From Moniliella sp. 'wahieum' (lineage: Eukaryota): a stretch of 64,000 bases of DNA. Positions 1-64,000 of this stretch are shown one piece after another. The stretch's first letter is position 1. The number at the start of each line of letters is the position of its first letter. The DNA lies in the NCBI GenBank assembly GCA_003971905.1, contig RSEE01000030.1, positions 434,001 to 498,000 of the forward strand, in the 5' to 3' direction. Under the pieces are notes generated by a model. That model searched no databases. It was given only the letters and a program-made list of their open reading frames with translations, and was not told the DNA's origin. The position numbers were made by a program, and so were the translations under genes.

Positions 1-2100
1 AATAGAAATGGACCAGGTGGTGCGGCAGGCAGCTCAAGAGATGGGGATCGTGCACTTCGGGCCTCTCTTGCGCTCCGTCTCACTCCGCCTCCATGATTTG
101 CAGAGAATTGTGCTCCTTCCTCATCAGAGGGTGGGCCTGGAGGAATCCTCGTCTACGGAGGGCATGGGTGACCAAGCCGAGTCTACCTCTCCCACGGCTG
201 GGGTGCTGACGATACCCTGCTCTTGAAGGCGAGTGCCACTACGCCTTTGACGATGGAGCGATACCGGGTGCGAACTTTACGCCGAGCTTCTGCACTGCTC
301 CAACATGGCTCTCCTCAATCGTCCCCCCGGTTCCGGACCGCAGTATGATCCCATCACGGGTGCTCTGCAGGGCGGCCTTGATGGGTTCCAGTCCTTGACC
401 GATGCTCTCAACATGGCCCACTCTGACTCGGACGTTCAAATTGAGGAAGCGCCTTCAATGCTTCAAGAAGATAGTTTGACTTTCGTCGAGGCGACCACAC
501 CTCTGATGCGCACTACCGACCTAGCATCTCCCTCGTCTTCGGTTGCCCGAGGCACCTCCTTCTCGACCGATGGCCCATCATCTCCGAGAGTGTGGGAAGA
601 ATCGACGGTTGGAACGACTGCCCCGCCAGGTACTGAAGAGACCAAACCAGTTTCGTATGAGGGGCTTATCTGGGACCACCGCCTAGCTCTCCGGGCACGG
701 CTCAAATCCATTTCGGTCCCTGTGCCCGACGGGTTGGTTGTTGGGGATTTGCTCAAGGAGCGCTTCATTTCCTTGGGCGTGCCCAATACGCTTCTTGATC
801 TCTTCTTCATTTACCCGTGGAACAATCTGCTGCACAACGTGGTATATGACGTCGTGCAGCAGTGCTTCAATACGCGTTTGACTGCCAGCCCGGTGGACCA
901 GGGGGACGGGGACCCCCCCAAGCCCCTTGAGAACGAGCAGCCAACATCCTCGAATGGGTTTGGCCATTTTGGCCCGGACCTGAGGCCTATTCCGCACGGC
1001 CAGTACAACCGTGCCCTGGCCTTGGAACTTTTAGGCAAAGCAGACCTTTGTGGGCTAATCGTGCATGGCCACAAGGTCAATGACATTTCTGAAGCGGGGC
1101 CCCGCAGAATGCGGTTAGGCTTTATGGGGCACCTCAACTTGATCGCCGACGAAGTGGTCAAGGCGTTGCAAAAGTATCCCCGTTCGCTGGGTGTGCCATT
1201 GAGGGAGGAATATGGCATCACCCGTCATTCTTCCGAGTGGCATTCTCTGGTGGAGAAGCTTCGTATGGCCCAAGGACCCGCAGAATTAGCCGGCCCATGT
1301 CCCACGGTCCCTTGCTCAATGTCGAGTGACTTTGAGGAAGATGAGCTGGAGCACTCATCCCAGGTTATTGGCTCCTTTGATGATTACGACGAAGCTGACG
1401 ATGGCGTCGCATGGGCCGCTAACGTTCGTCGACAACATTCGCCGCGACTGCTTGGCGTTCCCGTCGTACGGAGGGTGAGGCCGATGGAGCAGAGGGCTAC
1501 CGAGACCCCTTCTCCGACCCCATGACCGCGGCAGACTGGGACGCCGAATTTCAACAACAAACGCAAGAACAAGATGAACGTAATGCTGCCTTCCAAAACC
1601 GTATTTCTTCCGATGGATCGACGAGCGAAAGCGAGGAGAGCCTGTCGGACGACAGTTCGTCCGATTCGGATGAGGATGGCTATGCCCCGTTTGTCGACCT
1701 CCTAAACCCTCGTGCTCGGGCCAGTGTCTTGCTCCGCCAACAGCGTCAATCGCACATGGCCCCTGAACCGGCTCCTCGTCCCCTCTCGCCCGTGGGCACC
1801 TCCCCCATCTTGATTCCTCGCCCCCACCGTCGTCGGTCGTCAGCGACCAGTTCGTCGGGTTCGAGTCTTGAGTTGGTGGCTGATCCTCATTCCCCACTGG
1901 GGCCAGGGGTGGACCGCGAATCTACTGTGGATGTATGTGCGGGACCCCCTTGCCACCTGACCAAAGCTGACATTTTGTTACAGGACCACGGTGCTTTAGT
2001 TCGCACATTCGACCAGGGTCTGGAGCCAAGACGAATCCAAGTCCCATTGGACGATGTGGCGCTCGCCTTGTCAGAAGCCGAACACATGGCCCTCTCCTGA
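1..2100 (+). CDS. SIT4 phosphatase-associated (SAPS domain) protein, 5'-truncated by the window edge, frameshifted
   Basis: Across frames reads MGIVHFGPLL..., PLTMERYRVCELYAELLHCSNMALLNR, VGDLLKERF..LLDLFFIYPWNNLLHNVVYDVVQQ and RLGFMGHLNLIADEVVK, typical SAPS (Sap155/185/190, PP6R) blocks. An acidic Ser-rich tail continues in ORF 1522..2100. Confidence 0.85.
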
Positions 2101-2777
2101 AAGGTTGGCCCTGGGATGAAGCCGATGTGGCTCACCTCAGAGGGTTTTATCTATTTTCGTGTTATCCTTCTGCTTCGCGTGGTGATCTAGGCGATATGCC
2201 GCTACCGTCTCTGGCGGCGGCCTGATCTCATCTTGATGCAGATCTGTCTGGGCTAGGCTTCAAAATGTACAGCGCCAGCTTTATGATAAGCGCGAGACCA
2301 ACAGTCGACGTCGACATGCCACTTGGAGAGAAGAGTGAAATTCCGTACGGGCTCTCAATCCTTCCTTCTCGGTTGCCTCCCAGTTGCCCAAGTTGATATG
2401 TTCTACGTCGAAAGTACAAGGACGGGGAGGCAACCAATGTCCCCTTCCCACCAAGAAATAGGGGCCCGGAAGGCCACGAGGGGCATGTCGGAGATGCTCA
2501 AGCGCGGAGGAGCAAGGCCGGGAGGGGAGGGCATGGGCGATAATTTTGTAGCAAAACCAAAGCATGAGAGCTGCGTCGCCGGCATGGGCTTGAGACACTC
2601 CAAAACCCATATACGCACAAGCCATATCTACCCATCTACCCCAGTAGGTAATGCCACTCGACTGGGAACTTCTGACAGAACCGATCTCCCAATCAAAGCC
2701 GGGTATACTAAACAGAAACAAGAGTATGACCATAACACATGGAATTTTCGGGGAATGGAGAGGTAAGTGCAGTCCAC

Positions 2778-3588
2778 TTAAGCCTCGACGGGAGCAGCCT
2801 CGGCCGGAGCAGCCTCGGGAGCGATGGCGGCAGCTGGGGGCGCAAGGTAGGACACCGAAGAGGGCTGGGTAACCTCGACCTCGGCCTTGGGCTCGAGAAT
2901 GGTGACGGCGTCGGGAAGGGGGAAAGGCTTGCCAGCGCGGCCAGTGGGGTCCCACGCATGCATGATCTTGACCTTGATGCCAAGCACACCCTGCTTCATG
3001 AGCACGTGGCGAACAGCAATGTCGACATAGTCCTTGTGGGGCTGGCCAGTGTGGATCATGAAGCCGTCAGTGAACTTCATCGCCTTGGCACGAGCGGCAC
3101 GCAGCTTGCCCGAAACAATGACCTCGCAGCCCTTGGCGCCCGACTCCATCACGTAGCGGAGCACACCGTACGCAGCACGGCGCACGGCAAGACCGCCAAG
3201 CAGCTTGAAGCGGAGCGACTCGCATTGAGCCGTAGCGTGCAGGCCACGGTTCTCAATCTTCTCGGCGTAGAGCTCGAGCGAGTTGTCCGGGAAGCGGAAG
3301 CGCTTCTGGACGAGCGCGGTGAGCTCGCGAATGCGGCGGCCACGCTCACCGAGCACGAGCTGAGTGTGGGTGGCGCGGATGATGATCTCAGTTGTAGCCT
3401 GGGTCACCCGGATCTCGCAGCCCGAGTAGCCCTCCTCCGAGAGCTCGCGGGTGAAGAACTCGTTGAGTTCGGCGGCGAAAACGCCGTCAGCGACAAACTG
3501 AGGAAACCCCCGGTCAGAATCAGCACCTCGTTCGATATCTGGGAGGTATACACACCTTGCGCGCCTTGGAGCCGACAACGTTGGGCAT
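2778..3588 (-). CDS. RPS3: 40S ribosomal protein S3 (uS3); one intron 3498-3555
   Basis: ATG at 3588 gives [11 protein letters not shown], then a GTGTGT..CTGAC..CAG intron, then [55 protein letters not shown] at 2778-2780. Confidence 0.97.
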
Positions 3589-4809
3589 ATTGACGCTTGG
3601 TGAAGGTGTGACAACGATCAGACTGCGTGGCTGAATCGGTGCTTGCCTAACGTCAACTACTGGCAGATAGGGTTGGGAACAACCCTACTCTAATATTGGC
3701 GCTTGCCGCAGCAGGGCAGGTTTTGCTTGCGATTGCAGTAGGCTGAACGTTTATGTTTCAGTGTTTTTTCGCTATAAATCGGGTGCAAGCAAGCTCGCCT
3801 GACGAGTTTTTCCATCCACCACGACTAGCTTGGTAAGTCTGCCACCCTTGCACACCGGCTGGGATGACAGGCGCAGGAAAGATCGCGTTCATCGCATCTA
3901 AGCGCCCACTTAACTGGCACCTCCACGTTGATTCAAGGATTGCTTCCTTTCCAGGAGGCGGGCATTGATGCCGTTACTCTGGATTCTGAGCCGTCATTGC
4001 GTGCACACCTGACTATGACGAAAGCGACTAACCTTATTGTTTTGTCATGCAGAATCCCATCTCTCCGCACGAGATCCACCTGTTTTGTCAGCATTGCCAG
4101 TCCGTTACACCCCTGTTGAGCCTTAAGAGCACTGTACCGGTCCTCCTTACCCTTTCGTTGCCTCGGGCAAGGATTGGGTAAGGTTCAAGGACGGCGGCTA
4201 CCCCACCTTGGTGAGGGTGGCCGTAAAAGACGGTCAGCACTTGTGTCATACTCAACAAGACGAACGTCCGTATGGATTTGCTTGCCCTTGTGGCGGCGCC
4301 TGGGCCCACGTGATTTTGCTCTTGAGCTGGTCAACTCACGGGCCTGGGCGCCTGTGCAAGTCCTTCGGCACATTTCATCGATGAATTTCCTGTACATTAC
4401 TTCTGAGAATGACACACAGTAGCAGTAGGTGTAACAGTGACGCCCTCGAGACGTGTAGCATGGAGTAGTAGGAAGATCCTTGTGTGGCTTCTCCCTTGAT
4501 GCATGATGCATGATGGACGGTGGGGCCGCTGAGGCTCCAGCCTGTAACCTTCTGGACTGGGCAGCTCTTGTGGGTGCGGTAGCTCAAGCAGATACCAAAT
4601 GGGGACAACGGTATGGTTACGTAAGCGGTGCGTTGCCTTCGGCCTTTTTGCGCCCTGTCCCGCCTGGCCAGCCCGATTGGGTCGAAGTGGTGGCGCGCTA
4701 GCCGCGAGCAGCTCAGAATTCGATCAACGTATCGACACGTGCCTGCCAGGTGCGCAAGAGAGAGGCTTCCGCCTGCGTCCGCTCTGTCCTTTTCCAGCGT
4801 CCCCCCTCC

Positions 4810-6395
4810 ATGTCGGCCAAGCCTAAAGGCGTGGGCGTTAAGCCGCGTCCTGGCCCCCAGCGCTCGACCAAGGCGCTCGGAAAACTCAAGATCTTGCCTG
4901 ATGGAGCGGACGTTTCCGACAGCTCGCAGCCGCAGCCCCAACTCCGCGACACTAACCTGTCGCCCGACGATGATAGCAGCGACGACCAGGACGACAATGA
5001 CGAGCTGTCAGACAGCAGGCCTTCCTCGATCGCATCCCAGAGGGTTCCATGCGTCGCGATGCCCGCCGCCTGACTCGCAAAGCCCGAGCGGAGCTCCCTC
5101 GTGTTACTGCTTATTCCACGGCAACCTCCTATCGCATGAACGATCTTGTTTCCTGGCTCACCGCGCGCAAGACGACCCACCAGACCAACCCGATGACATT
5201 CGACGAGTGTGTCTATTCCACCTACACGTACAAAAACATGCAAGATCTCATTGTGGGTGCCAATAAGCCTCATCCCCACGCTGCACCCACGCCCAGTTTG
5301 GATGACCGTCAGCCACCCCGGCGTCCTCGTCCACCTCCCCGGCCTCCACGCACTGGCGATCTTCTGGGAATCCCAGAACTAAGCGAGGAAGCTGAGGCGG
5401 AGGCGGAGGCGGAAGCGGAAATGGAAGCTGACTTGGCGAACGAAATGAGCAAGTTCCGCAGTGGTCATGCGACCGATTCGGCTACCGAGAGTGGAACAGA
5501 ACACGAGGCAAATGGCATCGGCAATGGGCAGGCACGCGCTCTTGCGATGGCTAAGGCATCACAACAGGCCATCAAACAGGTGACTGAGGAAGCGGGAGAC
5601 CGTTTGGAACATGCGCGGCGCCGTCGCCGCGAGCGTTTCGCGGTCGACAACCATGTCCCGAGGTCTTTTTTATGGAGTATGGAGCGGTGGTCATTTGGGG
5701 TATGACAGAGCAGAGGAACATCGCTTGCTTCGGGAAATCCGGCGGTTTGAGGTGGAGCGTGCGGCACCAGATGACATTGAGTCGGAGGACCTGAACTGGT
5801 ACTTGGCCGACTACTCCCGCATCTATAATGATGTGATTACGCTGCGCAAGGGAAGCGGCTATATGACCAAGCTTTCGCTCTCGCATGCTCTGGCCCAGTC
5901 GACCAAGATCTCGTTTTTTGAGGGGGTGATCGATAACACAATCGACTCAACCAAGGACATTCCTCAATCAATCGCGGAGAGTGGTACGATTGGACTGCCA
6001 CCGAAGGACATTATGAAGCAGATCGGTCATCTGTTCATCCTGCGTATGAATCTTCACCTTGTCGGCTCCATTGTCGACTCTCCCGAAATCTTTTGGTCAC
6101 AGCCCGACTTGGAACCACTCTACTCGGCGGCTCGCTCCTACCTTGAAATTCCCCAGCGAATCGACCTGCTCAACACGCCGTGGAGGTGCTGCAAGACATG
6201 CTTCAACTGCTGAAAGACCAGGTCAGCACAGTTCATTCGGAATGGCTGGAAATCATTGTCATTGTGCTCATTACCGGGGAGATTGTGCTTGGTTGCGCAA
6301 CTAGTACGTTGATTCCTTTGTAATTGTTGCCGGTTCCGGAATCCTGACCTCTCTTCATGGCTCTTACAGTGTTCGTTGACCTATACTTTGAGTAA
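4810..6395 (+). CDS. RMD1: Rmd1-family (DUF155) sporulation protein; frameshifts; intron 6304-6369
   Basis: LPRVTAYSTATSY, SRIYNDVITLR..KLSLSHALAQSTKISFFE..IPQSIAESG..IGHLFILRMNLHLVGSIVDSPEIFW..LEPLYSAARSYLEIPQRIDLLN, then a C-terminal TM segment HSEWLEIIVIVLI..; spliced end MFVDLYFE*. Confidence 0.88.
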
Positions 6396-6817
6396 AGCAA
6401 GAGGCGAGTTATTACTTTCTGCTGTATACCTATCACTTATCCCCCCTACTCGCTTCTTGCCACATTTGACTTGTAAGCCGTGCATTTCGTGCCGGGCCCC
6501 GAAAGCGAGTTATGATGCTGGGCTCTGGCGCGACTCTGTACCGGAAACGGCTGGCTGCGATGGGGGGCATCTCATTTCCAAACATCTACCTCTGGATGTG
6601 TTCGATCACTGTTGCCTTCGGACGAAGAGTATAGGGAACTCTAGCGTGCCGGCCGTCGGCTGCTCGAGAGAGGATTCAGTTCGTATAGCCACTGGAGCCA
6701 CTTATGAAAATAGACGTGCATCAAATACCGCGGTGGCAACCGGAGCATAATGCCTGCGCCAACCCGCTCGATCGAGAACGATGCCGGTACAGCTGCCCCC
6801 TCCCACAAGTACCGCAC

Positions 6818-8667
6818 ATGAGGATGTTTTTCCTCTTCTCCCTCCTTCTTTGTTTCTTTATGCCCTGGCTATTCTTCACGGTACAAAACCGGTCCTGCTG
6901 CAGATCAAGTGTCCCAGAAATGCGCCTCCAGACGGAAGTGTAGGCGGCTGCAGGTGCGTGTCATGTAATTGCATATGGACACAGTCCTAATGTGCTGGTG
7001 CATCCTTTCCCATTTCCCGGCTTCTAACTCATGGGGGGTGCATGCAAGCTTGCATCCGAACCACCACCCCAGCGTCACAACATGGCGAACCCCTCTGCCT
7101 CCCCCGTCCCCTCGCCGGTATCCGAGCCAGATGGCGAACACTGCCTCCCCGTCCCTGGAGCCAACTCTTTCATTGGGTGAGGAAGTCGCCGTTGGCTTCG
7201 CCCTCAGCGGCCCCCTCCCATGTTGGTTCTGGCCAGCATTATGATACTGCATCTGCGATAGCACCAACAACCCACCCTCCCAGGGCGAAGCGAGCTCCTG
7301 CAATTGCTTTGCACTTGCTTTTTAACTTTCGACGACCCCAACGGCAGGAGGATGCCCATGCGATTCAAGCTGAAATGTATGCCTGCGATGGAACAGCAAC
7401 TCTCCCAGCAGTATCTTCATACGCGCCCTTCATTATGCTCCCGCTCTCTTGGGGCTCCAAAGCTATGCGTAAGACACTGACTCCCAATCATATGCAGGGA
7501 AAAGGAGCAGGACGACGGAATGGGACCACGTCGGAAAGGCAAGGGTCCGGGGTAGGTTTCCTGGACAGCACACTGTGGGACCCTTGGCTGACATATCGCG
7601 TCGTCGTATATGTGGCCGTTACCAGTTCCTCCGCAGGAGAAAGGCAGGAGATTGTCCTCATATGGAGGCTTACCCGAGGATGCAGTTGGTCTCGGTGCCC
7701 GCAGAGATGATTGTGGGGCTGGATACGTCACCTATTCGGTTTTGTCCAGTCAGACTCATCCGATGCCTCACGAGAGAACCCCTTTGTTCAATGTGTCTCC
7801 CCGGCTTGATTTGGCGGGGCGGACCACACCACCTACGCCATCCTCTGAGCGCAACTCGGCATCTACTGTTCTCACCTCACTTGCAGCTCTACCAAGCCCC
7901 GCCCCCCTCTCCCTCATGAATGTTTCGAGGCCCGGCCCACCTGCTGCGCCACTTCAAGGACAACCACCAGATCAGCATAGTATGCATTCGAGGAGAAAGG
8001 GTGTCGACTCTGCTGTGTCCTCATCCCCACCATTGTCTTCTCAGTCCTCGACTGTCCAAACAGTTCAGAGGGGACACGCCACCGTCCATCATCAATGACC
8101 GAAGTGAAGAACTTAGAGGTACCTCAACACTCTCGCACCTTCTTCCCGTTGTGTGTGCCCCCCCTTGTTGCAAGGATACCCGCCGCAAGAGTTTTCTACG
8201 AAAAGAGAACACACCACTCATCCTTGCCGGCACGTTTGTACGCAGAGGGAGAGGGGGTAATAGCCCCTCAGAACCAGCCCGATGCCTTTCCACTCAATCG
8301 CCTTCGGCCCCAAGCAATGTTACAACATCTGCCGCGGGAGGGATGGGGTACTTCTGTTCGGCCATACCATCCGACCATCGTGCCGACCGGCATGGTGCTG
8401 ATTCCCAACTTTCTCGTAAGGCCAGCACAGCGGAATCTCACCCATCCTCGTTTCCGAAAGTGGTGTTATCCCCTCTTCCCTTCACCTCCACCCACCTATG
8501 CCAGACCTTGTCAGGAAGGTGTTGAAGGCGACGCATTTATATCAAGACCGAAACCGACGAACTGTTGCTCCCAGACTACCTCCCACCCTCATTTGCATAC
8601 TTCTCTCTTGCTACCACACAAGGATCAATACCAGACCTGTAATTTCCCACTAATGTCCATTTATTGA
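6818..8667 (+). other. possible degenerate or mis-assembled single-pass membrane protein gene (unverified)
   Basis: Hydrophobic leader (MRMFFLFSLLLCFF), a TM-like stretch (LSLGEEVAVGFALSG../MLVLASIMILHLR) and S/P-rich ORF pieces at 7610-8525, broken by stops. No recognisable family. Confidence 0.15.
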
Positions 8668-8835
8668 TGAGGGCATGGCCATTGGGACCAGCCAAGCCTC
8701 CATATACGTGTCATCACCTTGTCATTGAATCGTGGTAAACAGCGTCCATTTTGCGCTCGGGAGAGGGGTGAATATATATATAGCTGTGTGCTCTTGTCGT
8801 TGGGTCCGCACCGCTTTTGCCATGTAGATGTGGCA

Positions 8836-9391
8836 TCAAGAGCTCGCCGGCTTGATCGTGAAGCGGGGGCTCTCGTTGCCGGAAGTCCCCATCAGGTTGA
8901 TAATGTAGTCATCACGCTCTTTCAGGTCTGTAGGCAGAGTGACGGTAAAGTGACCCTGGGTGTATGGCACTTTGGGTTGACCAGTTGCATCCCACAGGAC
9001 CAGTTCAGGTTCTCTCCGCCCGAATCATCGTCCAACTGGTAGCCCAACTTGATGGAGGCAACCGACATGTTTTGGGCTGCGGCGGGATGTTGTCCGTCTC
9101 CCTGGGGAATCCCAAAAGAAAAGCAGACATCGTCAGCATCTCTCATGGAAGCACGGCTGGAGGGAGAGAGAGAAATAGACAGAGATGGGGATATTTGACG
9201 TACCACTCCAGGTAGAGGGGCTTGCCAGCATACGCCACCTGGCCCGCGTGCGGGGTGGTAACGGTGGGATCCCAGGAGATGCGCTTAACCATGTCGACGG
9301 AGGGCTTCATGGGCATTGCCGAAACGAGGGTGCTACCCAGGACAAGAACACTTGCTAGAGTAGCGGCTGTGAGTTTGGAGGCGGCGAGCAT
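8836..9391 (-). CDS. small secreted protein of a conserved basidiomycete family (Kre9/Ser-Thr-rich-GPI N-terminal-like fold inferred); intron about 9102-9203
   Basis: Signal peptide MLAASKLTAATLASVLVLGSTLVSA, dibasic KR, ISWDPTVTTPHAG..LEW, a GTACGT..GCTGAC..CAG intron, then ETDNIP..IKLGY..GENLNW..ERDDYIINLMGTSGNESPRFTIKPASS* (frameshifts needed to join). Confidence 0.75.
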
Positions 9392-9821
9392 GGTGGTGCT
9401 TTGGCAAATATATCGAAGTGGTGGCAGGTGAGATAGGCGTCGGTAGGAAGGTTGTGTAGGACGGATGGGGTGGTGGCGGTGGTGGTACGAGAGGGGGGGA
9501 GGGGGGGGTCTTTTTATGCCCTCCACCCACCGCCGGAGCTCGAGGGATCGGGGGCTGCTGGTGGTTTCGCAGGGTCTGCATGGCCAGGGGTTATTCATCG
9601 CATGTACTATTCTGAAGCGGTATATATGTGTACCCCGGAGTTCCGGCGTGCCCTGGTGCATCCCTTAGGTGGCCGTGGCGCATGCGAGCAGCAATGTCGG
9701 GGCCATGTCCTTCTGGCCACTGCACCCCACGCTACCTCCTCATCCTACCTTGTTCCATCCCTGTCCTCGCCAAGCCAGGGCAAGCGTGCTTTCATCAAAA
9801 GGTTCGGGCCAAGGGGAAGAG

Positions 9822-12800
9822 CTAGGTCATGGCCAACTTGGAGTAGCTGGGCGGTGCCAACCGGCGCTTGATCGCCTTGATCGCGTACAGAGGGAAGGAG
9901 CTAATGGCAACGATCAAAGACACCTTCCAGAGGAACTGAAGGGTGAGGACGAAGCGCAAGTCGAAGAACTCGGGGAGGAATACAATGCTGATGCAGTAGA
10001 GCATGATTGTCGCAACCTCGGAATCAGCATGTAAAGGTGCCTGCCGAAGCGCAAAGCATTCAGTTAGCATCCAAGGCGTGCCGTCAAGCAAGATGAGAGA
10101 AACGAACCAAGTAGTAATTTCCAGCGCAACCATGATGAGCTCGTTGAACACGAGCTGTGAAAGAAATGGAGACAATGTTAAGGAACTCATTCTCAAACAA
10201 TGCCAAGGAGGCGATCATGATGGCGCCGCCTTGGTAGATGGATATCATGAGCCACTCGGTGAACGTTTTGCTGGAGAGAGACCGGCCCTTGGTCAAATCT
10301 TTGTACAACTCGGGGTACATGAGTGACATGTCCTCGCTCACATCCCGATCGAGCACAAGGGAGAAGACAGGTGCCATGGTGTAAATCGTAGCGTAGCCAA
10401 CCATTAGCCAGCCTTGGTAAAGCGCAATGGGGGCAAAGTAGAATATGGCACTGAAGACGGCTTGCATGACACTGATAATCAATCCTCGGTGAATGACAAA
10501 CTGGGCGAGCTTGGAGCTGCGCTTATACGAGTTGCGCCCGTGCCAGACCAACAAGCGGGTGAGGTGGGAAAACTGGGTAAGGCTAAAATCGGCCGCTAAC
10601 GAGGCTTGCTTGCCTTCCTTGCCCACAATGCCCAGCCCCACATTGGCCGCCTGGATCATGGCCACATCGTTCCCACCATCGCCAATGCAACAGACCCGCT
10701 TCTGGGTAAAGTCCTTGATTAGACGCGCCACGTCGGCTTTTTGCTGGGGACTACACCGGCATGCAACCACAGCACTGAGCTGAGTCGCCACCTCGATGAA
10801 CTCGGTCGCCAACTGCGGGTGCTGGGGGGAGAGAAGTTGGTGTAAGCTATCGCCATCAATGACAAGGCAGCAATCCAGCTTGGTTCGAAGAATGGACAGA
10901 GCATCGCGAGCAGCCTGAGGGTGGGAAGCTTTTGAACAGTGTGGATGTACTGATTACGTGCCACCAGGCGAGAGCTGATAGCAATACAAGTCGCCGTCTC
11001 GATCTTGTCACCAGTCAGCATCCAAATTTTGATTCCACCATATTGCGAAGGAGCTCGAGGTGGCCTTGACCCCCACCTGTAACTTATCCTCCACTCCTGT
11101 AAGGCCCAAGAGCTCCAGCTGATACTCCAGGTGCTGGGACACCACAGCAGCCATCGCCTCGTTGCGATCTTCGAGCTGCAATCGGGCTTGCTTGTAAGCA
11201 AATTCAAACGATGCCCACGCTTCAGCACTAAGTTTCTTGCGACCGATAACCAGTGTGCGCAGACCGTCTCGGGCCATGTTTCCCGTCTCCTCATCCAGCC
11301 AATCGTTCTCCGCTACAATCTTGGTCATGACAACATCGGCTCCCTTCTGGTAGAACGTCACTTCGCCCGAGCGCTCATCACGAATGACAATCCCCATGCG
11401 TTTGCTCTCGCTGCTGAAGGGGAAGATTTCGAGAATGCGGAAGCGGTAAAGCTGCCCGTTGCTGGCGGCCCGGAGTGTCAAACTCGTCCGGTCACGGTAC
11501 ACCAGCGTGAGACCAATACTCTCGGTCCAGCGCACAATGGCCACCTCGTCTGGGACGAAGCTTGGTACGTAATCTGGGGTTTGTCCTCCCCTCCTCCTCC
11601 TCCTTCCTCATCGTCCTCGATCACCGGTGTAACATTGTGGCAGAGAGCCAGGGCCAATGCAATGTCCTTGACACGCTGGCTCATATCGCGTCGGGCACGG
11701 GGCACATAGTGCTGTCCTCCAGAGACAGAGCGATCTTGTTGTTTCTGGGCTGCCTTATTGCTCTTGCCTGGCCCGGCAGGTGCCTCGTCGAGTGCAAGAG
11801 CTTGTGCCAGTTGCGCAGCCACCTCATCAAATGCATCAAACCCATAACTCATGGTGCCCAGGTGGAGCTTGCGTAACTCCATCTCGTTTTGAGTCAAGGT
11901 TCCTGTTTTGTCCGAAAGAAGATATTCGATCCTCCCAACTCTTCGGGCAAAGTGCTGGTTCGCACCACCGTCCCAGGAATGTCTGGGTCCGACATGATCT
12001 GTCGTGCATAGACCGTCTTGCCCATATCCAAGTTAACGCGGAGGGAGATGGAATGATACTGCTAAAGAGGATCAGGAAACGGAAAATATAGACCCACCAC
12101 TCGCCCCGGAACCCATTGAAGGCAACCAAGGAAACGGAAGAGTAAATGTAACGCAAGCCAGGATTTTAGACAAGCGGTTGATCTCCAAGTCCAGTAGGCC
12201 CACTTTGGTTTCGGGATGGGACGTATTCATCACCGCTCGAGTTTCGCTACCAGTGTAGACGACCATACCGACCACACTGCCAGCCGCAAGGACCGTATTG
12301 GACCAGAGCATATTTTCCGCCGTCAGGGGCACCATCAGAGGATGAGGACTCATGGCGATTGCAGAGACAGGGCGTTCGGCACCGGCTTGGCGCCCGGAGG
12401 CTGTAGCCTCAATGTCCTCGCTAGCTCGGCGTCCGAGCAAATCACTAGCCGAAGGATGTCTCGTTTCTACATGCGGGGCTGAACGGGGGAACTGGACAGA
12501 ACCCGAATCACTCGTGTCGAGATCAGGATGGAGAGTAAAGTTGCCCACAAAGGTGTGAATGTCCTTGATGGGGGGACCGGCATAAAGGGAGGCGCGATCG
12601 GTAAGGGAAACGAGTTCATCATTGGTCATGCTTTGAGTGCACTCGACCCCACACGAAGTTTCCAATCCGTCTCGCCGTCCAGCTGGTCGGTGCGGATAAA
12701 GCACGTGCCTCCATCGGTACCATCACTCCCACTCTGCTCGACGCGTTCTTCATCTTCGGCAGCCTTGACATCTGCCGCTTCTTGTGCCTCGTTTATCCGC

Positions 12801-13801
12801 AGCGGCGGCTCGGCCGTGTCGAGGTGGTCCAACTCGTCGTCAAGAGCAAACTGCAGTTCTCCATCACCGGAAGCCGTTGTACTGGGCCGGAGGAGATAGG
12901 CGCATCTGATTCAGCAGGAAGATGGTGAGACGCATGGTGGTCCCCGCTGGCGGTGCGAAGCAGTAGAAGATCAGCAGGAACGCGATCGTTCTTCTCAAGT
13001 ACGACCAAGTCGCCCACCTTGAGCGCACTGCTGGGCACAGACAAAAAGGCCGCATGGTCGTCATCTCCATCGGGAGGGAGTTGCACGCCACCAGATCGAG
13101 CCAAGCGCGCAGCAGCCTTGCGCGCCGACTTGGGCACCAAGCGGGCTGGGAGCAAGGTACGATATGGCTGGGAGTTGCTCTCCGCATCCCGGCGGTAGCG
13201 CCCCACATCGTCCAACGCCTCCTTTCCAATGGTCACGGCCAGAACAAATGAAAGGGGCGCAATGTAGGTGACCAAAAGCCAATCTTGAGCGCAGGGATGA
13301 ACTGACTGAGAGCGACAAGCAAAAAGTACAGGTTGAAGAAGAACTTGAACTGCTCATAGAGGACGAGAGGAAAAAGGTAAATATGTTGTACTTTTGATTG
13401 CACACAACGTTGCGCGCAAACGCCCCGTGCTTCTTGGTATACCCCTCGAGCGGCGCCACTGTGCGGCCAGTGGACAAGGAGCTGGGGCCGGGCTGGAAAA
13501 GACGCTGCCACCAGGGCGAAGGGCGGGACTTGGCTGCTGGACCATCGTCATCTGGGGCAACTGCCGCGGCAGAAGAGGGGAAGGAAGCGGGCGCATCTGG
13601 ACGGGCGCTTCCGCGCGAAGGTAGAGACGAATCAGGGCGGGCGTCGGGATAGTTAGCGCCGCCATCAAGACGGTCGGTGCTTTGATCGGCCGAGGGGCCG
13701 AGCAGGCCAACACGTTCTTCGTCGTCGCTCAGGTCATCGTAGTGCGCCAAGGAGCGGCTTCGGCGATAGACTCCTCCATAGCCGCGTGGCGGCGAAGACA
13801 T
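9822..13801 (-). CDS. NEO1: P4-type ATPase phospholipid flippase, NEO1/ATP9 class; several frameshifts
   Basis: [65 protein letters not shown] near 11.9 kb, [52 protein letters not shown]-terminal APPSYSKL. Confidence 0.95.
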
Positions 13802-14019
13802 GTCGGGGGGCGCCGGCGGGATGAGGGGTGTGGGTGAAGCGGGGAGGCCGGAGGGGTGGCGGCGATGGAGGCGAGGCTGGCAAGCGCGCAGCTGATCGGA
13901 ACGGCGGCGCAGCCAGCAGCCAGCCGTTAATCAATCGCCCCAGGCGCGCCCATCTGTCCTTGTCGCAGCCACATGCAATGTTTCAAGTGACTAGTGACGC
14001 GCCCCTGCCTCACCCAGGC

Positions 14020-14029
14020 ATCACGTGAC
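14020..14029. promoter_or_regulatory. E-box (ATCACGTGAC), bHLH/Cbf1-like site in the NEO1-PHO13 divergent promoter
   Basis: Exact RTCACGTG match about 200 bp from both start codons; function not shown. Confidence 0.3.
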
Positions 14030-14222
14030 CGCCACAGTTTGATTTCAGCCCGCTCAGCCGCCCAGCCGCCCAGCCTGGGCTGAGCGCTGACATGCCCTGG
14101 CATGGCCGGCTGCGCTCCACCCTCAGGCCTCAGGCCTCACCCGAGACGGGCCCCATTGGCCGCATCGCCCCCATCCCTCTCTCATCGCTACCACCACCTT
14201 CCTTTGCTCGGACCGAGTCACC

Positions 14223-15199
14223 ATGGGCTACGACTTTATCTCCGACGCCGCCGGCGCTGACAGTCTGCTCAGCAAATACGACACGTTTCTCTTTGACTGC
14301 GACGGAGTGCTCTGGTCCGGCTCGGACCACATCGCCGGCGCGGCGGACGCGCTGACCAAACTGCGCAATGCCGGCAAGCAGATCGTCTTTGTCACCAACA
14401 ATGCATCCGTCTCGCGCGCCAAGTACATCCACAAGTTTGAAAAGATGGGCGTCGAGGCCAAGGTGGAGGAGATCGTATCGTCCGCCTACGCGGCGGCGGT
14501 GTATGTTGCGCGGGTTTTGAAGCTAGGCCAATCGGCGCGCCCCAAGGTCTATGTCCTGGGCATGGCTGGCATCGAGGATGAGTTGACCATCGAGGGCATT
14601 CCCTTCTGCGGTGGTACCGACCCTAAGGACAAGGCTTTCCTCCCCGAAGACGGCGATACCTGGGCGCCGCTCAACCATCCCGATGCGATTGACCCCGAGG
14701 TGGGGGCAGTGGTGTGCGGCATTGACTTGAATGTCAATTACATCAAGTTGGCAAAGGCATACAAGCACGTTATGCGCGAGGGTACCCACTTCATTCTCAC
14801 CAACGATGACTCCACTTTCCCTGCTCCTGGTGGGCCCTGGCCTGGTGCGGGCTCCATCTCGGCTCCCCTCCTTTCTCTACCAAGAAGACGCCAACCATCA
14901 TTGGCAAGCCCCACCAGCCTATTCTTGATTCCATTCAGGCAGTGTGCGTCGTTGCCCTTTTTGTTTGTTTGTGCCTGTTTGCTAACTGGTAGTCTGCACA
15001 GGCACCCATTTGATCCCAAGCGTACTCTTTCATTGGCGATCGCCTCGACACCGACATTGCCTTTGGTGCTCAGGCCGGCATTGATACCCTCATGGTACTG
15101 ACTGGCATCTCCAGCAAGGCGGAGGTCGATGCGCCCGGGGCCGAAGTGGTCCCGACCTATATGGCTGACTCGCTCGCCTCGGCCCTTCACGTACAGTAA
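14223..15199 (+). CDS. PHO13: HAD subfamily IIA p-nitrophenyl/phosphoglycolate phosphatase; intron about 14944-15001
   Basis: YDTFLFDCDGVLW, FVTNNAS, ILTNDDSTFP..WPGAGSI, IGKP, GDRLDTDIAFG..GIDTLMVLTG across frameshifts; TAA at 15197-15199. Confidence 0.9.
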
Positions 15200-15296
15200 T
15201 TTCTGTCCTTGGGTGTTGGTTAATCAATTCGTTGCGCCAGTAGGCTGCTATCGCTTGGGAAGAGACGTGATGATGGTCGTAAAGTAGGAACTGGGG

Positions 15297-16724
15297 TCAA
15301 GTGAGCACCCGCCGGATTGCATCTCTTGCTTCCTCGCCAGGAAGACGGGCGACTTTCAAGGTAATTGGGCAGGTGTCGACGTGCTCGAGGTGAGTAAGGG
15401 CACACGAGTAGCAGAAAGCATATCCGGACCGAAGTAGAGCTGGGTTGGCAATTGGGGTGCGGCCACAGAGTCCGCAGGCATTGTACAAAAGTGTCGCGGA
15501 GTGGTGACCAGCCCGGGCAAGAGCTTGAGGATGGACTAACGCATCTTCGCCTACGTCCTTTTCGTGCACCCCATCCCCCAGGACAGCCTTTACCATGGGG
15601 GTGACAAACCCGTCCATCGGCTCATATAAGACCCCATTGCCGTCCGGAAGCAAGGGTTTGGGTGGACCAAAGAGCGGGACATTGGATCCGTACCCGCCCA
15701 ACTCAATGCTCCTCCCTCCCCCCCCAAATTGCCATCCGCCCCGCCGCTGCCTGTTCGCCGGCGTGGGGATTCCGAGCTGTACCACCATTCGAGGAACTTG
15801 AAGCCAAGATTGCCGCAGGAAGAAGGTATTTGAGCGATTCAAAAAAGGCGTAAGGGGAGGCTCGCAGGGCACGGCGCAGACCTTCCCTCGGATGTCGCAC
15901 GAGGGATAGCAACTCCGAGATACCGCCATCAGGGAGGAACGATGCGGAGAGTTGGTCCTGCTCAAGGTTAGTTTACATCATTGCGGCAAAGGGAAAAGAC
16001 TACACACTTGGTCGTCCGGGCCCAACCGGCGAAGGTCGATTCGCATCCACTTAAACCATGGACGCCAGTGCGGCACGCGATCAAACAAGTAGGCCAGGTG
16101 ATAGATCAGAAGCCAGGCTTGGTACCCAACCTGCAGGTAAGGATAGCCGTGGTAGAACAACGACTTGAGCGTCGTCTGTACACGTTCCCGTCTGGAACTG
16201 CTACTGGCGACAGTGGCGGGGCGGTGGGAGGTGGCAAGGGAAGCGGGAGCTTCTGGGTCATGAACATCTTCATCTTCGTTATCGCCGAAGAGAACGTCAT
16301 CGCTGGGTAAACCGCCGCCCATGCCCTCCCATGCAGCATGGGCCTTAGCAGCCAGGTACGGCAGGCCAACGAGAAACAGGGGGAGAGATTGATTTCGCGG
16401 GGCCAGTTGCTCATGCTTGAGCTGGGTGACGCGGGACTGATGGCTGTTGGCGTGAATGACACCAGGACGGCGGCGGCGCTTGAGGGAGTAAAGTGCTCAG
16501 AAAAGGAGGCCCCCAGGTCTTGAGGTAGTGGCGTCGACGAGGAAGAGAGCGAGGGCGTACGCCTCGTCAAACTTGTTAGCCAGCCGAAGGAGCAGGCCAG
16601 CACGCCGCTGGGCCAGGATAACGACAATGTAGCGGAGGGCTGGGCCAAGGAGCGAGCGGAGCTGCTCCGACGCGTACAACTCAAAGAAGGACGGCCGCAG
16701 CGGGTCGCCAGGCATGTCCGACAT
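15297..16724 (-). CDS. PEX12: peroxin Pex12 (Pex2/Pex12 N-terminal domain plus degenerate RING); frameshifts and an intron near 15.96-16.0 kb
   Basis: [46 protein letters not shown]-terminal [25 protein letters not shown]....CPIT...IRRVL. Confidence 0.9.
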
Positions 16725-17080
16725 GGCGGTGGCGGTGTTCAAGGTGGGGAGGCAGGAGGTGTGAGCTTCGAGCGTCGAGTGCTGCTGCTGCGACGGCTGT
16801 CCTGCCCGCCCCGCCTGCGGTGCGTCTGAAACGGGATGGGATGAGTGGTTTGCCCGGTGGGGCGAATGCGGGGCACCGCCCTTCCGCCCAGGCGGAACTG
16901 CTCTGTCTTGGCGCCCCGCAGCCAGACAGCATTGCAACATTCAAACGTTCAACATTGCCTCGGCCAGAAAAAAAATCATCTGCTGCCTGCCGATCCGCAC
17001 GCCAGCACCGTCGGCCATTGGTTCTTGGCCTGCGACTGCCTCGGCTGCTTCCTCCGCCTCCCCCTCTTCTCTCCTCCACC

Positions 17081-18195
17081 ATGGGCAGCTCCACAACCGA
17101 CCGACGAGACATCTACTACCGTCAGTCCAAGGCGGATGGCTACCGTGCCCGCTCCGCCTACAAGCTGCTTCAGCTGGACGAGATGTACGGCTTCTTGGGC
17201 CGCCGCTCTCGCCACGCCGCCTCCGCCGTCTGGCACTTCCCCAGCGACGGCAGTGTGCCTGTGCGCAAACCACATCTCGCGCCCTCGCCCCTACTCTGCC
17301 TGCCTCATCTTCTGCTGCCCTTCCCACCCCGACCTTTCCTTCGCCTGACTCGCCCGACTCGCCCGACTCGCCCCCTCCACGGAGAGCTGTGGACCTCTGT
17401 GCGGCGCCGGGCAGTTGGTCCCAAGTGCTCCGATCCCATCTCCCCGCCGAAGCAGCCATTGTATCGGTAGACTTGCAGGCCATGGCACCCATTCCCGGTG
17501 TGACTGAGGTGTTGGGCGACATCACTTCTCCCGCTACCCGCCGCCGCGGTGGTCAACGCCCTGCAGCATCCCGATCTAGCTGGCGAAGCACCTCTCCCAC
17601 AGGCACCGATGCGATCTGCTCCTCGCTGATCTGGTTGTGTGCGATGGCGCACCGGATGTGACGGGGGTGCATGACCTGGACGAGTACTTGCACGCTCAAT
17701 TGCTCCTGGCTGCCGTCCAGATTACCTTCCGGGTCTTAGCTTCCGGGGGCACGTTTGTGGCTAAGGTATTTACCTTGCCCGATGAGTCGTCGGCCGGATT
17801 GCTGGCTTCCACCTCCACCGCTTCAGCCGGAACGGGGGAAGGCGTTCCGGGCACATCGGGGTTTCTCCTCAAACAGCAAATGCTGCCTTGGTTCGAACAC
17901 GTTGACATTATCAAGCCCCGATCTTCCCGTCCCACAGTGTCGAGCACTTCCTCGTCGCGCGCGGGTTCAAACCCCCCACCCCTGGGCCCAACCTGCCTTC
18001 TACCGCCGAGGAGCGGCATCGCATCGCATCGCAGAGTCTCTACGGACGTACTTGGACACCCACCTCGACCACCCTAGCTCCCCGCCGCCCCCCCTCAGCC
18101 AGCGACAAGGCGAGAGCACGGCGTTGCAATCGGCAATCGCGATTACAGCCTGTGGGGATTTGTCGGCGTGGGATGCCCCTACGTCGGTGGCCTGA
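17081..18195 (+). CDS. TRM7: tRNA (C32/G34) 2'-O-methyltransferase, FtsJ family; frameshifts
   Basis: [105 protein letters not shown]. Confidence 0.92.
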
Positions 18196-18548
18196 CGCTT
18201 CGGGATTCAGGTGTATGCCTGCATGACCTCAGTTTCGTGTGCCATACTAAGCGCGGACATACACCGTGAAATGGATCTCTACAGAGAGGTCACTCCCGTT
18301 CTCTCGCACCTACACCTTGCTTTTTCTCATTGGCCCTGTCAGGCAAGCCGGATTATCTGGCCAGAGCCAGATGATCACGGCGTAGCACAATACTTGAGTC
18401 TAGTAGCTGCCTCAGTGCGTGAGCGGAGAAGTACTCGGAATGGAACGATGGGGAGGGGGGGCGCTGTGATCGTACAAGCGGAAACATAAAAATAAGTTGA
18501 CTGGGGGTGAAGGAAATAGTAGTAGAGGGTAACCGAAGAAAAGAGATC

Positions 18549-19723
18549 TCACATGGCCGCATCTGGAGGTCCTGTGCGTACATACTGCCCAATCTTGCGG
18601 TGCCAGACCTCGTCATTGTGCAGCAACCCGCCTTCCCTGCGTGCATGAGCCACCGCGGTGGGATACGCTTCCCACCACCAGCGGTGGGTAACTTGATCCA
18701 CATGCTCCCGCGCCTCGGGGGGCGCGTCAGGGTGGTCGTAGTCCCCTACCGCCCAAGGTTTTCTGGGGGAGCGTTTCACGTCAGAATCCAGACACTGGAC
18801 GCGAAGAAAAGGAAGGAACATGGGACATACTGCAGAATGTAATGTACGTTGCGCACCGCCTCATCCGACCACATGGCTGGGTGACATTGGTACAGCGGTT
18901 TGAGCGCATTGAACACGTAGGGCAACACGGTGATCTGCCCACGAAACACTTTGGCGAGAAAATCTTGGTCGGGGAAATGGAAATGGGGCACGTCGGGATC
19001 GGTTTGGATCAATTCGGCCATCTCGTTCATCTTGGTCACCGAGGGACGCAGGATGACGAGACCACTGTTGATCAGATGGTAGGTTTCCGGACTGGACTCG
19101 GTCAGCTTGATCCCTGTGTGGGCGGCGGTAGGATGCGTTTGTGGGGTAAAGGCACAGTTGGCGGGGACCCAGGTGGCAGGGTAGGATGCAATCTTGCGCG
19201 GGTTGCATGTACATGCCGAGCTGGCGGCGATGCCGATTTGGTCGGCAGGGCGATGCTCATCCTCCCCTGAAAGAGGGACGACCATGGCATCGTCGATATT
19301 CTGACGAATAAGCATATCGGAATCAATCAGTCCGACCCGATCATACTCTTCCAGTTCAAATGCACGTAGCTTGGTCCAGGCTTGGGAGAAGCGTTCCTCT
19401 GCCATCGACTGCGGGCCATCAAAAAGTAAGACTGTCAGGACGGTGCATTAAGGCTAGGACAAAAGGCCGACGTACCTTGCCGACTTGCTTGGGAATCAGC
19501 GGCTCCACTTGTCGCACAATCGCACCCAAATGATGGATTACTGAGCGCGTTTCTTGTGATACATCCGGCGTGACCATAACAACGAGAGGGTATCGTGAGC
19601 CTGGCTGCCCCCCAGCCCGTTGAGTAGACTGTAGGCAAACACCAGCAAACCAGGCAAGTAGTTGTCGGCTGTCAAAAGCGTAGCCCAGGCCGCGGATCGA
19701 CACTTGGTTTCTCCCGAATCCAT
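18549..19723 (-). CDS. glycosyltransferase family 8 protein (glycogenin/galactinol-synthase-like); two introns
   Basis: AWATLLTADNYLPGLLVF, YPLVVMVT, RFSQAWTKLRAFELEEYDRVGLIDSDML (DxD), ACTCNP, NSGLVILRPS, FPDQDFL, YVFNALK, NVHYIL..KPW, THRWWW. Confidence 0.9.
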
Positions 19724-19847
19724 GGCTGCGGCCCGTGTCTTCTGCTTAGTGGCCAGCGCACCTAACACATGAAAAAATCCGTGTGAGTACTAAAGCCAAG
19801 CGAATCAAGCTCGGGAAACGGTCCCAGCGATAACGTGCATGAGGGTA

Positions 19848-21021
19848 TCAAACGCGAAACACAGGAGGGTTATATTTACCTAGGGATTTGTGCTGTTCGG
19901 CACGTTTCACAATCCAGCTGTAGAGGAGAAAGAAAAAGGTCAGAATTCTTCGCTCAGAGGCAGGGTATACCACTTACTCCGTCACAATGCCGGCTGCCTT
20001 GGTGCGTTCCTCCATGACTTCCTGCAACGGCTCATGACGGTGGTTTTTGAAGGTGACTAGCGTCTTGTCATCCGCCTTGACTTTCTTGTCAAACTCCACT
20101 GATCCCGCATACGACACAACAGGGTCTTGGTCGCCATGGATGAGCAACAAGGGCAACTGCGGGGGATAGTTTTTGTACTTATCGTTGAGCAAGTCCATCC
20201 CGTTGAGAAGCGGCCCGGCGATCGCGCGCAGAAAGACACTTTTTTCCATGTAAGGGTTTTTGAGTGCATCAGCCTGAATCACCGGATCAGAACTGAGGTC
20301 TTCGGGGGAAATGGGATTGACCCAGGGCATGTTGGGGAAGAACTTGAGCACACCTCTGGCCACGGTCTGCACAATCCCGGGTGGCGGGCTGGTCAACTTG
20401 AGCCAGGGCGCGGAGCCAATTACGCCAGCCAAGCCCTCGGTGGTCGTGGGTGGGAGATAGGGGGAATCTGGGCGTGTCACAGCACTCAGTGCCAGTTGAC
20501 CACCCATGCTGTGGCCCATGAGAAAAAATGGAACCACGCCAGGGCCATACGTGTCATCCATGCGCTTGCGCTCGGCAAGGATAACCTGGTTCAGGTCTTG
20601 GAGCAACAGCTCGAGCGTTGTATTGGTGTGGTTTTCCTTCTTCACGCGCCAGGCATACCCTTCTCTGCTGTGACACCATAGCCGCGCTGGTCATAACTGG
20701 TGACATATATGCCCTTGTCGGCAAAGACAGGGAGGATGTGGTCGTAACGGTAAATGTTCTCGTTGAATCCATGCTAGGATGGAGTAGGATGAATGGTAAG
20801 TGCCATGGCAGAGCGGAAGGAGTAAGGACAACTGAATGCCAAGGACATACAACAAGCAGCAGGGCCGCAACGGGAGGCGTCCCCTGAGCAACCTGGGCAG
20901 GCACCCAGTGCTTGGTGAAGAGCTTGACGGGGGGGTGGGTGGCGGTGGTGACAAACTCTTCTTGGGTGGTACCGGGGTTGGCGACGGGGACAAAGGGCAC
21001 GTCGGCGTGGGCGCTGCTCAT
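19848..21021 (-). CDS. alpha/beta hydrolase, monoglyceride lipase / serine aminopeptidase S33 family (Yju3-like); introns near 20.8 kb and 19.95 kb; 3' end approximate
   Basis: MSSAHADVPF..LFTKHWVP..LLLV, YDQRGYG, FFLMGHSMGG (GxSxG), LLIHGDQDPVVS, HRHEPLQE. Confidence 0.85.
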
Positions 21022-22607
21022 GGCGGGCGGGTGTGTGGTGGGACAGAAGCAAGCGCTGCAGATGCTACGCGTCCCACGGACCGCTCTCTGCAAGGAGCGC
21101 GGATGTAGGTGGGCTGCAAGGCCCGCTGTTCTCTGGGTTCCACAATCTCCGACCCTCGATCACCGACCCATCGGCGTGCTGCCTGCCTGCCCCCGGCCTA
21201 GGCTGCCTATCCACGCGTGTTCCTGCTCCCTCCCGCGGCTTCCGGCCGTGGCATCGGCATCAGTCATCGATCATCGATCATCGACCATCATGCATCCGCG
21301 GTGCGTCATCTATGCATGCAACCAACGTCACCCATCCTTTGCGCACCGCGCTTGGCGCCTGGTGTGTGATGCATGATGCATGCATCCCGAGATTTCCTTT
21401 CAGCTTTCTGCTTCGGCCTTCGACGATAACGATAACCTCCGCATTCCGCCTCCCGCCGTTCCGCTCCTGGTGCCACCATCGACTACGGCCGGCCGTCCTG
21501 GTTCGGGCGCTGCACGACGCTGGGTGCCTCTGCTGGCCATCACTGCGACCCCTTCGCCTAGCGCCCAGGCAACGTGCTTTGTCAGGGGCACCTGCACACG
21601 TGGGACGCACCATCGTCGCATCATGCATCATTGGCCCCATCATTTGCAAGCTGCTGGAGACCAACGGCCACAGCTGGTCCGGATGCAATGATCAACCTGT
21701 TCTTTGCATCCCTGGCTCGCTGAGCCGATCCACATGTGCGCCGTAGATCCTTCTGGAATGGGTTGCATGGAAGTACGGCTACGTGCGATCCGTACGCGTA
21801 CGGCATGGTAGCGCCCCTCGCGATGGCCGCGCGGGATGGTCCTATAGCATTTGGCGGCCAAATCAAATGTAGTCCACCTCGCTTTTTAGCCCGCTATAAA
21901 AGGTGTGGCCAAAAGACGTCCTCCATGTCGGGGAAATTCCCAACGTAAAGAGATGCATCAGGATCACAATACGGGCAGTGGTGGGACCCCGTCTTGCTCT
22001 GTGCGGTAGACCGACAAGGCTTGTTCCAACGCGCATGTTGTGGGCGAGGGCCGAGGGTGGGGAGGAGGGGTGTTGTGGGGAGCGTGAGGGCTGGCGGATG
22101 TGGCTCTTCGGGGAGCGTGAGCACGGGGTGATTGAATATTGAACGTTGAACATTCGGATGGCCCCACTGGGCTCGGACAAACGCAGGCTGCCCAGGCGCC
22201 CAGACACGGCCTGTGCGCTGGCGTGCCGTGTGCTCGCCAAACGGGGGTGGCCTGGTGGGGGCGTGGCACACTGCCCCTGTGGCGGCGCCACGCGCGCTTG
22301 CGCTCTGCTGCGTCCGCCGCCGGGCAGGCCAGACAGCGGCAGACAGCAGGCCACAGCGGCAGCAGACACCAGGCCACACCAGCTGCCAGCCTGGCCCATC
22401 GCCTTGGCTGTGTCGGGCGCCCGCCGCTCACCGCCCACTGCGTCGTCCTTGCCTCTGCTCCCCATCTGGCTGCCATGCCCCCCCCCGGCCCTGTTCCTGC
22501 GCCCAGCATGCCCCCTCCACCCGCCCGTGCGTCCTGCGTCCTGCCCTGCCCTCTGCCCCGCGCCCTGCTGACCCCCTCTCCCTTCCGTCCGTACAGACGC
22601 GTACGAC

Positions 22608-24272
<1,665 letters not shown>

Positions 24273-25286
24273 TGAGGTATTGTCTCGGCTCGACGGGCTC
24301 CAACCTACCAGGTGAGCGCATCTGTCTTGGCTCTGCGCTTCGTTATCGTTACCCCTTTGCCTACCGATCATATCCCCCTCCCTCCTCTCTGAGCTGCCCT
24401 TCCTTCAATCTCTATCTCCCTAGCAATCCCCAATCCCCATCTCCATTGTCAACACCCATTTCCAGTCCCTTTTTTGAAGCTTCATCAATGACTAGTTGGT
24501 AGACGTGCGTAGTACGAGAGAAGCGGTCGAACGAGCTGAGAAGGGCAAAGGATTGACGCGTAACGGGATATATGGCTCGAGTAGGCGACCATTGCTGAGC
24601 GCCCAGGCTGAGAGTTGAGGTAGCTGAGGTGAGGCAAGGCGGTGGGCATTGGGCTGTGGACCACTGCTGGACCCAAGCCCAGAGTGGCCGTATTCGGCCC
24701 GAGGCCCTGAGCACCTAAGCTGAGGTTGTGGTGACTTGTTCCGACACACGCTGATGAGCTGTCTTCTGACCTGTGACCGACTGCGGAACAATGATTAATG
24801 AGGGCGTGGTCAGATTGGTGAGTTCGGAGTAAGGAGCGAGCGCAGCCTGAGCGCCTGAGCAAGCACACCGCTGCTCCATAATGGAAAATGGAGTTTGCTG
24901 CCGGAAATGCGGAGGAGGAGTAAGACGGAGAGTAGCTTAGCAGCCGCCAGCCTGGAAGACCATGACCCCATCTCGGCCACGCCCTGGTCCCACCTGGTGG
25001 AGTCGTCATCGTCGTCGCTCAAGGCACACGAGCAGAGGCAAACGTCAAACCCGCGGCCCAGCCTAGCCCAGCTGGTGGCCAACGCGAACTGCCCGGAGCC
25101 CAGCCTGCGGGCCTTCCTTCCGCATTGGGGCACCCTATGACGCAGACAGCCCCCTGACACTGCCGCCAAGCGCCCAGAGTAAGCCCTCAGGCACCCGTGC
25201 TGCCCCCGTGCCCAGCCCGGGGGGCTGCGGACGACGCGTGTGCTGCTGGCTCCTGGCTGCACTAGCTGCGTTTTACAACACTCGGC

Positions 25287-25312
25287 ACCACCATCACCAC
25301 CACCACCACCAC
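25287..25312 (+). repeat. (CAC)n microsatellite
   Basis: caccaccatcaccaccaccaccacc upstream of the PP2C gene. Confidence 0.7.
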
Positions 25313-25793
25313 CTTTGCCGCTTCCACATCCGCCCTCCCCGCATCCCGCGCGCCTTCCACCCGCCCCCCCGCCTTTCCCCCCGTATCTCTTCTGCCGCCG
25401 CCCTACCTCCTGATGTCCCTCGCTGCCGCACACCCACCCGCGGCGGCGCCGCCGTCGCCGTCTCTACCGACAGCTCAGATGCCATCCCCCCGCCTTGCCT
25501 GCCCATCCCCATCGCTCCGGTGTGCCCGCCGCGGCCTCTGGCGTGCACCCCACACAGCCTCCCCCGCACCCCAAGATCCATCGCCTGCGTCCTCAGCATC
25601 TGTCAATCACCCTTTCCTGCCCCACCCGCGTCACTCTTCCTCCCCGCCATCCGCCTCGCTGCCCGTGATGCCTTCTTCACGCGAGCACCTAGAGGACAAC
25701 GACACACGCCTCTCTCTCCGCCACTCACGCAGTGCTGCTGCCATTCGCACACATCCCAATGGGTCTCCTCGCCTATCTAGCCGACCTCTCTCG

Positions 25794-27115
25794 ATGGCAG
25801 CGCCGGGCCAGTACGGGGCGCGGCCCAAGCACTCTCCTTCCACTGTCCCCTTCCGCGTGGGCGTAGTGGAAGACCGCAACAAACGATGGCGCCGCACCAT
25901 GGAGGACTCACACACATTTGTTTACGACTTTGGTGGGGTCCAAGGGCAGGGATTTTTTGGTCTGTACGATGGTCATGCGGGAAAAGCACAGCAGCAGAAT
26001 GGTGTGGCAAATACCTGTACCAAGTACGTGGTCCTCTCCTCTCCTCTCCTTGGTCTGAAATTGACAATTAATTCGGCAGTACCTACGAGAACATCTCATT
26101 CGTCACCCCAACGATTCGGTTCCCGACGTGCTCAACAATACTTTCCAAAGCGCTGACGTGGCACTGGCCGAGGTAGCAAAGGAAACTCGGACGTCGTCGG
26201 GTTGTACTGCGGTGGCCTGCTACTTGCGCTGGAAGATGCGAATGGGGTTCCTATTGCCGGACCTGGCTCGGGAGGGTCATGCCAGGCGAAACGGGGGCAC
26301 TGGGCCAAGCGTTCATAGGAGGTGCCTCGGTCCCCCCCACATTGAGGGCTTCTCAACGGTTGCTGTGATCCGTACCGATCCCAATCCTTCGGCCATTGCA
26401 CCTGTTTCCGAGGTGGAGACCATCGGCGAGCCGAAACATCACCACGGGGGTCTGCTCTCCTCCCTTGCGCGCCGCGCTGGATTCCACCATCGACACCAGC
26501 GCACAGTCTCGATCAACGTGGCCTCGGGCAGCGACCCTGCCTCGTCCCCGGGCATTCACCATACCACAGGCGCAGCTTGCCTCACGACTCTCCCGATAGG
26601 ACGACACCCCATTTGTTGAACCCTTCTCTGGTTGCGATCCCCTATCGCCGAATGTTGTACACGGCCAACGTTGGTGATGCCCGTGCGGTTCTCTCGCGCG
26701 GGGGAGGGCAGTGCGCCTGACGTACGACCACAAGGGCTCGGACCAGCAGGAAGTAGCGCGCATCAAGGAAGCCGGTGGGTTCGTGATGAACAATCGCGTG
26801 AATGGGGTCTTGGCGGTGACGCGCTCCTTGGGGGACAATAGCATGAAAGAGTTTGTCGTTGGCAATCCCTACACGACCGAGACGGCGCTCGGGGACGAGG
26901 ACGCGTTCTTGATTGTCGCATGCGATGGCCTGTGGGACGTAACGTCGGACCAAGAAGCTGTGGACCTGATTCGGAACGTGGAAGATGCTCAAGACGCAGC
27001 TCGCATTCTTCTCAAACACGCCCTTTCCAACTTCTCCACCGACAACACCTCGGTCATGGTGATTCGGTTCAATACTAAACCCGATACGGGCTTCGCCTCC
27101 CGTATTCTCTCGTGA
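25794..27115 (+). CDS. PTC1: protein phosphatase 2C, Ptc1-type; start may extend to 25413; intron about 26024-26079; frameshifts
   Basis: [106 protein letters not shown]. Confidence 0.92.
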
Positions 27116-28807
27116 TTTCACGGCCCTTTGCGCTTTTTTTTTCTCGAACAGTGGTCATGCATCTCTTGTCCCAACCAATCCCCTTCACCTGCCCCCTTTT
27201 GTAACCCCGGTCTTGCAACAACCTTCTTGTTCCTTTTCCTGATCCTTCCTTAGAGCCGGATTACTCCCACGTTGCCCCTTCTCCTTGAGGGGTGATGGTC
27301 TGGGCAGAGAGGCAGGTTATGCTTTCGCTTTAATTTCGCTTTCCTTTGGCTGCAGCACCCCTTTCCTCTCTCGTTAAGGATTCGTCATGGCGCTCCTGCG
27401 GCGCGACTGCATTTCCTCCTTCTTGTCTGCACACCCGACTGGATGCCATTCTCATGTTGTTACCGCTCCCGCGCGCGACAGAGGAAAGGGTGGATGGGAC
27501 GGGGACGGGGATGGGATGGGATGTGGGAGTCGTACACCGACCCCCTGGGATCGTCCTATCTCGGATGTGTGTTGGACAATCCGTCCGCACCTCCGAGCGG
27601 GTTCCGCGGGGATGGGAGGGGAGGCGCACGGTCCGGTGCCCTATGTAACGTCCAACGTTCAACGTTCGCTGCCGCGAGGCATTGGCTGTTAGGTCGGGCG
27701 AGCTGATCATCCCGATCATCAGCTGCATCAGCGCATCAGCTGATCCCCCCCTCCGTCAATTGAAGAGTAGCTGATAACTTCGACCCTATCGCACTCCTAC
27801 AGTCTGTAGTCTTGAACCATGTTCTTCTTGTACGCTTCACCTTTTCCCACTGCCCTTCCTCCCGTTGGTGCCCCCCGCATATGGCATCCTTTCTGCGACA
27901 CACCGTATAGTGGCTTGGAGCGGTGCATGTGCCTGCATGCATGGATGCGGCCACCATCTCGAACTACTTTGGTGGGGAGGCTGACATCACCAGTGACTAG
28001 TGACTAGTGGCGGTCACTAGGTCCCACGGGCCCAGCTTGCTCCCGAACGATAGACAGGCTTGCTTGCGATAGTCGATAGATGGCATGACCTGGCGAGCAC
28101 ACTGGGTCTGCACCGGGCGAGGGGGAGATGGTGCAGCAGGACGTGCAGTAAGTATACGTCAATTGCCTGTAAACGTTGTGAACCATGTGAACATTGAACC
28201 GTTGAACAGCGGGGGGATACGCCGGTTAAATGTGGTTAAGCGACGCACCCAGCGGGTCTCGGCCTTGGTTGGACCAGATCGGCTGGGGAAGGCTGGAGAT
28301 GGTGCAAGCTAGCCGGAGGGGCCTCAGCGCGGGGCTTGCAAGGTATGTAGATCGCAAAGCTTGGAGCTCTCCAGAAAGCTTGAGGCGCACAGGCCTGGGG
28401 CCTTGAAGGGTTGGCCGGTTAGAGGCCCTGGGGAACCAGAGGGCGCCCACCCACGCTTCTTGTGCTGCCAAGTGCTACTCGCCCCAGGAGCAAAAGGAGG
28501 CCTGCACGGTCCATCTACGCACGGCCCGTCAGAGCGTCAGGCAGCGCCAGTACTTGCGAGTACGCAGACTGAGTACCGAGTTACTGAGCGGACGCAGGCG
28601 GAGATTGTGAAGCGTGATGACACTGCGGGGCGCACCGTCGAACCCAGATACAGGCTGCTTACGTAGCGAACCGGCCACCCACTCTCTGGCCCCTATCCCC
28701 GAAAAGCCCGCTGTTCTGCCTTATAAGATCCGCATCCGCATCAGCAACGGCAATTCGCACGCTTGCGCTCCCTCCCGCCTCTGCCCTGCCCCCGCACCTC
28801 CACCAGC

Positions 28808-29863
28808 ATGCCTCACCTTCCTCCGCAACTCAAGTCGCTCGTGCTCTCACCCACCTTTGCAGGTGGCCGCCTGGCCAAGCCGCTGCAGCCGCCCAAGGCG
28901 GCTCTGCTCACCAAGCTCTTCCAGGACGTCGAAAGCTCCGCAGCAAGCAAGGTCTCGGCTGGGGCGAATGGCTGTCGATCACGACCGCCAGCCTGTTTAC
29001 TCTCGACTCGCCCGGATCGCTCCAGGCGCTGCACAAGTTCTCCGCGCCTCCCGCCTGGAAATCGAGGAGCGCACAGCGCGCGCCTCCTTGACCCGCGAGG
29101 TGGGCCTGAAGTGCATTGGGTTTGTTGGCATCCCCAAGGTCATCAACAACCTTGCTGCTCTCCGCAAGGCGGTCGAGACGGACGCCGAGCTGGTCTCGAA
29201 GCTCTCCCTTGAACCTCGCAGGTAGGTCTTTTTTCCGTTCCGTGTACCCTTCCCCCCCCCCCCCCCCCCCAGGCTGGGAATGCGCTGCTGACGTTGACCT
29301 TTCTCAGGCGCGTGACAAAGGACAACATTGGCTTGGTCAACAAGTCGGCGTACGGGTTGTGGGACAACATTTACACCCCGCTTTCGGAGCGACTGATTGA
29401 TGTGCTCAAGAACAGTCATCCTGACTGCCTGTGTTTATCATTGAGAACGAGTATGGTCCGCTGTTTGCCTCGCCCGGCTCGTTCCATGATCCCGCTCTGC
29501 CCGAACCGGCGTGGGACGTGAACCGGCTGCGTACCTCGCTGGTTGCCATCTCGGCACTGCGGTCACAAGGCGGTGTGGGCCCGCAGGTCACGTCGCATAT
29601 TTGGGGGCTGCTCAAGGCCAAACCCTCCATCTCGTCCCAGGACGTGAACAAGGAAGGGTTGGAATGGCTCACGTCGGAAGAGGGGGCAGAATGGGTGGTC
29701 AAGACGGTCGACCAGGTATGTATCCATCGTGCATCCTTATGAATGGAAGAAGGCAAGTCAGGACTGACTGTGGAACTGCGGATTTGACCAGATTGCCGAG
29801 GTGGTCGAAGGTACGCCAGAGGCAGAGCGGGAGCCCAAACCTGCGCCCAAGCCCAAGCTGTAA
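28808..29863 (+). CDS. AhpD/carboxymuconolactone-decarboxylase-like fungal protein (Pxp2-like); introns about 29222-29307 and 29716-29791
   Basis: REVGLKCIGFVGIPKVINNL, LWDNIY..SHPD..FIIENEYGPLF, TSLVAISALRSQGGVGPQVTSHIWGLLKA, WLTSEEGAEWVVKTVD; spliced end ...PKPKL*. Confidence 0.7.
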
Positions 29864-30789
29864 TCGGAGCATATCGTGGGCGAACGTGCTGCCTGTTTCC
29901 AGCGATCTGCACTACAATAGCGACTGTTCTTGTTGATTATCGAACACCCTCAGCGTAACCCGAATAGAGTGGGACTTGTAGTGGGCATTATAGAAGCACA
30001 AGCGAACGAAGACAACCAATCCTCAGCGGAGACGTTATACTGAACGCACTTGAAGTCCTGGGGTAAAGCAAAACTCGATCAAAGTGCACCCTCTCCGCCA
30101 GGCTCTGCCACGTCCCAGACCTTTGCAGTTGAACGTTCGTTGAACTTGACGTTGAGAAAACCAGCAGATAGACCGGGGAGGATACGTGCGGTAGGTAAAT
30201 CATCCTCTTGTGGTACCTGCAGTAAACGAGGTAGACTACGGTAAGGCCGGTAAACGTGGTAAACCACCATTCTGCTGGCACCGAATTTATCCGACAGCTG
30301 GCACAACAATAGGTGCGTCTTCACGCGTGACGTTCATGTGACATGTGACTAGTGACTCCATCTGCTCCTTGCGCTTTTGGCTCGTGCGCAGAACCGCAGT
30401 GACCGGTGACGGTGACCGGTGACCCAAAGTCTTTTAATCGATGAGGCCGTCACATGTCACACCGTGACGAGCACAATTTCTATGTAGCAACGCTGAAGGG
30501 CGCACGCCATTCCCCCGTCCTCCACCTACACCGCAGGTTGAAAAGCAGTGCATGAACAGCTTGGCCAGCTTGGTCAGCTTGACGGAATGGGTGAGAAGCA
30601 CGGTTTTGGTTTGGTTGGCACCTTGGACTCGAAGAAGGAGAAAAAAACAACGATAAACAAACAAGGCAAACGAGACGGTAGTAACTGCGACTAGTAGAGA
30701 AGCACTGGCAACAGAAGGACGAAACCGATGACAAACCACTGGTGGCCATATGGTGGCCTTGGGTCCCCGCATACCTGTTTTGGCCATGC

Positions 30790-31942
30790 TCAAAACCCTT
30801 GGTGAGCAGCGAGGTACTCGTAGACGGGCATGTTGAGCCTGGCACGGTCGAGAGGTTAGCTGGTACCGAGCATGAGACAGGGGGGAAGGCACAGCGTAGA
30901 GAACGTACTGAATCGCGTCATGTACTTCAGGGGGCAAATCGAGCTTTTTGGCATCCTTGGCCGCAGCGCCCGCGTCGGTCCGAAAGCCAGTCGATTGCTC
31001 TGCAACGGCGTGGTAGGACCCCCACTTGGCAAACTCTGAAGTGGCATTTTCGCTGGCTGATTGGCTGGTACTTGGTTCGTTGGCCTTGGGCGAAGCGCGC
31101 GTGGCTTCCCACTGAAGCATACCCTCCTCAAAGGGAATCCCTACGGCAGTACAATACGCGCGCACTGTTTCGTCAGGATGTTGGAGCAGAGCTGCGGCGT
31201 CAATCAAAGGGTAGTGACTTTGCTTGGGGGACGAAGAAGCAGAGCGGTTGTACTCTGACCTGGGGTTGGTTAAATACGCATACAGAATGGCTTGTTCCTT
31301 GTACCCAGCTTCGGCCGGGTCAAAGTATTCAAACCCAGCTGCACCATCTTGACAGCATTTGAAGTACGATGGAACCCCCTTTTCCGGGGTACGGATGAGG
31401 AACGTGTGCTTGAACTTGTAACAGTTCGTTGGGAACAACAGTTGGGTTGGCCACGACGCGCGAGGCAAATCAGGTGCCAGAGAGCCATCGGGTTGGATGT
31501 AACTGTCATCGGGTGTGTCGGTAGCTGCCGTCAGCGGCTTGGCGCCAGGAGACAGTTGGTACTCCTCCCCTTGCGCATGGTACACACGCGACTGGGGGTG
31601 CAACTTGGCTAGCGTCGAGGTAGGGAAGATGTACTGCGCCATGTCTTTGACAAACACAAAGCTTTTTCCTTCCTTCCGTTGGTTGGCACCGCGACCCATT
31701 GGGTTTGTTCCGTCAGCCACACCAGCAAGCGTTTCGAGAAGCGTTGCCTGCACATCACTGTGGTCCTTCTCAATCGAAGCCCGGGAGAAGCGGAGGCATT
31801 GGCGCTGCTGGCCCCAGTAGAATGCATCGCCCAAGGGCTCGTGGTACGTGATGGTGTCATCGCGCTGCATGAAGGCGCGCTCAAATGCGGTAGAGCAGCT
31901 GCGCGGGTGGCACCAGATAATGATGGACTCCAAGACAGGCAT
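30790..31942 (-). CDS. stand-alone sulfotransferase-like P-loop protein (same family as the N-terminal domain of plant BCAT-like proteins); intron about 30839-30908
   Basis: IIIWCHPRSCSTAFERAF, YHEPLGDAFY, FVKDMA, KHTFLIRTP, IDAAALLQHPDETVRAYC..GIPF..MLQW, YHAVAEQSTGF; spliced end NMPVYEYLAAHQGF*. Confidence 0.8.
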
Positions 31943-32204
31943 GGCGTGGAGAGAAGGGGGAGCAGGCGGTTCGGCGTCCAGGGGTGGGGTGCGGGGTGCG
32001 GAAAGGATGTTGGTCCGACTCGATGGCAAGGATGATACAAATGTCGGCTTTTATACTGGCAGCAGGGCAAAATGGTATGTGCCCGGAGAAATGTGGGGTT
32101 GCAGCCGAGAGCTGCACTGCAGGAGTGTGCATGCAGGCACAGTAGGGCACAGCAGGGCATCGCCTGGCATCGCACGGGCCCGCAGAAGCGAGACGGCTTA
32201 ATTT

Positions 32205-33135
32205 GAGGCTTAGAGCTTCAAGCTTCAGGCTGAAGCTCTGTAGCCTCAACCTCACTAGCACTCAAGCTCAAGCTCCAAGCTCCAAGCTTCAAGCCTAAAA
32301 AACTTACGGCCTACATATCAGGCCCAAAGCCCTTAGCCTAAGGCCTAAGGCATAGCCACTAGCCAGTACCAGGAGCAAGTCGTAACCGGAATTAAACCAG
32401 GTACTAGGTACTGTTACCATGTTACCGGGGTACCTGGTAAGGCGGTCGCACTGCTATGAACAAGTTGGTTCAATCAAAACCTGGATGCAGTCCGAGACAG
32501 ACCAGATGCCTGGGCGACCGGTGATGGGTGCATGTCATGCATGTCATGCATCATGCGCTGGAAGCATTTGCCACGCAGCCAAGGCAGCGCGACGCATCAT
32601 GCATCATGCACATCATGCGTCGCATCACACGTCACGCGTCATGCATCATGCATCATGCACCAAGTAGTGAGTGCGGAGTGTTAGCTTGACTAGTGACTTA
32701 GCTAGTGCCTCAGACTGACGCATAAGGCCGAGGTCTATTAGGCCGGTCACCGGTCACCGGTCACTGGTCATTGGCCACCGGTGAGCTCAGCTGGTTAATA
32801 GGGTCACTAGGTCACTAGGTCACTGCTCGCCGCGAAAGCGGTTGGAGGATGCGCACGTGACCGCATGACCAGTAAAGCTATAAAGCTCCTCATCCACATG
32901 GGCCTCATGCCTCGCCCTGCCCTGCCCTGTCTTGTGAGGCCGTCAGATCACAGGCACCTTCCTTGCACGGCGATCGACCATCCTGAAAATGGTCCGGCAA
33001 GCGGCAACAGGCGGCAACGTCAGCGTCGTCAGCGTCAACCCTCAAATCCCCAATTAAGAGGCAGTCCATCGCTCATTAATTTCATTAACGTTTAACGTCC
33101 AACTTGAACATTCATCGCTCCAGCTTCAGCTTCAG
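32205..33135. repeat. cluster of heptad TNA+palindrome arrays (AGCT, GGCC, TGCA, CGCG, CTAG, CCGG types)
   Basis: For example TCA CGCG TCA TGCA TCA TGCA TCA TGCA (32632-32659), CCGG TCA CCGG TCA CCGG TCA (32743-32763) and TAA GGCC TAA near 32339. Confidence 0.8.
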
Positions 33136-33361
33136 CGCAGCCCGTACTCAGCCCGAGCGCTCACCTGCAGATCGGCATCAACTCGGTTGCACCGATTGCT
33201 GCATCCCAGCGCATGCTGTTGTTGCTTTGCCACTCGCCCCCACTCGCACTCCTGGCTGAGCTCAGTCGATGGGAGATCACTCGATCACGACACCACAGCG
33301 ACCATCATCCGCCTCAACGAGTCCGACCTACCCTGGTCCACTCAGTCTTTCGACCACCATC

Positions 33362-33832
33362 ATGGCCACCGCCCAACATTTCTCCGGGGATGACAACTCT
33401 GCCCCCACCACGCACTTCCTACTGATGACGGAGAATGCGCCGAGGAGACGCATGCGCTTCTCGCCACTCCCAAAGAGTTCTCCCCGGCTACTCTCCCCGC
33501 CTCGTCTCGTCCGAGGGCGGAAGAAGCAGAGCCTGTCTACACGGAGGAATTGCCTTGGTTCATTGCCTACTTTTCTACGACAATGGCGAGGGAGGAGTGC
33601 GGGTGGTACGCGCTGTCTTGGCCGCTGCCGTCTTCTTCACCATCGCCCTGACCTTGACCATTGGGTTGGTCTGTGTCCGCCACGGTCATGCCCATCCCGC
33701 ATTCGAACTCTGGCTCCCTTCTTCCTGCGCTCCACGCATCCCAACTCCTCCAGCGCCTCTGCCTCTTCTCTCTTGCCTACTGCAACCACGCATCTTCTCG
33801 CTACCGGCGCTAGCCCGACCACAGCGGCGTAA
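33362..33832 (+). CDS. hypothetical small membrane protein (frameshifted)
   Basis: ATG in CATCATGG context (MATAQHFSGDD...) and a strongly hydrophobic segment VVRAVLAAAVFFTIALTLTIGLVCV in another frame; no family recognised. Confidence 0.35.
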   Translation: MATAQHFSGDDNSAPTTHFLLMTENAPRRRMRFSPLPKSSPRLLSPPRLVRGRKKQSLSTRRNCLGSLPTFLRQWRGRSAGGTRCLGRCRLLHHRPDLDHWVGLCPPRSCPSRIRTLAPFFLRSTHPNSSSASASSLLPTATTHLLATGASPTTAA

Positions 33833-34047
33833 ATTTTCTGGCCAGTCGCCCTATCGACTCTCGAACCACTGGAAGCAATACGTTCCTGGGCAATGCAGGC
33901 GGCTTTGTTCGCCTTTCAAGATTCCTTTTCTTCTAGAACTACGCCGACCCACTTCGTCGCTGCCATTCACTCGCTGTTGTTCATATTTCTTCATACATGT
34001 ACTCCCAACTGATGGATCGCCTGTGTGATAGTGGCCAACGTATCCAA

Positions 34048-34837
34048 TCATTCGTCCATATCAAAGCTTAGCCCCTTTCCACTCTTCTTGATCTCTTTAC
34101 GAGCCGCTTGGTTCTTCTTTTTTCTCGTAACCGATTTCGGTGGCGCCGCGCTGGCCACCTCACGAGCCAGACGTTCTTTCGCTTTGGCCTTATCCTGAGG
34201 ATCCTCCTCTTCAATCAGAACGCGTTTGGCCAGCGTGCTATCTTGAGGCTTGGAGGGGGCAGTTTTACGCTCTGCAATCAATGCACGTACCCCGTCCATT
34301 CCGTCTTTGGGATGGGTGTCCATACGCGGGACTTTGCGCGTCTCCTCGTCTTGGCCTACGGGCACTGCACGTCGTTTAGCTCGTACGGCAGCTCCTGGTA
34401 AGCCTGCTTGCGCACGGGAATTGGATGGCGGTTCAGGTGTTGGGGCGATGTCGGAAGCTGAAGCTGATGCGGGGGATGGAAGTCAGTCAAAGGAACTACC
34501 ACATTGAGGGGAGGGGCTGGGGAGAGGTGGACGACATACGTTGGGAAGTAGATTGACCGTGGGAGATCTGGCGAGCTCCTCGCGAGTGAGGTGCTTCTTT
34601 TCATCCAATACCACTACATGCGCATTGTGCCAGTCCTCCTCGTCATCCGAGTCGGGCAAAGCCCATCGTCGCGAGACGGGCCGGAGGATCCGACACCTAA
34701 CGCATCGTCCCACTCGGACCGAGCAGGAGCGGGCTGTACCTTGTCTTTGAAAGCTTGGAGGAACTTTGGTACAGGAGCAGCCTGGAACTCGAGATGCTTG
34801 GCTTGACGGCGTTGAGTTTGGGTGATGGCGGCGCCAT
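34048..34837 (-). CDS. DUF4604-like small hydrophilic protein; frameshifts
   Basis: HLEFQAAPVPKFLQAFK, acidic DDEEDW..VVVLDEKKHLTREE and Lys-rich end KKSGKGLSFDMDE*, matching the family's PxFL.../LSF-acidic layout. Confidence 0.6.
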
Positions 34838-35182
34838 GGGAGGAGGAAGTTGGTGGAAATGGAGGCCTCGACCAAGTGGAGCTCACTGAGGACCTGGGTA
34901 CACTTGAGTTCAAGCTTGAGGCTTGAGTGTACTGATCGATGAACGTATCCACCCCATCTACCTTGTGTTCAACGTTCAATATTCTGGCCACGTTTCAAAT
35001 TCCAGTGCTGATACGGCGGAACGCTCCCCTGATTCCGCCCGGGGGAGAGTGGAGTCACATGGCGGGACACTGCCCCCGTGCATGGAACACTTTCTCTTCT
35101 TCCTTTTTTTTCTGGGCGCACGTGGTCCATAAGAGGAGCGGGCGTCTGGTCTTTTCTGCCCAACCACCCTATCCTCCCCACC

Positions 35183-36638
35183 ATGTCCTTCGGCAAGCTC
35201 TACGGCGGCAACCCCGACTTCACCCGTGTCTGGCGCATCCGCGCCGCCGCCAAGGTGGCCGGCCTCGATCGAGTTCGTTCCCACCAAGGTTAATGTGGAC
35301 ACCAAGACGCCCGAGTTCCTTGCCCTGAACCCGCAGGGCAAGGTCCCCGTCTGGCACGGTGCTGACGGCTTTGTCCTCACCGAGTCGCGTGCCATCGCTA
35401 TTTACTGTACGTTCTTCTCTTCTCCTTCCCTCCCGACAGCGATGATGTGTTCTTCGGAACAGTTATCCCTGGCTAAATGGTGGCATTGGTAGCCACCGCG
35501 TCGTGTCGAAACCATTGCACAAAATGTGGCTGAGCTGTACACGGGAGGAAAGACCAATTGAATCAATCACAAGGGTACTGACGTTGATTGTCGTTTGTCG
35601 CTAGTCGCCTCGCTCGCTAAGAACGCCAAGCTCCTCGGCAACGATGAGGCTACCTCGGCGCTCATCACGTCGTGGGTTGAGTGGGCTGATGACGAGGTGC
35701 TCAACAAGGCCATCTCGATCTGCTACCCCAAGTGGAACATTGTGCCTTACTTCAAGCCGCTCGACACGCTCCAGCGTGAGGGCCTTGCCAAGTCGCTCTC
35801 TTACCTCGAGAAGACGCTGGCCAAGAAGACCTTCCTTGTTGGCCACCGCCTGACTCTGGACATTGTCGTCGCCGGCAACCTGCAGTTCATCTTCACCTCG
35901 ATCTACGGTGCCGAGACGCGTGCGACCTACCCCAACACGGTTCGCTACTTCAACACGGTGCTGAACCTGCCTGCGCTTAAGGAGGTTGCCCCGACCGAGG
36001 CGCTGCTCGCCGAGGACTACAAGTTCTCTGTGCCCAAGAAGGAGAAGGCGCCCAAGGCTGCCCCCGCCCCGGCTGCCCCCAAGAAGGAGAAGGCCGCTCC
36101 AAGCCTGCTGAGGACGACGAGGCCCGTGAAGGAGGCCCCTAAGCCTAAGAACCCTCTGGACTTGCTGCCCAAGTCGTCGTTTGTCAACGACGACTGGAAG
36201 CGTGTCTACTCGAACCAGGACACCAAGACCCAGGCCATCCCCTGGTTCTACCAGAACTTTGACTGGGAGGGCTGGTCCATTGTCAAGTTCCGCTTCAAGT
36301 ACCCCGAGGACCTGACGGCCATCTTTATGAGCTCCAACCTGATTGGCGGGTTCTTCAACCGTCTCGAGGCCAGCCGCAAGTACTTGATGGGCACGGGTGG
36401 TGTGTTTGGCGAGGCGAACGACTCGGAGATCCAGGGTGTGTTTATCCTCCGTGGCCAGGACTGGAAGCCCGTCCTGGGCGTTGCGCCCGACATTGAGTCG
36501 TACGAGATTACCCCTCTCGACGTGCGCAACAACGAGGAGGACAAGAAGTACTTTGAGGGCATGCTCGAGTGGGAGCTTTCTGTCCCCTCGCGCGCGGGCA
36601 AGCCCCTGGCTTACCAGGATGGCAAGGTGCTCAAGTAA
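35183..36638 (+). CDS. TEF4: translation elongation factor EF-1 gamma (eEF1Bgamma); intron 35407-35604
   Basis: GST-like N-terminus (EFLALNPQGKVP..GADGFVLTESRAIA), FLVGHRLT, KPKNPLDLLPKS, DDWKRVYSN, FMSSNLIGGFFNRLEASRKY, DGKVLK*; strong codon bias. Confidence 0.95.
35436..35538 (+). ncRNA. SNR38: intronic box C/D snoRNA snR38 (guides 2'-O-methylation of LSU rRNA, yeast Gm2815)
   Basis: Terminal stem ACAGC/GCTGT, extended by CCTCCCG/CGGGAGG. C-box-like ATGATG at 35442, guide AACAGTTATCCCTG (antisense to rRNA CAGGGAUAACUG) followed by D'-like CTAA, D box CTGA at 35530-35533. Host gene matches yeast TEF4/snR38. Confidence 0.9.
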
Positions 36639-36920
36639 ACTGCGAGCACTTACGTCGACATCAACCTGAATTTATGCATCATGGGTTGTCCTTTTACATT
36701 GGCGAGGAAAGGTGCTAGAACAATTATCGTAGCTGTTGCTATAGAACCACGAGGCAAATGAATGAAAGGGGCAGACGACAGCAAGAATTGATGAATTGGT
36801 TCGACATCTGAACGAGACATTGGTTACTGGGTTGGGGGCAGAGCCCGAGCTATACTGTGATGATCGATGTAAGCTTGAAGAGAGAAACCTGAGGCCGAGC
36901 ACCAGCGATGCGAAACGGAT

Positions 36921-38678
36921 TTAGACCTTGCGCTGCTTGGTACTGCGGCCCTCCAACTCGTCTCTTCGTCCTCATCCACCACCGTCGTGGCACGGGCACG
37001 AGAGGAAGTGTGGAGTGCCGCTGCCGACTGTCGCCCCACTCGGCACGGGGCGATGCCGGCTCCTCATCGCGACTGGCGTTTGGATGGGAAGGCCGGCTCC
37101 GAATCCCGTGGCACTCTTGGCCGCAGGCGGGAGGGTGGGCTGGTCCGAGACCGACGCCGAGCGCTCAAACAAAAAGCCTCCGTCGTCCTTGGCCGCTTGT
37201 CCGCGGACGATGGAGGAGGTTGGTCTGACACTGGTGCCGGGGGCTCAAACACAAGTTCTCTCTCGTCCTTGGATGGGTCGTCGCCAGAACGTTCAAAGAG
37301 GAAGCTGGGCCGCCCTTGCTTGGTACATTGTAGGTATTGTCACCCACCGTTCCATCATCCAGCACCACGACGCCCGGAAGAGGACCCGAGGCGTAGTCTC
37401 GCCCTGGCCGGCTGCAGTCGGGCCCGGAGGATTTCCTGCGCAAGCCAATTGAGCCCCGCCTCTTCCTCATCATCCTCGTCGGACGTCGGAGTCTGAGCGG
37501 GTGCCACGCCCGTGGGGGGGAAGGCGAGTCGTGCCGCACAAAGCGGCGGGGAAGACGGGTAGGCACGGGAGCAGGCACAAAGGGCACTTGCTCAGGAGGG
37601 TCGTCGGGCGAAAGAAGTTGCCACGTACCCGGCGCCTCCATCTCCAGATCCTCTGGCTGGGCATCCTCCTCGTCCCCGACGCCGACGTGCCAGCATAAGA
37701 AGGCGAGACAAACAGAGACCGATTGGCGTTCCGCGTCGCGGCTGCGCTCTGCAGCGGTGCATAGAACGCATCCCCACGAGGGAAGGAGAGGTACTTGAGC
37801 CCCGGAATCGCTTCCGCGTCCTGAGGAGCCGCAGACAGCAGCTCTGGTGCCGGGGGGGGAGCATCCGCCTCCGCCTCAGCACGCTGCTGCAGGAAGGAAG
37901 AAGACCCGGCCAGGCTTGGCGGTACGGAGCATCTTGCAGCTGGGCTTGGGGCGCACAGGACGGTCGGATGGCACCTCGGCATACTCGTCGTAACCTTGTC
38001 CTGCCTGGTGCATTTCGTTCCACTGGGATTGAGACGCTTGCTGCGCGTAGGTCGCAAACGCACGGTCCGGGTCGGCAAAAGAAGAAGCCTGCCCAGCCGG
38101 TTGGCCCAACGAGGGTACTTCAGCGTACTCGTCGTACCCACTGCGTGGCACCTGGGCCAAAGTCGGGTTGGCTTGGCCGGCTTGACGGTTCAAGAGAGCG
38201 GCTAGCAGCACATATGTATTTGCCTCGTCCAAGTCGGTCTCGGGGGCGTACGAGTCCGGGTGGAGCATGTAAGGGAACATGTTGTCGTACACGGGCTCGG
38301 CCGGAAGCGCATTGAGCAAGAGCTCCCGCCGTCCCAGCGCATCGAGCACCGCCTCTTCCTGAGCCAGGGCAAAGACGAGCTGCGCCAGCTCCTTCTCCGA
38401 CTCCATCTCGGCCAAGGCTTGGGCCCGAGCCTCCTGCTCGGCCTGCTCACGGCGTGTTCGATCGCGGCTTGGACACAGCCTCGACGATCGCCTGATCCTG
38501 GAGCTCGGCCTGGCGGCGTACTTCGGCCTCGGCACGTGCCTGGGGGCCGCGACGAGGGCGAGGTGTGGTCGACGAGGTAGAGCAGCGTGCGCGGGTCGCA
38601 CACCTCGGCCACCTCAGTGGGGGTTTGGGCGGGCGGCGCGTCGGCCCAGTCGTCGGCGATGAAGATTTGCAGGGACAT
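36921..38678 (-). CDS. orphan low-complexity protein with duplicated GYDEYAEVPS motif; frameshifts; ends approximate
   Basis: MSLQIFIADDWADAPP..., coiled-coil-like EQAEQEARAQALAEMESEKELAQLVFALAQEE, two identical decapeptides with synonymous codon changes, possible end ..EGRSTKQRKV*. Confidence 0.55.
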
Positions 38679-39222
38679 GAGGAGGGGCAGTGGGGCAGGT
38701 GGAGGAGGCGGAGGCGGTGGGCGAGAGGAAATGCCGGAGAAGTGCAAGAGGAATTGCGGGAGGAATGCGAGAGGAAATGAGCGAAAAGGTGCGAGTGGGG
38801 ACCCGTGTAAGACCACTTGTGTGCTGGGCCTGCGTGGCCTCAGCGCAGTCCGTGGGACATCACTCGGCCGTCTCACTGGTCACGCGTCGCCGTCACTGCC
38901 GCGCCAGCCCGCTCACATGCGCTCACACCCGACGGGGCCCGGGCGTTCGGGTTTCGCTTCCGCCTCGGCTGCAGGCACTGCATGACGTAGCCAGCCCAGC
39001 CCCAGCCCAGGCAACCCTACCCCTGCGCACGTAAGCAGGCGCTGACCTGCGGTGCGTGTGCGTGTGGCCATCGATCGTCCCGCTCAGCAGGCGCTCAGAC
39101 TCAATCTCAGCTCTCAGCGCCCCCTCAGCACCAGCTGCTTCTGCGCCGAGTGGCGCTGCTGCTCCACCGACAGCACCACCCGACACGACACGAGCCACCC
39201 CGCTGCCACCCCTCTGCCCGCG

Positions 39223-40269
39223 ATGGCCAACCCCTCCAACGCCTACATCATCGCCAACATCCTCCAGGACGCCCAGGAGCTGCGCGACCGCCACGCCTGT
39301 CCCAGTCCGCATATACCGCCATCACCACCCCGCTCAAGTCCCACCAAGCGCTTGCTGACCCCTACCTCTCCACCCGGGCGGACACGCTCCCCCGCTCGGT
39401 GCCTCCCCCGCCCCAGCCACCGCCACCGTTGCAAGTGCCGGTGCCAGTCCTTATGCCCAAGCCGCCCCTCCTGCCACTTTCTCCGCCCCCCCCGCCCCGC
39501 AGCTAGCCCGCCCCGATCCCGCTGCCGACCAAGACGCTCGGCCCTCGGTGGCCGCGCTAACCGCCCGCCTGGCTGGGCATACGTCCCCCCGCCCGGCGCC
39601 GCTGTTGGCGGCGCACGGAGCGCGAGTGGCTTGCCCAAACGCGCTCCGCCCCCTGCGCCAGCCAAGAGTCCTGCCGGGCCCAGCGAGAGCGAGAAGGGAG
39701 AGCGAGCACGGCGCTGTGGGACTACAAGCCGACGGCTGACGACGAGCTGGGCTTTGGCAAAGGAGATGTGATCTTGGTGGTGGAGCGGACGACGGAAGAT
39801 TGGTGGAAAGGGCATCGGGTAGGTGCAGTGGGCCAAGAGGCGCGGGACCGGTTGTTCCCAGCCAACTATGTAGAGATGATCCAGGCCCCCCTCCTGCCAA
39901 GGAAAAAAGATCCGCCCCGGCCTATGGCGCAGCAACGGGCTCCAGTGCGTACGGAGCACAGAACGGTCCTGCCTCCACCTATGGTGCTCCTCCGCCCATG
40001 GGAGTAGGCTATGGAGGCTACCAGCCCTATGGCGCCCCCCCAGCCGGGGGAGGGTATGGTGCGCCGGCGCCGGCGCGTCCGGTGCCTGAGCCTTTCAAAG
40101 CGCGTACGGCAGCCGGGCTGGACCCGCTCCCAATGCCCCGACCCCTGAAGAGGCTCGCAACGCACGCAAGGAGAAGGTATCCAAAGCGTTGAACTCCAAC
40201 GTGGGCCGTGCCGCCGTGGGTGGCGCGGCGTTTGGAGCAGCGGCGGGCATCGTGGGCAGTATTTTCTAA
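39223..40269 (+). CDS. Pro-rich SH3-domain protein, Lsb1/Pin3-like; frameshifts
   Basis: ARALWDY..DDELGFGKGDVILVVERTTEDWWKG..LFPANYVEM (SH3) and C-terminal NVGRAAVGGAAFGAAAGIVGSIF*, typical of Lsb1/Pin3. Confidence 0.8.
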
Positions 40270-40888
40270 TGCGCCACCCAAGATCAGTTTCGATGGACTC
40301 TCTTGCTTGGCTCGACTGGCCAGGCCAGGCGGGTGGGCGGGCTTGCTTCTTCTGTATACATCCTTTCCATCGTGAGGCGCAGGACACGTTGTGTTCAATG
40401 GACTTTGTGCATCTTTATTGCCAGAATTCCGGATGGTTTCATCCGGGGGAGCGAGCTGGCCTGGGGGGAGGGGGGGAGTTGCACGGAGGGACCTAACTGT
40501 GTATTAGTTTGACTTCTTAGCTGATGATCTCGAGAGTTCGAGATCCGACGGAGTAAACAGGGGGCTCTCCGCGTCGATGGTGGTGGAATGCCAAATCACG
40601 AGGTGGAGCGGAGACCGGAGACCGGAGACTGGTGACGGGAGAAGGGAGTAGATGGTGACCAAAAAGAACTTGCTGGAGAACCGGGATAAGCAGGGGGGGT
40701 CCATACACGTGTGTATTGAGAATGTGTATCGCATCACCCATACAGGGCGAAAGAAAAAGCGAGGCAAATGAAGGGGAGGGGGGGGCGCCGGGGATTTTTC
40801 ACGAGTCATACTGACTATACCTAGCCAAGTACGGGTAGAAGAAAAAGCAAAGCATGTCGGACAGGGTGGTAGGGGGAGTCGGAATAGG

Positions 40889-42629
40889 TTAAAGTGGAGC
40901 CCGACGGGGTTCGATGGGGTGAAGAGGCGGGCCCATGGGGGCGGCTGCAGTCCGCGGGGATAAAGCGCCGGGAGCGGAAAAGGAACGGGCAAAGTCGCTG
41001 TCCCCAGGGGGAGGAGGGGGCGCATGGGAAGGGAGAGAGCTTGTGAGGCCACCACTCAGGTGACCGCCAGTACTTGGCAACCCCCCGCCTCGAGGAGGAA
41101 GAGCAATGTGGAGGGGCTCGTAGGGGAGCGCAGTGCTGGCGTAAGTGCCAAAGGGCGAGACAGGGGTTACCAGTCCCCCGGCGATTCCTCCGTGCGCATG
41201 GCCTGGACCCGAAGGAGCGAGGTGTTGAGAGGAATGAGAAGAATTTGGACCAGGTTGGTTGCGACCAATAAGGGGCGTCATGGTGTGCGTTTGGTTGGAG
41301 GGTTGGCCCAGGGGAGGGTAGGGGTCGGATGACAGTTTGTGTTCAAAGAGAGATACAGAGAAGGAAGTATTGCGGCTGGGGAGCATGGTTGAACCTGAGG
41401 ACAAGGTCGAAGGTCCCGAAGATCCACGCGATGGTGCGTCGGATTCAGAGGGTTGCACCTCGTACATGCCACTCATAGGGACCCGTTCGAAATTGGGTGG
41501 GACGAAGCCAATCGACCTGTTTCCTCGGTTCCCACTGGCGTAGGGAACCATAGACTCTGGTTAGGGGAAAGGGAGGGGGTATTGGAACTGCACCCTTGTG
41601 CCATCCATGATGCTTGGGAAGGATTGCCCTCTATGGGAAAGGACCACCGCTGCTGGTCCAGAGACCAATGGTCTTGCCGGCCTTCCTGCAACTCCCGCCC
41701 ATTGCCCGGTCCGGTACGGTGGGAAGCCAGCCGCAGCGGAGGGAATGGGAAAGGATCGTAGGCCCTCCTGCTGCCTCCCTAGTCAGCTCTGAGGAAGAGG
41801 GAGAGGGACCCTCCCTCTCAGGTTCGAGAGGGTGAAACGTGTTGGAAGGGAGGGGCGCAGGGTAAGAGCAAGGGTCCATTTGTGGTGTCGGTACGTGGTG
41901 GTTGGGCTGGGCGGGGGAAAAAGGAAGATAGGAGGACCGAGATTGCTGCTGATGGTCAACGGAGCTCTGAGCTCGGCGTGTGCGTTGACGGTGCTTGAGG
42001 GAAGGGATTTCCAATCCAGCTGCTTGGTAGGCGGCCCGTTCTTTACTGAATTTGTTAATGATGCATAGAAGCAAGAGATCAGTACATGAACGTGAGAGCA
42101 AAGGGCACAGAGCGAGATCAAAAGCACGCACTTGGAAGGAGGTCCCCGACGCATCAAAACGTCCGATCTGGTGCACTTTCGTCCCAAGTGAGCGCATCGC
42201 CCGCAAATCGGCATTTTGCGGTCACATTTCGTTTTCCTTTTCAAACGCAATCGGGTGAGCGATGCTCATGATGCTCGGGGCACAGAGAGAAGAGATGAAA
42301 AAGGGCGGGGAGGAAAGGAAAGGGGGAGGGGGGGAGGAAGAGAGACGTACCTGCGTCGGCAACTGTCGCAAGCCGGGTTTCCCTCATATGAGGAGCCGCT
42401 CCGGCGGCGCAAATTCTCAAGCGCGAGCATGGTCTGGTCAAGGCTGTCTCCTGGAGGGCAAGCCAGAGGAGTGGTTGTCGGGAAGAGCTGGGTCGCCCTC
42501 CGTAACTTCCTTGGCGCCATTCGGGGGGCTCCTGTACTCGGATGAGGAGGCGAGGGGCACAGGATGAGTGGATGGAGACGTCCAATAGGGCAGATGGGCA
42601 GACTGGCCCGGTGGACGAGGGGGCGGCAT
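40889..42629 (-). CDS. Zn(II)2Cys6 binuclear-cluster transcription factor; two introns; ends approximate
   Basis: Spliced ACDSCRRR|KTKCDRKMPICGRCAHLGRKC (C-x2-C-x6-C-x6-C-x2-C-x6-C), then RRGPPSK|KER; the rest is S/P-rich. Confidence 0.85.
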
Positions 42630-44493
42630 GAGTCGGGACCCTATAAGTTAGCAGGCGGGAGTGGGCAGGGGATGGAAGAAGGGCGAAACGGATCTGTCTG
42701 TTGGGGAATGCGCACAGTCCACAGAAACGAAAGCCGTCCAAGAGAAAGAGGTGGGGTGCACTCTGGTAGCCGTGTGTGCTGGACGCTGGGGCCCTGGGGA
42801 TGGGGATGGAGGAGGGGAGGACGGGGACAAAGGAAAGAAGGAATGAACAGAATGCCAGAGCCTTTTCCCTGTAGTGGAAAGGGCAAAGTGGGAGCAAAGA
42901 ATGCCGAAGGAGCAACGCAAGGTTTGAGAGAGAGTGGTTCCAACTGTTGTACGTGAGGCGCGCTGGTGGCAAATAAGAGAGACCCCCCAGACTGACCAGG
43001 TTGCCACCGCGGGGGGGAAATTTATCCCCCTGTGGAAGACCACGTCACATCCCAGTTTGCGCATGCTCGTCCTCTATCCTATACCGTCATGCCGGGGACG
43101 CGCAGCAGGGCACACGGTTGCAATGACGCTGCGAAGATGCATCTGCATGATGCGTGAGGCGTGAGGGGCGTCAGGCCTGTAGCCAGCCCGAGGCGTACTG
43201 CCTGCTACTGCATGGTGTGGCATGGTGTGGGAAGCTCTCTGCGGCATGTTTGGGACGAACGGATAAGGAGGAAAGACTCAACTCAGTACTCGGTACTTTC
43301 CGTATATACTCAGTACGCAACGTCTCAACGTCCCACGTCCAACGTTCAACGTTCAGCTCACTCGGCACTGCACAGCTCTACGGATGGCATAGTACATTGT
43401 GGTGCCCACAACCCGGGCACTATACTAGCCCCAAAGTGAGGAACGCACCGGGACGAGGGGCTCCAGTGACGATATAGCCACGGTGTACTGAGAGCAAGCC
43501 CTCGGCTTGGGTAGACATATCACATGGCGTTTTATTGTTTCTTTCGGAAGAGGTGCCGCGCAGTGGGACCTTGTGCGGGGCTGCAATGCCGCGCTGCTGC
43601 CGCTAGTGCCAGGATGTGTCAAGCGCACCAGCTTAGCGCTTACAGCGGGTGCGCCAGGAGGCAGACAGGTGGCAACACGGAATCGAGAAGGAGCGAGTGG
43701 GAAGGCGGGCGAGCGTTCAGTCTCTCGACACACCGAGCGCCAAGAGCAACCCAGCCACTTGTCGGGCATCAGCTGGGTGTGCAACGCGTATGGCCGACGA
43801 GACGCTGCGCCCACGGGCGTCGCCAGGTGATAGCAACGGGGCCAGAGAGGAGGGACAAGTGACTCCTCGAGTGGCCAGTGCTAGTGACCAGTGAATAGGG
43901 AAGCTTGGAGCTGGAAGCTAGTTGCCGGAACGAACAACTAGCATACCTATGTTGCATTGCGTTGGGGTGGGGTGCTGCGCGGCCAGGTACCACAACATTG
44001 CATTTGGGCTGCCCGCAGCAGGCGGCAGGCGGCGCACGCATCATGCATCATGCACCAACGTTTCTCGGTTCAATTGTGCACAGTCCTGTTACAAGACTGC
44101 CTGGCCAGGCAAAGCCAGGCAGGAGGGGGCAGTGGCCCGTGGGCGAGACAGCAGAGCAAGTAATGCCATTCGATCGTCGGGCCCATCGCGGGGTGGGGGT
44201 GGCAGAGCGCACCAGAGGGGGCAGCACGCGGCAGCCGTGGCCAGGAGAGGCCATGTGCATACACGGGCCATCCGTGGTACCTGGCTGGAGCATTTCCAGC
44301 GCCCAGCCCCGCTCAGCCGCTGATGTGCTCAGCCACTCATGTACTCATGTACATACACCATGCATCATCCATCAGTGCGTCAGGTTGTCCCGCGTCACTG
44401 ATCCCGCCGATCATCGATCATCGGACTGCGAACACACATGGCCGCCCTAGTGCTCCATCCGACGAACGATTGGGGCTCGGCGCTCGATGAGCT

Positions 44494-44610
44494 CGATGGG
44501 CGATGGCGATGGGCGATGGACGCTGGGCCATGGGCCATGGGCGCATGGGCGATGGTCGATGGTCGATGGGCGATGGCTATGGGCTATGGGCGATGGTCGA
44601 TGGTCATTGA
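44494..44610 (+). repeat. degenerate 7-bp tandem repeat (NNNATGG)n
   Basis: gggcgatgg, gggccatgg, gtcgatggtcgatgg and gggctatgg units in mostly 7-bp register. Confidence 0.8.
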
Positions 44611-44819
44611 GATCGCTGAGCAGTGGGTTAATGGATGTGGCTGCTGGGTGCTGGGTGGCCGTGTTGGCCGTGAAGCTTGAAGCCGGCCAGCGGCAGTCGT
44701 TGCCGACACCATCCGTGAGCGATATCAACGTTACGTTAGAAAGGCAGGGTGTACATACGCCCATTGCCCAAGAATGTGCATGTGGCATGTGCATGGAGCT
44801 GGCGCGAGGAGGCCTGAGG

Positions 44820-47800
44820 GCATCAATCATCGATATTCGCTTCCGATCATCGATCGCCGCTCACCAATCATGCATCATGTAATCATGTGTACCACCCATC
44901 ATGCATCATGCATCACTAGTCACTAGTCAGTAGTCACTGGGCGCACCATCCCCGAATCCATCATCGAAAGCTACATGTCGGGTGTCGAGAAAATTGAAAT
45001 CCTTGCCGAAGACAGTTCCTGCCAACACCGATTCCACACTGGTGTACAAGCCATGTGTGAGATGTGCCACTCACCGACCCTTCGGATTGCCCGGCTCCGT
45101 CGAGGGCCGTATATTATTACGTGGGTCACACGTCACAGTCACATGTCACATTAGTTACTAGTTACTAGTTACTAGTTACTAGATCATCGATCACTCGATC
45201 ACTCGCCCCACCCACTCGAAGACTTTTGTCACATGCGAATATGTACACTTGCTACCGCACGCCGCACGGTGCAAGACTCTCCTAATTTCAAAGCGCTAAA
45301 ACCGCTGAGCCTCAGATCTCTGATCTCAAAGCCCTGGCTAAGATTCTGTGTGACATGTGACATGTGACATGTGATCTTTGAAATTTGATGTTTGAAGTCG
45401 AAGCGACATGTCGAAAAGTAATGTTTAATCCCCGTCCATGTCACTATCCGCAGCCATCAGTCGCTACGTATCCTCTGCTTTGTCGCAGAAAGCACGCCGA
45501 GTCGGGCTTAAGACCATGGGGGCTTTTGGATTGTGTTCGGAGTAGCAGCCTGATGCATGTGAGCGCGTGCGCGCTCAGCCTGAGCGCTCAGCTTGCGTAG
45601 CGCTAAGCTTAGCCTGAGCGTGTGACAGTGACATGTCAGTGACCTGTGACATGCGGGGTCTGAGATTTGAGGGCCTAAGGACTATGGAGATCGCATGGAT
45701 AGCAGGAGGGAAGTGGGGCGAGTGTTCGCTTTTAGGTACCGGTACCTCGCCTTTTTTCGACTTGGAATTATTTCCTGTACACTCTTTGTTCTTCAGCCTG
45801 CGTCGTACCTTCATCATCATGTCGGATGAGGTCGATGAGGCTAACACGTCTGGCTGGAATCCCCAGAATCACCGCCACCCCCCCTCACTCAGATCGTGCT
45901 TTGCTAAGCGCTAATGCCGGCCATGGGGCCTGGTTACTAGCAGGTCACTTGACCAGTCCGAAGCAAAAGTGATTCTAGCTGCCGTGCGGCGTCGAGTACC
46001 ACACTGAGAAGCAAAGAGGACTCAGTACTCAGTACTCAGTACTCAGTACTCAATGTTCAAAGTTCAACTTGCAAAGCAAGTACCCCTGTTGCATCTTTTG
46101 TGTGGCCAAAAAGAAAACCTGTGACTCTTTGTGGCTTGGGGAAAGGGTTTGATTTGGAACTTCGTAACTATATCTACTTGTACAGATGCATGCTGCGCGC
46201 TGGGCATGATCGATGATCGGTGATCGGAACCTAATAACGATGATCTATCCTCAGATACTTAGTTACTTAGTACTTACTTATTCGCGAGGGGGTCTGTGAC
46301 ACATGTGACACTAGTTACTAATTACTGTTACTTGTGACGCGTGACACAACGATTGACATGACAAGCCCACATCGCCCTGCCTTTGCATCCACGCCAAGTA
46401 AGAGTGCTCTCAGTTCTCCTCAGTTGCTCAGCCCCTGAGTATACCAGTGCTGAGGCTGAGCCTCAGGCTCAGCGGCAGCCCGCACTCTTGGCCGGCTCCG
46501 CTCTCAACTCCGCCATCGGAGATCATCGATCAGTGTGCAGAACCAGGCCGATTGTATTCCTGACCGTGTATTGAGTTCTGATTAATGAACTGATTTCTGA
46601 CCTCTTCTGGGATGTGGGGTCTGGGTCAGCCTGAGCGCTGAGCCTCAGCTCAGCGCTCAGCGCCAGCGCGCGCTCGGAGCTCACTGGCATCAGTGTCGCA
46701 ACAGGTGTTCAGCCACTGTAGAAGATAACTGCGTCAACTTCTTCAGTGTCATAACTCGCTCTTCTTCTCGCGGGCTGGCTTTGCGGAGAGCTAAAGGCGG
46801 TGACGGTACCAGAGAGGCCCTCTGGGGCCTGAGGCCGCCTGAGGCTTCAAGCGTCAACGTACTCAACCTTCAACCTTCAAACTTCAAGCTTCAACCTTCA
46901 ACCTTCAAGCTTCAACTTGAAGCATGAGAGATGCAGGGTGTAATATGCAACAGAATGGAATCAATGCGCCGAGATCACACAATGCACCGGTGCGCGCGCC
47001 ACCCGTGAAGTGTGATACATTGGCATATGTCATGTGAAATGGCGCAGCCATCAGTGCGTCAGTGCATGAGTGCTCAGTCCAACATTCTTACCTTTTGCGT
47101 AGCACTCCGCCGTGAGTACTGAGTGGCGTGACGCGTGAACCGCACGTTTCCGGCTCAAACACGGGGGCCGCAGGGTTCTTCGTCCTCGTCAAGCGTGACG
47201 TACGGGTCATCCATTATATCGATTTTATAACACTTGGCACTTTGATGCATAAGGGTACTCGGTAGGGGTAACTAGTAACTCGTCGTTAACTAGTAACTAG
47301 CTGTCAAAGTCTTGTAAAGCTGTAAAGGTTAAAATGCTAACCACAATACCTAGAACTAGTAAGCAGTAACTAGTAACTGCTGGGAAAAAGTAACTCGCAA
47401 CTATTGTACTCGGTAACTCAACGTTCAACGTACTCAACAGTTCTTCTGGTGCCGTCGCTGTTTCGCCGAAAAAGGGAATGGAGAGCTAGCACATGCTGCC
47501 CTCCGATATTGAACGTCAACGTGTCAACATGTCAACGTTCAACGTTGCCGCGTGACGCGCGGACCGTGCGCGCGTATATTTTACTCACGTTTTACCGCGT
47601 TGCTGTGGGTTAGCTGGGTTACCGGTTAGCGGCTCTGCTACCTCTGTTATATGTTCCGGTTCCTGCGTTATACGTGTTACATGCGTTACAGGCTACCGCG
47701 GAGGGAGCATGTGTCCAGCGCTCACAGACACTTGTCTTTCACGGAGTGCTCTCCTACCTATCCCGACTTCAAGCTCTTTCATAGTATACGCTTCAAGCTT

Positions 47801-49240
47801 CAGTAAGGCTCAAGAGCGCACCCGCTGCTTCCCGCTTGAAGTTGAAGCATGAAGCTTGAAGCCTGATGAAGAACCGCCTGACCCTTGAACCTTGTTAGAA
47901 CTCACAGCGCTCATTATTCATTGAAAATATTGAAGCTTGAAGCTGAGAGCCCCACAACTGGAAGAAGTTCTTGTAGCTGGGATACGGATGGACTTGAAGC
48001 TTAATGCATCATTCATGTTGCATGTGAAGTCGGTAGGCGACCAAATATATGAGCGAGAATCCATATTCAACGTTACATGTTACACTTCAATTCAGTACTC
48101 ATTCCCTCCTCAGGCGTAGGAGTTCCGTTGTTTTTTGCTTCGGTTTCCTTGTTCCGCATCCAAGCCTGCCTAGCCTCTGGCGGGGACTCTTGGCTGCTGT
48201 TGATGCATGATGTACATCTGTACAGGCGTTGCTGTTGGCTTATTATATAGTTGACCATACCACAACCAGATTGCATCTCCTTCGAGCTCGAGGACCATCA
48301 AGACTTCAGGTCTCATATCACATTCAACTTTGTTGCACTGGGACTGCTGTTAGTACTTAGTGGCGCTTCCCTATAGTTATAGTGGTTTGGTCGAATAGAC
48401 TTTTGGCCTGCGCCGCACTCCCACATGGCGCCTCCACCTTGTTCCAATTGTGATCAAAAGCCGCACGTGTGTATGTAGGCGCCGCTGGGCGCATTCCTCT
48501 GTTCGTCTTTCTTACCACCGCAAATTTTGCTCAACTCGCTACCGCGTTACCCATTATCGCTCATCTGCTTCTAATAGCTCAGACCCCGACGTCTGCCTGC
48601 CGTAGTACGTCGCTACACAAAAACTTTCCACGACGTTAATCCCAAATGATCGATAGTCGATAGGCGATCGATCTCGATGAGATCTCGATCATCGAGCGAT
48701 CCGGATCGGCGTACATTCCTTGAAGAACACTTCAAGCTTAGTTCCACGCCTGTGGCTTTGAAGCTCTGAGATCCGAAGCTTGAATTACTGAGTACTGAGT
48801 TGAGTAGTCTGGGTACTGTGAATTATTGCTAGTTACAGTTCAGACTGATGAGTACGTTGAATACTGAGTACTGAGTGTACTGAGTACTCCGACTGAGTAC
48901 TGGGTACTGGTGTTGAGCGCGTCACGCGCCACTCCATCATCTCGGTCACCGGTCAGGCGTTCTTGACATCCAGTTTCAATCTTCAACGTTCAACGGCCGC
49001 AGTGCGCGCGTGTGGGTTGGTCCAGGTTGGTCCGCTTTTTGTCAGACACGATGAATGATTATCGATTAATGGGGCATGATGCATGGCGTATGGTGCACTC
49101 AGCCTGAGGAGAATGGAGGGTGTGTGATTCTGAGGCGCGGGGCAGCAGGCTCTGAGACGAGCAATGTGCATGTCACATGTCACATGTCACGGGCCCTGGG
49201 GGCAGGGGGGTTAAGCGCTAAGCCTTTTAGCGCTAAAATG
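44820..49240. repeat. gene-free island of heptad TNA+palindrome microarrays
   Basis: (TTACTAG)4 at 45155-45182; (TGACATG)3TGA at 45351-45374; (TCAGTAC)4TCA at 46022-46052; TCA-A(C/G/A)CT x7 at 46863-46914; many shorter arrays. Confidence 0.85.
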
Positions 49241-51036
49241 GGATACAATTTACAATCTCTTGAAGGACCGTCACGGAGTCGACTCTTAAGGTATGGTCGC
49301 TCTTGGGAGGCTTGTTGGTGCATCGACGACGTAATAGCAGGGGCGACTCTCCTTTTGATCAGTGGCGAGAGAGGCTGCGTAGGAACCCCAGCCAGTTGGG
49401 CAATATGATAGTAAAAAACGTGTCTAAGAAAGGCATATTCGTATCCCCCGGGACGGGAAACGGGGCCGGGGAAAGCAACGTTACCGAACATGGTCTGGAG
49501 AGCCGGAACCGGATGGGAGCTGAGACTGAAGTAGGCTGGGACTGGATGTGGAGGACGAGAGAGAAATAATGGGGAGATGGTTGTTCTATTCCGGAAAGAA
49601 GATTCTCAACAGTAGAGGAAAGATACGGAGAAAGGGGGAGGGTCGGACAGGAAGACATGATTACGATGAAATGGTATGTCATGCTAGTGTATTTACAATC
49701 ACGCCAACACTGAAACCTTCACGGATTGGATACGGTCTAAAGCCGAACAGTGAGTGGCTGACAAAAGCTGAAGCTGTGAGAGATGGGAAGATGAGAGAGG
49801 TGAAGAGGCGGAGAGCAGAGGAGGCAACTAGAAGAGAACAGAAGAGGAGTTATCAGTATACCGTATAGGCTTTAGAGAAGACGGGAGCTAAAAGAGGTCC
49901 ACGGATCATGGATAGAAACCACGAACCAAATTGCTTTTACAGGCACTGCTGGGGAGACTAAAGGGAAAAGAGCACAGAGCAGAGAGGGAGAACGGGGGGT
50001 AGACGGGACTGAGGAGCAGTCACCACAAGGCAGTCTGTCTCGGGGAGGGAACCATGAAGCGAAAGCAGACTCGCAGAACTGAGTTCCCGATTAGGACGAA
50101 GCGTGGGTAAAAACAAAACCAAGGGACGACTGTCGTCGCCACGGATTCGCAGGTCGATGGGCGCTCGCGCCACCGGACACGGTGTGGTCATACGCATAGT
50201 CGGTGGGAATGTGTGTGTGATGTGAGGCTCAGGCATTATGTGCACCATGAAGTGCACATGATGGTCCTCGTGGGTGATGCAATCGCGATACTAGTAGTAT
50301 AGTGGTGTTGGCGGCGCTCGAACACCACCCTTCATTCTCAGAGAGGGGCATCAAGCAGTCACAGCCGCCACCAGGCCTGTGGCTTCGGAACAGAGAAGGC
50401 AGAAGCAGAAAACATTGGGGCTGTGGGCTACGGAAGGACTGCAGGATTCTTGGCCACACGAACAAAAGCCAGACTGTTGTGACGAAGAGACGAAGTCACA
50501 GCGAGCTCGATAACGATTCCCAACATTTGAGGGCCTTTCTTTTTCCAGAGAGTAGGGATCAGGATTCAATCTATGCTGCCACTTCTCCCATGCCAAATTC
50601 GTGAGGAGATGATGTAGTTTCCCAAAAGAGAGAGAAGACCCTCTGCAGCATTGCCCTATTGCAGGCCACTTGCTTGCCCTCGTACATCTATATTATTATA
50701 CGCATTCAACTACGCTCCAAGGTTTGCCTCTCCTCATGTCTTCTCTGCTGCTTTCCCCAATTCGATGCTTCCTTCCCTCCGTGGTTGTGATCAGCTCCCT
50801 AATTCTTCCAGACAGTGGCAGCCATTGATTGCGGCCACTTGGACACGGCGCAACAGTTCAGTGTTCAACATGTTCAACTTCCAAAAGCCATAAACAAGCG
50901 TTGAGCGCTGGCTGAGGGAAGAGCGTGCAAGCGACAAAGAGTCAAATTATAGATTAGTTCGCCTCCTCCTCGTCCTCTTCCTCATCAACATTATCCCCAT
51001 CAGTGTTGGTGACAGCCTTGCCCTGTACCGTACCAC

Positions 51037-53485
51037 TCATTGGCTTCCTCTTTTTGCCCTTCTTCTTTTCTTCCCCGCCGAAGAGACCTCAGCCTGGTCG
51101 GTAGCCATCCGCTGACGGAACTGTTCGGCGCGGGAAAGGGGTTTGGCCGGGAGAGGCAATACGGTGCCATCTGCCAGCCCGTCAACGTTGGCAGCAGCCA
51201 CGGCCGACATGGCTTCGATTTGGAACATCATGTCCCGGTTTAGATCCTTCTGCTCCGCCAGATCAGCCGCGTTTTGAGCCAATTGGGAACGCAGTGTGCT
51301 TGTCTCAGCCTCGGCGACACGCAAGTTGGCGCTGAGAGCTGTAGTGAGCGCCCGTTCTTGAGCTAGCTTGTCTGCAACCTCGGCCGCCCGATGCGATTGC
51401 CTCTCTACCTCCTGAAGTGCTTGCTCCTTTGCCAACGCAGCATTCGTTGCGCCTTCCCGAGCCTGTTCAAGCAGTTGGCCCAAGCTTTCATGTCGTTCTT
51501 GGAGTTCGATCAGATCCTGTGCCGCAAACGCACGTTGCTCGGCCTCTTGACTGCGGCGCAGCTCAGATCGAAGCGCTGCCTCATAGTATCTCCGTTGCTT
51601 GTCAAGTTGCGAGGAAAGGAGATAAGAAAATTCGAGTCCAACCGACTCAAGTTTCTTGGCCGCCGCGGCCTCACCAGATCCATCGCCTTCGCACCGTCCT
51701 GCGGCCGCCATGAGCACTGCTTGTGTAGCCGACGCATCCGCCTCGGCCTCAGCTTTAGCCGCTGCGGCGACCGCGGACGCGGCGCTGCATTCGCCAGGAT
51801 ACTCCACCTCTTAGGCCCGCTCGTCGTTCCTGTCGAAAGTTCCACTAGACCGCCATTGTTTTGCGTGCGCAGAAGGCGGTGGACATAGCGGTCTTCGGTG
51901 TAGTCCCATACTCGCTGAGTATCGAGTTCGAGCGAGTACCGGTGGCCCGAAACTTGGTAATGTGCATGCGCATGGCGGCGCTGTACCGCCCGCACCCTAC
52001 TGCCGCGCAAAGAAGGCAGACCCACAAATCGTCCGAAGTGCCGCAGGAAACACATCGTGCCGATGCCTGGGGCGCGCCATTGGGGCCCGAAGTATACCTG
52101 CACACGGGACAGCGGCTGGCACCCCACCGACTGAGGCAGGCACAGTGGAAAGTGTGTTGGCAAGGGGATGGTCATCAAGCCCGAGATACTCGCATCGAGT
52201 CGCTCCAGACAGACGGCACATGTCGGCAGCTTGCAGCCCTACTGTACTGCCCCGCCCACAGGAGGATCAGGATCAAAGCGGGAGGGATGCGGGGGAAGCC
52301 CGGCGGCGGCATGGGCTGCAGCAGACGAGGCATTGGCCCCCGGTACGTGACCTGTATGGGAAATGGTGACGCTGGTCACATAGACCACTTGGCAAATTTC
52401 GCTGGGACGGAGAGCGCTGTAGGTGCCCATGAAAAAGCTTGTAAAACTCCTCTGCATCGTCCGCATTCGGAATTTGAGTAACACGATTGCTGGTTGGGCA
52501 GTGTCTCTCTGCGAAAGTAGCTTTGGTTCATAGTGGAGAAGGGGGAGAAACGTACCGGATCATGCGCAGGTGACTGATAGCCCCAGGCCGGCTCAACAAA
52601 CTCAAGAAAATCTGAGGCAGTCATCGTGGCAGGCACAGCCAAGACGGCGAGGATGGTGCCCATCTCCTCCGCTTGCTGAGGGGGAGCAGGAGGAGGGGTT
52701 GGGGGTCCCGGGCATCTTGGTCGGCGTCGACCGATCACGAAACAGATGAACGACGCCAAACGTCACGTCCGTTGATCCTTAGTAAAAGAGTCGGAAGATG
52801 GGCATGTTGGTGAAGGGGAGGCCACATCGTGGATGCTGAACGTGCTCTGGGGGTGGAACGCAGCCAATGGGCCTTGTGGGGCATCTGACGAGGAACGGTG
52901 ACTGCTCCCACTCGAGAGCTCTCTGCCGCATCAGCAAACTCGATCTGGATCGGACCAAGCGCAGGTCGACGGAGGATGCAGGGGAGGCGATGGGGGGCGG
53001 GCGTCAAGGTTATGCGTATGGTGTTCTCCCTGCCGATGCGAGCGACTGAGCGATGTCCGACAACGGAGGAGGGACCTGCGAATCCCCGTCAAAGCGGGAT
53101 ACCTGGCCAAGCTGAGTCATGGCGCGGTGCGTCTGAGCCACAGCTTGCTGTGGCTCAGACGGTGGTGAGGTGGGAGCCAACGGGCGGGGAGGGGGTGAAG
53201 AGGGGTGGATCGCCAGCAGGGGTACAAAATATGTGCCTTCACGACGCAGGGCATCCAGCTCAGCGTCCCAGTCTGGGAGAGCAGAGCTGCTACTGGCCGC
53301 GCTGCCTGCCGGGCTGTTCTCGTACACAGTCATGTGGACCCGGTATGCGGACCAGCGCCGGGCGGGGGAGGTGTGGAGGCCGGGGCGGAGGAGCGTGTGC
53401 GACGGGAAGAGTGAGCCGAGCGTGCCACGGGGGCTGCGCCTGGGGGTCTAGAGGGAGACGAGGTGGATGCGGGGGTGCGCGACAT
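51037..53485 (-). CDS. ETP1: BRAP2/Etp1 RING and ZnF-UBP E3 ubiquitin ligase; frameshifts; start approximate
   Basis: [35 protein letters not shown] ([30 protein letters not shown] across frames), Zn[74 protein letters not shown], coiled coil. Confidence 0.9.
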
Positions 53486-53682
53486 GAAGGGGGAAGCGAA
53501 ATAATACGATGAGAAGGTGGTGGCGGCGGCGGTGGCGAAAACGTTAACGAGGCGCCTAGGCTGCGGCCAACTGCCGCAAATTGGATATGGTTGATGGATC
53601 ATCGATCAGGCAACCCCCGACGTGTGCTTACGTCAGGAGCCCTCTGCGCGGGCAGTGCCATGTCGCGGTGGCTTGCCACATA

Positions 53683-53690
53683 TGACGTCA
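53683..53690. promoter_or_regulatory. CRE-like palindrome TGACGTCA in the ETP1-DED1 divergent promoter
   Basis: Exact ATF/CREB consensus, with CACGTGAC nearby at about 53712; function not shown. Confidence 0.25.
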
Positions 53691-53820
53691 TGTGGCACGT
53701 GCCATGCGCCCCACGTGACGCAGACGCCGCTTGCTGCGGACGCGGCCGGGGGCTGCGCCAATTAACACTGCCCCTCGCTGCCGCCCAATCGCATCCTATC
53801 CCCTCCTTTCACTTCCGGAC

Positions 53821-55874
<2,054 letters not shown>

Positions 55875-57162
55875 GATTCTCTTTTTCCTTCATTTTCTCT
55901 GTACCGACCTCCATCTCTCTCTCTAATGGAGGGTATTTCCTCTCATGGAGACACCATCAGTATTTCGTATGGCGTCCATGGTGTCAGTCCGTGCGAGCAC
56001 AGGCGACACATCTATACTATTTGTTTGGCCCTCCTCACAGCATCAACCACAACACAGAGAGGGCTTTTCTCCTTTTGGTCCCACTGTATTACCATCATAC
56101 GCCCCTGTGGGTATATACCTCCTAAACTTGGGACCCCACTTATGTCCCTCTCCTGATCGCGTCTCTTTTGGACCTTGTGGGGGCCAACAATCCATTGGTT
56201 TTCTTTGTTAACAATGCCGTCTCTCTCTTCTATACTATAGGGATACACAGGGACCCGTATCGCCCGAATTGCGTCACGCTGGAAGCATGGCCAGATGAAT
56301 CATGTGTCACTGCCACGACCCTCTGCGGCCGAATTGGCGTGTGACCGTACGGTTAATACAAGTCTTCCATTTCAAGGGAGGAGAAAGCGCGATGTTGGTG
56401 ACCTGCAGTGACAGGAGCATCGACCTGAAAAGAGGGAATAGGTAAGGACACATCCCGCTAGAGATGTAATCATAGAATATGGCATCCTTCTGTGTTTTGT
56501 TGTGGCGCCTGATTCTACTCTGGTGACTGATAGGAAAATCCATTCTCTTCCAAAAACCGGATGAGTACGAGTGGTTAGTTACGAATAGCCTGGTGTGGTA
56601 TAGACGTACTGTGAGAGCGATAGCACAATAGGAAGATGATATCATCCTCGAAAATTCTCGACCTTCACAAGATCGGCAACGTTGGCCAGGAAGGAGGACT
56701 CGCGCCAATAACGGTCCCGCGGACATTGTGGCTACGGCTTATGAGAGCTGGTGGCCACAGTCCCATCATGAGCCCTCCGCTGTTCAGCCTAAAACCTGTT
56801 TCTGTTTTCCCAGCCTGGTGCTTCCAGATCGCACGGATTGGCACGCGTTGTACATTCGGCTGCTGTTATATTGGTCGTTGGGTAGACGGTGCGCCGGGTG
56901 TGGGAGGGGGGCGGGGGTAGGGCTTCACGCCGATGTGGTCGGAAGAAGCATGTGAACAATTGTACCACCGGCAGGCTCTGCGCTCTGGATCCAGTTCGTT
57001 CGAATTGGCGGTTGGACCCCGCCGGCGGAGTTGCGTTGGCCAATTCCGCCTGCCGCCCCGCTGAGCTGAGCGGCTGACAATTCTTCCCGTCCGGCGCCCG
57101 TCTGCTTCTCCGTAAAGTGCTGCCCACCGCATACGCCCACCGCCAGAGTCGGTCTGCTGGCC

Positions 57163-58746
57163 ATGTCCGCTGCTCTCCGCTTCGCTCGGCTTCGCTCCGA
57201 GCGCCCGCCACGCCTCTCTTGGCCGCCCGCCCTGGCCTGCGCCGTGCCCCGGCCGCTGCTCCCCTTGGGCTTGCTCTCCACCGCACCCGCCCTACTGCTA
57301 CGGCCCTGCCCGCTCTTGGCCTGGGCACCCTGGGCGCCCCCCTAGTCCCTGGCGCCCGTGCCTTCTCCCTCTGGCCCTTTGGAAAGTCCAAGGCCCCCGA
57401 ATCTGAAGCAGTTGCAGCTGCCCGGCTGGTTCCACCCCAGCGACGAGCGAGGCGGCCGCAGGCGAACCCCTTTCCTCCGCCGTGGGGGATGCGGTCGAGT
57501 CCAGTGCTGGTTCGGCGCCCGAGGTGGCTGCAGCGGCAACCGATGCTGCTACTGCTGCACCCGAGACAGTGAGTGAGGCAGTGGCTCAGGTGGCGGAGGC
57601 GTTGCCCGCCGTGGGCACTGCTGTGCCCGGAGGCGAGTTTGCTGCGGCGGGCTGCCGAATGGGTACTTGACTGTGCCTTACTGCCAAGAGTTTCTGGAGT
57701 GGCTCGCCGTCTCGACGGGCATGCCGTGGTGGGTGGTGATCTTGGGTGTGTCGGTGGCGATTCGGGGTGCCTTGCTTCCCCTCACGATTTGGGGGCAGCG
57801 CATGTCGATCACGCTGAACAATGTCCAGCCCAAGATGAAGGCCCTGATGGCCGAGTACACCTATGCCAAGAAGGCCAACGACCATGCTACGCTGCAAAAT
57901 CAGGTGCGCGACTGCAGGCGCTACTTACTGCCAACATCACCGCCACCACTGCGTTCAAGGCATGATTCCCTCCTTCTTGCCAATCCCCGTCTTTGCTACG
58001 CTCTTTTTTGCTGTCAACGGCATTGCCAAGGCGGGCCTTGCCTCAATGAGCTACGGTGGCTTGCTGTGGATTCCTGACCTGACCCAGCCGGACCCATACG
58101 TATTGCTTCCTATCCTCACCTCGGCCTCGCAGCTCTTGTCCATGGAGCTTTCACGGCAGGTGCAGCCCAAGGACGAGAACACTCAGCAAAAATTCATGAA
58201 GACAGCGTTCCGAATCGGCCTGTGCGTGTCGCCGCTGCTGATCAAGAATTGGCCTTCAGGTGTACTGTTGGTCTGGGCGGTGAATGCGGTGCTGGGTGCG
58301 CTGCAGGCTTACGCCCTGCAGCACCCCAGAGCCATCAAGTACTTCGGTTTGCCCAAGCGTGCCATTGATACGCGACCAGTCAACAGCTCTGAAAATACCA
58401 AGAGCTTCCTCGAGAAGGGGAAGGACAAGATTATGGGCTTGTTTACCAAGGACCGGGCATCGTGGTGCGAGAACGCCAGGCGCAGGAGAAGCACGCAGTC
58501 TGCAAAAGCGCCGCGCTGCGCTCGAGCGCTTGGCACCTTCGTCCGGCTTGGCTGGGTCCCGTAACCCTCGGCGCCCCCGGCAAGCAAGAAGTAACCGCCA
58601 TAATCTCAGGTCCCAATGCACACTTATGCTCAAGACCCTCGCCGTGGTTCGAACTATGCCACTGCACTGTACGATCAAGTTCCTTCCATGCTGTTCCACC
58701 CGTTTACAAGCCGAGTAGGAATCGAGCAACGAAGACTGTGCAATAA
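57163..58746 (+). CDS. OXA1: mitochondrial inner-membrane insertase Oxa1 (YidC/Oxa1 family); frameshifts; 3' end approximate
   Basis: Arg-rich presequence, ARAFSLWPFG, LEWLAVSTGMPWWVVILGVSVAIRGALLPL, GGLLWIPDLTQPDPYVLLPI, WPSGVLLVWAVN. Confidence 0.88.
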
Positions 58747-59599
58747 GAAATTATCCTTTGCCCAGGGGAATGCTCGGCCCTCTATAGCGCCACAGATTCG
58801 CCATGGGGAGGGCCTTAGCTACAGAGACGTGGTCACCTACCTTTTTCTCTCGATTCGGCTGTTCAGGACGCAAGATCTGTGTGTTCAGTGAATCCGCACG
58901 CATGAAGACGGACAGAGAGGCGCGGATGTAGTAGTAGCTGCGTTAGTGCGAAGAGTGGGGGCATCATCACATCGTTGTCCCCTGGTACCGGCAGTGCATG
59001 GGATGGGGGAGCAGGAGGTGAATCAGCCTTTGGTGGTGAGAGTCGAAGCTGTTGCTGTAGCTCATCATTGCAGCAGCAGGGTTGTGATGTTGACAACAAC
59101 AGACAATCGGTTGTTTTTGAAAGCACCTGCTGGCGGTTCGACGATGCCGCAAAGTACTATGATAATGCGGTTGGGCTGATGAAGTGATGTCCTTATTAGC
59201 GAAGTCTCCGGCCCCAGGGGTATGGATGGTGCTGGTTGGCTGGCAGTGCACGAATAGAGCGGGGTAGTCGGGCAACGATTGGGGACGATAAGGGAGCTAG
59301 GTAATGATACCTGACTGTGCAGACATAGAGGTAATGACGGGGGGGTGGCGGACAGCTGAGCAAGCAAAAAGCTGAAGGCTCTGCTTGACATTTGAAGCCC
59401 CGTTGAGCTGGTTGGCAATACCAGGCGGCCCCGTTCCGCCTCTTGCTCCTCCGAGGTGCCTTCCCCTGATTAGCCTGGTTGCATCCACTCCATTCTTCCC
59501 GGCCTTGTTCGCCTCCACAAATACCACTCGCGTGGGTGAGTGGGAAAGGGGCACTGTCCGGCTCTGCCCCCTTGCCCTCGCCTGCTTTTCAAATTTCCA

Positions 59600-59850
59600 A
59601 CGCTTTAGCCTGAGAGCGCTGAGGCTCAGCGCAGCAGCTGGATACTACTCAGCTGAGCACTAAGAGTTACTCCGAAGCGTGAAGCTTGAAGGTTCGGTTT
59701 GACGTTAGTAACTGAGTAGTGAGTAATGAGTACTATCGAGTACCGAGTAAACGTGAAGCTTCAAGCTCTTCAAGCGCCCAGCCCGAGCTTCAGATAACAT
59801 CCGTAACCCGGCCCACACTGATCACCTACCGAGTCACCGGGTCAAATCGA
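59600..59850. repeat. heptad TNA+palindrome cluster (GCGC, GTAC, AGCT, CCGG types)
   Basis: TGA GTAG TGA GTAA TGA GTAC near 59713-59733; TGA AGCT TCA AGCT at 59754-59767. Confidence 0.65.
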
Positions 59851-60653
59851 CAGCCAAACGGCCGTTAAAACAAAACAAGTCCTCTCGTCAATGATCGATG
59901 ACGATGAGATGATGTCGATGATGCATATGACGTCCAGGGAGTGGTCCGCGAATGAATTTCTGCTGCTGCAAGGGATGCGAACTGCCCAAAAACATGCACC
60001 ACAGAGACAAGTCTATGCTACGCCTGCGTGCGGTTCATTCCGCGGCATACTACACGCATACTCTTCGGGTAGGAATGCTCCTCAGGAAAGCTCAGGTCTC
60101 ACGATGAGAGCCAGGCACTCTCATTTATTCGTAAGATCACAGGCAAACAGCATGAAACCAAGTCCACCTCTCTCTCTATTGTCCCAGGTTGCTGAGAGGT
60201 GGTTATATGGAGCAGGCTTCAGAGCGTTAAGCCCCACGTCTGAAACATAGTACACGGTAAATTAGATGGATGGGGACACAATTTTGTTGTACGGTGAAGA
60301 TGAGCATGGGATGACCGGATGGGACACAAGAGAGAGGAAAAATGTGATCCAGTGGCAAAGATGGAAGAATGGAGCAGGGAAGGCGCGGCGAGAGTCAATA
60401 GAGATGGGCGAGAAATGCAAAGGTGACAGCAAGGAGAACCTGGACCACTGGATAGATGCCAAGGGTTGATGGTGACGACGGGGTAGATGTGGCTAATGGG
60501 TGCCAACAAGCGAGGCCGTATAGCGGTGGGAGAGAGAGAGGGGGGAAAGAGAGAGAGAAAGAGAGAGCCAATCAAGGCAGTAGAGGCCAGTGCCAATACA
60601 AGAAAGAGACGAAGAACAGACTGTCACTGCCCGCCATAGGCAGATCCAGCATC

Positions 60654-61748
60654 TCATCTGGGCAGAAGGGCGGGTACGTTCACGCCTTCGACCAAATCGG
60701 ACCAACTGAGTTTTTCGCCTGCAAGGATCAGGCGGGCACCAGCATACTGGCCCAGGAGCAGCATAGAGGGAACGAAGGTGCTGGTTGACGCGCCACAGGC
60801 GCTGCTGCACAATCCGTGCCTCTTCATCTTCTGATCCTCGTCCACGGCAAACAAGGCGTCCTCGACGACCAAATGAGCGGTCTTGCCTTGGTCAGCAAGC
60901 TGCTGGGCACGAGTTTCAAGCAAAGTTTGCTCTTCGAGGAGGAGGGAAAGGCGGGGAGGAACGGCCATGGCCTTGACGCCCCGATCGCCGGGAAGATAGC
61001 GCCGCTCAGTGGTTGCAATCTGGTGCAGTGAAAGACGATACGATGGCTGCGGGAATTAGATGGTCAGACTCAAGGGAGAAAGGGAAGGATGAAGTGAACG
61101 TACCCATTGGGGCCCTTGGCGTGCTTAGCAACATTGTGGGTGCAGCGCGCACAAGGAGACACGACATTGTAGCCAACCACTGCCCCGCACCCATTGCATC
61201 CCAAGGTCTGGGTCAGGCAGTTGCAAGTCCGTTCCTTGGCCGGAGGCTCGTATCCGCACTCGTCACCAAGCAGCGTATCGGGGGGTAGATGGGACTGCAG
61301 TTGGCGGGCATTGCGTCGGTGCTGAAGAGCGTAACATGAGGCTTGAGCAGAAGAACCGCCTTCATGCCCCGGTCGGTGAAAAGGTAGAGCAATGCGCGCA
61401 GCGGACGATGTAAACTGTCTGCCGCATGCCAGCCTTCTCATTACTGGAGATGGGGCGCTGGTGGATACTGGGGTTGGAGGGGACCGAACGCTGGGCAGGC
61501 GGTGAGGGCAAGGGAGGGCGAACCGTTTCCGGTGGGAGGGCATGTCGTACAGCGTGGAGAGCGAGGAACTGACCGAGGCAGAGACGAGGGGCGGAGGGGA
61601 GGAGCGCGGCGCCTGTTGGAGCCAAGGGGTGGCGAGATTGTCGTCGTAGCAGGGCGGAAAGTGAGCGGTGGATGCTGCATCGCAAGCTGGATGCCGATGG
61701 AAGGAGAGTTGAGCCAGTGATGGAAGTTGGAGAAGAAGGAGAATGCAT
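60654..61748 (-). CDS. FAM72: FAM72-family protein; intron 61047-61103; frameshifts; ends approximate
   Basis: VYIVRCAHCSTF..RGMKAVLLLKPHVTLFSTDAMP..RTCNCLTQTLGCNGCGAVVGYNVVSPCARC..PNG|HRIVFH..KLSWSDL parallels animal FAM72 (RGMKAVLL..LFSTD..CGNIVGYHV..PC..NNGHFWMF). Confidence 0.85.
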
Positions 61749-61834
61749 GGCAGACGACGGGGGGGTTATATGAGGAAAAAGGTAGTTACTATCAGGGAGG
61801 AAGGGGCTGTGCAAACCAAGCCTATGCAGCCACG

Positions 61835-62610
61835 AGCGTCACGCGTGACGACACACACACCATCAGCGATCCGCGATCAGCGATCAGCTGCCGACTATCC
61901 TCCACTGGCTCGGCCAGTGCCTTGCTGCTGCCGGCCGCAGCGGCATTTCACACGTTGGATGTCACATGTCACATGTCACATGCCGCACGTCACAGGCATC
62001 GTCACACGTCAGATCTCAGGATCTCAGAATCGGATCTGAGACACAACAGTGACTGGGGAGCTTGGCTCTGCTCAGCCTGAGCGCTGAGGCTCAGCCCTCG
62101 CTGCTGCTTCCGGGGGAATCGCCACGAGAGACAGCACTCGGGCCGAGGGCCGAGCAGTCGGTCCAGTGCTCAGGATCATCGATAATCGATCACTACTCGT
62201 AATGCGTAACTTAAGGGCGTTGCAGATTCCAGGAGGACCACAAAAGCACCCGAGAAGCCAATAATGCTAACGTGCTGAAAAGTAGTCACCTCACTTCACC
62301 TATGGACACGAGGAATGCATGGTGTATGGTGTATGGTGGGTGTATGGTGTATGGTGTATGGTGCACCTTTGTCCCATGGCAGCTGCTGCAGTGAGCCTTA
62401 TGCCGCTTTTTCCGAACGTGTACAACAGTGCCGGCGGTTTGCCCTATTACTAGGAGGCTAGTGGTTGCCCATTGCTGCCTGGGGCTACTTCAGGCTACTC
62501 CCTGGATTCATGGACATCATGCATAGGACGTCATGCGTTACTGATCCTTCAAGCTTCAAGCTTCATCGATGATCATTAACACCATGCATCATGCATCATT
62601 AATCATTCTT
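61835..62610. repeat. heptad TNA+palindrome cluster plus (TGGTGTA)n
   Basis: TCA CGCG TGA at 61839; (TCACATG)3 at 61962-61982; TCA GATC TCA at 62009; TGA GCGC TGA at 62078; (TGGTGTA)n at about 62320-62365; TCA AGCT TCA AGCT TCA TCGA TGA at 62549-62572. Confidence 0.8.
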
Positions 62611-64000
62611 GAAGCTAAAAACTAGTCGCCAGTCTCAGTTCACCCTATTCTTAGTCCTCATTTCCTCCGCATGGTGGCTGTGGCATGTCCCACATGTCAT
62701 GCATCACATATCATGCATCACTCCTAACTGTCACCTGTTGCGCATCTGCATCCCGCCACCCACATTGGTCACCGGCCCTTGGTCCCCGTTTTGCTTGTTC
62801 CACATAGTGGTGCATAATGTTTGTCACACAACGGCATCTTCACACTTCATCACATGGGCCTCTGAAGTATTACTGAAAGTAGGGAGAAATAACACAGAAG
62901 CGCTGCAATTCCTGGTAACCAGTAACGGTAAGCGGTAAGAGGTAGCCACCCTCTGTATCCACCATCTTTCTCGGCCTCCCGTGCCACATGCATCCTGTGT
63001 TATCCTTTCGCATAGACTTGTGTCGGGTTATGGAAAAAAGATGATCTAACGATCAACGTCCAACCTTCTGCATGATTTTCCCTCTCTCTTTTCGGCGATT
63101 TCAAGAAGCTGCCACCAACCATATTGGATGGAATAAGCCATCGGTTTTTTACCATCAACAGTAGCGCCAACAACATCAGAGCATTAAAAAAGCTAAGGTA
63201 TATATACAACGATGACTCTTCTGTAAATTGGGTACTTATTCCATCTCTTTCCTCGAACTATGCATTATACAGAGGTGGTGTGGTATAGGAAAGTACAGCG
63301 CATCAGGGCCGGCGAGGGCTATATCATAACTGTTGTGTGTATACTCTTCTCAGGTCTCCCACAACGTCTCTCGTCATCCGTTTGTCACGCAGTTCTTCTC
63401 GGCCGTTGTCACTGTGTTCTATATTATGCATGCAGGGTATATGGAGTAACTAGTATAATGATGCATGATGACGCGTTGGATTACCCGCTCTGCGCACTTT
63501 GATCTACATATCTACATGTCTACTTATCCCCTCCCTGCGGCCCATACGGGCTTCCGGGCTTAGTGTCAAAGGCTTTAAGCTCCAAGCTTAATGAGCGCTG
63601 AGCTTCGAAGTCCCAAGCGTCTGTTGACATGGACTTGAAAGAGGCCAGGGCACACACTGTTTTTGTCCAAGGTGGCTCATATTCAATATTCTGAGTGTCT
63701 CGCCGCTTGCCGCTGTGGTACCTGATGTATAGTAGTACGCTGACGCGGGGCACTGAGTACTGATATGGATGGGCCTCCACAAACATGTTACACGTGAGGC
63801 TGAGGTAGGAGGCCTGAGGCACACAATCCTGTGAATACTGAATGCGACAACGCTATCACCCGTTGTAATAGAACGCATGAGATTTCTGTTTGCTTCAAAA
63901 GAGCATTCTCTTCGGTCCCACTCAGGAATACAAGAAACAAACTATCTGAGACAAAGCTGAAAACGAGAGATCGCGTGACGCGTGGTGCTTGACGCTGAGA

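Follow-up and report, generated by a model that had tools for sequence, protein, structure and literature searches.

The non-coding DNA of a 64,000-nt stretch of Moniliella sp. 'wahieum' carries a large excess of heptads in which a TNA triplet (T, any base, A) alternates with a 4-bp palindrome (pal4). The elementary unit of the pattern is a 12-mer, [ab-TNA][b'a'][ab-TNA], in which the two bases 5' of TNA recur in inverted form between the copies of a 5-base direct repeat. These heptads may be what a single, stereotyped insertion process specific to this lineage has left in non-coding DNA, and a fold-back of the nascent strand is the reading that we tentatively favour. The stretch, hereafter the window, comes from one assembly (GCA_003971905.1 RSEE01000030.1:434001-498000) and all positions are in whole-window numbering, 5' to 3' on one strand. 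The host is a smut-related fungus (Ustilaginomycotina). Controls for comparison were prokaryote genomes and metagenome contigs, none of them fungal.

Enrichment of TNA triplets around 4-bp palindromes

The background model consisted of 30 order-3 Markov simulations of the window, against which TNA-pal4-TNA was observed 125 times with 7.4 expected (z about 59). When all 16 flanking triplets of the form a-N-b were tested, TNA alone was enriched (16.6-fold) and the other 15 ranged from 0.8 to 1.8-fold. Observed and expected counts with pal4 in the window were 6 and 6.9 for ANT, 24 and 22.7 for CNG, and 27 and 23.5 for GNC. Spacer length was also restrictive, with 30 cases of TNA around a 2-bp palindromic spacer (28.5 expected) and one around a 6-bp palindromic spacer (1.9 expected). 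TNA-N4-TNA with one mismatched spacer pair was found 90 times (40 expected), and with both pairs mismatched, hence fully non-palindromic, 48 times (62 expected), which showed that TNA periodicity without the palindrome is not enriched. The preliminary description of this DNA had proposed an excess of palindromic N4 between TNA triplets, with other triplets and spacers as checks, and had argued that a protein reading TGA or TCA would not need a palindromic spacer; these counts agreed with it on each point.

A scan for all 16 palindromes found 15 kinds between TNA triplets, with fairly flat usage across the 15. The earlier count had been 14, with no clear AATT or TATA. TATA was indeed missing, as no TNA-flanked case was present in the window, but a single AATT was found at 45379-45388. 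All 14 examples given earlier carried the motif assigned to them: CATG (45351-45374), GTAC (46022-46052), CTAG (45155-45182), CCGG (32743-32763), TGCA (44899-44912), TCGA (21264-21284), GGCC (14123-14139), GCGC (14081-14090), AGCT (62549-62565), ACGT (34969-34978), ATAT (22133-22142), CGCG (61839-61848), GATC (62009-62018) and TTAA (about 62596-62605).

A total of 71 perfect tandems of at least 14 bp had period 7, compared with 64 of period 6 and 14 of period 8. Quasi-palindromic units made up 39 of the 71 period-7 tandems (about 10% expected) and 37 of these 39 were of the TNA type, so that 37 of 71 obeyed the rule of TNA plus pal4. The excess of self-complementarity was confined to period 7, with none at periods 4, 5, 6 and 8. 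Among prokaryote heptamer arrays carrying TCA, palindromic spacers were found in 0 of 81 homogeneous arrays. The array (TCACATG)3 was present in metagenome contigs at 120 loci or more, at a GC of 0.29 to 0.70. On 400 kb of the contigs bearing it, other palindromes numbered 160 against 132 expected among the matches listed, while other period-7 tandems were quasi-palindromic in 20 of 207, which is the chance rate, also among the matches listed. The general rule of TNA plus palindrome was absent from these contigs among the matches listed, and (TCACATG)3 is common elsewhere for other reasons.

Position of the arrays in the window

The motifs were nearly all outside coding DNA, upstream as well as downstream of genes. 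Array bases amounted to 32 bp in 17.6 kb of Pfam-supported ORFs and to 1178 bp in 20 kb where no ORF of at least 140 aa is present, in line with the non-coding character first ascribed to the heptads. Approximately 10-15% of the bases of long intergenic stretches in the window were arrays, which gives them practical weight for annotation and marker design.

A cluster at 13988..14139, where a gap free of ORFs separates a flippase-like ORF (-) from a HAD hydrolase ORF (+), contained TGA-CTAG-TGA, the 12-mer GC-TGA-GC-GC-TGA (14079-14090) and (TCAGGCC)2.7. A perfect (TCA-TCGA)3 array was located at 21264..21284 (+). Seven TNA-pal4-TNA matches (CATG, CCGG, CGCG, CTAG, TCGA) were clustered at 30321..30459, with an in-phase CATG-to-CTAG junction at 30339. 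The cluster at 32544..32764 included a TCA chain of CACG/CGCG/TGCA x3 (32625-32659) and a (TCA-CCGG)3 array decaying by transitions (32743-32782).

The densest zone (43346..49236) was within 6.5 kb in which no ORF reached 140 aa, and had about 12% of its bases in TNA-type period-7 runs with at least 12 kinds of palindrome. At 44899..44929 (+), two TCA-TGCA units passed in phase into two TCA-CTAG units with one TCA in common. Perfect arrays in this zone were (TTA-CTAG)4.4 at 45152..45182 (+), TG-(TGA-CATG)3-TGA at 45349..45374 (+; 26 nt), AC-(TCA-GTAC)4-TCA at 46020..46052 (+; 33 nt), which was the longest, and (CATG-TCA)3 at 49169..49190 (+). The two longest perfect arrays measured 5+21 and 5+28 nt, corresponding to the 26-nt and 33-nt arrays, and the former was followed on its 3' side by four further in-phase TGA with other spacers up to 45402. 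An array of (TCA-ACCT / TCA-AGCT)7.7 occupied 46863..46916 (+). A nested inverted arrangement of the arrays in 43-49.6 kb was considered and rejected, as they had no common centre. Long self-homology in the window was limited to two short blastn matches, which indicated that the dense zone was not built of larger duplicated blocks. The second dense zone (61839..63763), upstream of a Yippee-like ORF (-), had about 10% of its bases in runs, and included (TCA-CATG)3 (61959-61982) and chains of AGCT/AGCT/TCGA and TGCA/TTAA (62542-62605).

The elementary 12-mer and the growth of arrays

Counted on both strands, the 12-mer had 122 occurrences where 0.13-0.24 were expected. These fell at 72 distinct loci, and 72 of 100 chains contained it. 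The same design with ANT, CNG and GNC as apex occurred 1, 1 and 3 times, equal to background. Observed filler lengths (expected in brackets) were 0 nt in 12 cases (4.9), 1 nt in 8 (1.5) and 2 nt in 122 (0.2), and fillers of 3 and 4 nt were found once and twice. With an apex of one base, an arm of 3 was found 122 times and arms of 2, 4 and 5 were found 9, 1 and 0 times. Both 5-nt copies carried an identical N in 122 of 134 such 12-mers, which is what re-reading of a single template for the second copy would give. A total of 21 isolated 12-mers had unrelated flanks, such as the first-generation GA-TCA-TC-GA-TCA at 46521..46532 (+); another isolated 12-mer was AC-TGA-GT-AC-TGA at 63752..63763 (+). 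The 21 were divided into 11 on the plus and 10 on the minus strand, interleaved, and this lack of strand bias left no visible link to fork direction. Bare 10-mers (TNA-pal4-TNA, unextended) were found in 11 of 100 chains, with about 7 expected by chance.

The sequence shows the formal event as a conversion of ab-TNA into ab-TNA-b'a'-ab-TNA, a gain of seven bases made up of a 2-nt inverted and a 5-nt direct copy. An inverted copy laid beside a direct copy of the same two bases automatically yields the 4-bp palindrome b'a'ab, and therefore the spacer is free in sequence yet always palindromic. The palindrome thus appears as a by-product, neither target nor constraint.

Run boundaries were consistent with this event. 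The modal element length was 12-13 nt, below two units, with fixed boundary classes, and not that of a 14-mer tandem duplication. Runs of 12 nt spanned TNA edge to palindrome centre in 19 of 28 cases and runs of 13 nt in 14 of 24, while only 1 of 9 runs of 14 nt was a plain duplicate of the N-centred heptamer. A toy simulation of the +7 event reproduced the hit number, the chain lengths and the asymmetric boundary peak, whereas a plain 7-bp duplication model gave 3-7 hits, the chance level. A 7-bp staggered-cut duplication of the N-centred heptamer was ruled out by the 14-nt runs and this simulation.

Neighbouring units shared the same palindrome in 18 cases and had different palindromes in 7. 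The seven in-phase junctions of different palindromes compared with 0.02 expected from the Markov model or about 0.35 from the conditional estimate, and at six of them the second series closed with the predicted two bases xy. The toy simulation fell short here, with 0-1 such junctions against the 7 seen; array ends must therefore be hotter than isolated TNA sites, for which the model gives no reason. At 46863-46916 a non-palindromic one-substitution variant was spread among the units, which showed slippage at work in longer arrays; a 110-bp (CGATGGG/T)n array at 44494-44603 was also counted as a sign of it. Mutational decay between units, including CpG-type transitions, was visible as well.

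Fold-back synthesis and alternative explanations

The molecular step behind the +7 event may be a nascent-strand fold-back. A nascent 3' end that had just made ...ab-T-N-A would leave its template during replication or during nick or flap processing, and would fold back so that A faced T across the apex base N. Extension by two bases on itself, up to the still-paired strand, would give a 7-nt mini-hairpin, after which synthesis or ligation would resume from the template position of 'a', five bases upstream. Each new unit would bring another ab-TNA site, so that repeated events would lengthen the array with its palindrome unchanged, and slippage contributes in the longer arrays. On the opposite strand, an event at the outermost TNA would take the outside flank as 'ab' and so create a different palindrome in the same 7-bp phase.

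A comparable step is found in polymerase-theta end joining, in which an inverted filler remains after a 3' end has snapped back, used a few of its own bases as template and annealed again. The self-copied inverted filler is common to both; however, such snap-back events belong to double-strand breaks and vary in length and microhomology, whereas the TNA insertions are fixed at 7 nt. To our knowledge, polymerase theta is generally said to be missing from fungi. The fold-back reading is best taken as a small-scale and stereotyped version of the fold-back template switching described for rad27-delta yeast in Omer et al. 2017 (PMC5677150), where palindrome extension and duplication insertions were explained by nascent-strand fold-back followed by realignment. 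In both, newly made sequence is copied in inverted form and a direct duplication comes next; both are polar in architecture and neither needs a transposon. As described there, the yeast events are rare, heterogeneous in size (e.g. 66 bp) and begin at pre-existing inverted repeats such as a 15-bp palindrome (PMC5677150), whereas the TNA event never departs from 7 nt, has its one-base apex within T-N-A and only one complementary pair beforehand, and has occurred at no fewer than 72 loci in 64 kb.

The sequence just 5' of the presumed switch point is present as an inverted copy, the filler being the reverse complement of the two bases 5' of TNA, and the 5-nt ab-TNA repeat that flanks the filler provides the direct duplication. 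In place of a stabilising inverted repeat, T..A alone pre-exists; an extra pre-existing pairing base was found in 15 of 34 short runs (8.5 by chance) and full prior symmetry in one. Several points stand against the fold-back model. It gives no account of why T..A works but not C..G, G..C or A..T, a single A-T pair over a one-base apex is a very poor primer, and nothing in the model sets the arm at exactly 3. In addition, the predicted hairpins had low stability, from -3.4 to -6.3 kcal/mol (z from -0.1 to -2.7), and hairpin stability was therefore dropped as a driver; 28 of 100 chains had no 12-mer.

A protein would account for the strict ruler and the T..A specificity, and the heptads could be break-repair scars of a site-specific nuclease or a cut-and-paste transposase, an explanation that we consider unlikely. 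A 5-bp staggered cut at NN-TNA could be filled in to give a 5-bp target duplication with two P nucleotides from the hairpinned flank, and in formal terms the 12-mer can be read as such a duplication with an inverted filler of 2 nt. Another possibility would be that two bases from each inverted terminal repeat stay behind with a 3-bp TNA duplication. PIF/Harbinger and IS5-type elements make 3-bp TNA/TWA target duplications, and T-N-A is likewise the repeated target here, but their excision is mostly precise and nothing in them predicts a free-sequence 4-bp palindrome or the asymmetry of the 12-mer. Remnants of terminal repeats would further require about 15 families with different ends, and bare TNA-pal4-TNA was confined to the few chains given above. 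Hairpin flanks with P nucleotides are known from hAT, Transib and MULE elements and from V(D)J joints (PMC5499845), which share with the 12-mer a short palindromic filler beside a duplicated target with its sequence set by the flank. The fillers of such footprints vary in length and arise from either flank, whereas the filler here was 2 nt in 122 of 145 cases and one-sided, with three unambiguous cases of P nucleotides from the TNA side against 122. Hairpin opening and end joining usually produce a spread of lengths, unlike this spike at 2 nt. No transposase domain was found in the 131 ORFs of at least 140 aa in the window, and a scan of the window for TNA-flanked terminal inverted repeats gave two matches, both array-to-array.

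Ordinary slippage, in which quasi-palindromic heptamers able to form hairpins would expand faster or evade loop repair, would agree with the head-to-tail short-unit arrays in non-coding DNA that the heptads share with microsatellites, with the signs of slippage in the longer arrays and with the surplus of same-palindrome neighbours. It was judged highly improbable, and as a sole cause it is largely refuted. Slippage should give whole-unit multiples without a preferred boundary or unit-sequence rule, but most elements were 12-13 nt with non-random boundaries, and the unit, which would arise through one particular 7-nt insertion at a fixed triplet, was limited to TNA plus palindrome. Palindromy was in excess solely at period 7 and not for arms of 2 or 4, C..G-closed units, expected to be more stable, were not enriched, the hairpins were weak, and the prokaryotic and metagenome tandems showed no comparable palindromy. 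The earlier argument that slippage alone does not explain a shared triplet with a free palindromic spacer is thus upheld and, together with that on protein readers, leads to the specific symmetry-generating mutational process that it had proposed. Selected cis-elements were considered improbable, whether as structural elements of promoters or terminators or as arrays bound by an abundant DNA-binding protein specific to the lineage. Their intergenic placement on both sides of genes, the TGA kept in phase while spacers vary in a few chains (e.g. 45351-45402) and the ANNNNT-type hexamer palindromes of many units, which dimeric factors could read, would suit them. However, an array of binding sites should show its constant part at the spacing whatever the spacer, which was not seen, and fifteen palindromes at fairly even usage, the asymmetric 12-mer without an obvious binding-site reading and the share of intergenic DNA covered all argue against it. 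The ratio of one-off to perfect spacers (about 50 to 118, each as excess above expectation) would fit young decaying insertions rather than conserved sites. An assembly or sequencing artefact is extremely improbable, since the pattern avoids coding DNA, decays visibly between units and has a sequence specificity that seems unlike any error mode known to us.

More speculatively than the fold-back itself, the lineage may possess a dedicated, protein-ruled mutational engine writing 7-nt mini-hairpin insertions at T-N-A, which would continuously produce microsatellites and palindromic hexamers de novo and would have built at least a tenth of the intergenic DNA. The engine could consist of an altered step in Okazaki-flap or nick processing, or of a hairpin-forming nuclease that has been domesticated. 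If real, it would represent a eukaryotic mutational signature, endogenous and sequence-specific, that has so far gone unrecognised. The insertion process in general would be a clean natural case of a sequence-specific insertional signature with a readable one-step scar, would illustrate the birth of microsatellites without slippage, could seed promoters at a high rate with palindromic hexamers, the preferred sites of dimeric factors, and would point to a testable replication or repair peculiarity in one branch of Ustilaginomycotina.

The preliminary description knew of no account of such a pattern. This stands for the stereotyped 7-nt TNA form, which is apparently undescribed, as no description of TNA plus palindrome heptads was found in the literature searched (subscription papers and supplements being outside its scope), but not for fold-back palindrome extension with duplication in general, which is published (PMC5677150). 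The text of PMC12699852 had no heptanucleotide, heptamer or Basidiomycota content and one unrelated passage on palindromes. The reading of TNA as deaminated CNG or as a stop-codon trap was considered on general knowledge and dropped. Finally, AP-1/Yap-type sites were dropped on the same basis, as these have A-N-T at their centre.

TNA triplets and palindromic spacers in the window

The analysis covered the 64-kb window and two outside control sets. All the example arrays cited in the preliminary description were present in the window sequence. Expectations for the spacer tests were taken from 30 order-3 Markov simulations. The claimed excess of 4-bp palindromic spacers between TNA triplets (T-any base-A) was borne out, with 125 observed in the window against 7.4 expected (z ~59). 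For the control triplets with other end pairs, 4-bp palindromic spacers numbered 6 for ANT (6.9 expected), 24 for CNG (22.7 expected) and 27 for GNC (23.5 expected), while TNA triplets enclosed 30 palindromes of 2 bp (28.5 expected) and one of 6 bp (1.9 expected). Comparison of all 16 a-N-b triplet types in the window confirmed that TNA alone was enriched, at 16.6-fold, with the other 15 at 0.8-1.8-fold. Spacers with one mismatched pair between TNAs showed moderate enrichment (90 vs 40 expected) and those with both pairs mismatched showed none (48 vs 62 expected), thus no TNA periodicity existed apart from the palindrome. The preliminary description had listed 14 of the 16 possible palindromes, without clear arrays of AATT or TATA; 15 were counted here, so that the absence of TATA stood and that of AATT did not. 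The same central N was found in both triplets in 104 of the 125 matches, and this N was C or G in 88 of the 104.

Perfect tandems of at least 14 bp with period 7 numbered 71, compared with 64 for period 6 and 14 for period 8. Among the period-7 tandems, 39 were quasi-palindromic (~10% expected) and 37 were of the TNA type, and self-complementary units were in excess at period 7 only. Coding DNA was avoided by the motifs, with 32 bp of array in Pfam-supported ORFs (17.6 kb) and 1178 bp in 20 kb outside long ORFs. Arrays took up 10-15% of the long stretches between genes, which lie at 43.0-49.6 kb, 61.8-64.0 kb and 32.1-33.3 kb.

A search of prokaryote genomes for five TCA triplets spaced 7 bp apart found at least 132 matches in at least 129 loci. 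Among the matches listed, none of 81 homogeneous arrays had a palindromic spacer, and palindromic spacers overall amounted to 6 of 528. As a single array, (TCACATG)3 was common elsewhere: metagenome contigs carried it at at least 120 loci, with a GC of 0.29-0.70 among the matches listed, and at least 138 arrays of (TCACATG)3 or longer occurred on these contigs. Among 207 other period-7 tandems on the listed metagenome contigs, quasi-palindromes were no commoner than by chance (20, with eight of the TNA type), TNA triplets with other palindromes numbered 160 vs 132 expected in 400 kb of these contigs, and the general rule was seen around (TCACATG)3 on none of them. These two controls ruled out generic physics of heptamer repeats as an explanation, and they suggest that the rule is a property of this lineage, as compared with non-fungal sequences.

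The 12-nt unit and the growth of arrays

Most elements were shorter than two units, and maximal TNA-type period-7 runs peaked at 12-13 nt with a sharp fall at 14 nt. Run boundaries were classed after the two strands were folded together, and each boundary class had an expectation of at most 0.15. The outer TNA edge to the palindrome centre was spanned by 19 of 28 runs of 12 nt, and the same span plus one base by 14 of 24 runs of 13 nt, while only one of nine 14-nt runs was a tandem duplicate of the N-centred heptamer. From these classes, the modal element is the 12-mer abTNA-b'a'-abTNA, a 5-nt direct repeat split by a filler (b'a') reverse-complementary to the dinucleotide (ab) 5' of TNA. It was counted 122 times on both strands against 0.13-0.24 expected, and with other apex triplets once for ANT, once for CNG and three times for GNC. 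The 12-mer occupied 72 distinct loci and was present in 72 of 100 chains and absent from 28. The 21 isolated 12-mers were divided almost evenly between the strands (11 plus, 10 minus) and showed no further resemblance in their flanks. With a one-base apex, arms of 2, 3, 4 and 5 gave 9 (4.5 expected), 122, 1 and 0 cases, and fillers of 0, 1, 2, 3 and 4 nt gave 12, 8, 122, 1 and 2. In the mirror class the TNA end supplies the inverted copy that serves as filler; three unambiguous members were counted. The two longest perfect arrays measured 5+21 nt and 5+28 nt.

At the level of sequence, this architecture demonstrates a formal event in which ab-TNA becomes ab-TNA-b'a'-ab-TNA, and the counts establish the polarity, ruler, restriction to TNA and restriction to non-coding DNA of the insertion. 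The 4-bp palindrome is b'a' set beside ab; it is not what the process targets, nor does it constrain the process. This juxtaposition accounts for a spacer of any sequence that is still a palindrome, for the shared triplet, for the period of 7 (5 + 2) and for the identical N of the two copies.

Since every product has further ab-TNA sites on either strand, repeat events would lengthen the array with the same palindrome. An opposite-strand event at the outermost TNA would take the outside flank as 'ab' and produce a different palindrome in phase. Seven in-phase junctions of different palindromes were found, against 0.02 (Markov) or ~0.35 (conditional) expected, and in six of the seven the second series ended in the predicted two bases.

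Slippage and point mutation also shape the longer arrays; at 46863-46916 a non-palindromic variant with one substitution was spread among the units. No tandem array in the window was longer than that at 44494-44603, with ~16 copies of CGATGGG/CGATGGT in 110 bp. A single substitution separates its unit from TGA+TCGA, and the array looks like a former TNA heptad array which lost the A and then grew by slippage. In addition, CpG-type transitions were found between adjacent units, namely ACGT/ACAT/ATAT, CGCG/CACG/TGCA and CCGG/CTGG/TTGG (22133-22149, 32625-32659 and 32747-32782). Paired CpG decay may convert one palindrome to another, in which case CTAG, GTAC, TGCA and CATG would be partly descended from CCGG, GCGC and CGCG.

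Proposed fold-back insertion and rival explanations

Full-text literature searches found no description of heptads of TNA plus palindrome. The mechanism class, fold-back template switching, is already known. What appears to be new is the stereotyped 7-nt form at TNA, together with its density and its part in building intergenic DNA. For rad27-delta yeast, Omer et al. (PMC5677150) report insertions consisting of palindrome extension and duplication, which they explain by nascent-strand fold-back. Fold-back with template return produces an inverted copy of newly made sequence and, after it, a direct duplication, and the architecture found here matches this. By analogy, the heptads are proposed to be a miniature, stereotyped version of this process. 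On completing ...ab-T-N-A, a 3' end would leave its template and fold back with A opposite T and N between them, self-extension by two bases up to the still-paired part would form a 7-nt mini-hairpin, and the strand would resume either by synthesis from the template position of 'a' or by ligation, at a nick or flap, to a downstream strand that has re-annealed. We infer both a polymerase as the agent and the timing of the event.

A toy simulation of the fold-back event was run with 110 events over 20 kb, with later substitutions at 10% and some bias towards sites that offer additional pairing. It matched the hit count, the distribution of chain lengths and the asymmetric peak of run boundaries. 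Different-palindrome junctions were under-produced (0-1 vs 7 in the window), so array ends must be more active than TNA sites that stand alone. Simulation of plain 7-bp duplications gave chance-level counts only. The fold-back model leaves the T..A specificity unaccounted for, as C..G would pair better, and neither derives an arm of exactly 3 nor accounts for priming from a single A-T pair over a one-base apex. The predicted hairpins were weak, at -3.4 to -6.3 kcal/mol. Together, these four points suggest that a protein sets the geometry of the event. The even strand split of the isolated 12-mers and the 28 chains devoid of the 12-mer also count against the model.

A protein ruler and T..A specificity would also be given by a nuclease or transposon scar, formed as a 5-bp duplication with two P nucleotides or as a 3-bp TNA duplication with terminal-repeat remnants. 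Such a scar is rather unlikely, however, since the filler spectrum is spike-like, the companion class is missing, ~15 different element ends would be required, and neither an element nor a transposase was found within the window, where none of the 131 ORFs of at least 140 aa had a transposase domain. Selection of the heptads as binding sites is improbable given palindromes that are too diverse, the lack of TNA periodicity without the palindrome and a poor fit to the coverage of intergenic DNA. Slippage favoured by a hairpin advantage accounts neither for the 12-mer nor for the confinement to period 7, nor for the outside controls, and was judged very improbable. An assembly or sequencing artefact is scarcely credible for arrays that avoid coding DNA and show mutational decay.

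Genomic setting and other sequence features

The window comes from the nuclear genome of a basidiomycete related closely to Ustilaginomycotina. The best named relatives of a 347-aa EF1-gamma ORF were Tilletiaria, Tilletia, Malassezia and Ustilago at ~51-53% identity, and one unnamed protein matched it at 75%. Genes for SAPS, RPS3, flippase, PP2C, kinase, Oxa1 and other housekeeping functions were scattered along the window. A 6.5-kb stretch without an ORF of at least 140 aa (43045-49600) had a G+C of ~0.50 vs 0.57 overall and is flanked by two minus-strand ORFs, Zn2Cys6 factor and zf-UBP. The window is otherwise gene-dense, and an intergenic gap of this length is unusual in it.

A GC-rich quasi-palindromic motif of ~24 nt was found four times with similar GCGC flanks (45575-45592, 46626-46660, 59605-59633 and 62072-62097). 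In it, TSA triplets are separated by GCC/GGC (3 nt) and by GCGC, e.g. TCAGCC-TGAGCGC-TGAGGC-TCAGC. Pairs of TNA triplets around GCC/GGC numbered 27 vs ~4.6 expected, with the two triplets mostly inverted. The motif does not follow the 7-nt rule and could be a small dispersed element of its own or a binding site. A near-perfect palindrome of 32 nt (30/32, reverse self-match in blastn) was located at 53130-53161, a C19 homopolymer run at 29252-29270 and an imperfect (GA)19 dinucleotide run at 60530-60567.

Follow-up and report, generated by a model that had tools for sequence, protein, structure and literature searches.

Seven-base arrays centred on TNA that look like stacked transposon excision footprints in a 64-kb fungal window

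The DNA analysed here (the window, 64 kb in length) carries about 100 chains in which the triplet TNA alternates with palindromes of 4 nt. Together the chains cover 1574 bases and are confined to non-coding stretches of the window, as expected of 7-bp insertions. They are densest in a gene-free stretch that adjoins the gene of a Zn2Cys6 factor (Table 1).

The excess of palindromes is specific to this arrangement. Between two TNA triplets 4 nt apart, the spacer is a perfect palindrome in 125 of 263 cases, against 1/16 (6%) expected (binomial p about 2e-77). With other anchors, palindromic 4-nt spacers occur at chance level (ANT, 6/175; CNG, 24/412; GNC, 27/484), as do palindromic TNA spacers of other lengths (2 nt, 30/91 for a chance of 25%; 6 nt, 1/136; 8 nt, 1/129; 10 nt, 0/136). 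Perfect tandem repeats of period 7 with at least two copies number 71, against roughly 5 expected, and those of period 8 number 14. Forty of the 71 period-7 units are perfect odd palindromes, compared with 10.7% of random 7-mers, and 38 of these 40 are centred on TNA. Twelve palindrome types are in use. The central N agrees between most neighbouring units (TCA-TCA, 84; TGA-TGA, 66; mixed, 17 + 14), which is expected from direct duplication.

Table 1. Arrays, footprints and the gene-free stretch, with positions in the window (rc: reverse complement).
Feature	Position	Strand	Description
Mixed array, ancestral AT-TGA-AC	22131..22151	+	ATAT then ACGT; agrees with both flanks
Footprint GTTGAAC GTTC GTTGAAC	30128..30145	+	two 7-bp copies, 4 P nucleotides between
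Unshortened footprint GGTAAAC GT GGTAAAC	30249..30264	+	2 P nucleotides, GT = rc of AC
Mixed array, ancestral TG-TGA-CT	30337..30357	+	CATG then CTAG; agrees with both flanks
Mixed array, ancestral CG-TCA-TG	32627..32659	+	CGCG block left, TGCA block right; agrees with both flanks
Period-8 variant GGTCACT A GGTCACT A GGTCACT	32802..32824	+	7-bp copy + 1 P nucleotide, unit repeated
Footprint GCTCACA TG C GCTCACA	38911..38927	+	2 P nucleotides from left copy, 1 from right copy
Gene-free stretch, about 5.5 kb	43900..49400	.	densest footprints, 60/125 TNA-palindrome-TNA cores
Mixed array, flagged in the preliminary description	44897..44938	+	inferred ancestral site CA-TCA-CT
Homogeneous array (ACTCAGT)x4.7	46020..46052	+	begins exactly at flank dinucleotide AC, stops at TCA
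Array with AGCT block, then TCA TCGA TGA	62547..62574	+	AGCT block from left flank CT
Mixed array, ancestral CA-TCA-TT	62587..62607	+	TGCA then TTAA; agrees with both flanks

A preliminary description of this DNA had flagged the array at 44899-44940, where the palindrome changes while the 7-base register is kept. Its reading of the letters (TCA TGCA TCA TGCA TCA CTAG TCA CTAG TCA GTAG TCA CTGG) is correct, and its transcription matched at 8/8 cited sites. The array resolves into two blocks. The left one, CATCA(TG CATCA)x2, yields the TGCA spacers, and the CA upstream is the second half of TGCA. The right one, TCACT(AG TCACT)x3, yields the CTAG spacers, among them a mutated one that reads GTAG, and the CT after the last TCA is the first half of CTAG. 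Beyond the last TCACT comes GG, the original flank. The CTGG at 44937, counted initially as part of a sixth unit, is better explained as ancestral flank than as a decayed unit.

The basic event throughout the window is TNAXY + rc(XY) + TNAXY, i.e. a direct duplication together with two inverted bases derived from the dinucleotide beside the ancestral TNA. Searched on both strands, direct repeats of TNAXY peak at a spacer of 2 nt (158 pairs), with 12, 21, 33 and 46 at spacers of 0, 1, 3 and 4 nt. The spacer equals rc(XY) in 122 of these 158 pairs, the figure from third-order Markov simulations being 0.55; the inverse of the TNA end alone accounts for 3 cases. The periodic tract extends at least 2 nt on one side of the chain in 80 of 100 chains, versus about 12% by chance, and 73 of the 93 homogeneous chains follow the flank on at least one side. 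Neither flank is followed in 20 of the 100 chains, and about 7 chance cores are expected. The earlier suggestion that "TNA plus any palindrome" is the unit added or selected is not supported: the palindrome is fixed by the site, as XY + rc(XY), where XY is the flank on one side of the ancestral TNA. The flank rule also lets any such array be read backwards to its ancestral site.

The switch of palindrome inside an array obeys the same rule, each block taking its palindrome from the flank on its own side of a single TNA. Each of the seven mixed chains consists of exactly two blocks; five agree with both flanks (chance 1/256 each) and the remaining two with one. In the array at 62547..62574, TCA TCGA TGA forms a perfect 10-bp palindrome, the central base of the second TNA being complemented. 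Other switches listed previously need amendment, although their letters are right. The second "palindrome" at 13988 (CGCG) and at 14081 (CATG) lacks a closing TNA and is flank only, the CACG of the reported series CACG>CGCG>TGCA at 32625-32659 is the ancestral left flank, and the switch reported at 34933 belongs to an array that does not obey the flank rule. The claim that arrays of different palindromes join in a 7-base register was confirmed. Among pairs of different-palindrome units at most 36 nt apart, distances are multiples of 7 in 39 of 127, against 17.6 expected (chi-square p = 6e-6); junction offsets are thus not uniform modulo 7, and the refuting test proposed in the preliminary description does not refute its claim. 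We also agree that CTAG is not a mutated copy of a neighbouring TGCA. Adjacent palindromes of different type differ by two bases at 6 junctions and by all four at 6, a split near the 40:60 of independent draws, and stepwise mutation is thus not supported.

Full 7-base copies (nnTNAnn) with one to four inverted bases between them are rarer variants of the basic event. Pairs of such repeats number 64 (32, 10, 15, 2, 1, 2 and 2 at spacers of 0 to 6 nt). All ten 1-nt spacers are the complement of the adjoining end base (five left, five right; p = 3e-4). Of the fifteen 2-nt spacers, ten consist solely of the two bases of one end in inverse (chance 12.5%; p = 2e-6), and an eleventh is of the 1+1 type; both 3-nt spacers are 2+1 and the single 4-nt spacer is a 4-nt inverse. 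Counted by period, the extra bases match those upstream of the first TNA in 11/12 period-8 and 12/19 period-9 variants; these counts and the nnTNAnn spacer counts overlap, as they are alternative parsings of partly shared loci. In a scan that did not presuppose TNA, 19 repeats of 7 bp had a 2-nt spacer; in 9 the spacer was of this inverted (P) type, and 6 of the 9 had TNA at positions 3-5; the scan is noisy at 1-nt spacers (chance 50%), and the 7-bp/2-nt cell alone is informative. A 5-bp duplication (TNAXY) with two P nucleotides was considered as well, and was dropped for a symmetric 7-bp model on account of the full 7-bp variants and of the mirror events at one TNA. The anatomy of direct repeat and inverted dinucleotide, its dependence on the flank, the full-length 7-bp variants and the TNA centre are all directly visible in the window.

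We consider that the arrays probably consist of footprints, stacked one on another, left by excision of a cut-and-paste DNA transposon, with a probability of roughly 0.6. A transposon as the agent, the hairpin chemistry and a strand-by-strand joining that would hold the period at 7 are the parts that we infer. Insertion at nnTNAnn would duplicate those seven bases (pq-TNA-XY). Upon excision, both flanking ends would be sealed as hairpins, as with RAG/Transib, hAT and Mutator-type transposases, and host enzymes would open the hairpins about 2 bases off the tip, leaving XY and its reverse complement (P nucleotides) on one end. In the commonest joint, the two inverted bases would take the place of the outer two of the other copy, giving TNA-XY.Y'X'-TNA-XY, or the mirror form from pq, and lengthening the site by exactly 7 bp. 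Such a scar would recreate the target, and later events at the same TNA could stack units in register, as could replication slippage. A left-flank event and a right-flank event would leave two different palindromes in phase. A class with hairpin opening 1 nt off the tip is not supported: it predicts mismatches in the outer pair of the palindrome, but among the 90 one-mismatch units the mismatch lies in the outer pair in 35 and in the inner pair in 55.

The repeats have the make-up of such footprints. Two copies of the target site are retained, in the 64 nnTNAnn pairs and in the 158 TNAXY pairs at spacer 2, and on either side the bases at the junction are the reverse complement of the flank that they adjoin. 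Flank hairpins and P-nucleotide footprints are established for Ac/Ds in yeasts and plants, where the footprints are palindromic (PMC5873905), and for MULE, hAT, Transib and RAG (PMC5499845). Like these hairpin-forming transposons (Ac/Ds, Transib/RAG, Mutator-like) and like V(D)J coding joints, the window shows both target copies kept, with short flank inverses at the joint. Spacer lengths of 0-4 are also shared, and there the hairpins are opened by the host (PMC5873905, PMC5499845). The joints here are far more uniform, with a 2-nt inverse that mostly takes the place of two bases in the other copy, whereby the length always grows by 7; the scars are stacked in arrays; and no element was seen in the window. 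Compared with experimental end-joining footprints, the scars are likewise more uniform (2-nt inverse in 122/158).

None of the known families matches in every respect. The inferred 7-bp duplication agrees with hAT elements, which duplicate 8 bp, or 5, 6 or 7 bp in named subgroups. However, the centre of an Ac/Ds scar is the complement of the base that borders the element (PMC5873905), whereas the palindromes here are even-centred: both end bases are kept and the inverse starts after them, as in CCTGAGC G CCTGAGC. The best-known family with 7/8-bp duplications thus fits uncleanly. In Basidiomycota, PMC12730594 describes 7-bp target-site duplications for hAT7 and Kyakuja elements. Duplication length and a basidiomycete host are shared with these, but hAT7 is placed there in rusts and Kyakuja in Agaricomycotina, unlike the Ustilaginomycotina-like host of the present arrays; the word Ustilaginomycotina is absent from the main text of that paper, and no transposase of hAT7/Kyakuja type was found in the window. 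PIF/Harbinger elements (Tourist, mPing) share a target centred on TNA. They duplicate 3 bp and, according to PMC4561436, excise precisely through complementary TNA overhangs without a scar, unlike the repeats of 5-7 bp and the scars seen here. Transib cuts its flank hairpins exactly at the element border and uses odd-palindrome targets such as CASTG (PMC1131882). Among fungi it has been found only in a basidiomycete rust. An odd-palindrome target and, if the inferred hairpins are correct, exact-border flank hairpins are common to both. The Transib duplication is 5 bp, against the inferred 7 bp: unshortened repeats reach 7 bp, and the occurrence of left and right events around the same TNA points to a symmetric target of 7 bp. 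Finally, the "10-bp repeats" of Ustilago maydis have been proposed as transposon footprints (PMC4081816, citing Laurie et al. 2012). They resemble the present arrays as short repeats scattered between the genes of a smut poor in transposons and taken as scars of past element activity; the arrays differ in having a period of 7 and a resolved anatomy.

Searches within the window recognised no intact element, and none of those for inverted termini rose above null levels. The Pfam matches of all 228 stop-to-stop ORFs of at least 110 aa (228/228) in the 64 kb included no transposase. TNA with inverted termini of at least 8 nt gave 9 matches, all of them array sequence, against 2 in a reversed-sequence control; TNAXY with inverted termini of at least 6 nt gave 6, against 3-10 in simulations; nnTNAnn with inverted termini of at least 5 nt gave 3, against 0-2 in the null. 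Besides the arrays, the window contained no dispersed repeats. A metagenome scan with an EF1-gamma exon returned three distant loci (L001-L003), in which palindromic TNA spacers (1/10, 0/8 and 0/16) showed no excess. Literature searches, including literal array strings, found no description of such arrays. It is conceivable, though we hold it as doubtful, that the scars are written by an undescribed element or a domesticated transposase in Ustilaginomycotina, with RAG/Transib-like exact-border hairpins and a 7-bp TNA-centred stagger. Such a writer, active to this day, would be a constant mutator of promoters, adding site-predictable 7-bp units.

The scars might also have arisen with no mobile element. 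Where intergenic chromatin is open, an endogenous or domesticated nuclease could break or nick nnTNAnn with a 7-base stagger, and fill-in with fold-back or hairpin repair would follow. The 64 kb without transposon or transposase, the unusual uniformity of the joints and their very high density (about 100 chains over 1574 bases) would be in keeping with this, but a duplication flanking P nucleotides would need two separate steps, a stagger and hairpins, both of which are given by insertion followed by excision. No endogenous fungal enzyme is known to perform both steps. Moreover, scars can accumulate though cut-and-paste elements stay few, and we regard the nuclease as unlikely.

Ordinary heptamer microsatellites, made and extended by slippage with palindromic units favoured by hairpin-assisted slippage or by selection, are improbable as the whole explanation. 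Homogeneous arrays do reach 4.7 perfect copies, and an imperfect array of 16 copies is also present in the window. Imprecise or mutated units are themselves repeated at 32802, 46863 and 44494, which indicates that slippage contributes too; the arrays were probably lengthened later in this way. Creation of the units is another matter. Slippage would act on at least two full copies and leave edges of arbitrary phase, whereas the modal tract is 12-13 nt, below two copies (12 nt = 1.7 copies), and its edges lie at fixed positions: extensions (upstream, downstream) are (2,0) in 16 of the 100 chains and (0,2) in 11, versus (1,1) in 3, with (2,2) in 3. The two added bases copy the flank in inverted form, neighbouring palindromes behave like independent draws, and the effect is restricted to the TNA anchor with a 4-nt spacer. 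The preliminary argument against ordinary slippage thus holds for the origin of units, the commonest tract being 12 nt with an inverted dinucleotide, and probably not for their later multiplication.

Footprints of Tc1/mariner style, i.e. a 3-bp TNA duplication plus two bases from each inverted element end, with palindromes differing by element family, were our initial hypothesis, and a TNA direct repeat around a 2+2 inverted repeat is indeed the formal signature of such scars. Flank dependence contradicts this, and we consider the reading very improbable. The junction bases follow the site and not the element, 80 of 100 chains running 2 nt into the flank; full 7-bp repeats with P-type spacers exist; the reading calls for no fewer than 12 different end dinucleotides; and PIF/Harbinger, the family that duplicates TNA, excises precisely (PMC4561436). 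Least credible of all are selected regulatory arrays, in which palindromic sites for dimeric factors would keep a 7-bp register in promoters: the intergenic location, including the 5.5-kb stretch beside the Zn2Cys6 factor gene, would suit them, but there are twelve different palindromes, their identity is set by the neighbouring bases, and the 90 one-mismatch units decay like neutral sequence.

Altogether, excision scars look like the source both of the repeats and of the switching of palindromes without loss of register. This gives the excess of 7-bp repeats a concrete and testable origin, in which the seeds would be transposon excision scars and not slippage. The scars would also record how far from the tip this fungus opens hairpins (2 nt), information that otherwise comes only from experiments. 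If an undescribed, still-active writer were indeed at work, the birth of a class of microsatellites would be directly observable. The results suggest that an element which can no longer be seen in this region wrote about 1.6 kb (1574 bases) of the 64-kb window, all of it intergenic; in that case, a dense fossil record of past mobility may lie in smut-like genomes that are poor in transposons.

Among the 263 places in the window where two TNA triplets are separated by four nucleotides, the spacer was a perfect palindrome in 125, versus a random expectation of 1/16. One base pair was mismatched in 90 spacers and both pairs in 48, the expected fractions being 6/16 and 9/16. Anchors other than TNA had no effect (perfect 4-nt palindromes in 6/175 cases for ANT, 24/412 for CNG and 27/484 for GNC), and neither did other spacer lengths (30/91 for 2 nt, which is chance level, 1/136 for 6 nt, 1/129 for 8 nt and 0/136 for 10 nt). 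The TNA-anchored pattern is among the strongest signals in the window. The regularity on which the preliminary description was based is real and statistically overwhelming, and the sequences quoted there for 44899-44940 and seven other sites were exactly as given.

The middle base tended to be common to adjacent anchors (TCA-TCA 84, TGA-TGA 66, mixed pairs 17 and 14). At period 7, there were 71 perfect tandem repeats with two or more copies, compared with 14 at period 8 and about 5 expected; 40 of the 71 period-7 units were perfect odd palindromes, all but two of them (38) centred on TNA. The 125 perfect cores (TNA-palindrome-TNA) grouped into 100 chains, comprising 83 single, 11 double, 4 triple and 2 quadruple runs, and were located in non-coding stretches, chiefly at 43.9-49.4, 30.0-30.5, 32.2-33.1 and 62-63.8 kb. 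Twelve of the 16 possible palindromes appeared three times or more, whereas GATC, AATT and ATAT were each seen once and TATA not at all. Besides AATT, ATAT and TATA, GATC is nearly absent as well: only 1 of 240 GATC sites lies between two TNA, though GATC is about as frequent as the others. This bias may arise because targets of the form nnTNA-GA/AA/AT/TA are disfavoured.

The anatomy of the unit was assayed by asking where the 7-base periodicity ends on either side of each of the 100 chains. If a heptamer were duplicated irrespective of phase, two-copy tracts would measure 14 bases and have edges at random phases. This was not observed: tracts were most often 12-13 bases long and their edges occupied fixed positions. 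Periodicity extended beyond the outer TNA by 2 bases upstream and 0 downstream in 16 chains, by 0 and 2 in 11, by 1 and 1 in 3, and by 2 and 2 in 3; it reached at least 2 bases past the TNA on one side in 80 of the 100 chains (chance, about 12%). Therefore, the elementary structure is TNAXY-Y'X'-TNAXY, a 5-base direct repeat whose copies are parted by the reverse complement (Y'X') of their own final two bases. On both strands, TNAXY direct repeats showed a sharp maximum at a 2-base spacer (158, with 12, 21, 33 and 46 at spacers of 0, 1, 3 and 4). The spacer was the reverse complement of XY in 122 of these 158, compared with 0.55 such structures in third-order Markov simulations, and the inverse of the TNA end on its own was found in only 3. 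Thus, the palindrome is the flank dinucleotide XY followed by its own inverse, XY being whatever bases border the TNA.

Variant joints extended the repeated site to seven bases, pq-TNA-XY. In the period-8 and period-9 variants, the one or two bases following the inverted dinucleotide were those upstream of the first TNA in 11/12 and 12/19 cases, respectively. An alternative parsing gives 7-base nnTNAnn direct repeats with short spacers that are the inverse of a neighbouring repeat end. One-base spacers matched the end base in 10/10 cases (5 for each copy, left and right), and two-base spacers in 10/15 (4 left, 6 right), plus one composed of 1+1; three-base spacers were 2+1 in 2/2 cases, and the single four-base spacer was a 4-base inverse (1/1). 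These classes partly describe the same loci, so that their counts are not independent. When seven-base repeats with 2-base spacers were sought without assuming TNA, 9 of the 19 found had this arrangement, and TNA lay at positions 3-5 in 6 of the 9. All variant classes fit two copies of pq-TNA-XY joined through P nucleotides (inverse complements of a flank end) contributed by either end. In six period-9 joints, which read TNAXY Y'X' XY TNAXY (for example TCAAC GT AC TCAAC; 46854-46866, 47425-47437, 32535-32547 and 30240-30253), the two additional bases repeat XY instead of the flank upstream; the simple model does not account for this.

Cut-and-paste transposons that seal the flanking DNA as hairpins on excision leave a textbook scar: a short target duplication whose joint carries inverse copies of the flank ends. 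Host enzymes cut each hairpin open a few bases from its tip, and end-joining closes the break. Such footprints have been documented with Ac/Ds (Candida, budding yeast and plants; PMC5873905), as well as with Mutator-like elements, hAT, Transib and RAG (PMC5499845). In the window, both hairpins would be opened 2 bases 3' of the tip and the strands ligated as they lie. The two P bases of one end would then substitute for the two recessed bases of the other, yielding the dominant period-7 product. XY-type scars would arise on the top strand and pq-type scars on the bottom strand, and we infer that replication or mismatch repair would fix one of the two. Such a strand-by-strand joint would account for the constant gain of 7 bases, for the similar frequency of the mirror forms (16 and 11) and for the near absence of TNA-end inverses. 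Among the 90 one-mismatch units, the outer pair was mismatched in 35, versus 55 for the inner pair. Because there is no outer-pair excess, we see no separate class with hairpins opened one base off the tip; these units are decay and chance. Perfect 10-bp palindromes of the form TCA-palindrome-TGA, with the middle base complemented (4375, 24475, 30321, 34910, 45581, 45629, 59754, 61839 and 62563), would fit opening 4-5 bases off the tip, but, at about 9-10, they do not clearly outnumber other non-matching anchors.

The preliminary description had stressed that the palindrome can switch within an array while the 7-base register is kept. Indeed, junctions between different palindromes really are in phase: 39 of 127 pairs of unlike units within 36 bases lay at multiples of 7 (17.6 expected), so that, within the window, uniform offsets modulo 7 are contradicted (p 6e-6). 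A symmetric 7-base site would allow two mirror products, TNA XY.Y'X' TNA XY or pq TNA q'p'.pq TNA, and two events at one TNA would leave left and right blocks of unlike palindromes with the register kept automatically. All seven chains with more than one palindrome consisted of exactly two blocks. Their two upstream bases matched the last two of the first palindrome in 7/7, their two downstream bases the first two of the last palindrome in 5/7, and both rules held in 5/7 (chance, 1/256 each). The flank thus dictates the palindrome, so the idea that an arbitrary one can be added is wrong. Of the switches cited, those at 44899, 32625, 30339 and 22133 follow the flank rules, whereas 13988 and 14081 are single scars, followed by CGCG and CATG, respectively, without a closing TNA, and 34933 obeys neither rule. 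The array at 44899-44940 reads as an ancestral ccCA-TCA-CTgg in which CA would have given TG.CA and CT would have given CT.AG; GTAG would be a CTAG unit with one substitution, and CTGG the unaltered original flank. Two bases differed at 6 of the 12 in-phase junctions between unlike palindromes and all four at the other 6; this approaches the 40:60 ratio that independent draws predict and does not resemble stepwise mutation. Neither rule held in 20 of the 100 chains, where about 7 chance cores are expected; the remainder may be old.

Proposed full 7-base footprints and mixed arrays, with the putative ancestral site of each array
Feature	Position	Sequence or reading
Full 7-base footprint	30249	GGTAAAC GT GGTAAAC
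Full 7-base footprint	38911	GCTCACA TG C GCTCACA
Full 7-base footprint	30128	GTTGAAC GTTC GTTGAAC
Mixed array	32625	ca CG-TCA-TG, giving CGCG + TGCA; CACG as original flank
Mixed array	30339	TG-TGA-CT; same behaviour as 44899-44940
Mixed array	22133	AT-TGA-AC; same behaviour as 44899-44940
Mixed array	62589	CA-TCA-TT; same behaviour as 44899-44940

Slippage cannot explain the origin of the regularity, as was correctly judged at the outset. It is certainly also at work in the arrays, because imprecise and mutated units recur as repeats: GGTCACT A (2.9 copies, 32802), TCAACCT (46863) and a CGATGGG-type array of 16 copies at 44494. The latter (44494-44603) includes the variants GGTCGAT, GGGCCAT and GGGCTAT and reads on the minus strand as CCA+TCGA/TCGC/TGGC. 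It resembles a TCA-type scar that was amplified by slippage after mutation of its anchor to CCA. Three low-complexity features are ordinary and have no connection with the scars: a run of 19 C (29252-29270), an imperfect (GA)n tract (60530-60567) and, where G+C reaches 67%, repeats of 11/12/23 bp (38721-38779).

The best reading, to which we give a probability of roughly 0.6, is that a hairpin-type transposon, whose 7-bp target duplication is centred on TNA, left stacked excision footprints, and that re-use of the site and slippage lengthened the arrays later. A nuclease and repair route involving no element ranks second and is improbable. Among the window's 228 stop-to-stop ORFs (110 aa or longer), none matched a transposase family; in window scans, inverted termini inside TNA, TNAXY or nnTNAnn repeats remained at null level and no dispersed repeats besides the arrays were found. 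A metagenome scan returned only distant loci, where the pattern was absent.

The window has a G+C content of about 57%, without long bacterial-style ORFs or tRNA genes, and its exons encode eukaryotic proteins (SAPS, ribosomal protein S3, P4-ATPase, kinases, PP2C, EF1-gamma, a Zn2Cys6 factor and others). The nearest named proteins to EF1-gamma (35133-36635) are from Ustilaginomycotina (Tilletiaria, Tilletia, Malassezia; about 52% identity), with one further protein at 75%. Therefore, the organism is a basidiomycete of the smut/Malassezia subphylum, and it seems to sit on a poorly sampled branch of Ustilaginomycotina. The stretches 43900-49400 and 62000-64000 lack genes and have about 50% G+C, versus 57%. 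The former, where scar density is highest, adjoins the Zn2Cys6 factor gene (41786-42265, minus strand); it may represent a long promoter, an earlier landing zone for transposons or a different kind of region, for example a centromere-like one.

Hairpin excision chemistry is already known. Literature searches found no published description of a uniform 2-base length-preserving joint, of stacking into predictable arrays or of such density in a genome region devoid of elements. PIF/Harbinger targets are likewise centred on TNA, but the duplication measures 3 bases and excision is precise (PMC4561436). For Transib, hairpins form exactly at the element border and targets are odd palindromes, but the duplication is 5 bases long (PMC1131882). 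In Basidiomycota, hAT7 (rusts) and Kyakuja (Agaricomycotina) are known to duplicate 7 bases, the length proposed for the window scars (PMC12730594). Ac/Ds scars are described as centred on the complement of the bordering base, whereas the window scars are even-centred; the agent was therefore not assigned to hAT. The nearest precedent is found in Ustilago maydis, whose 10-bp repeats have been suggested to be transposon footprints (PMC4081816).
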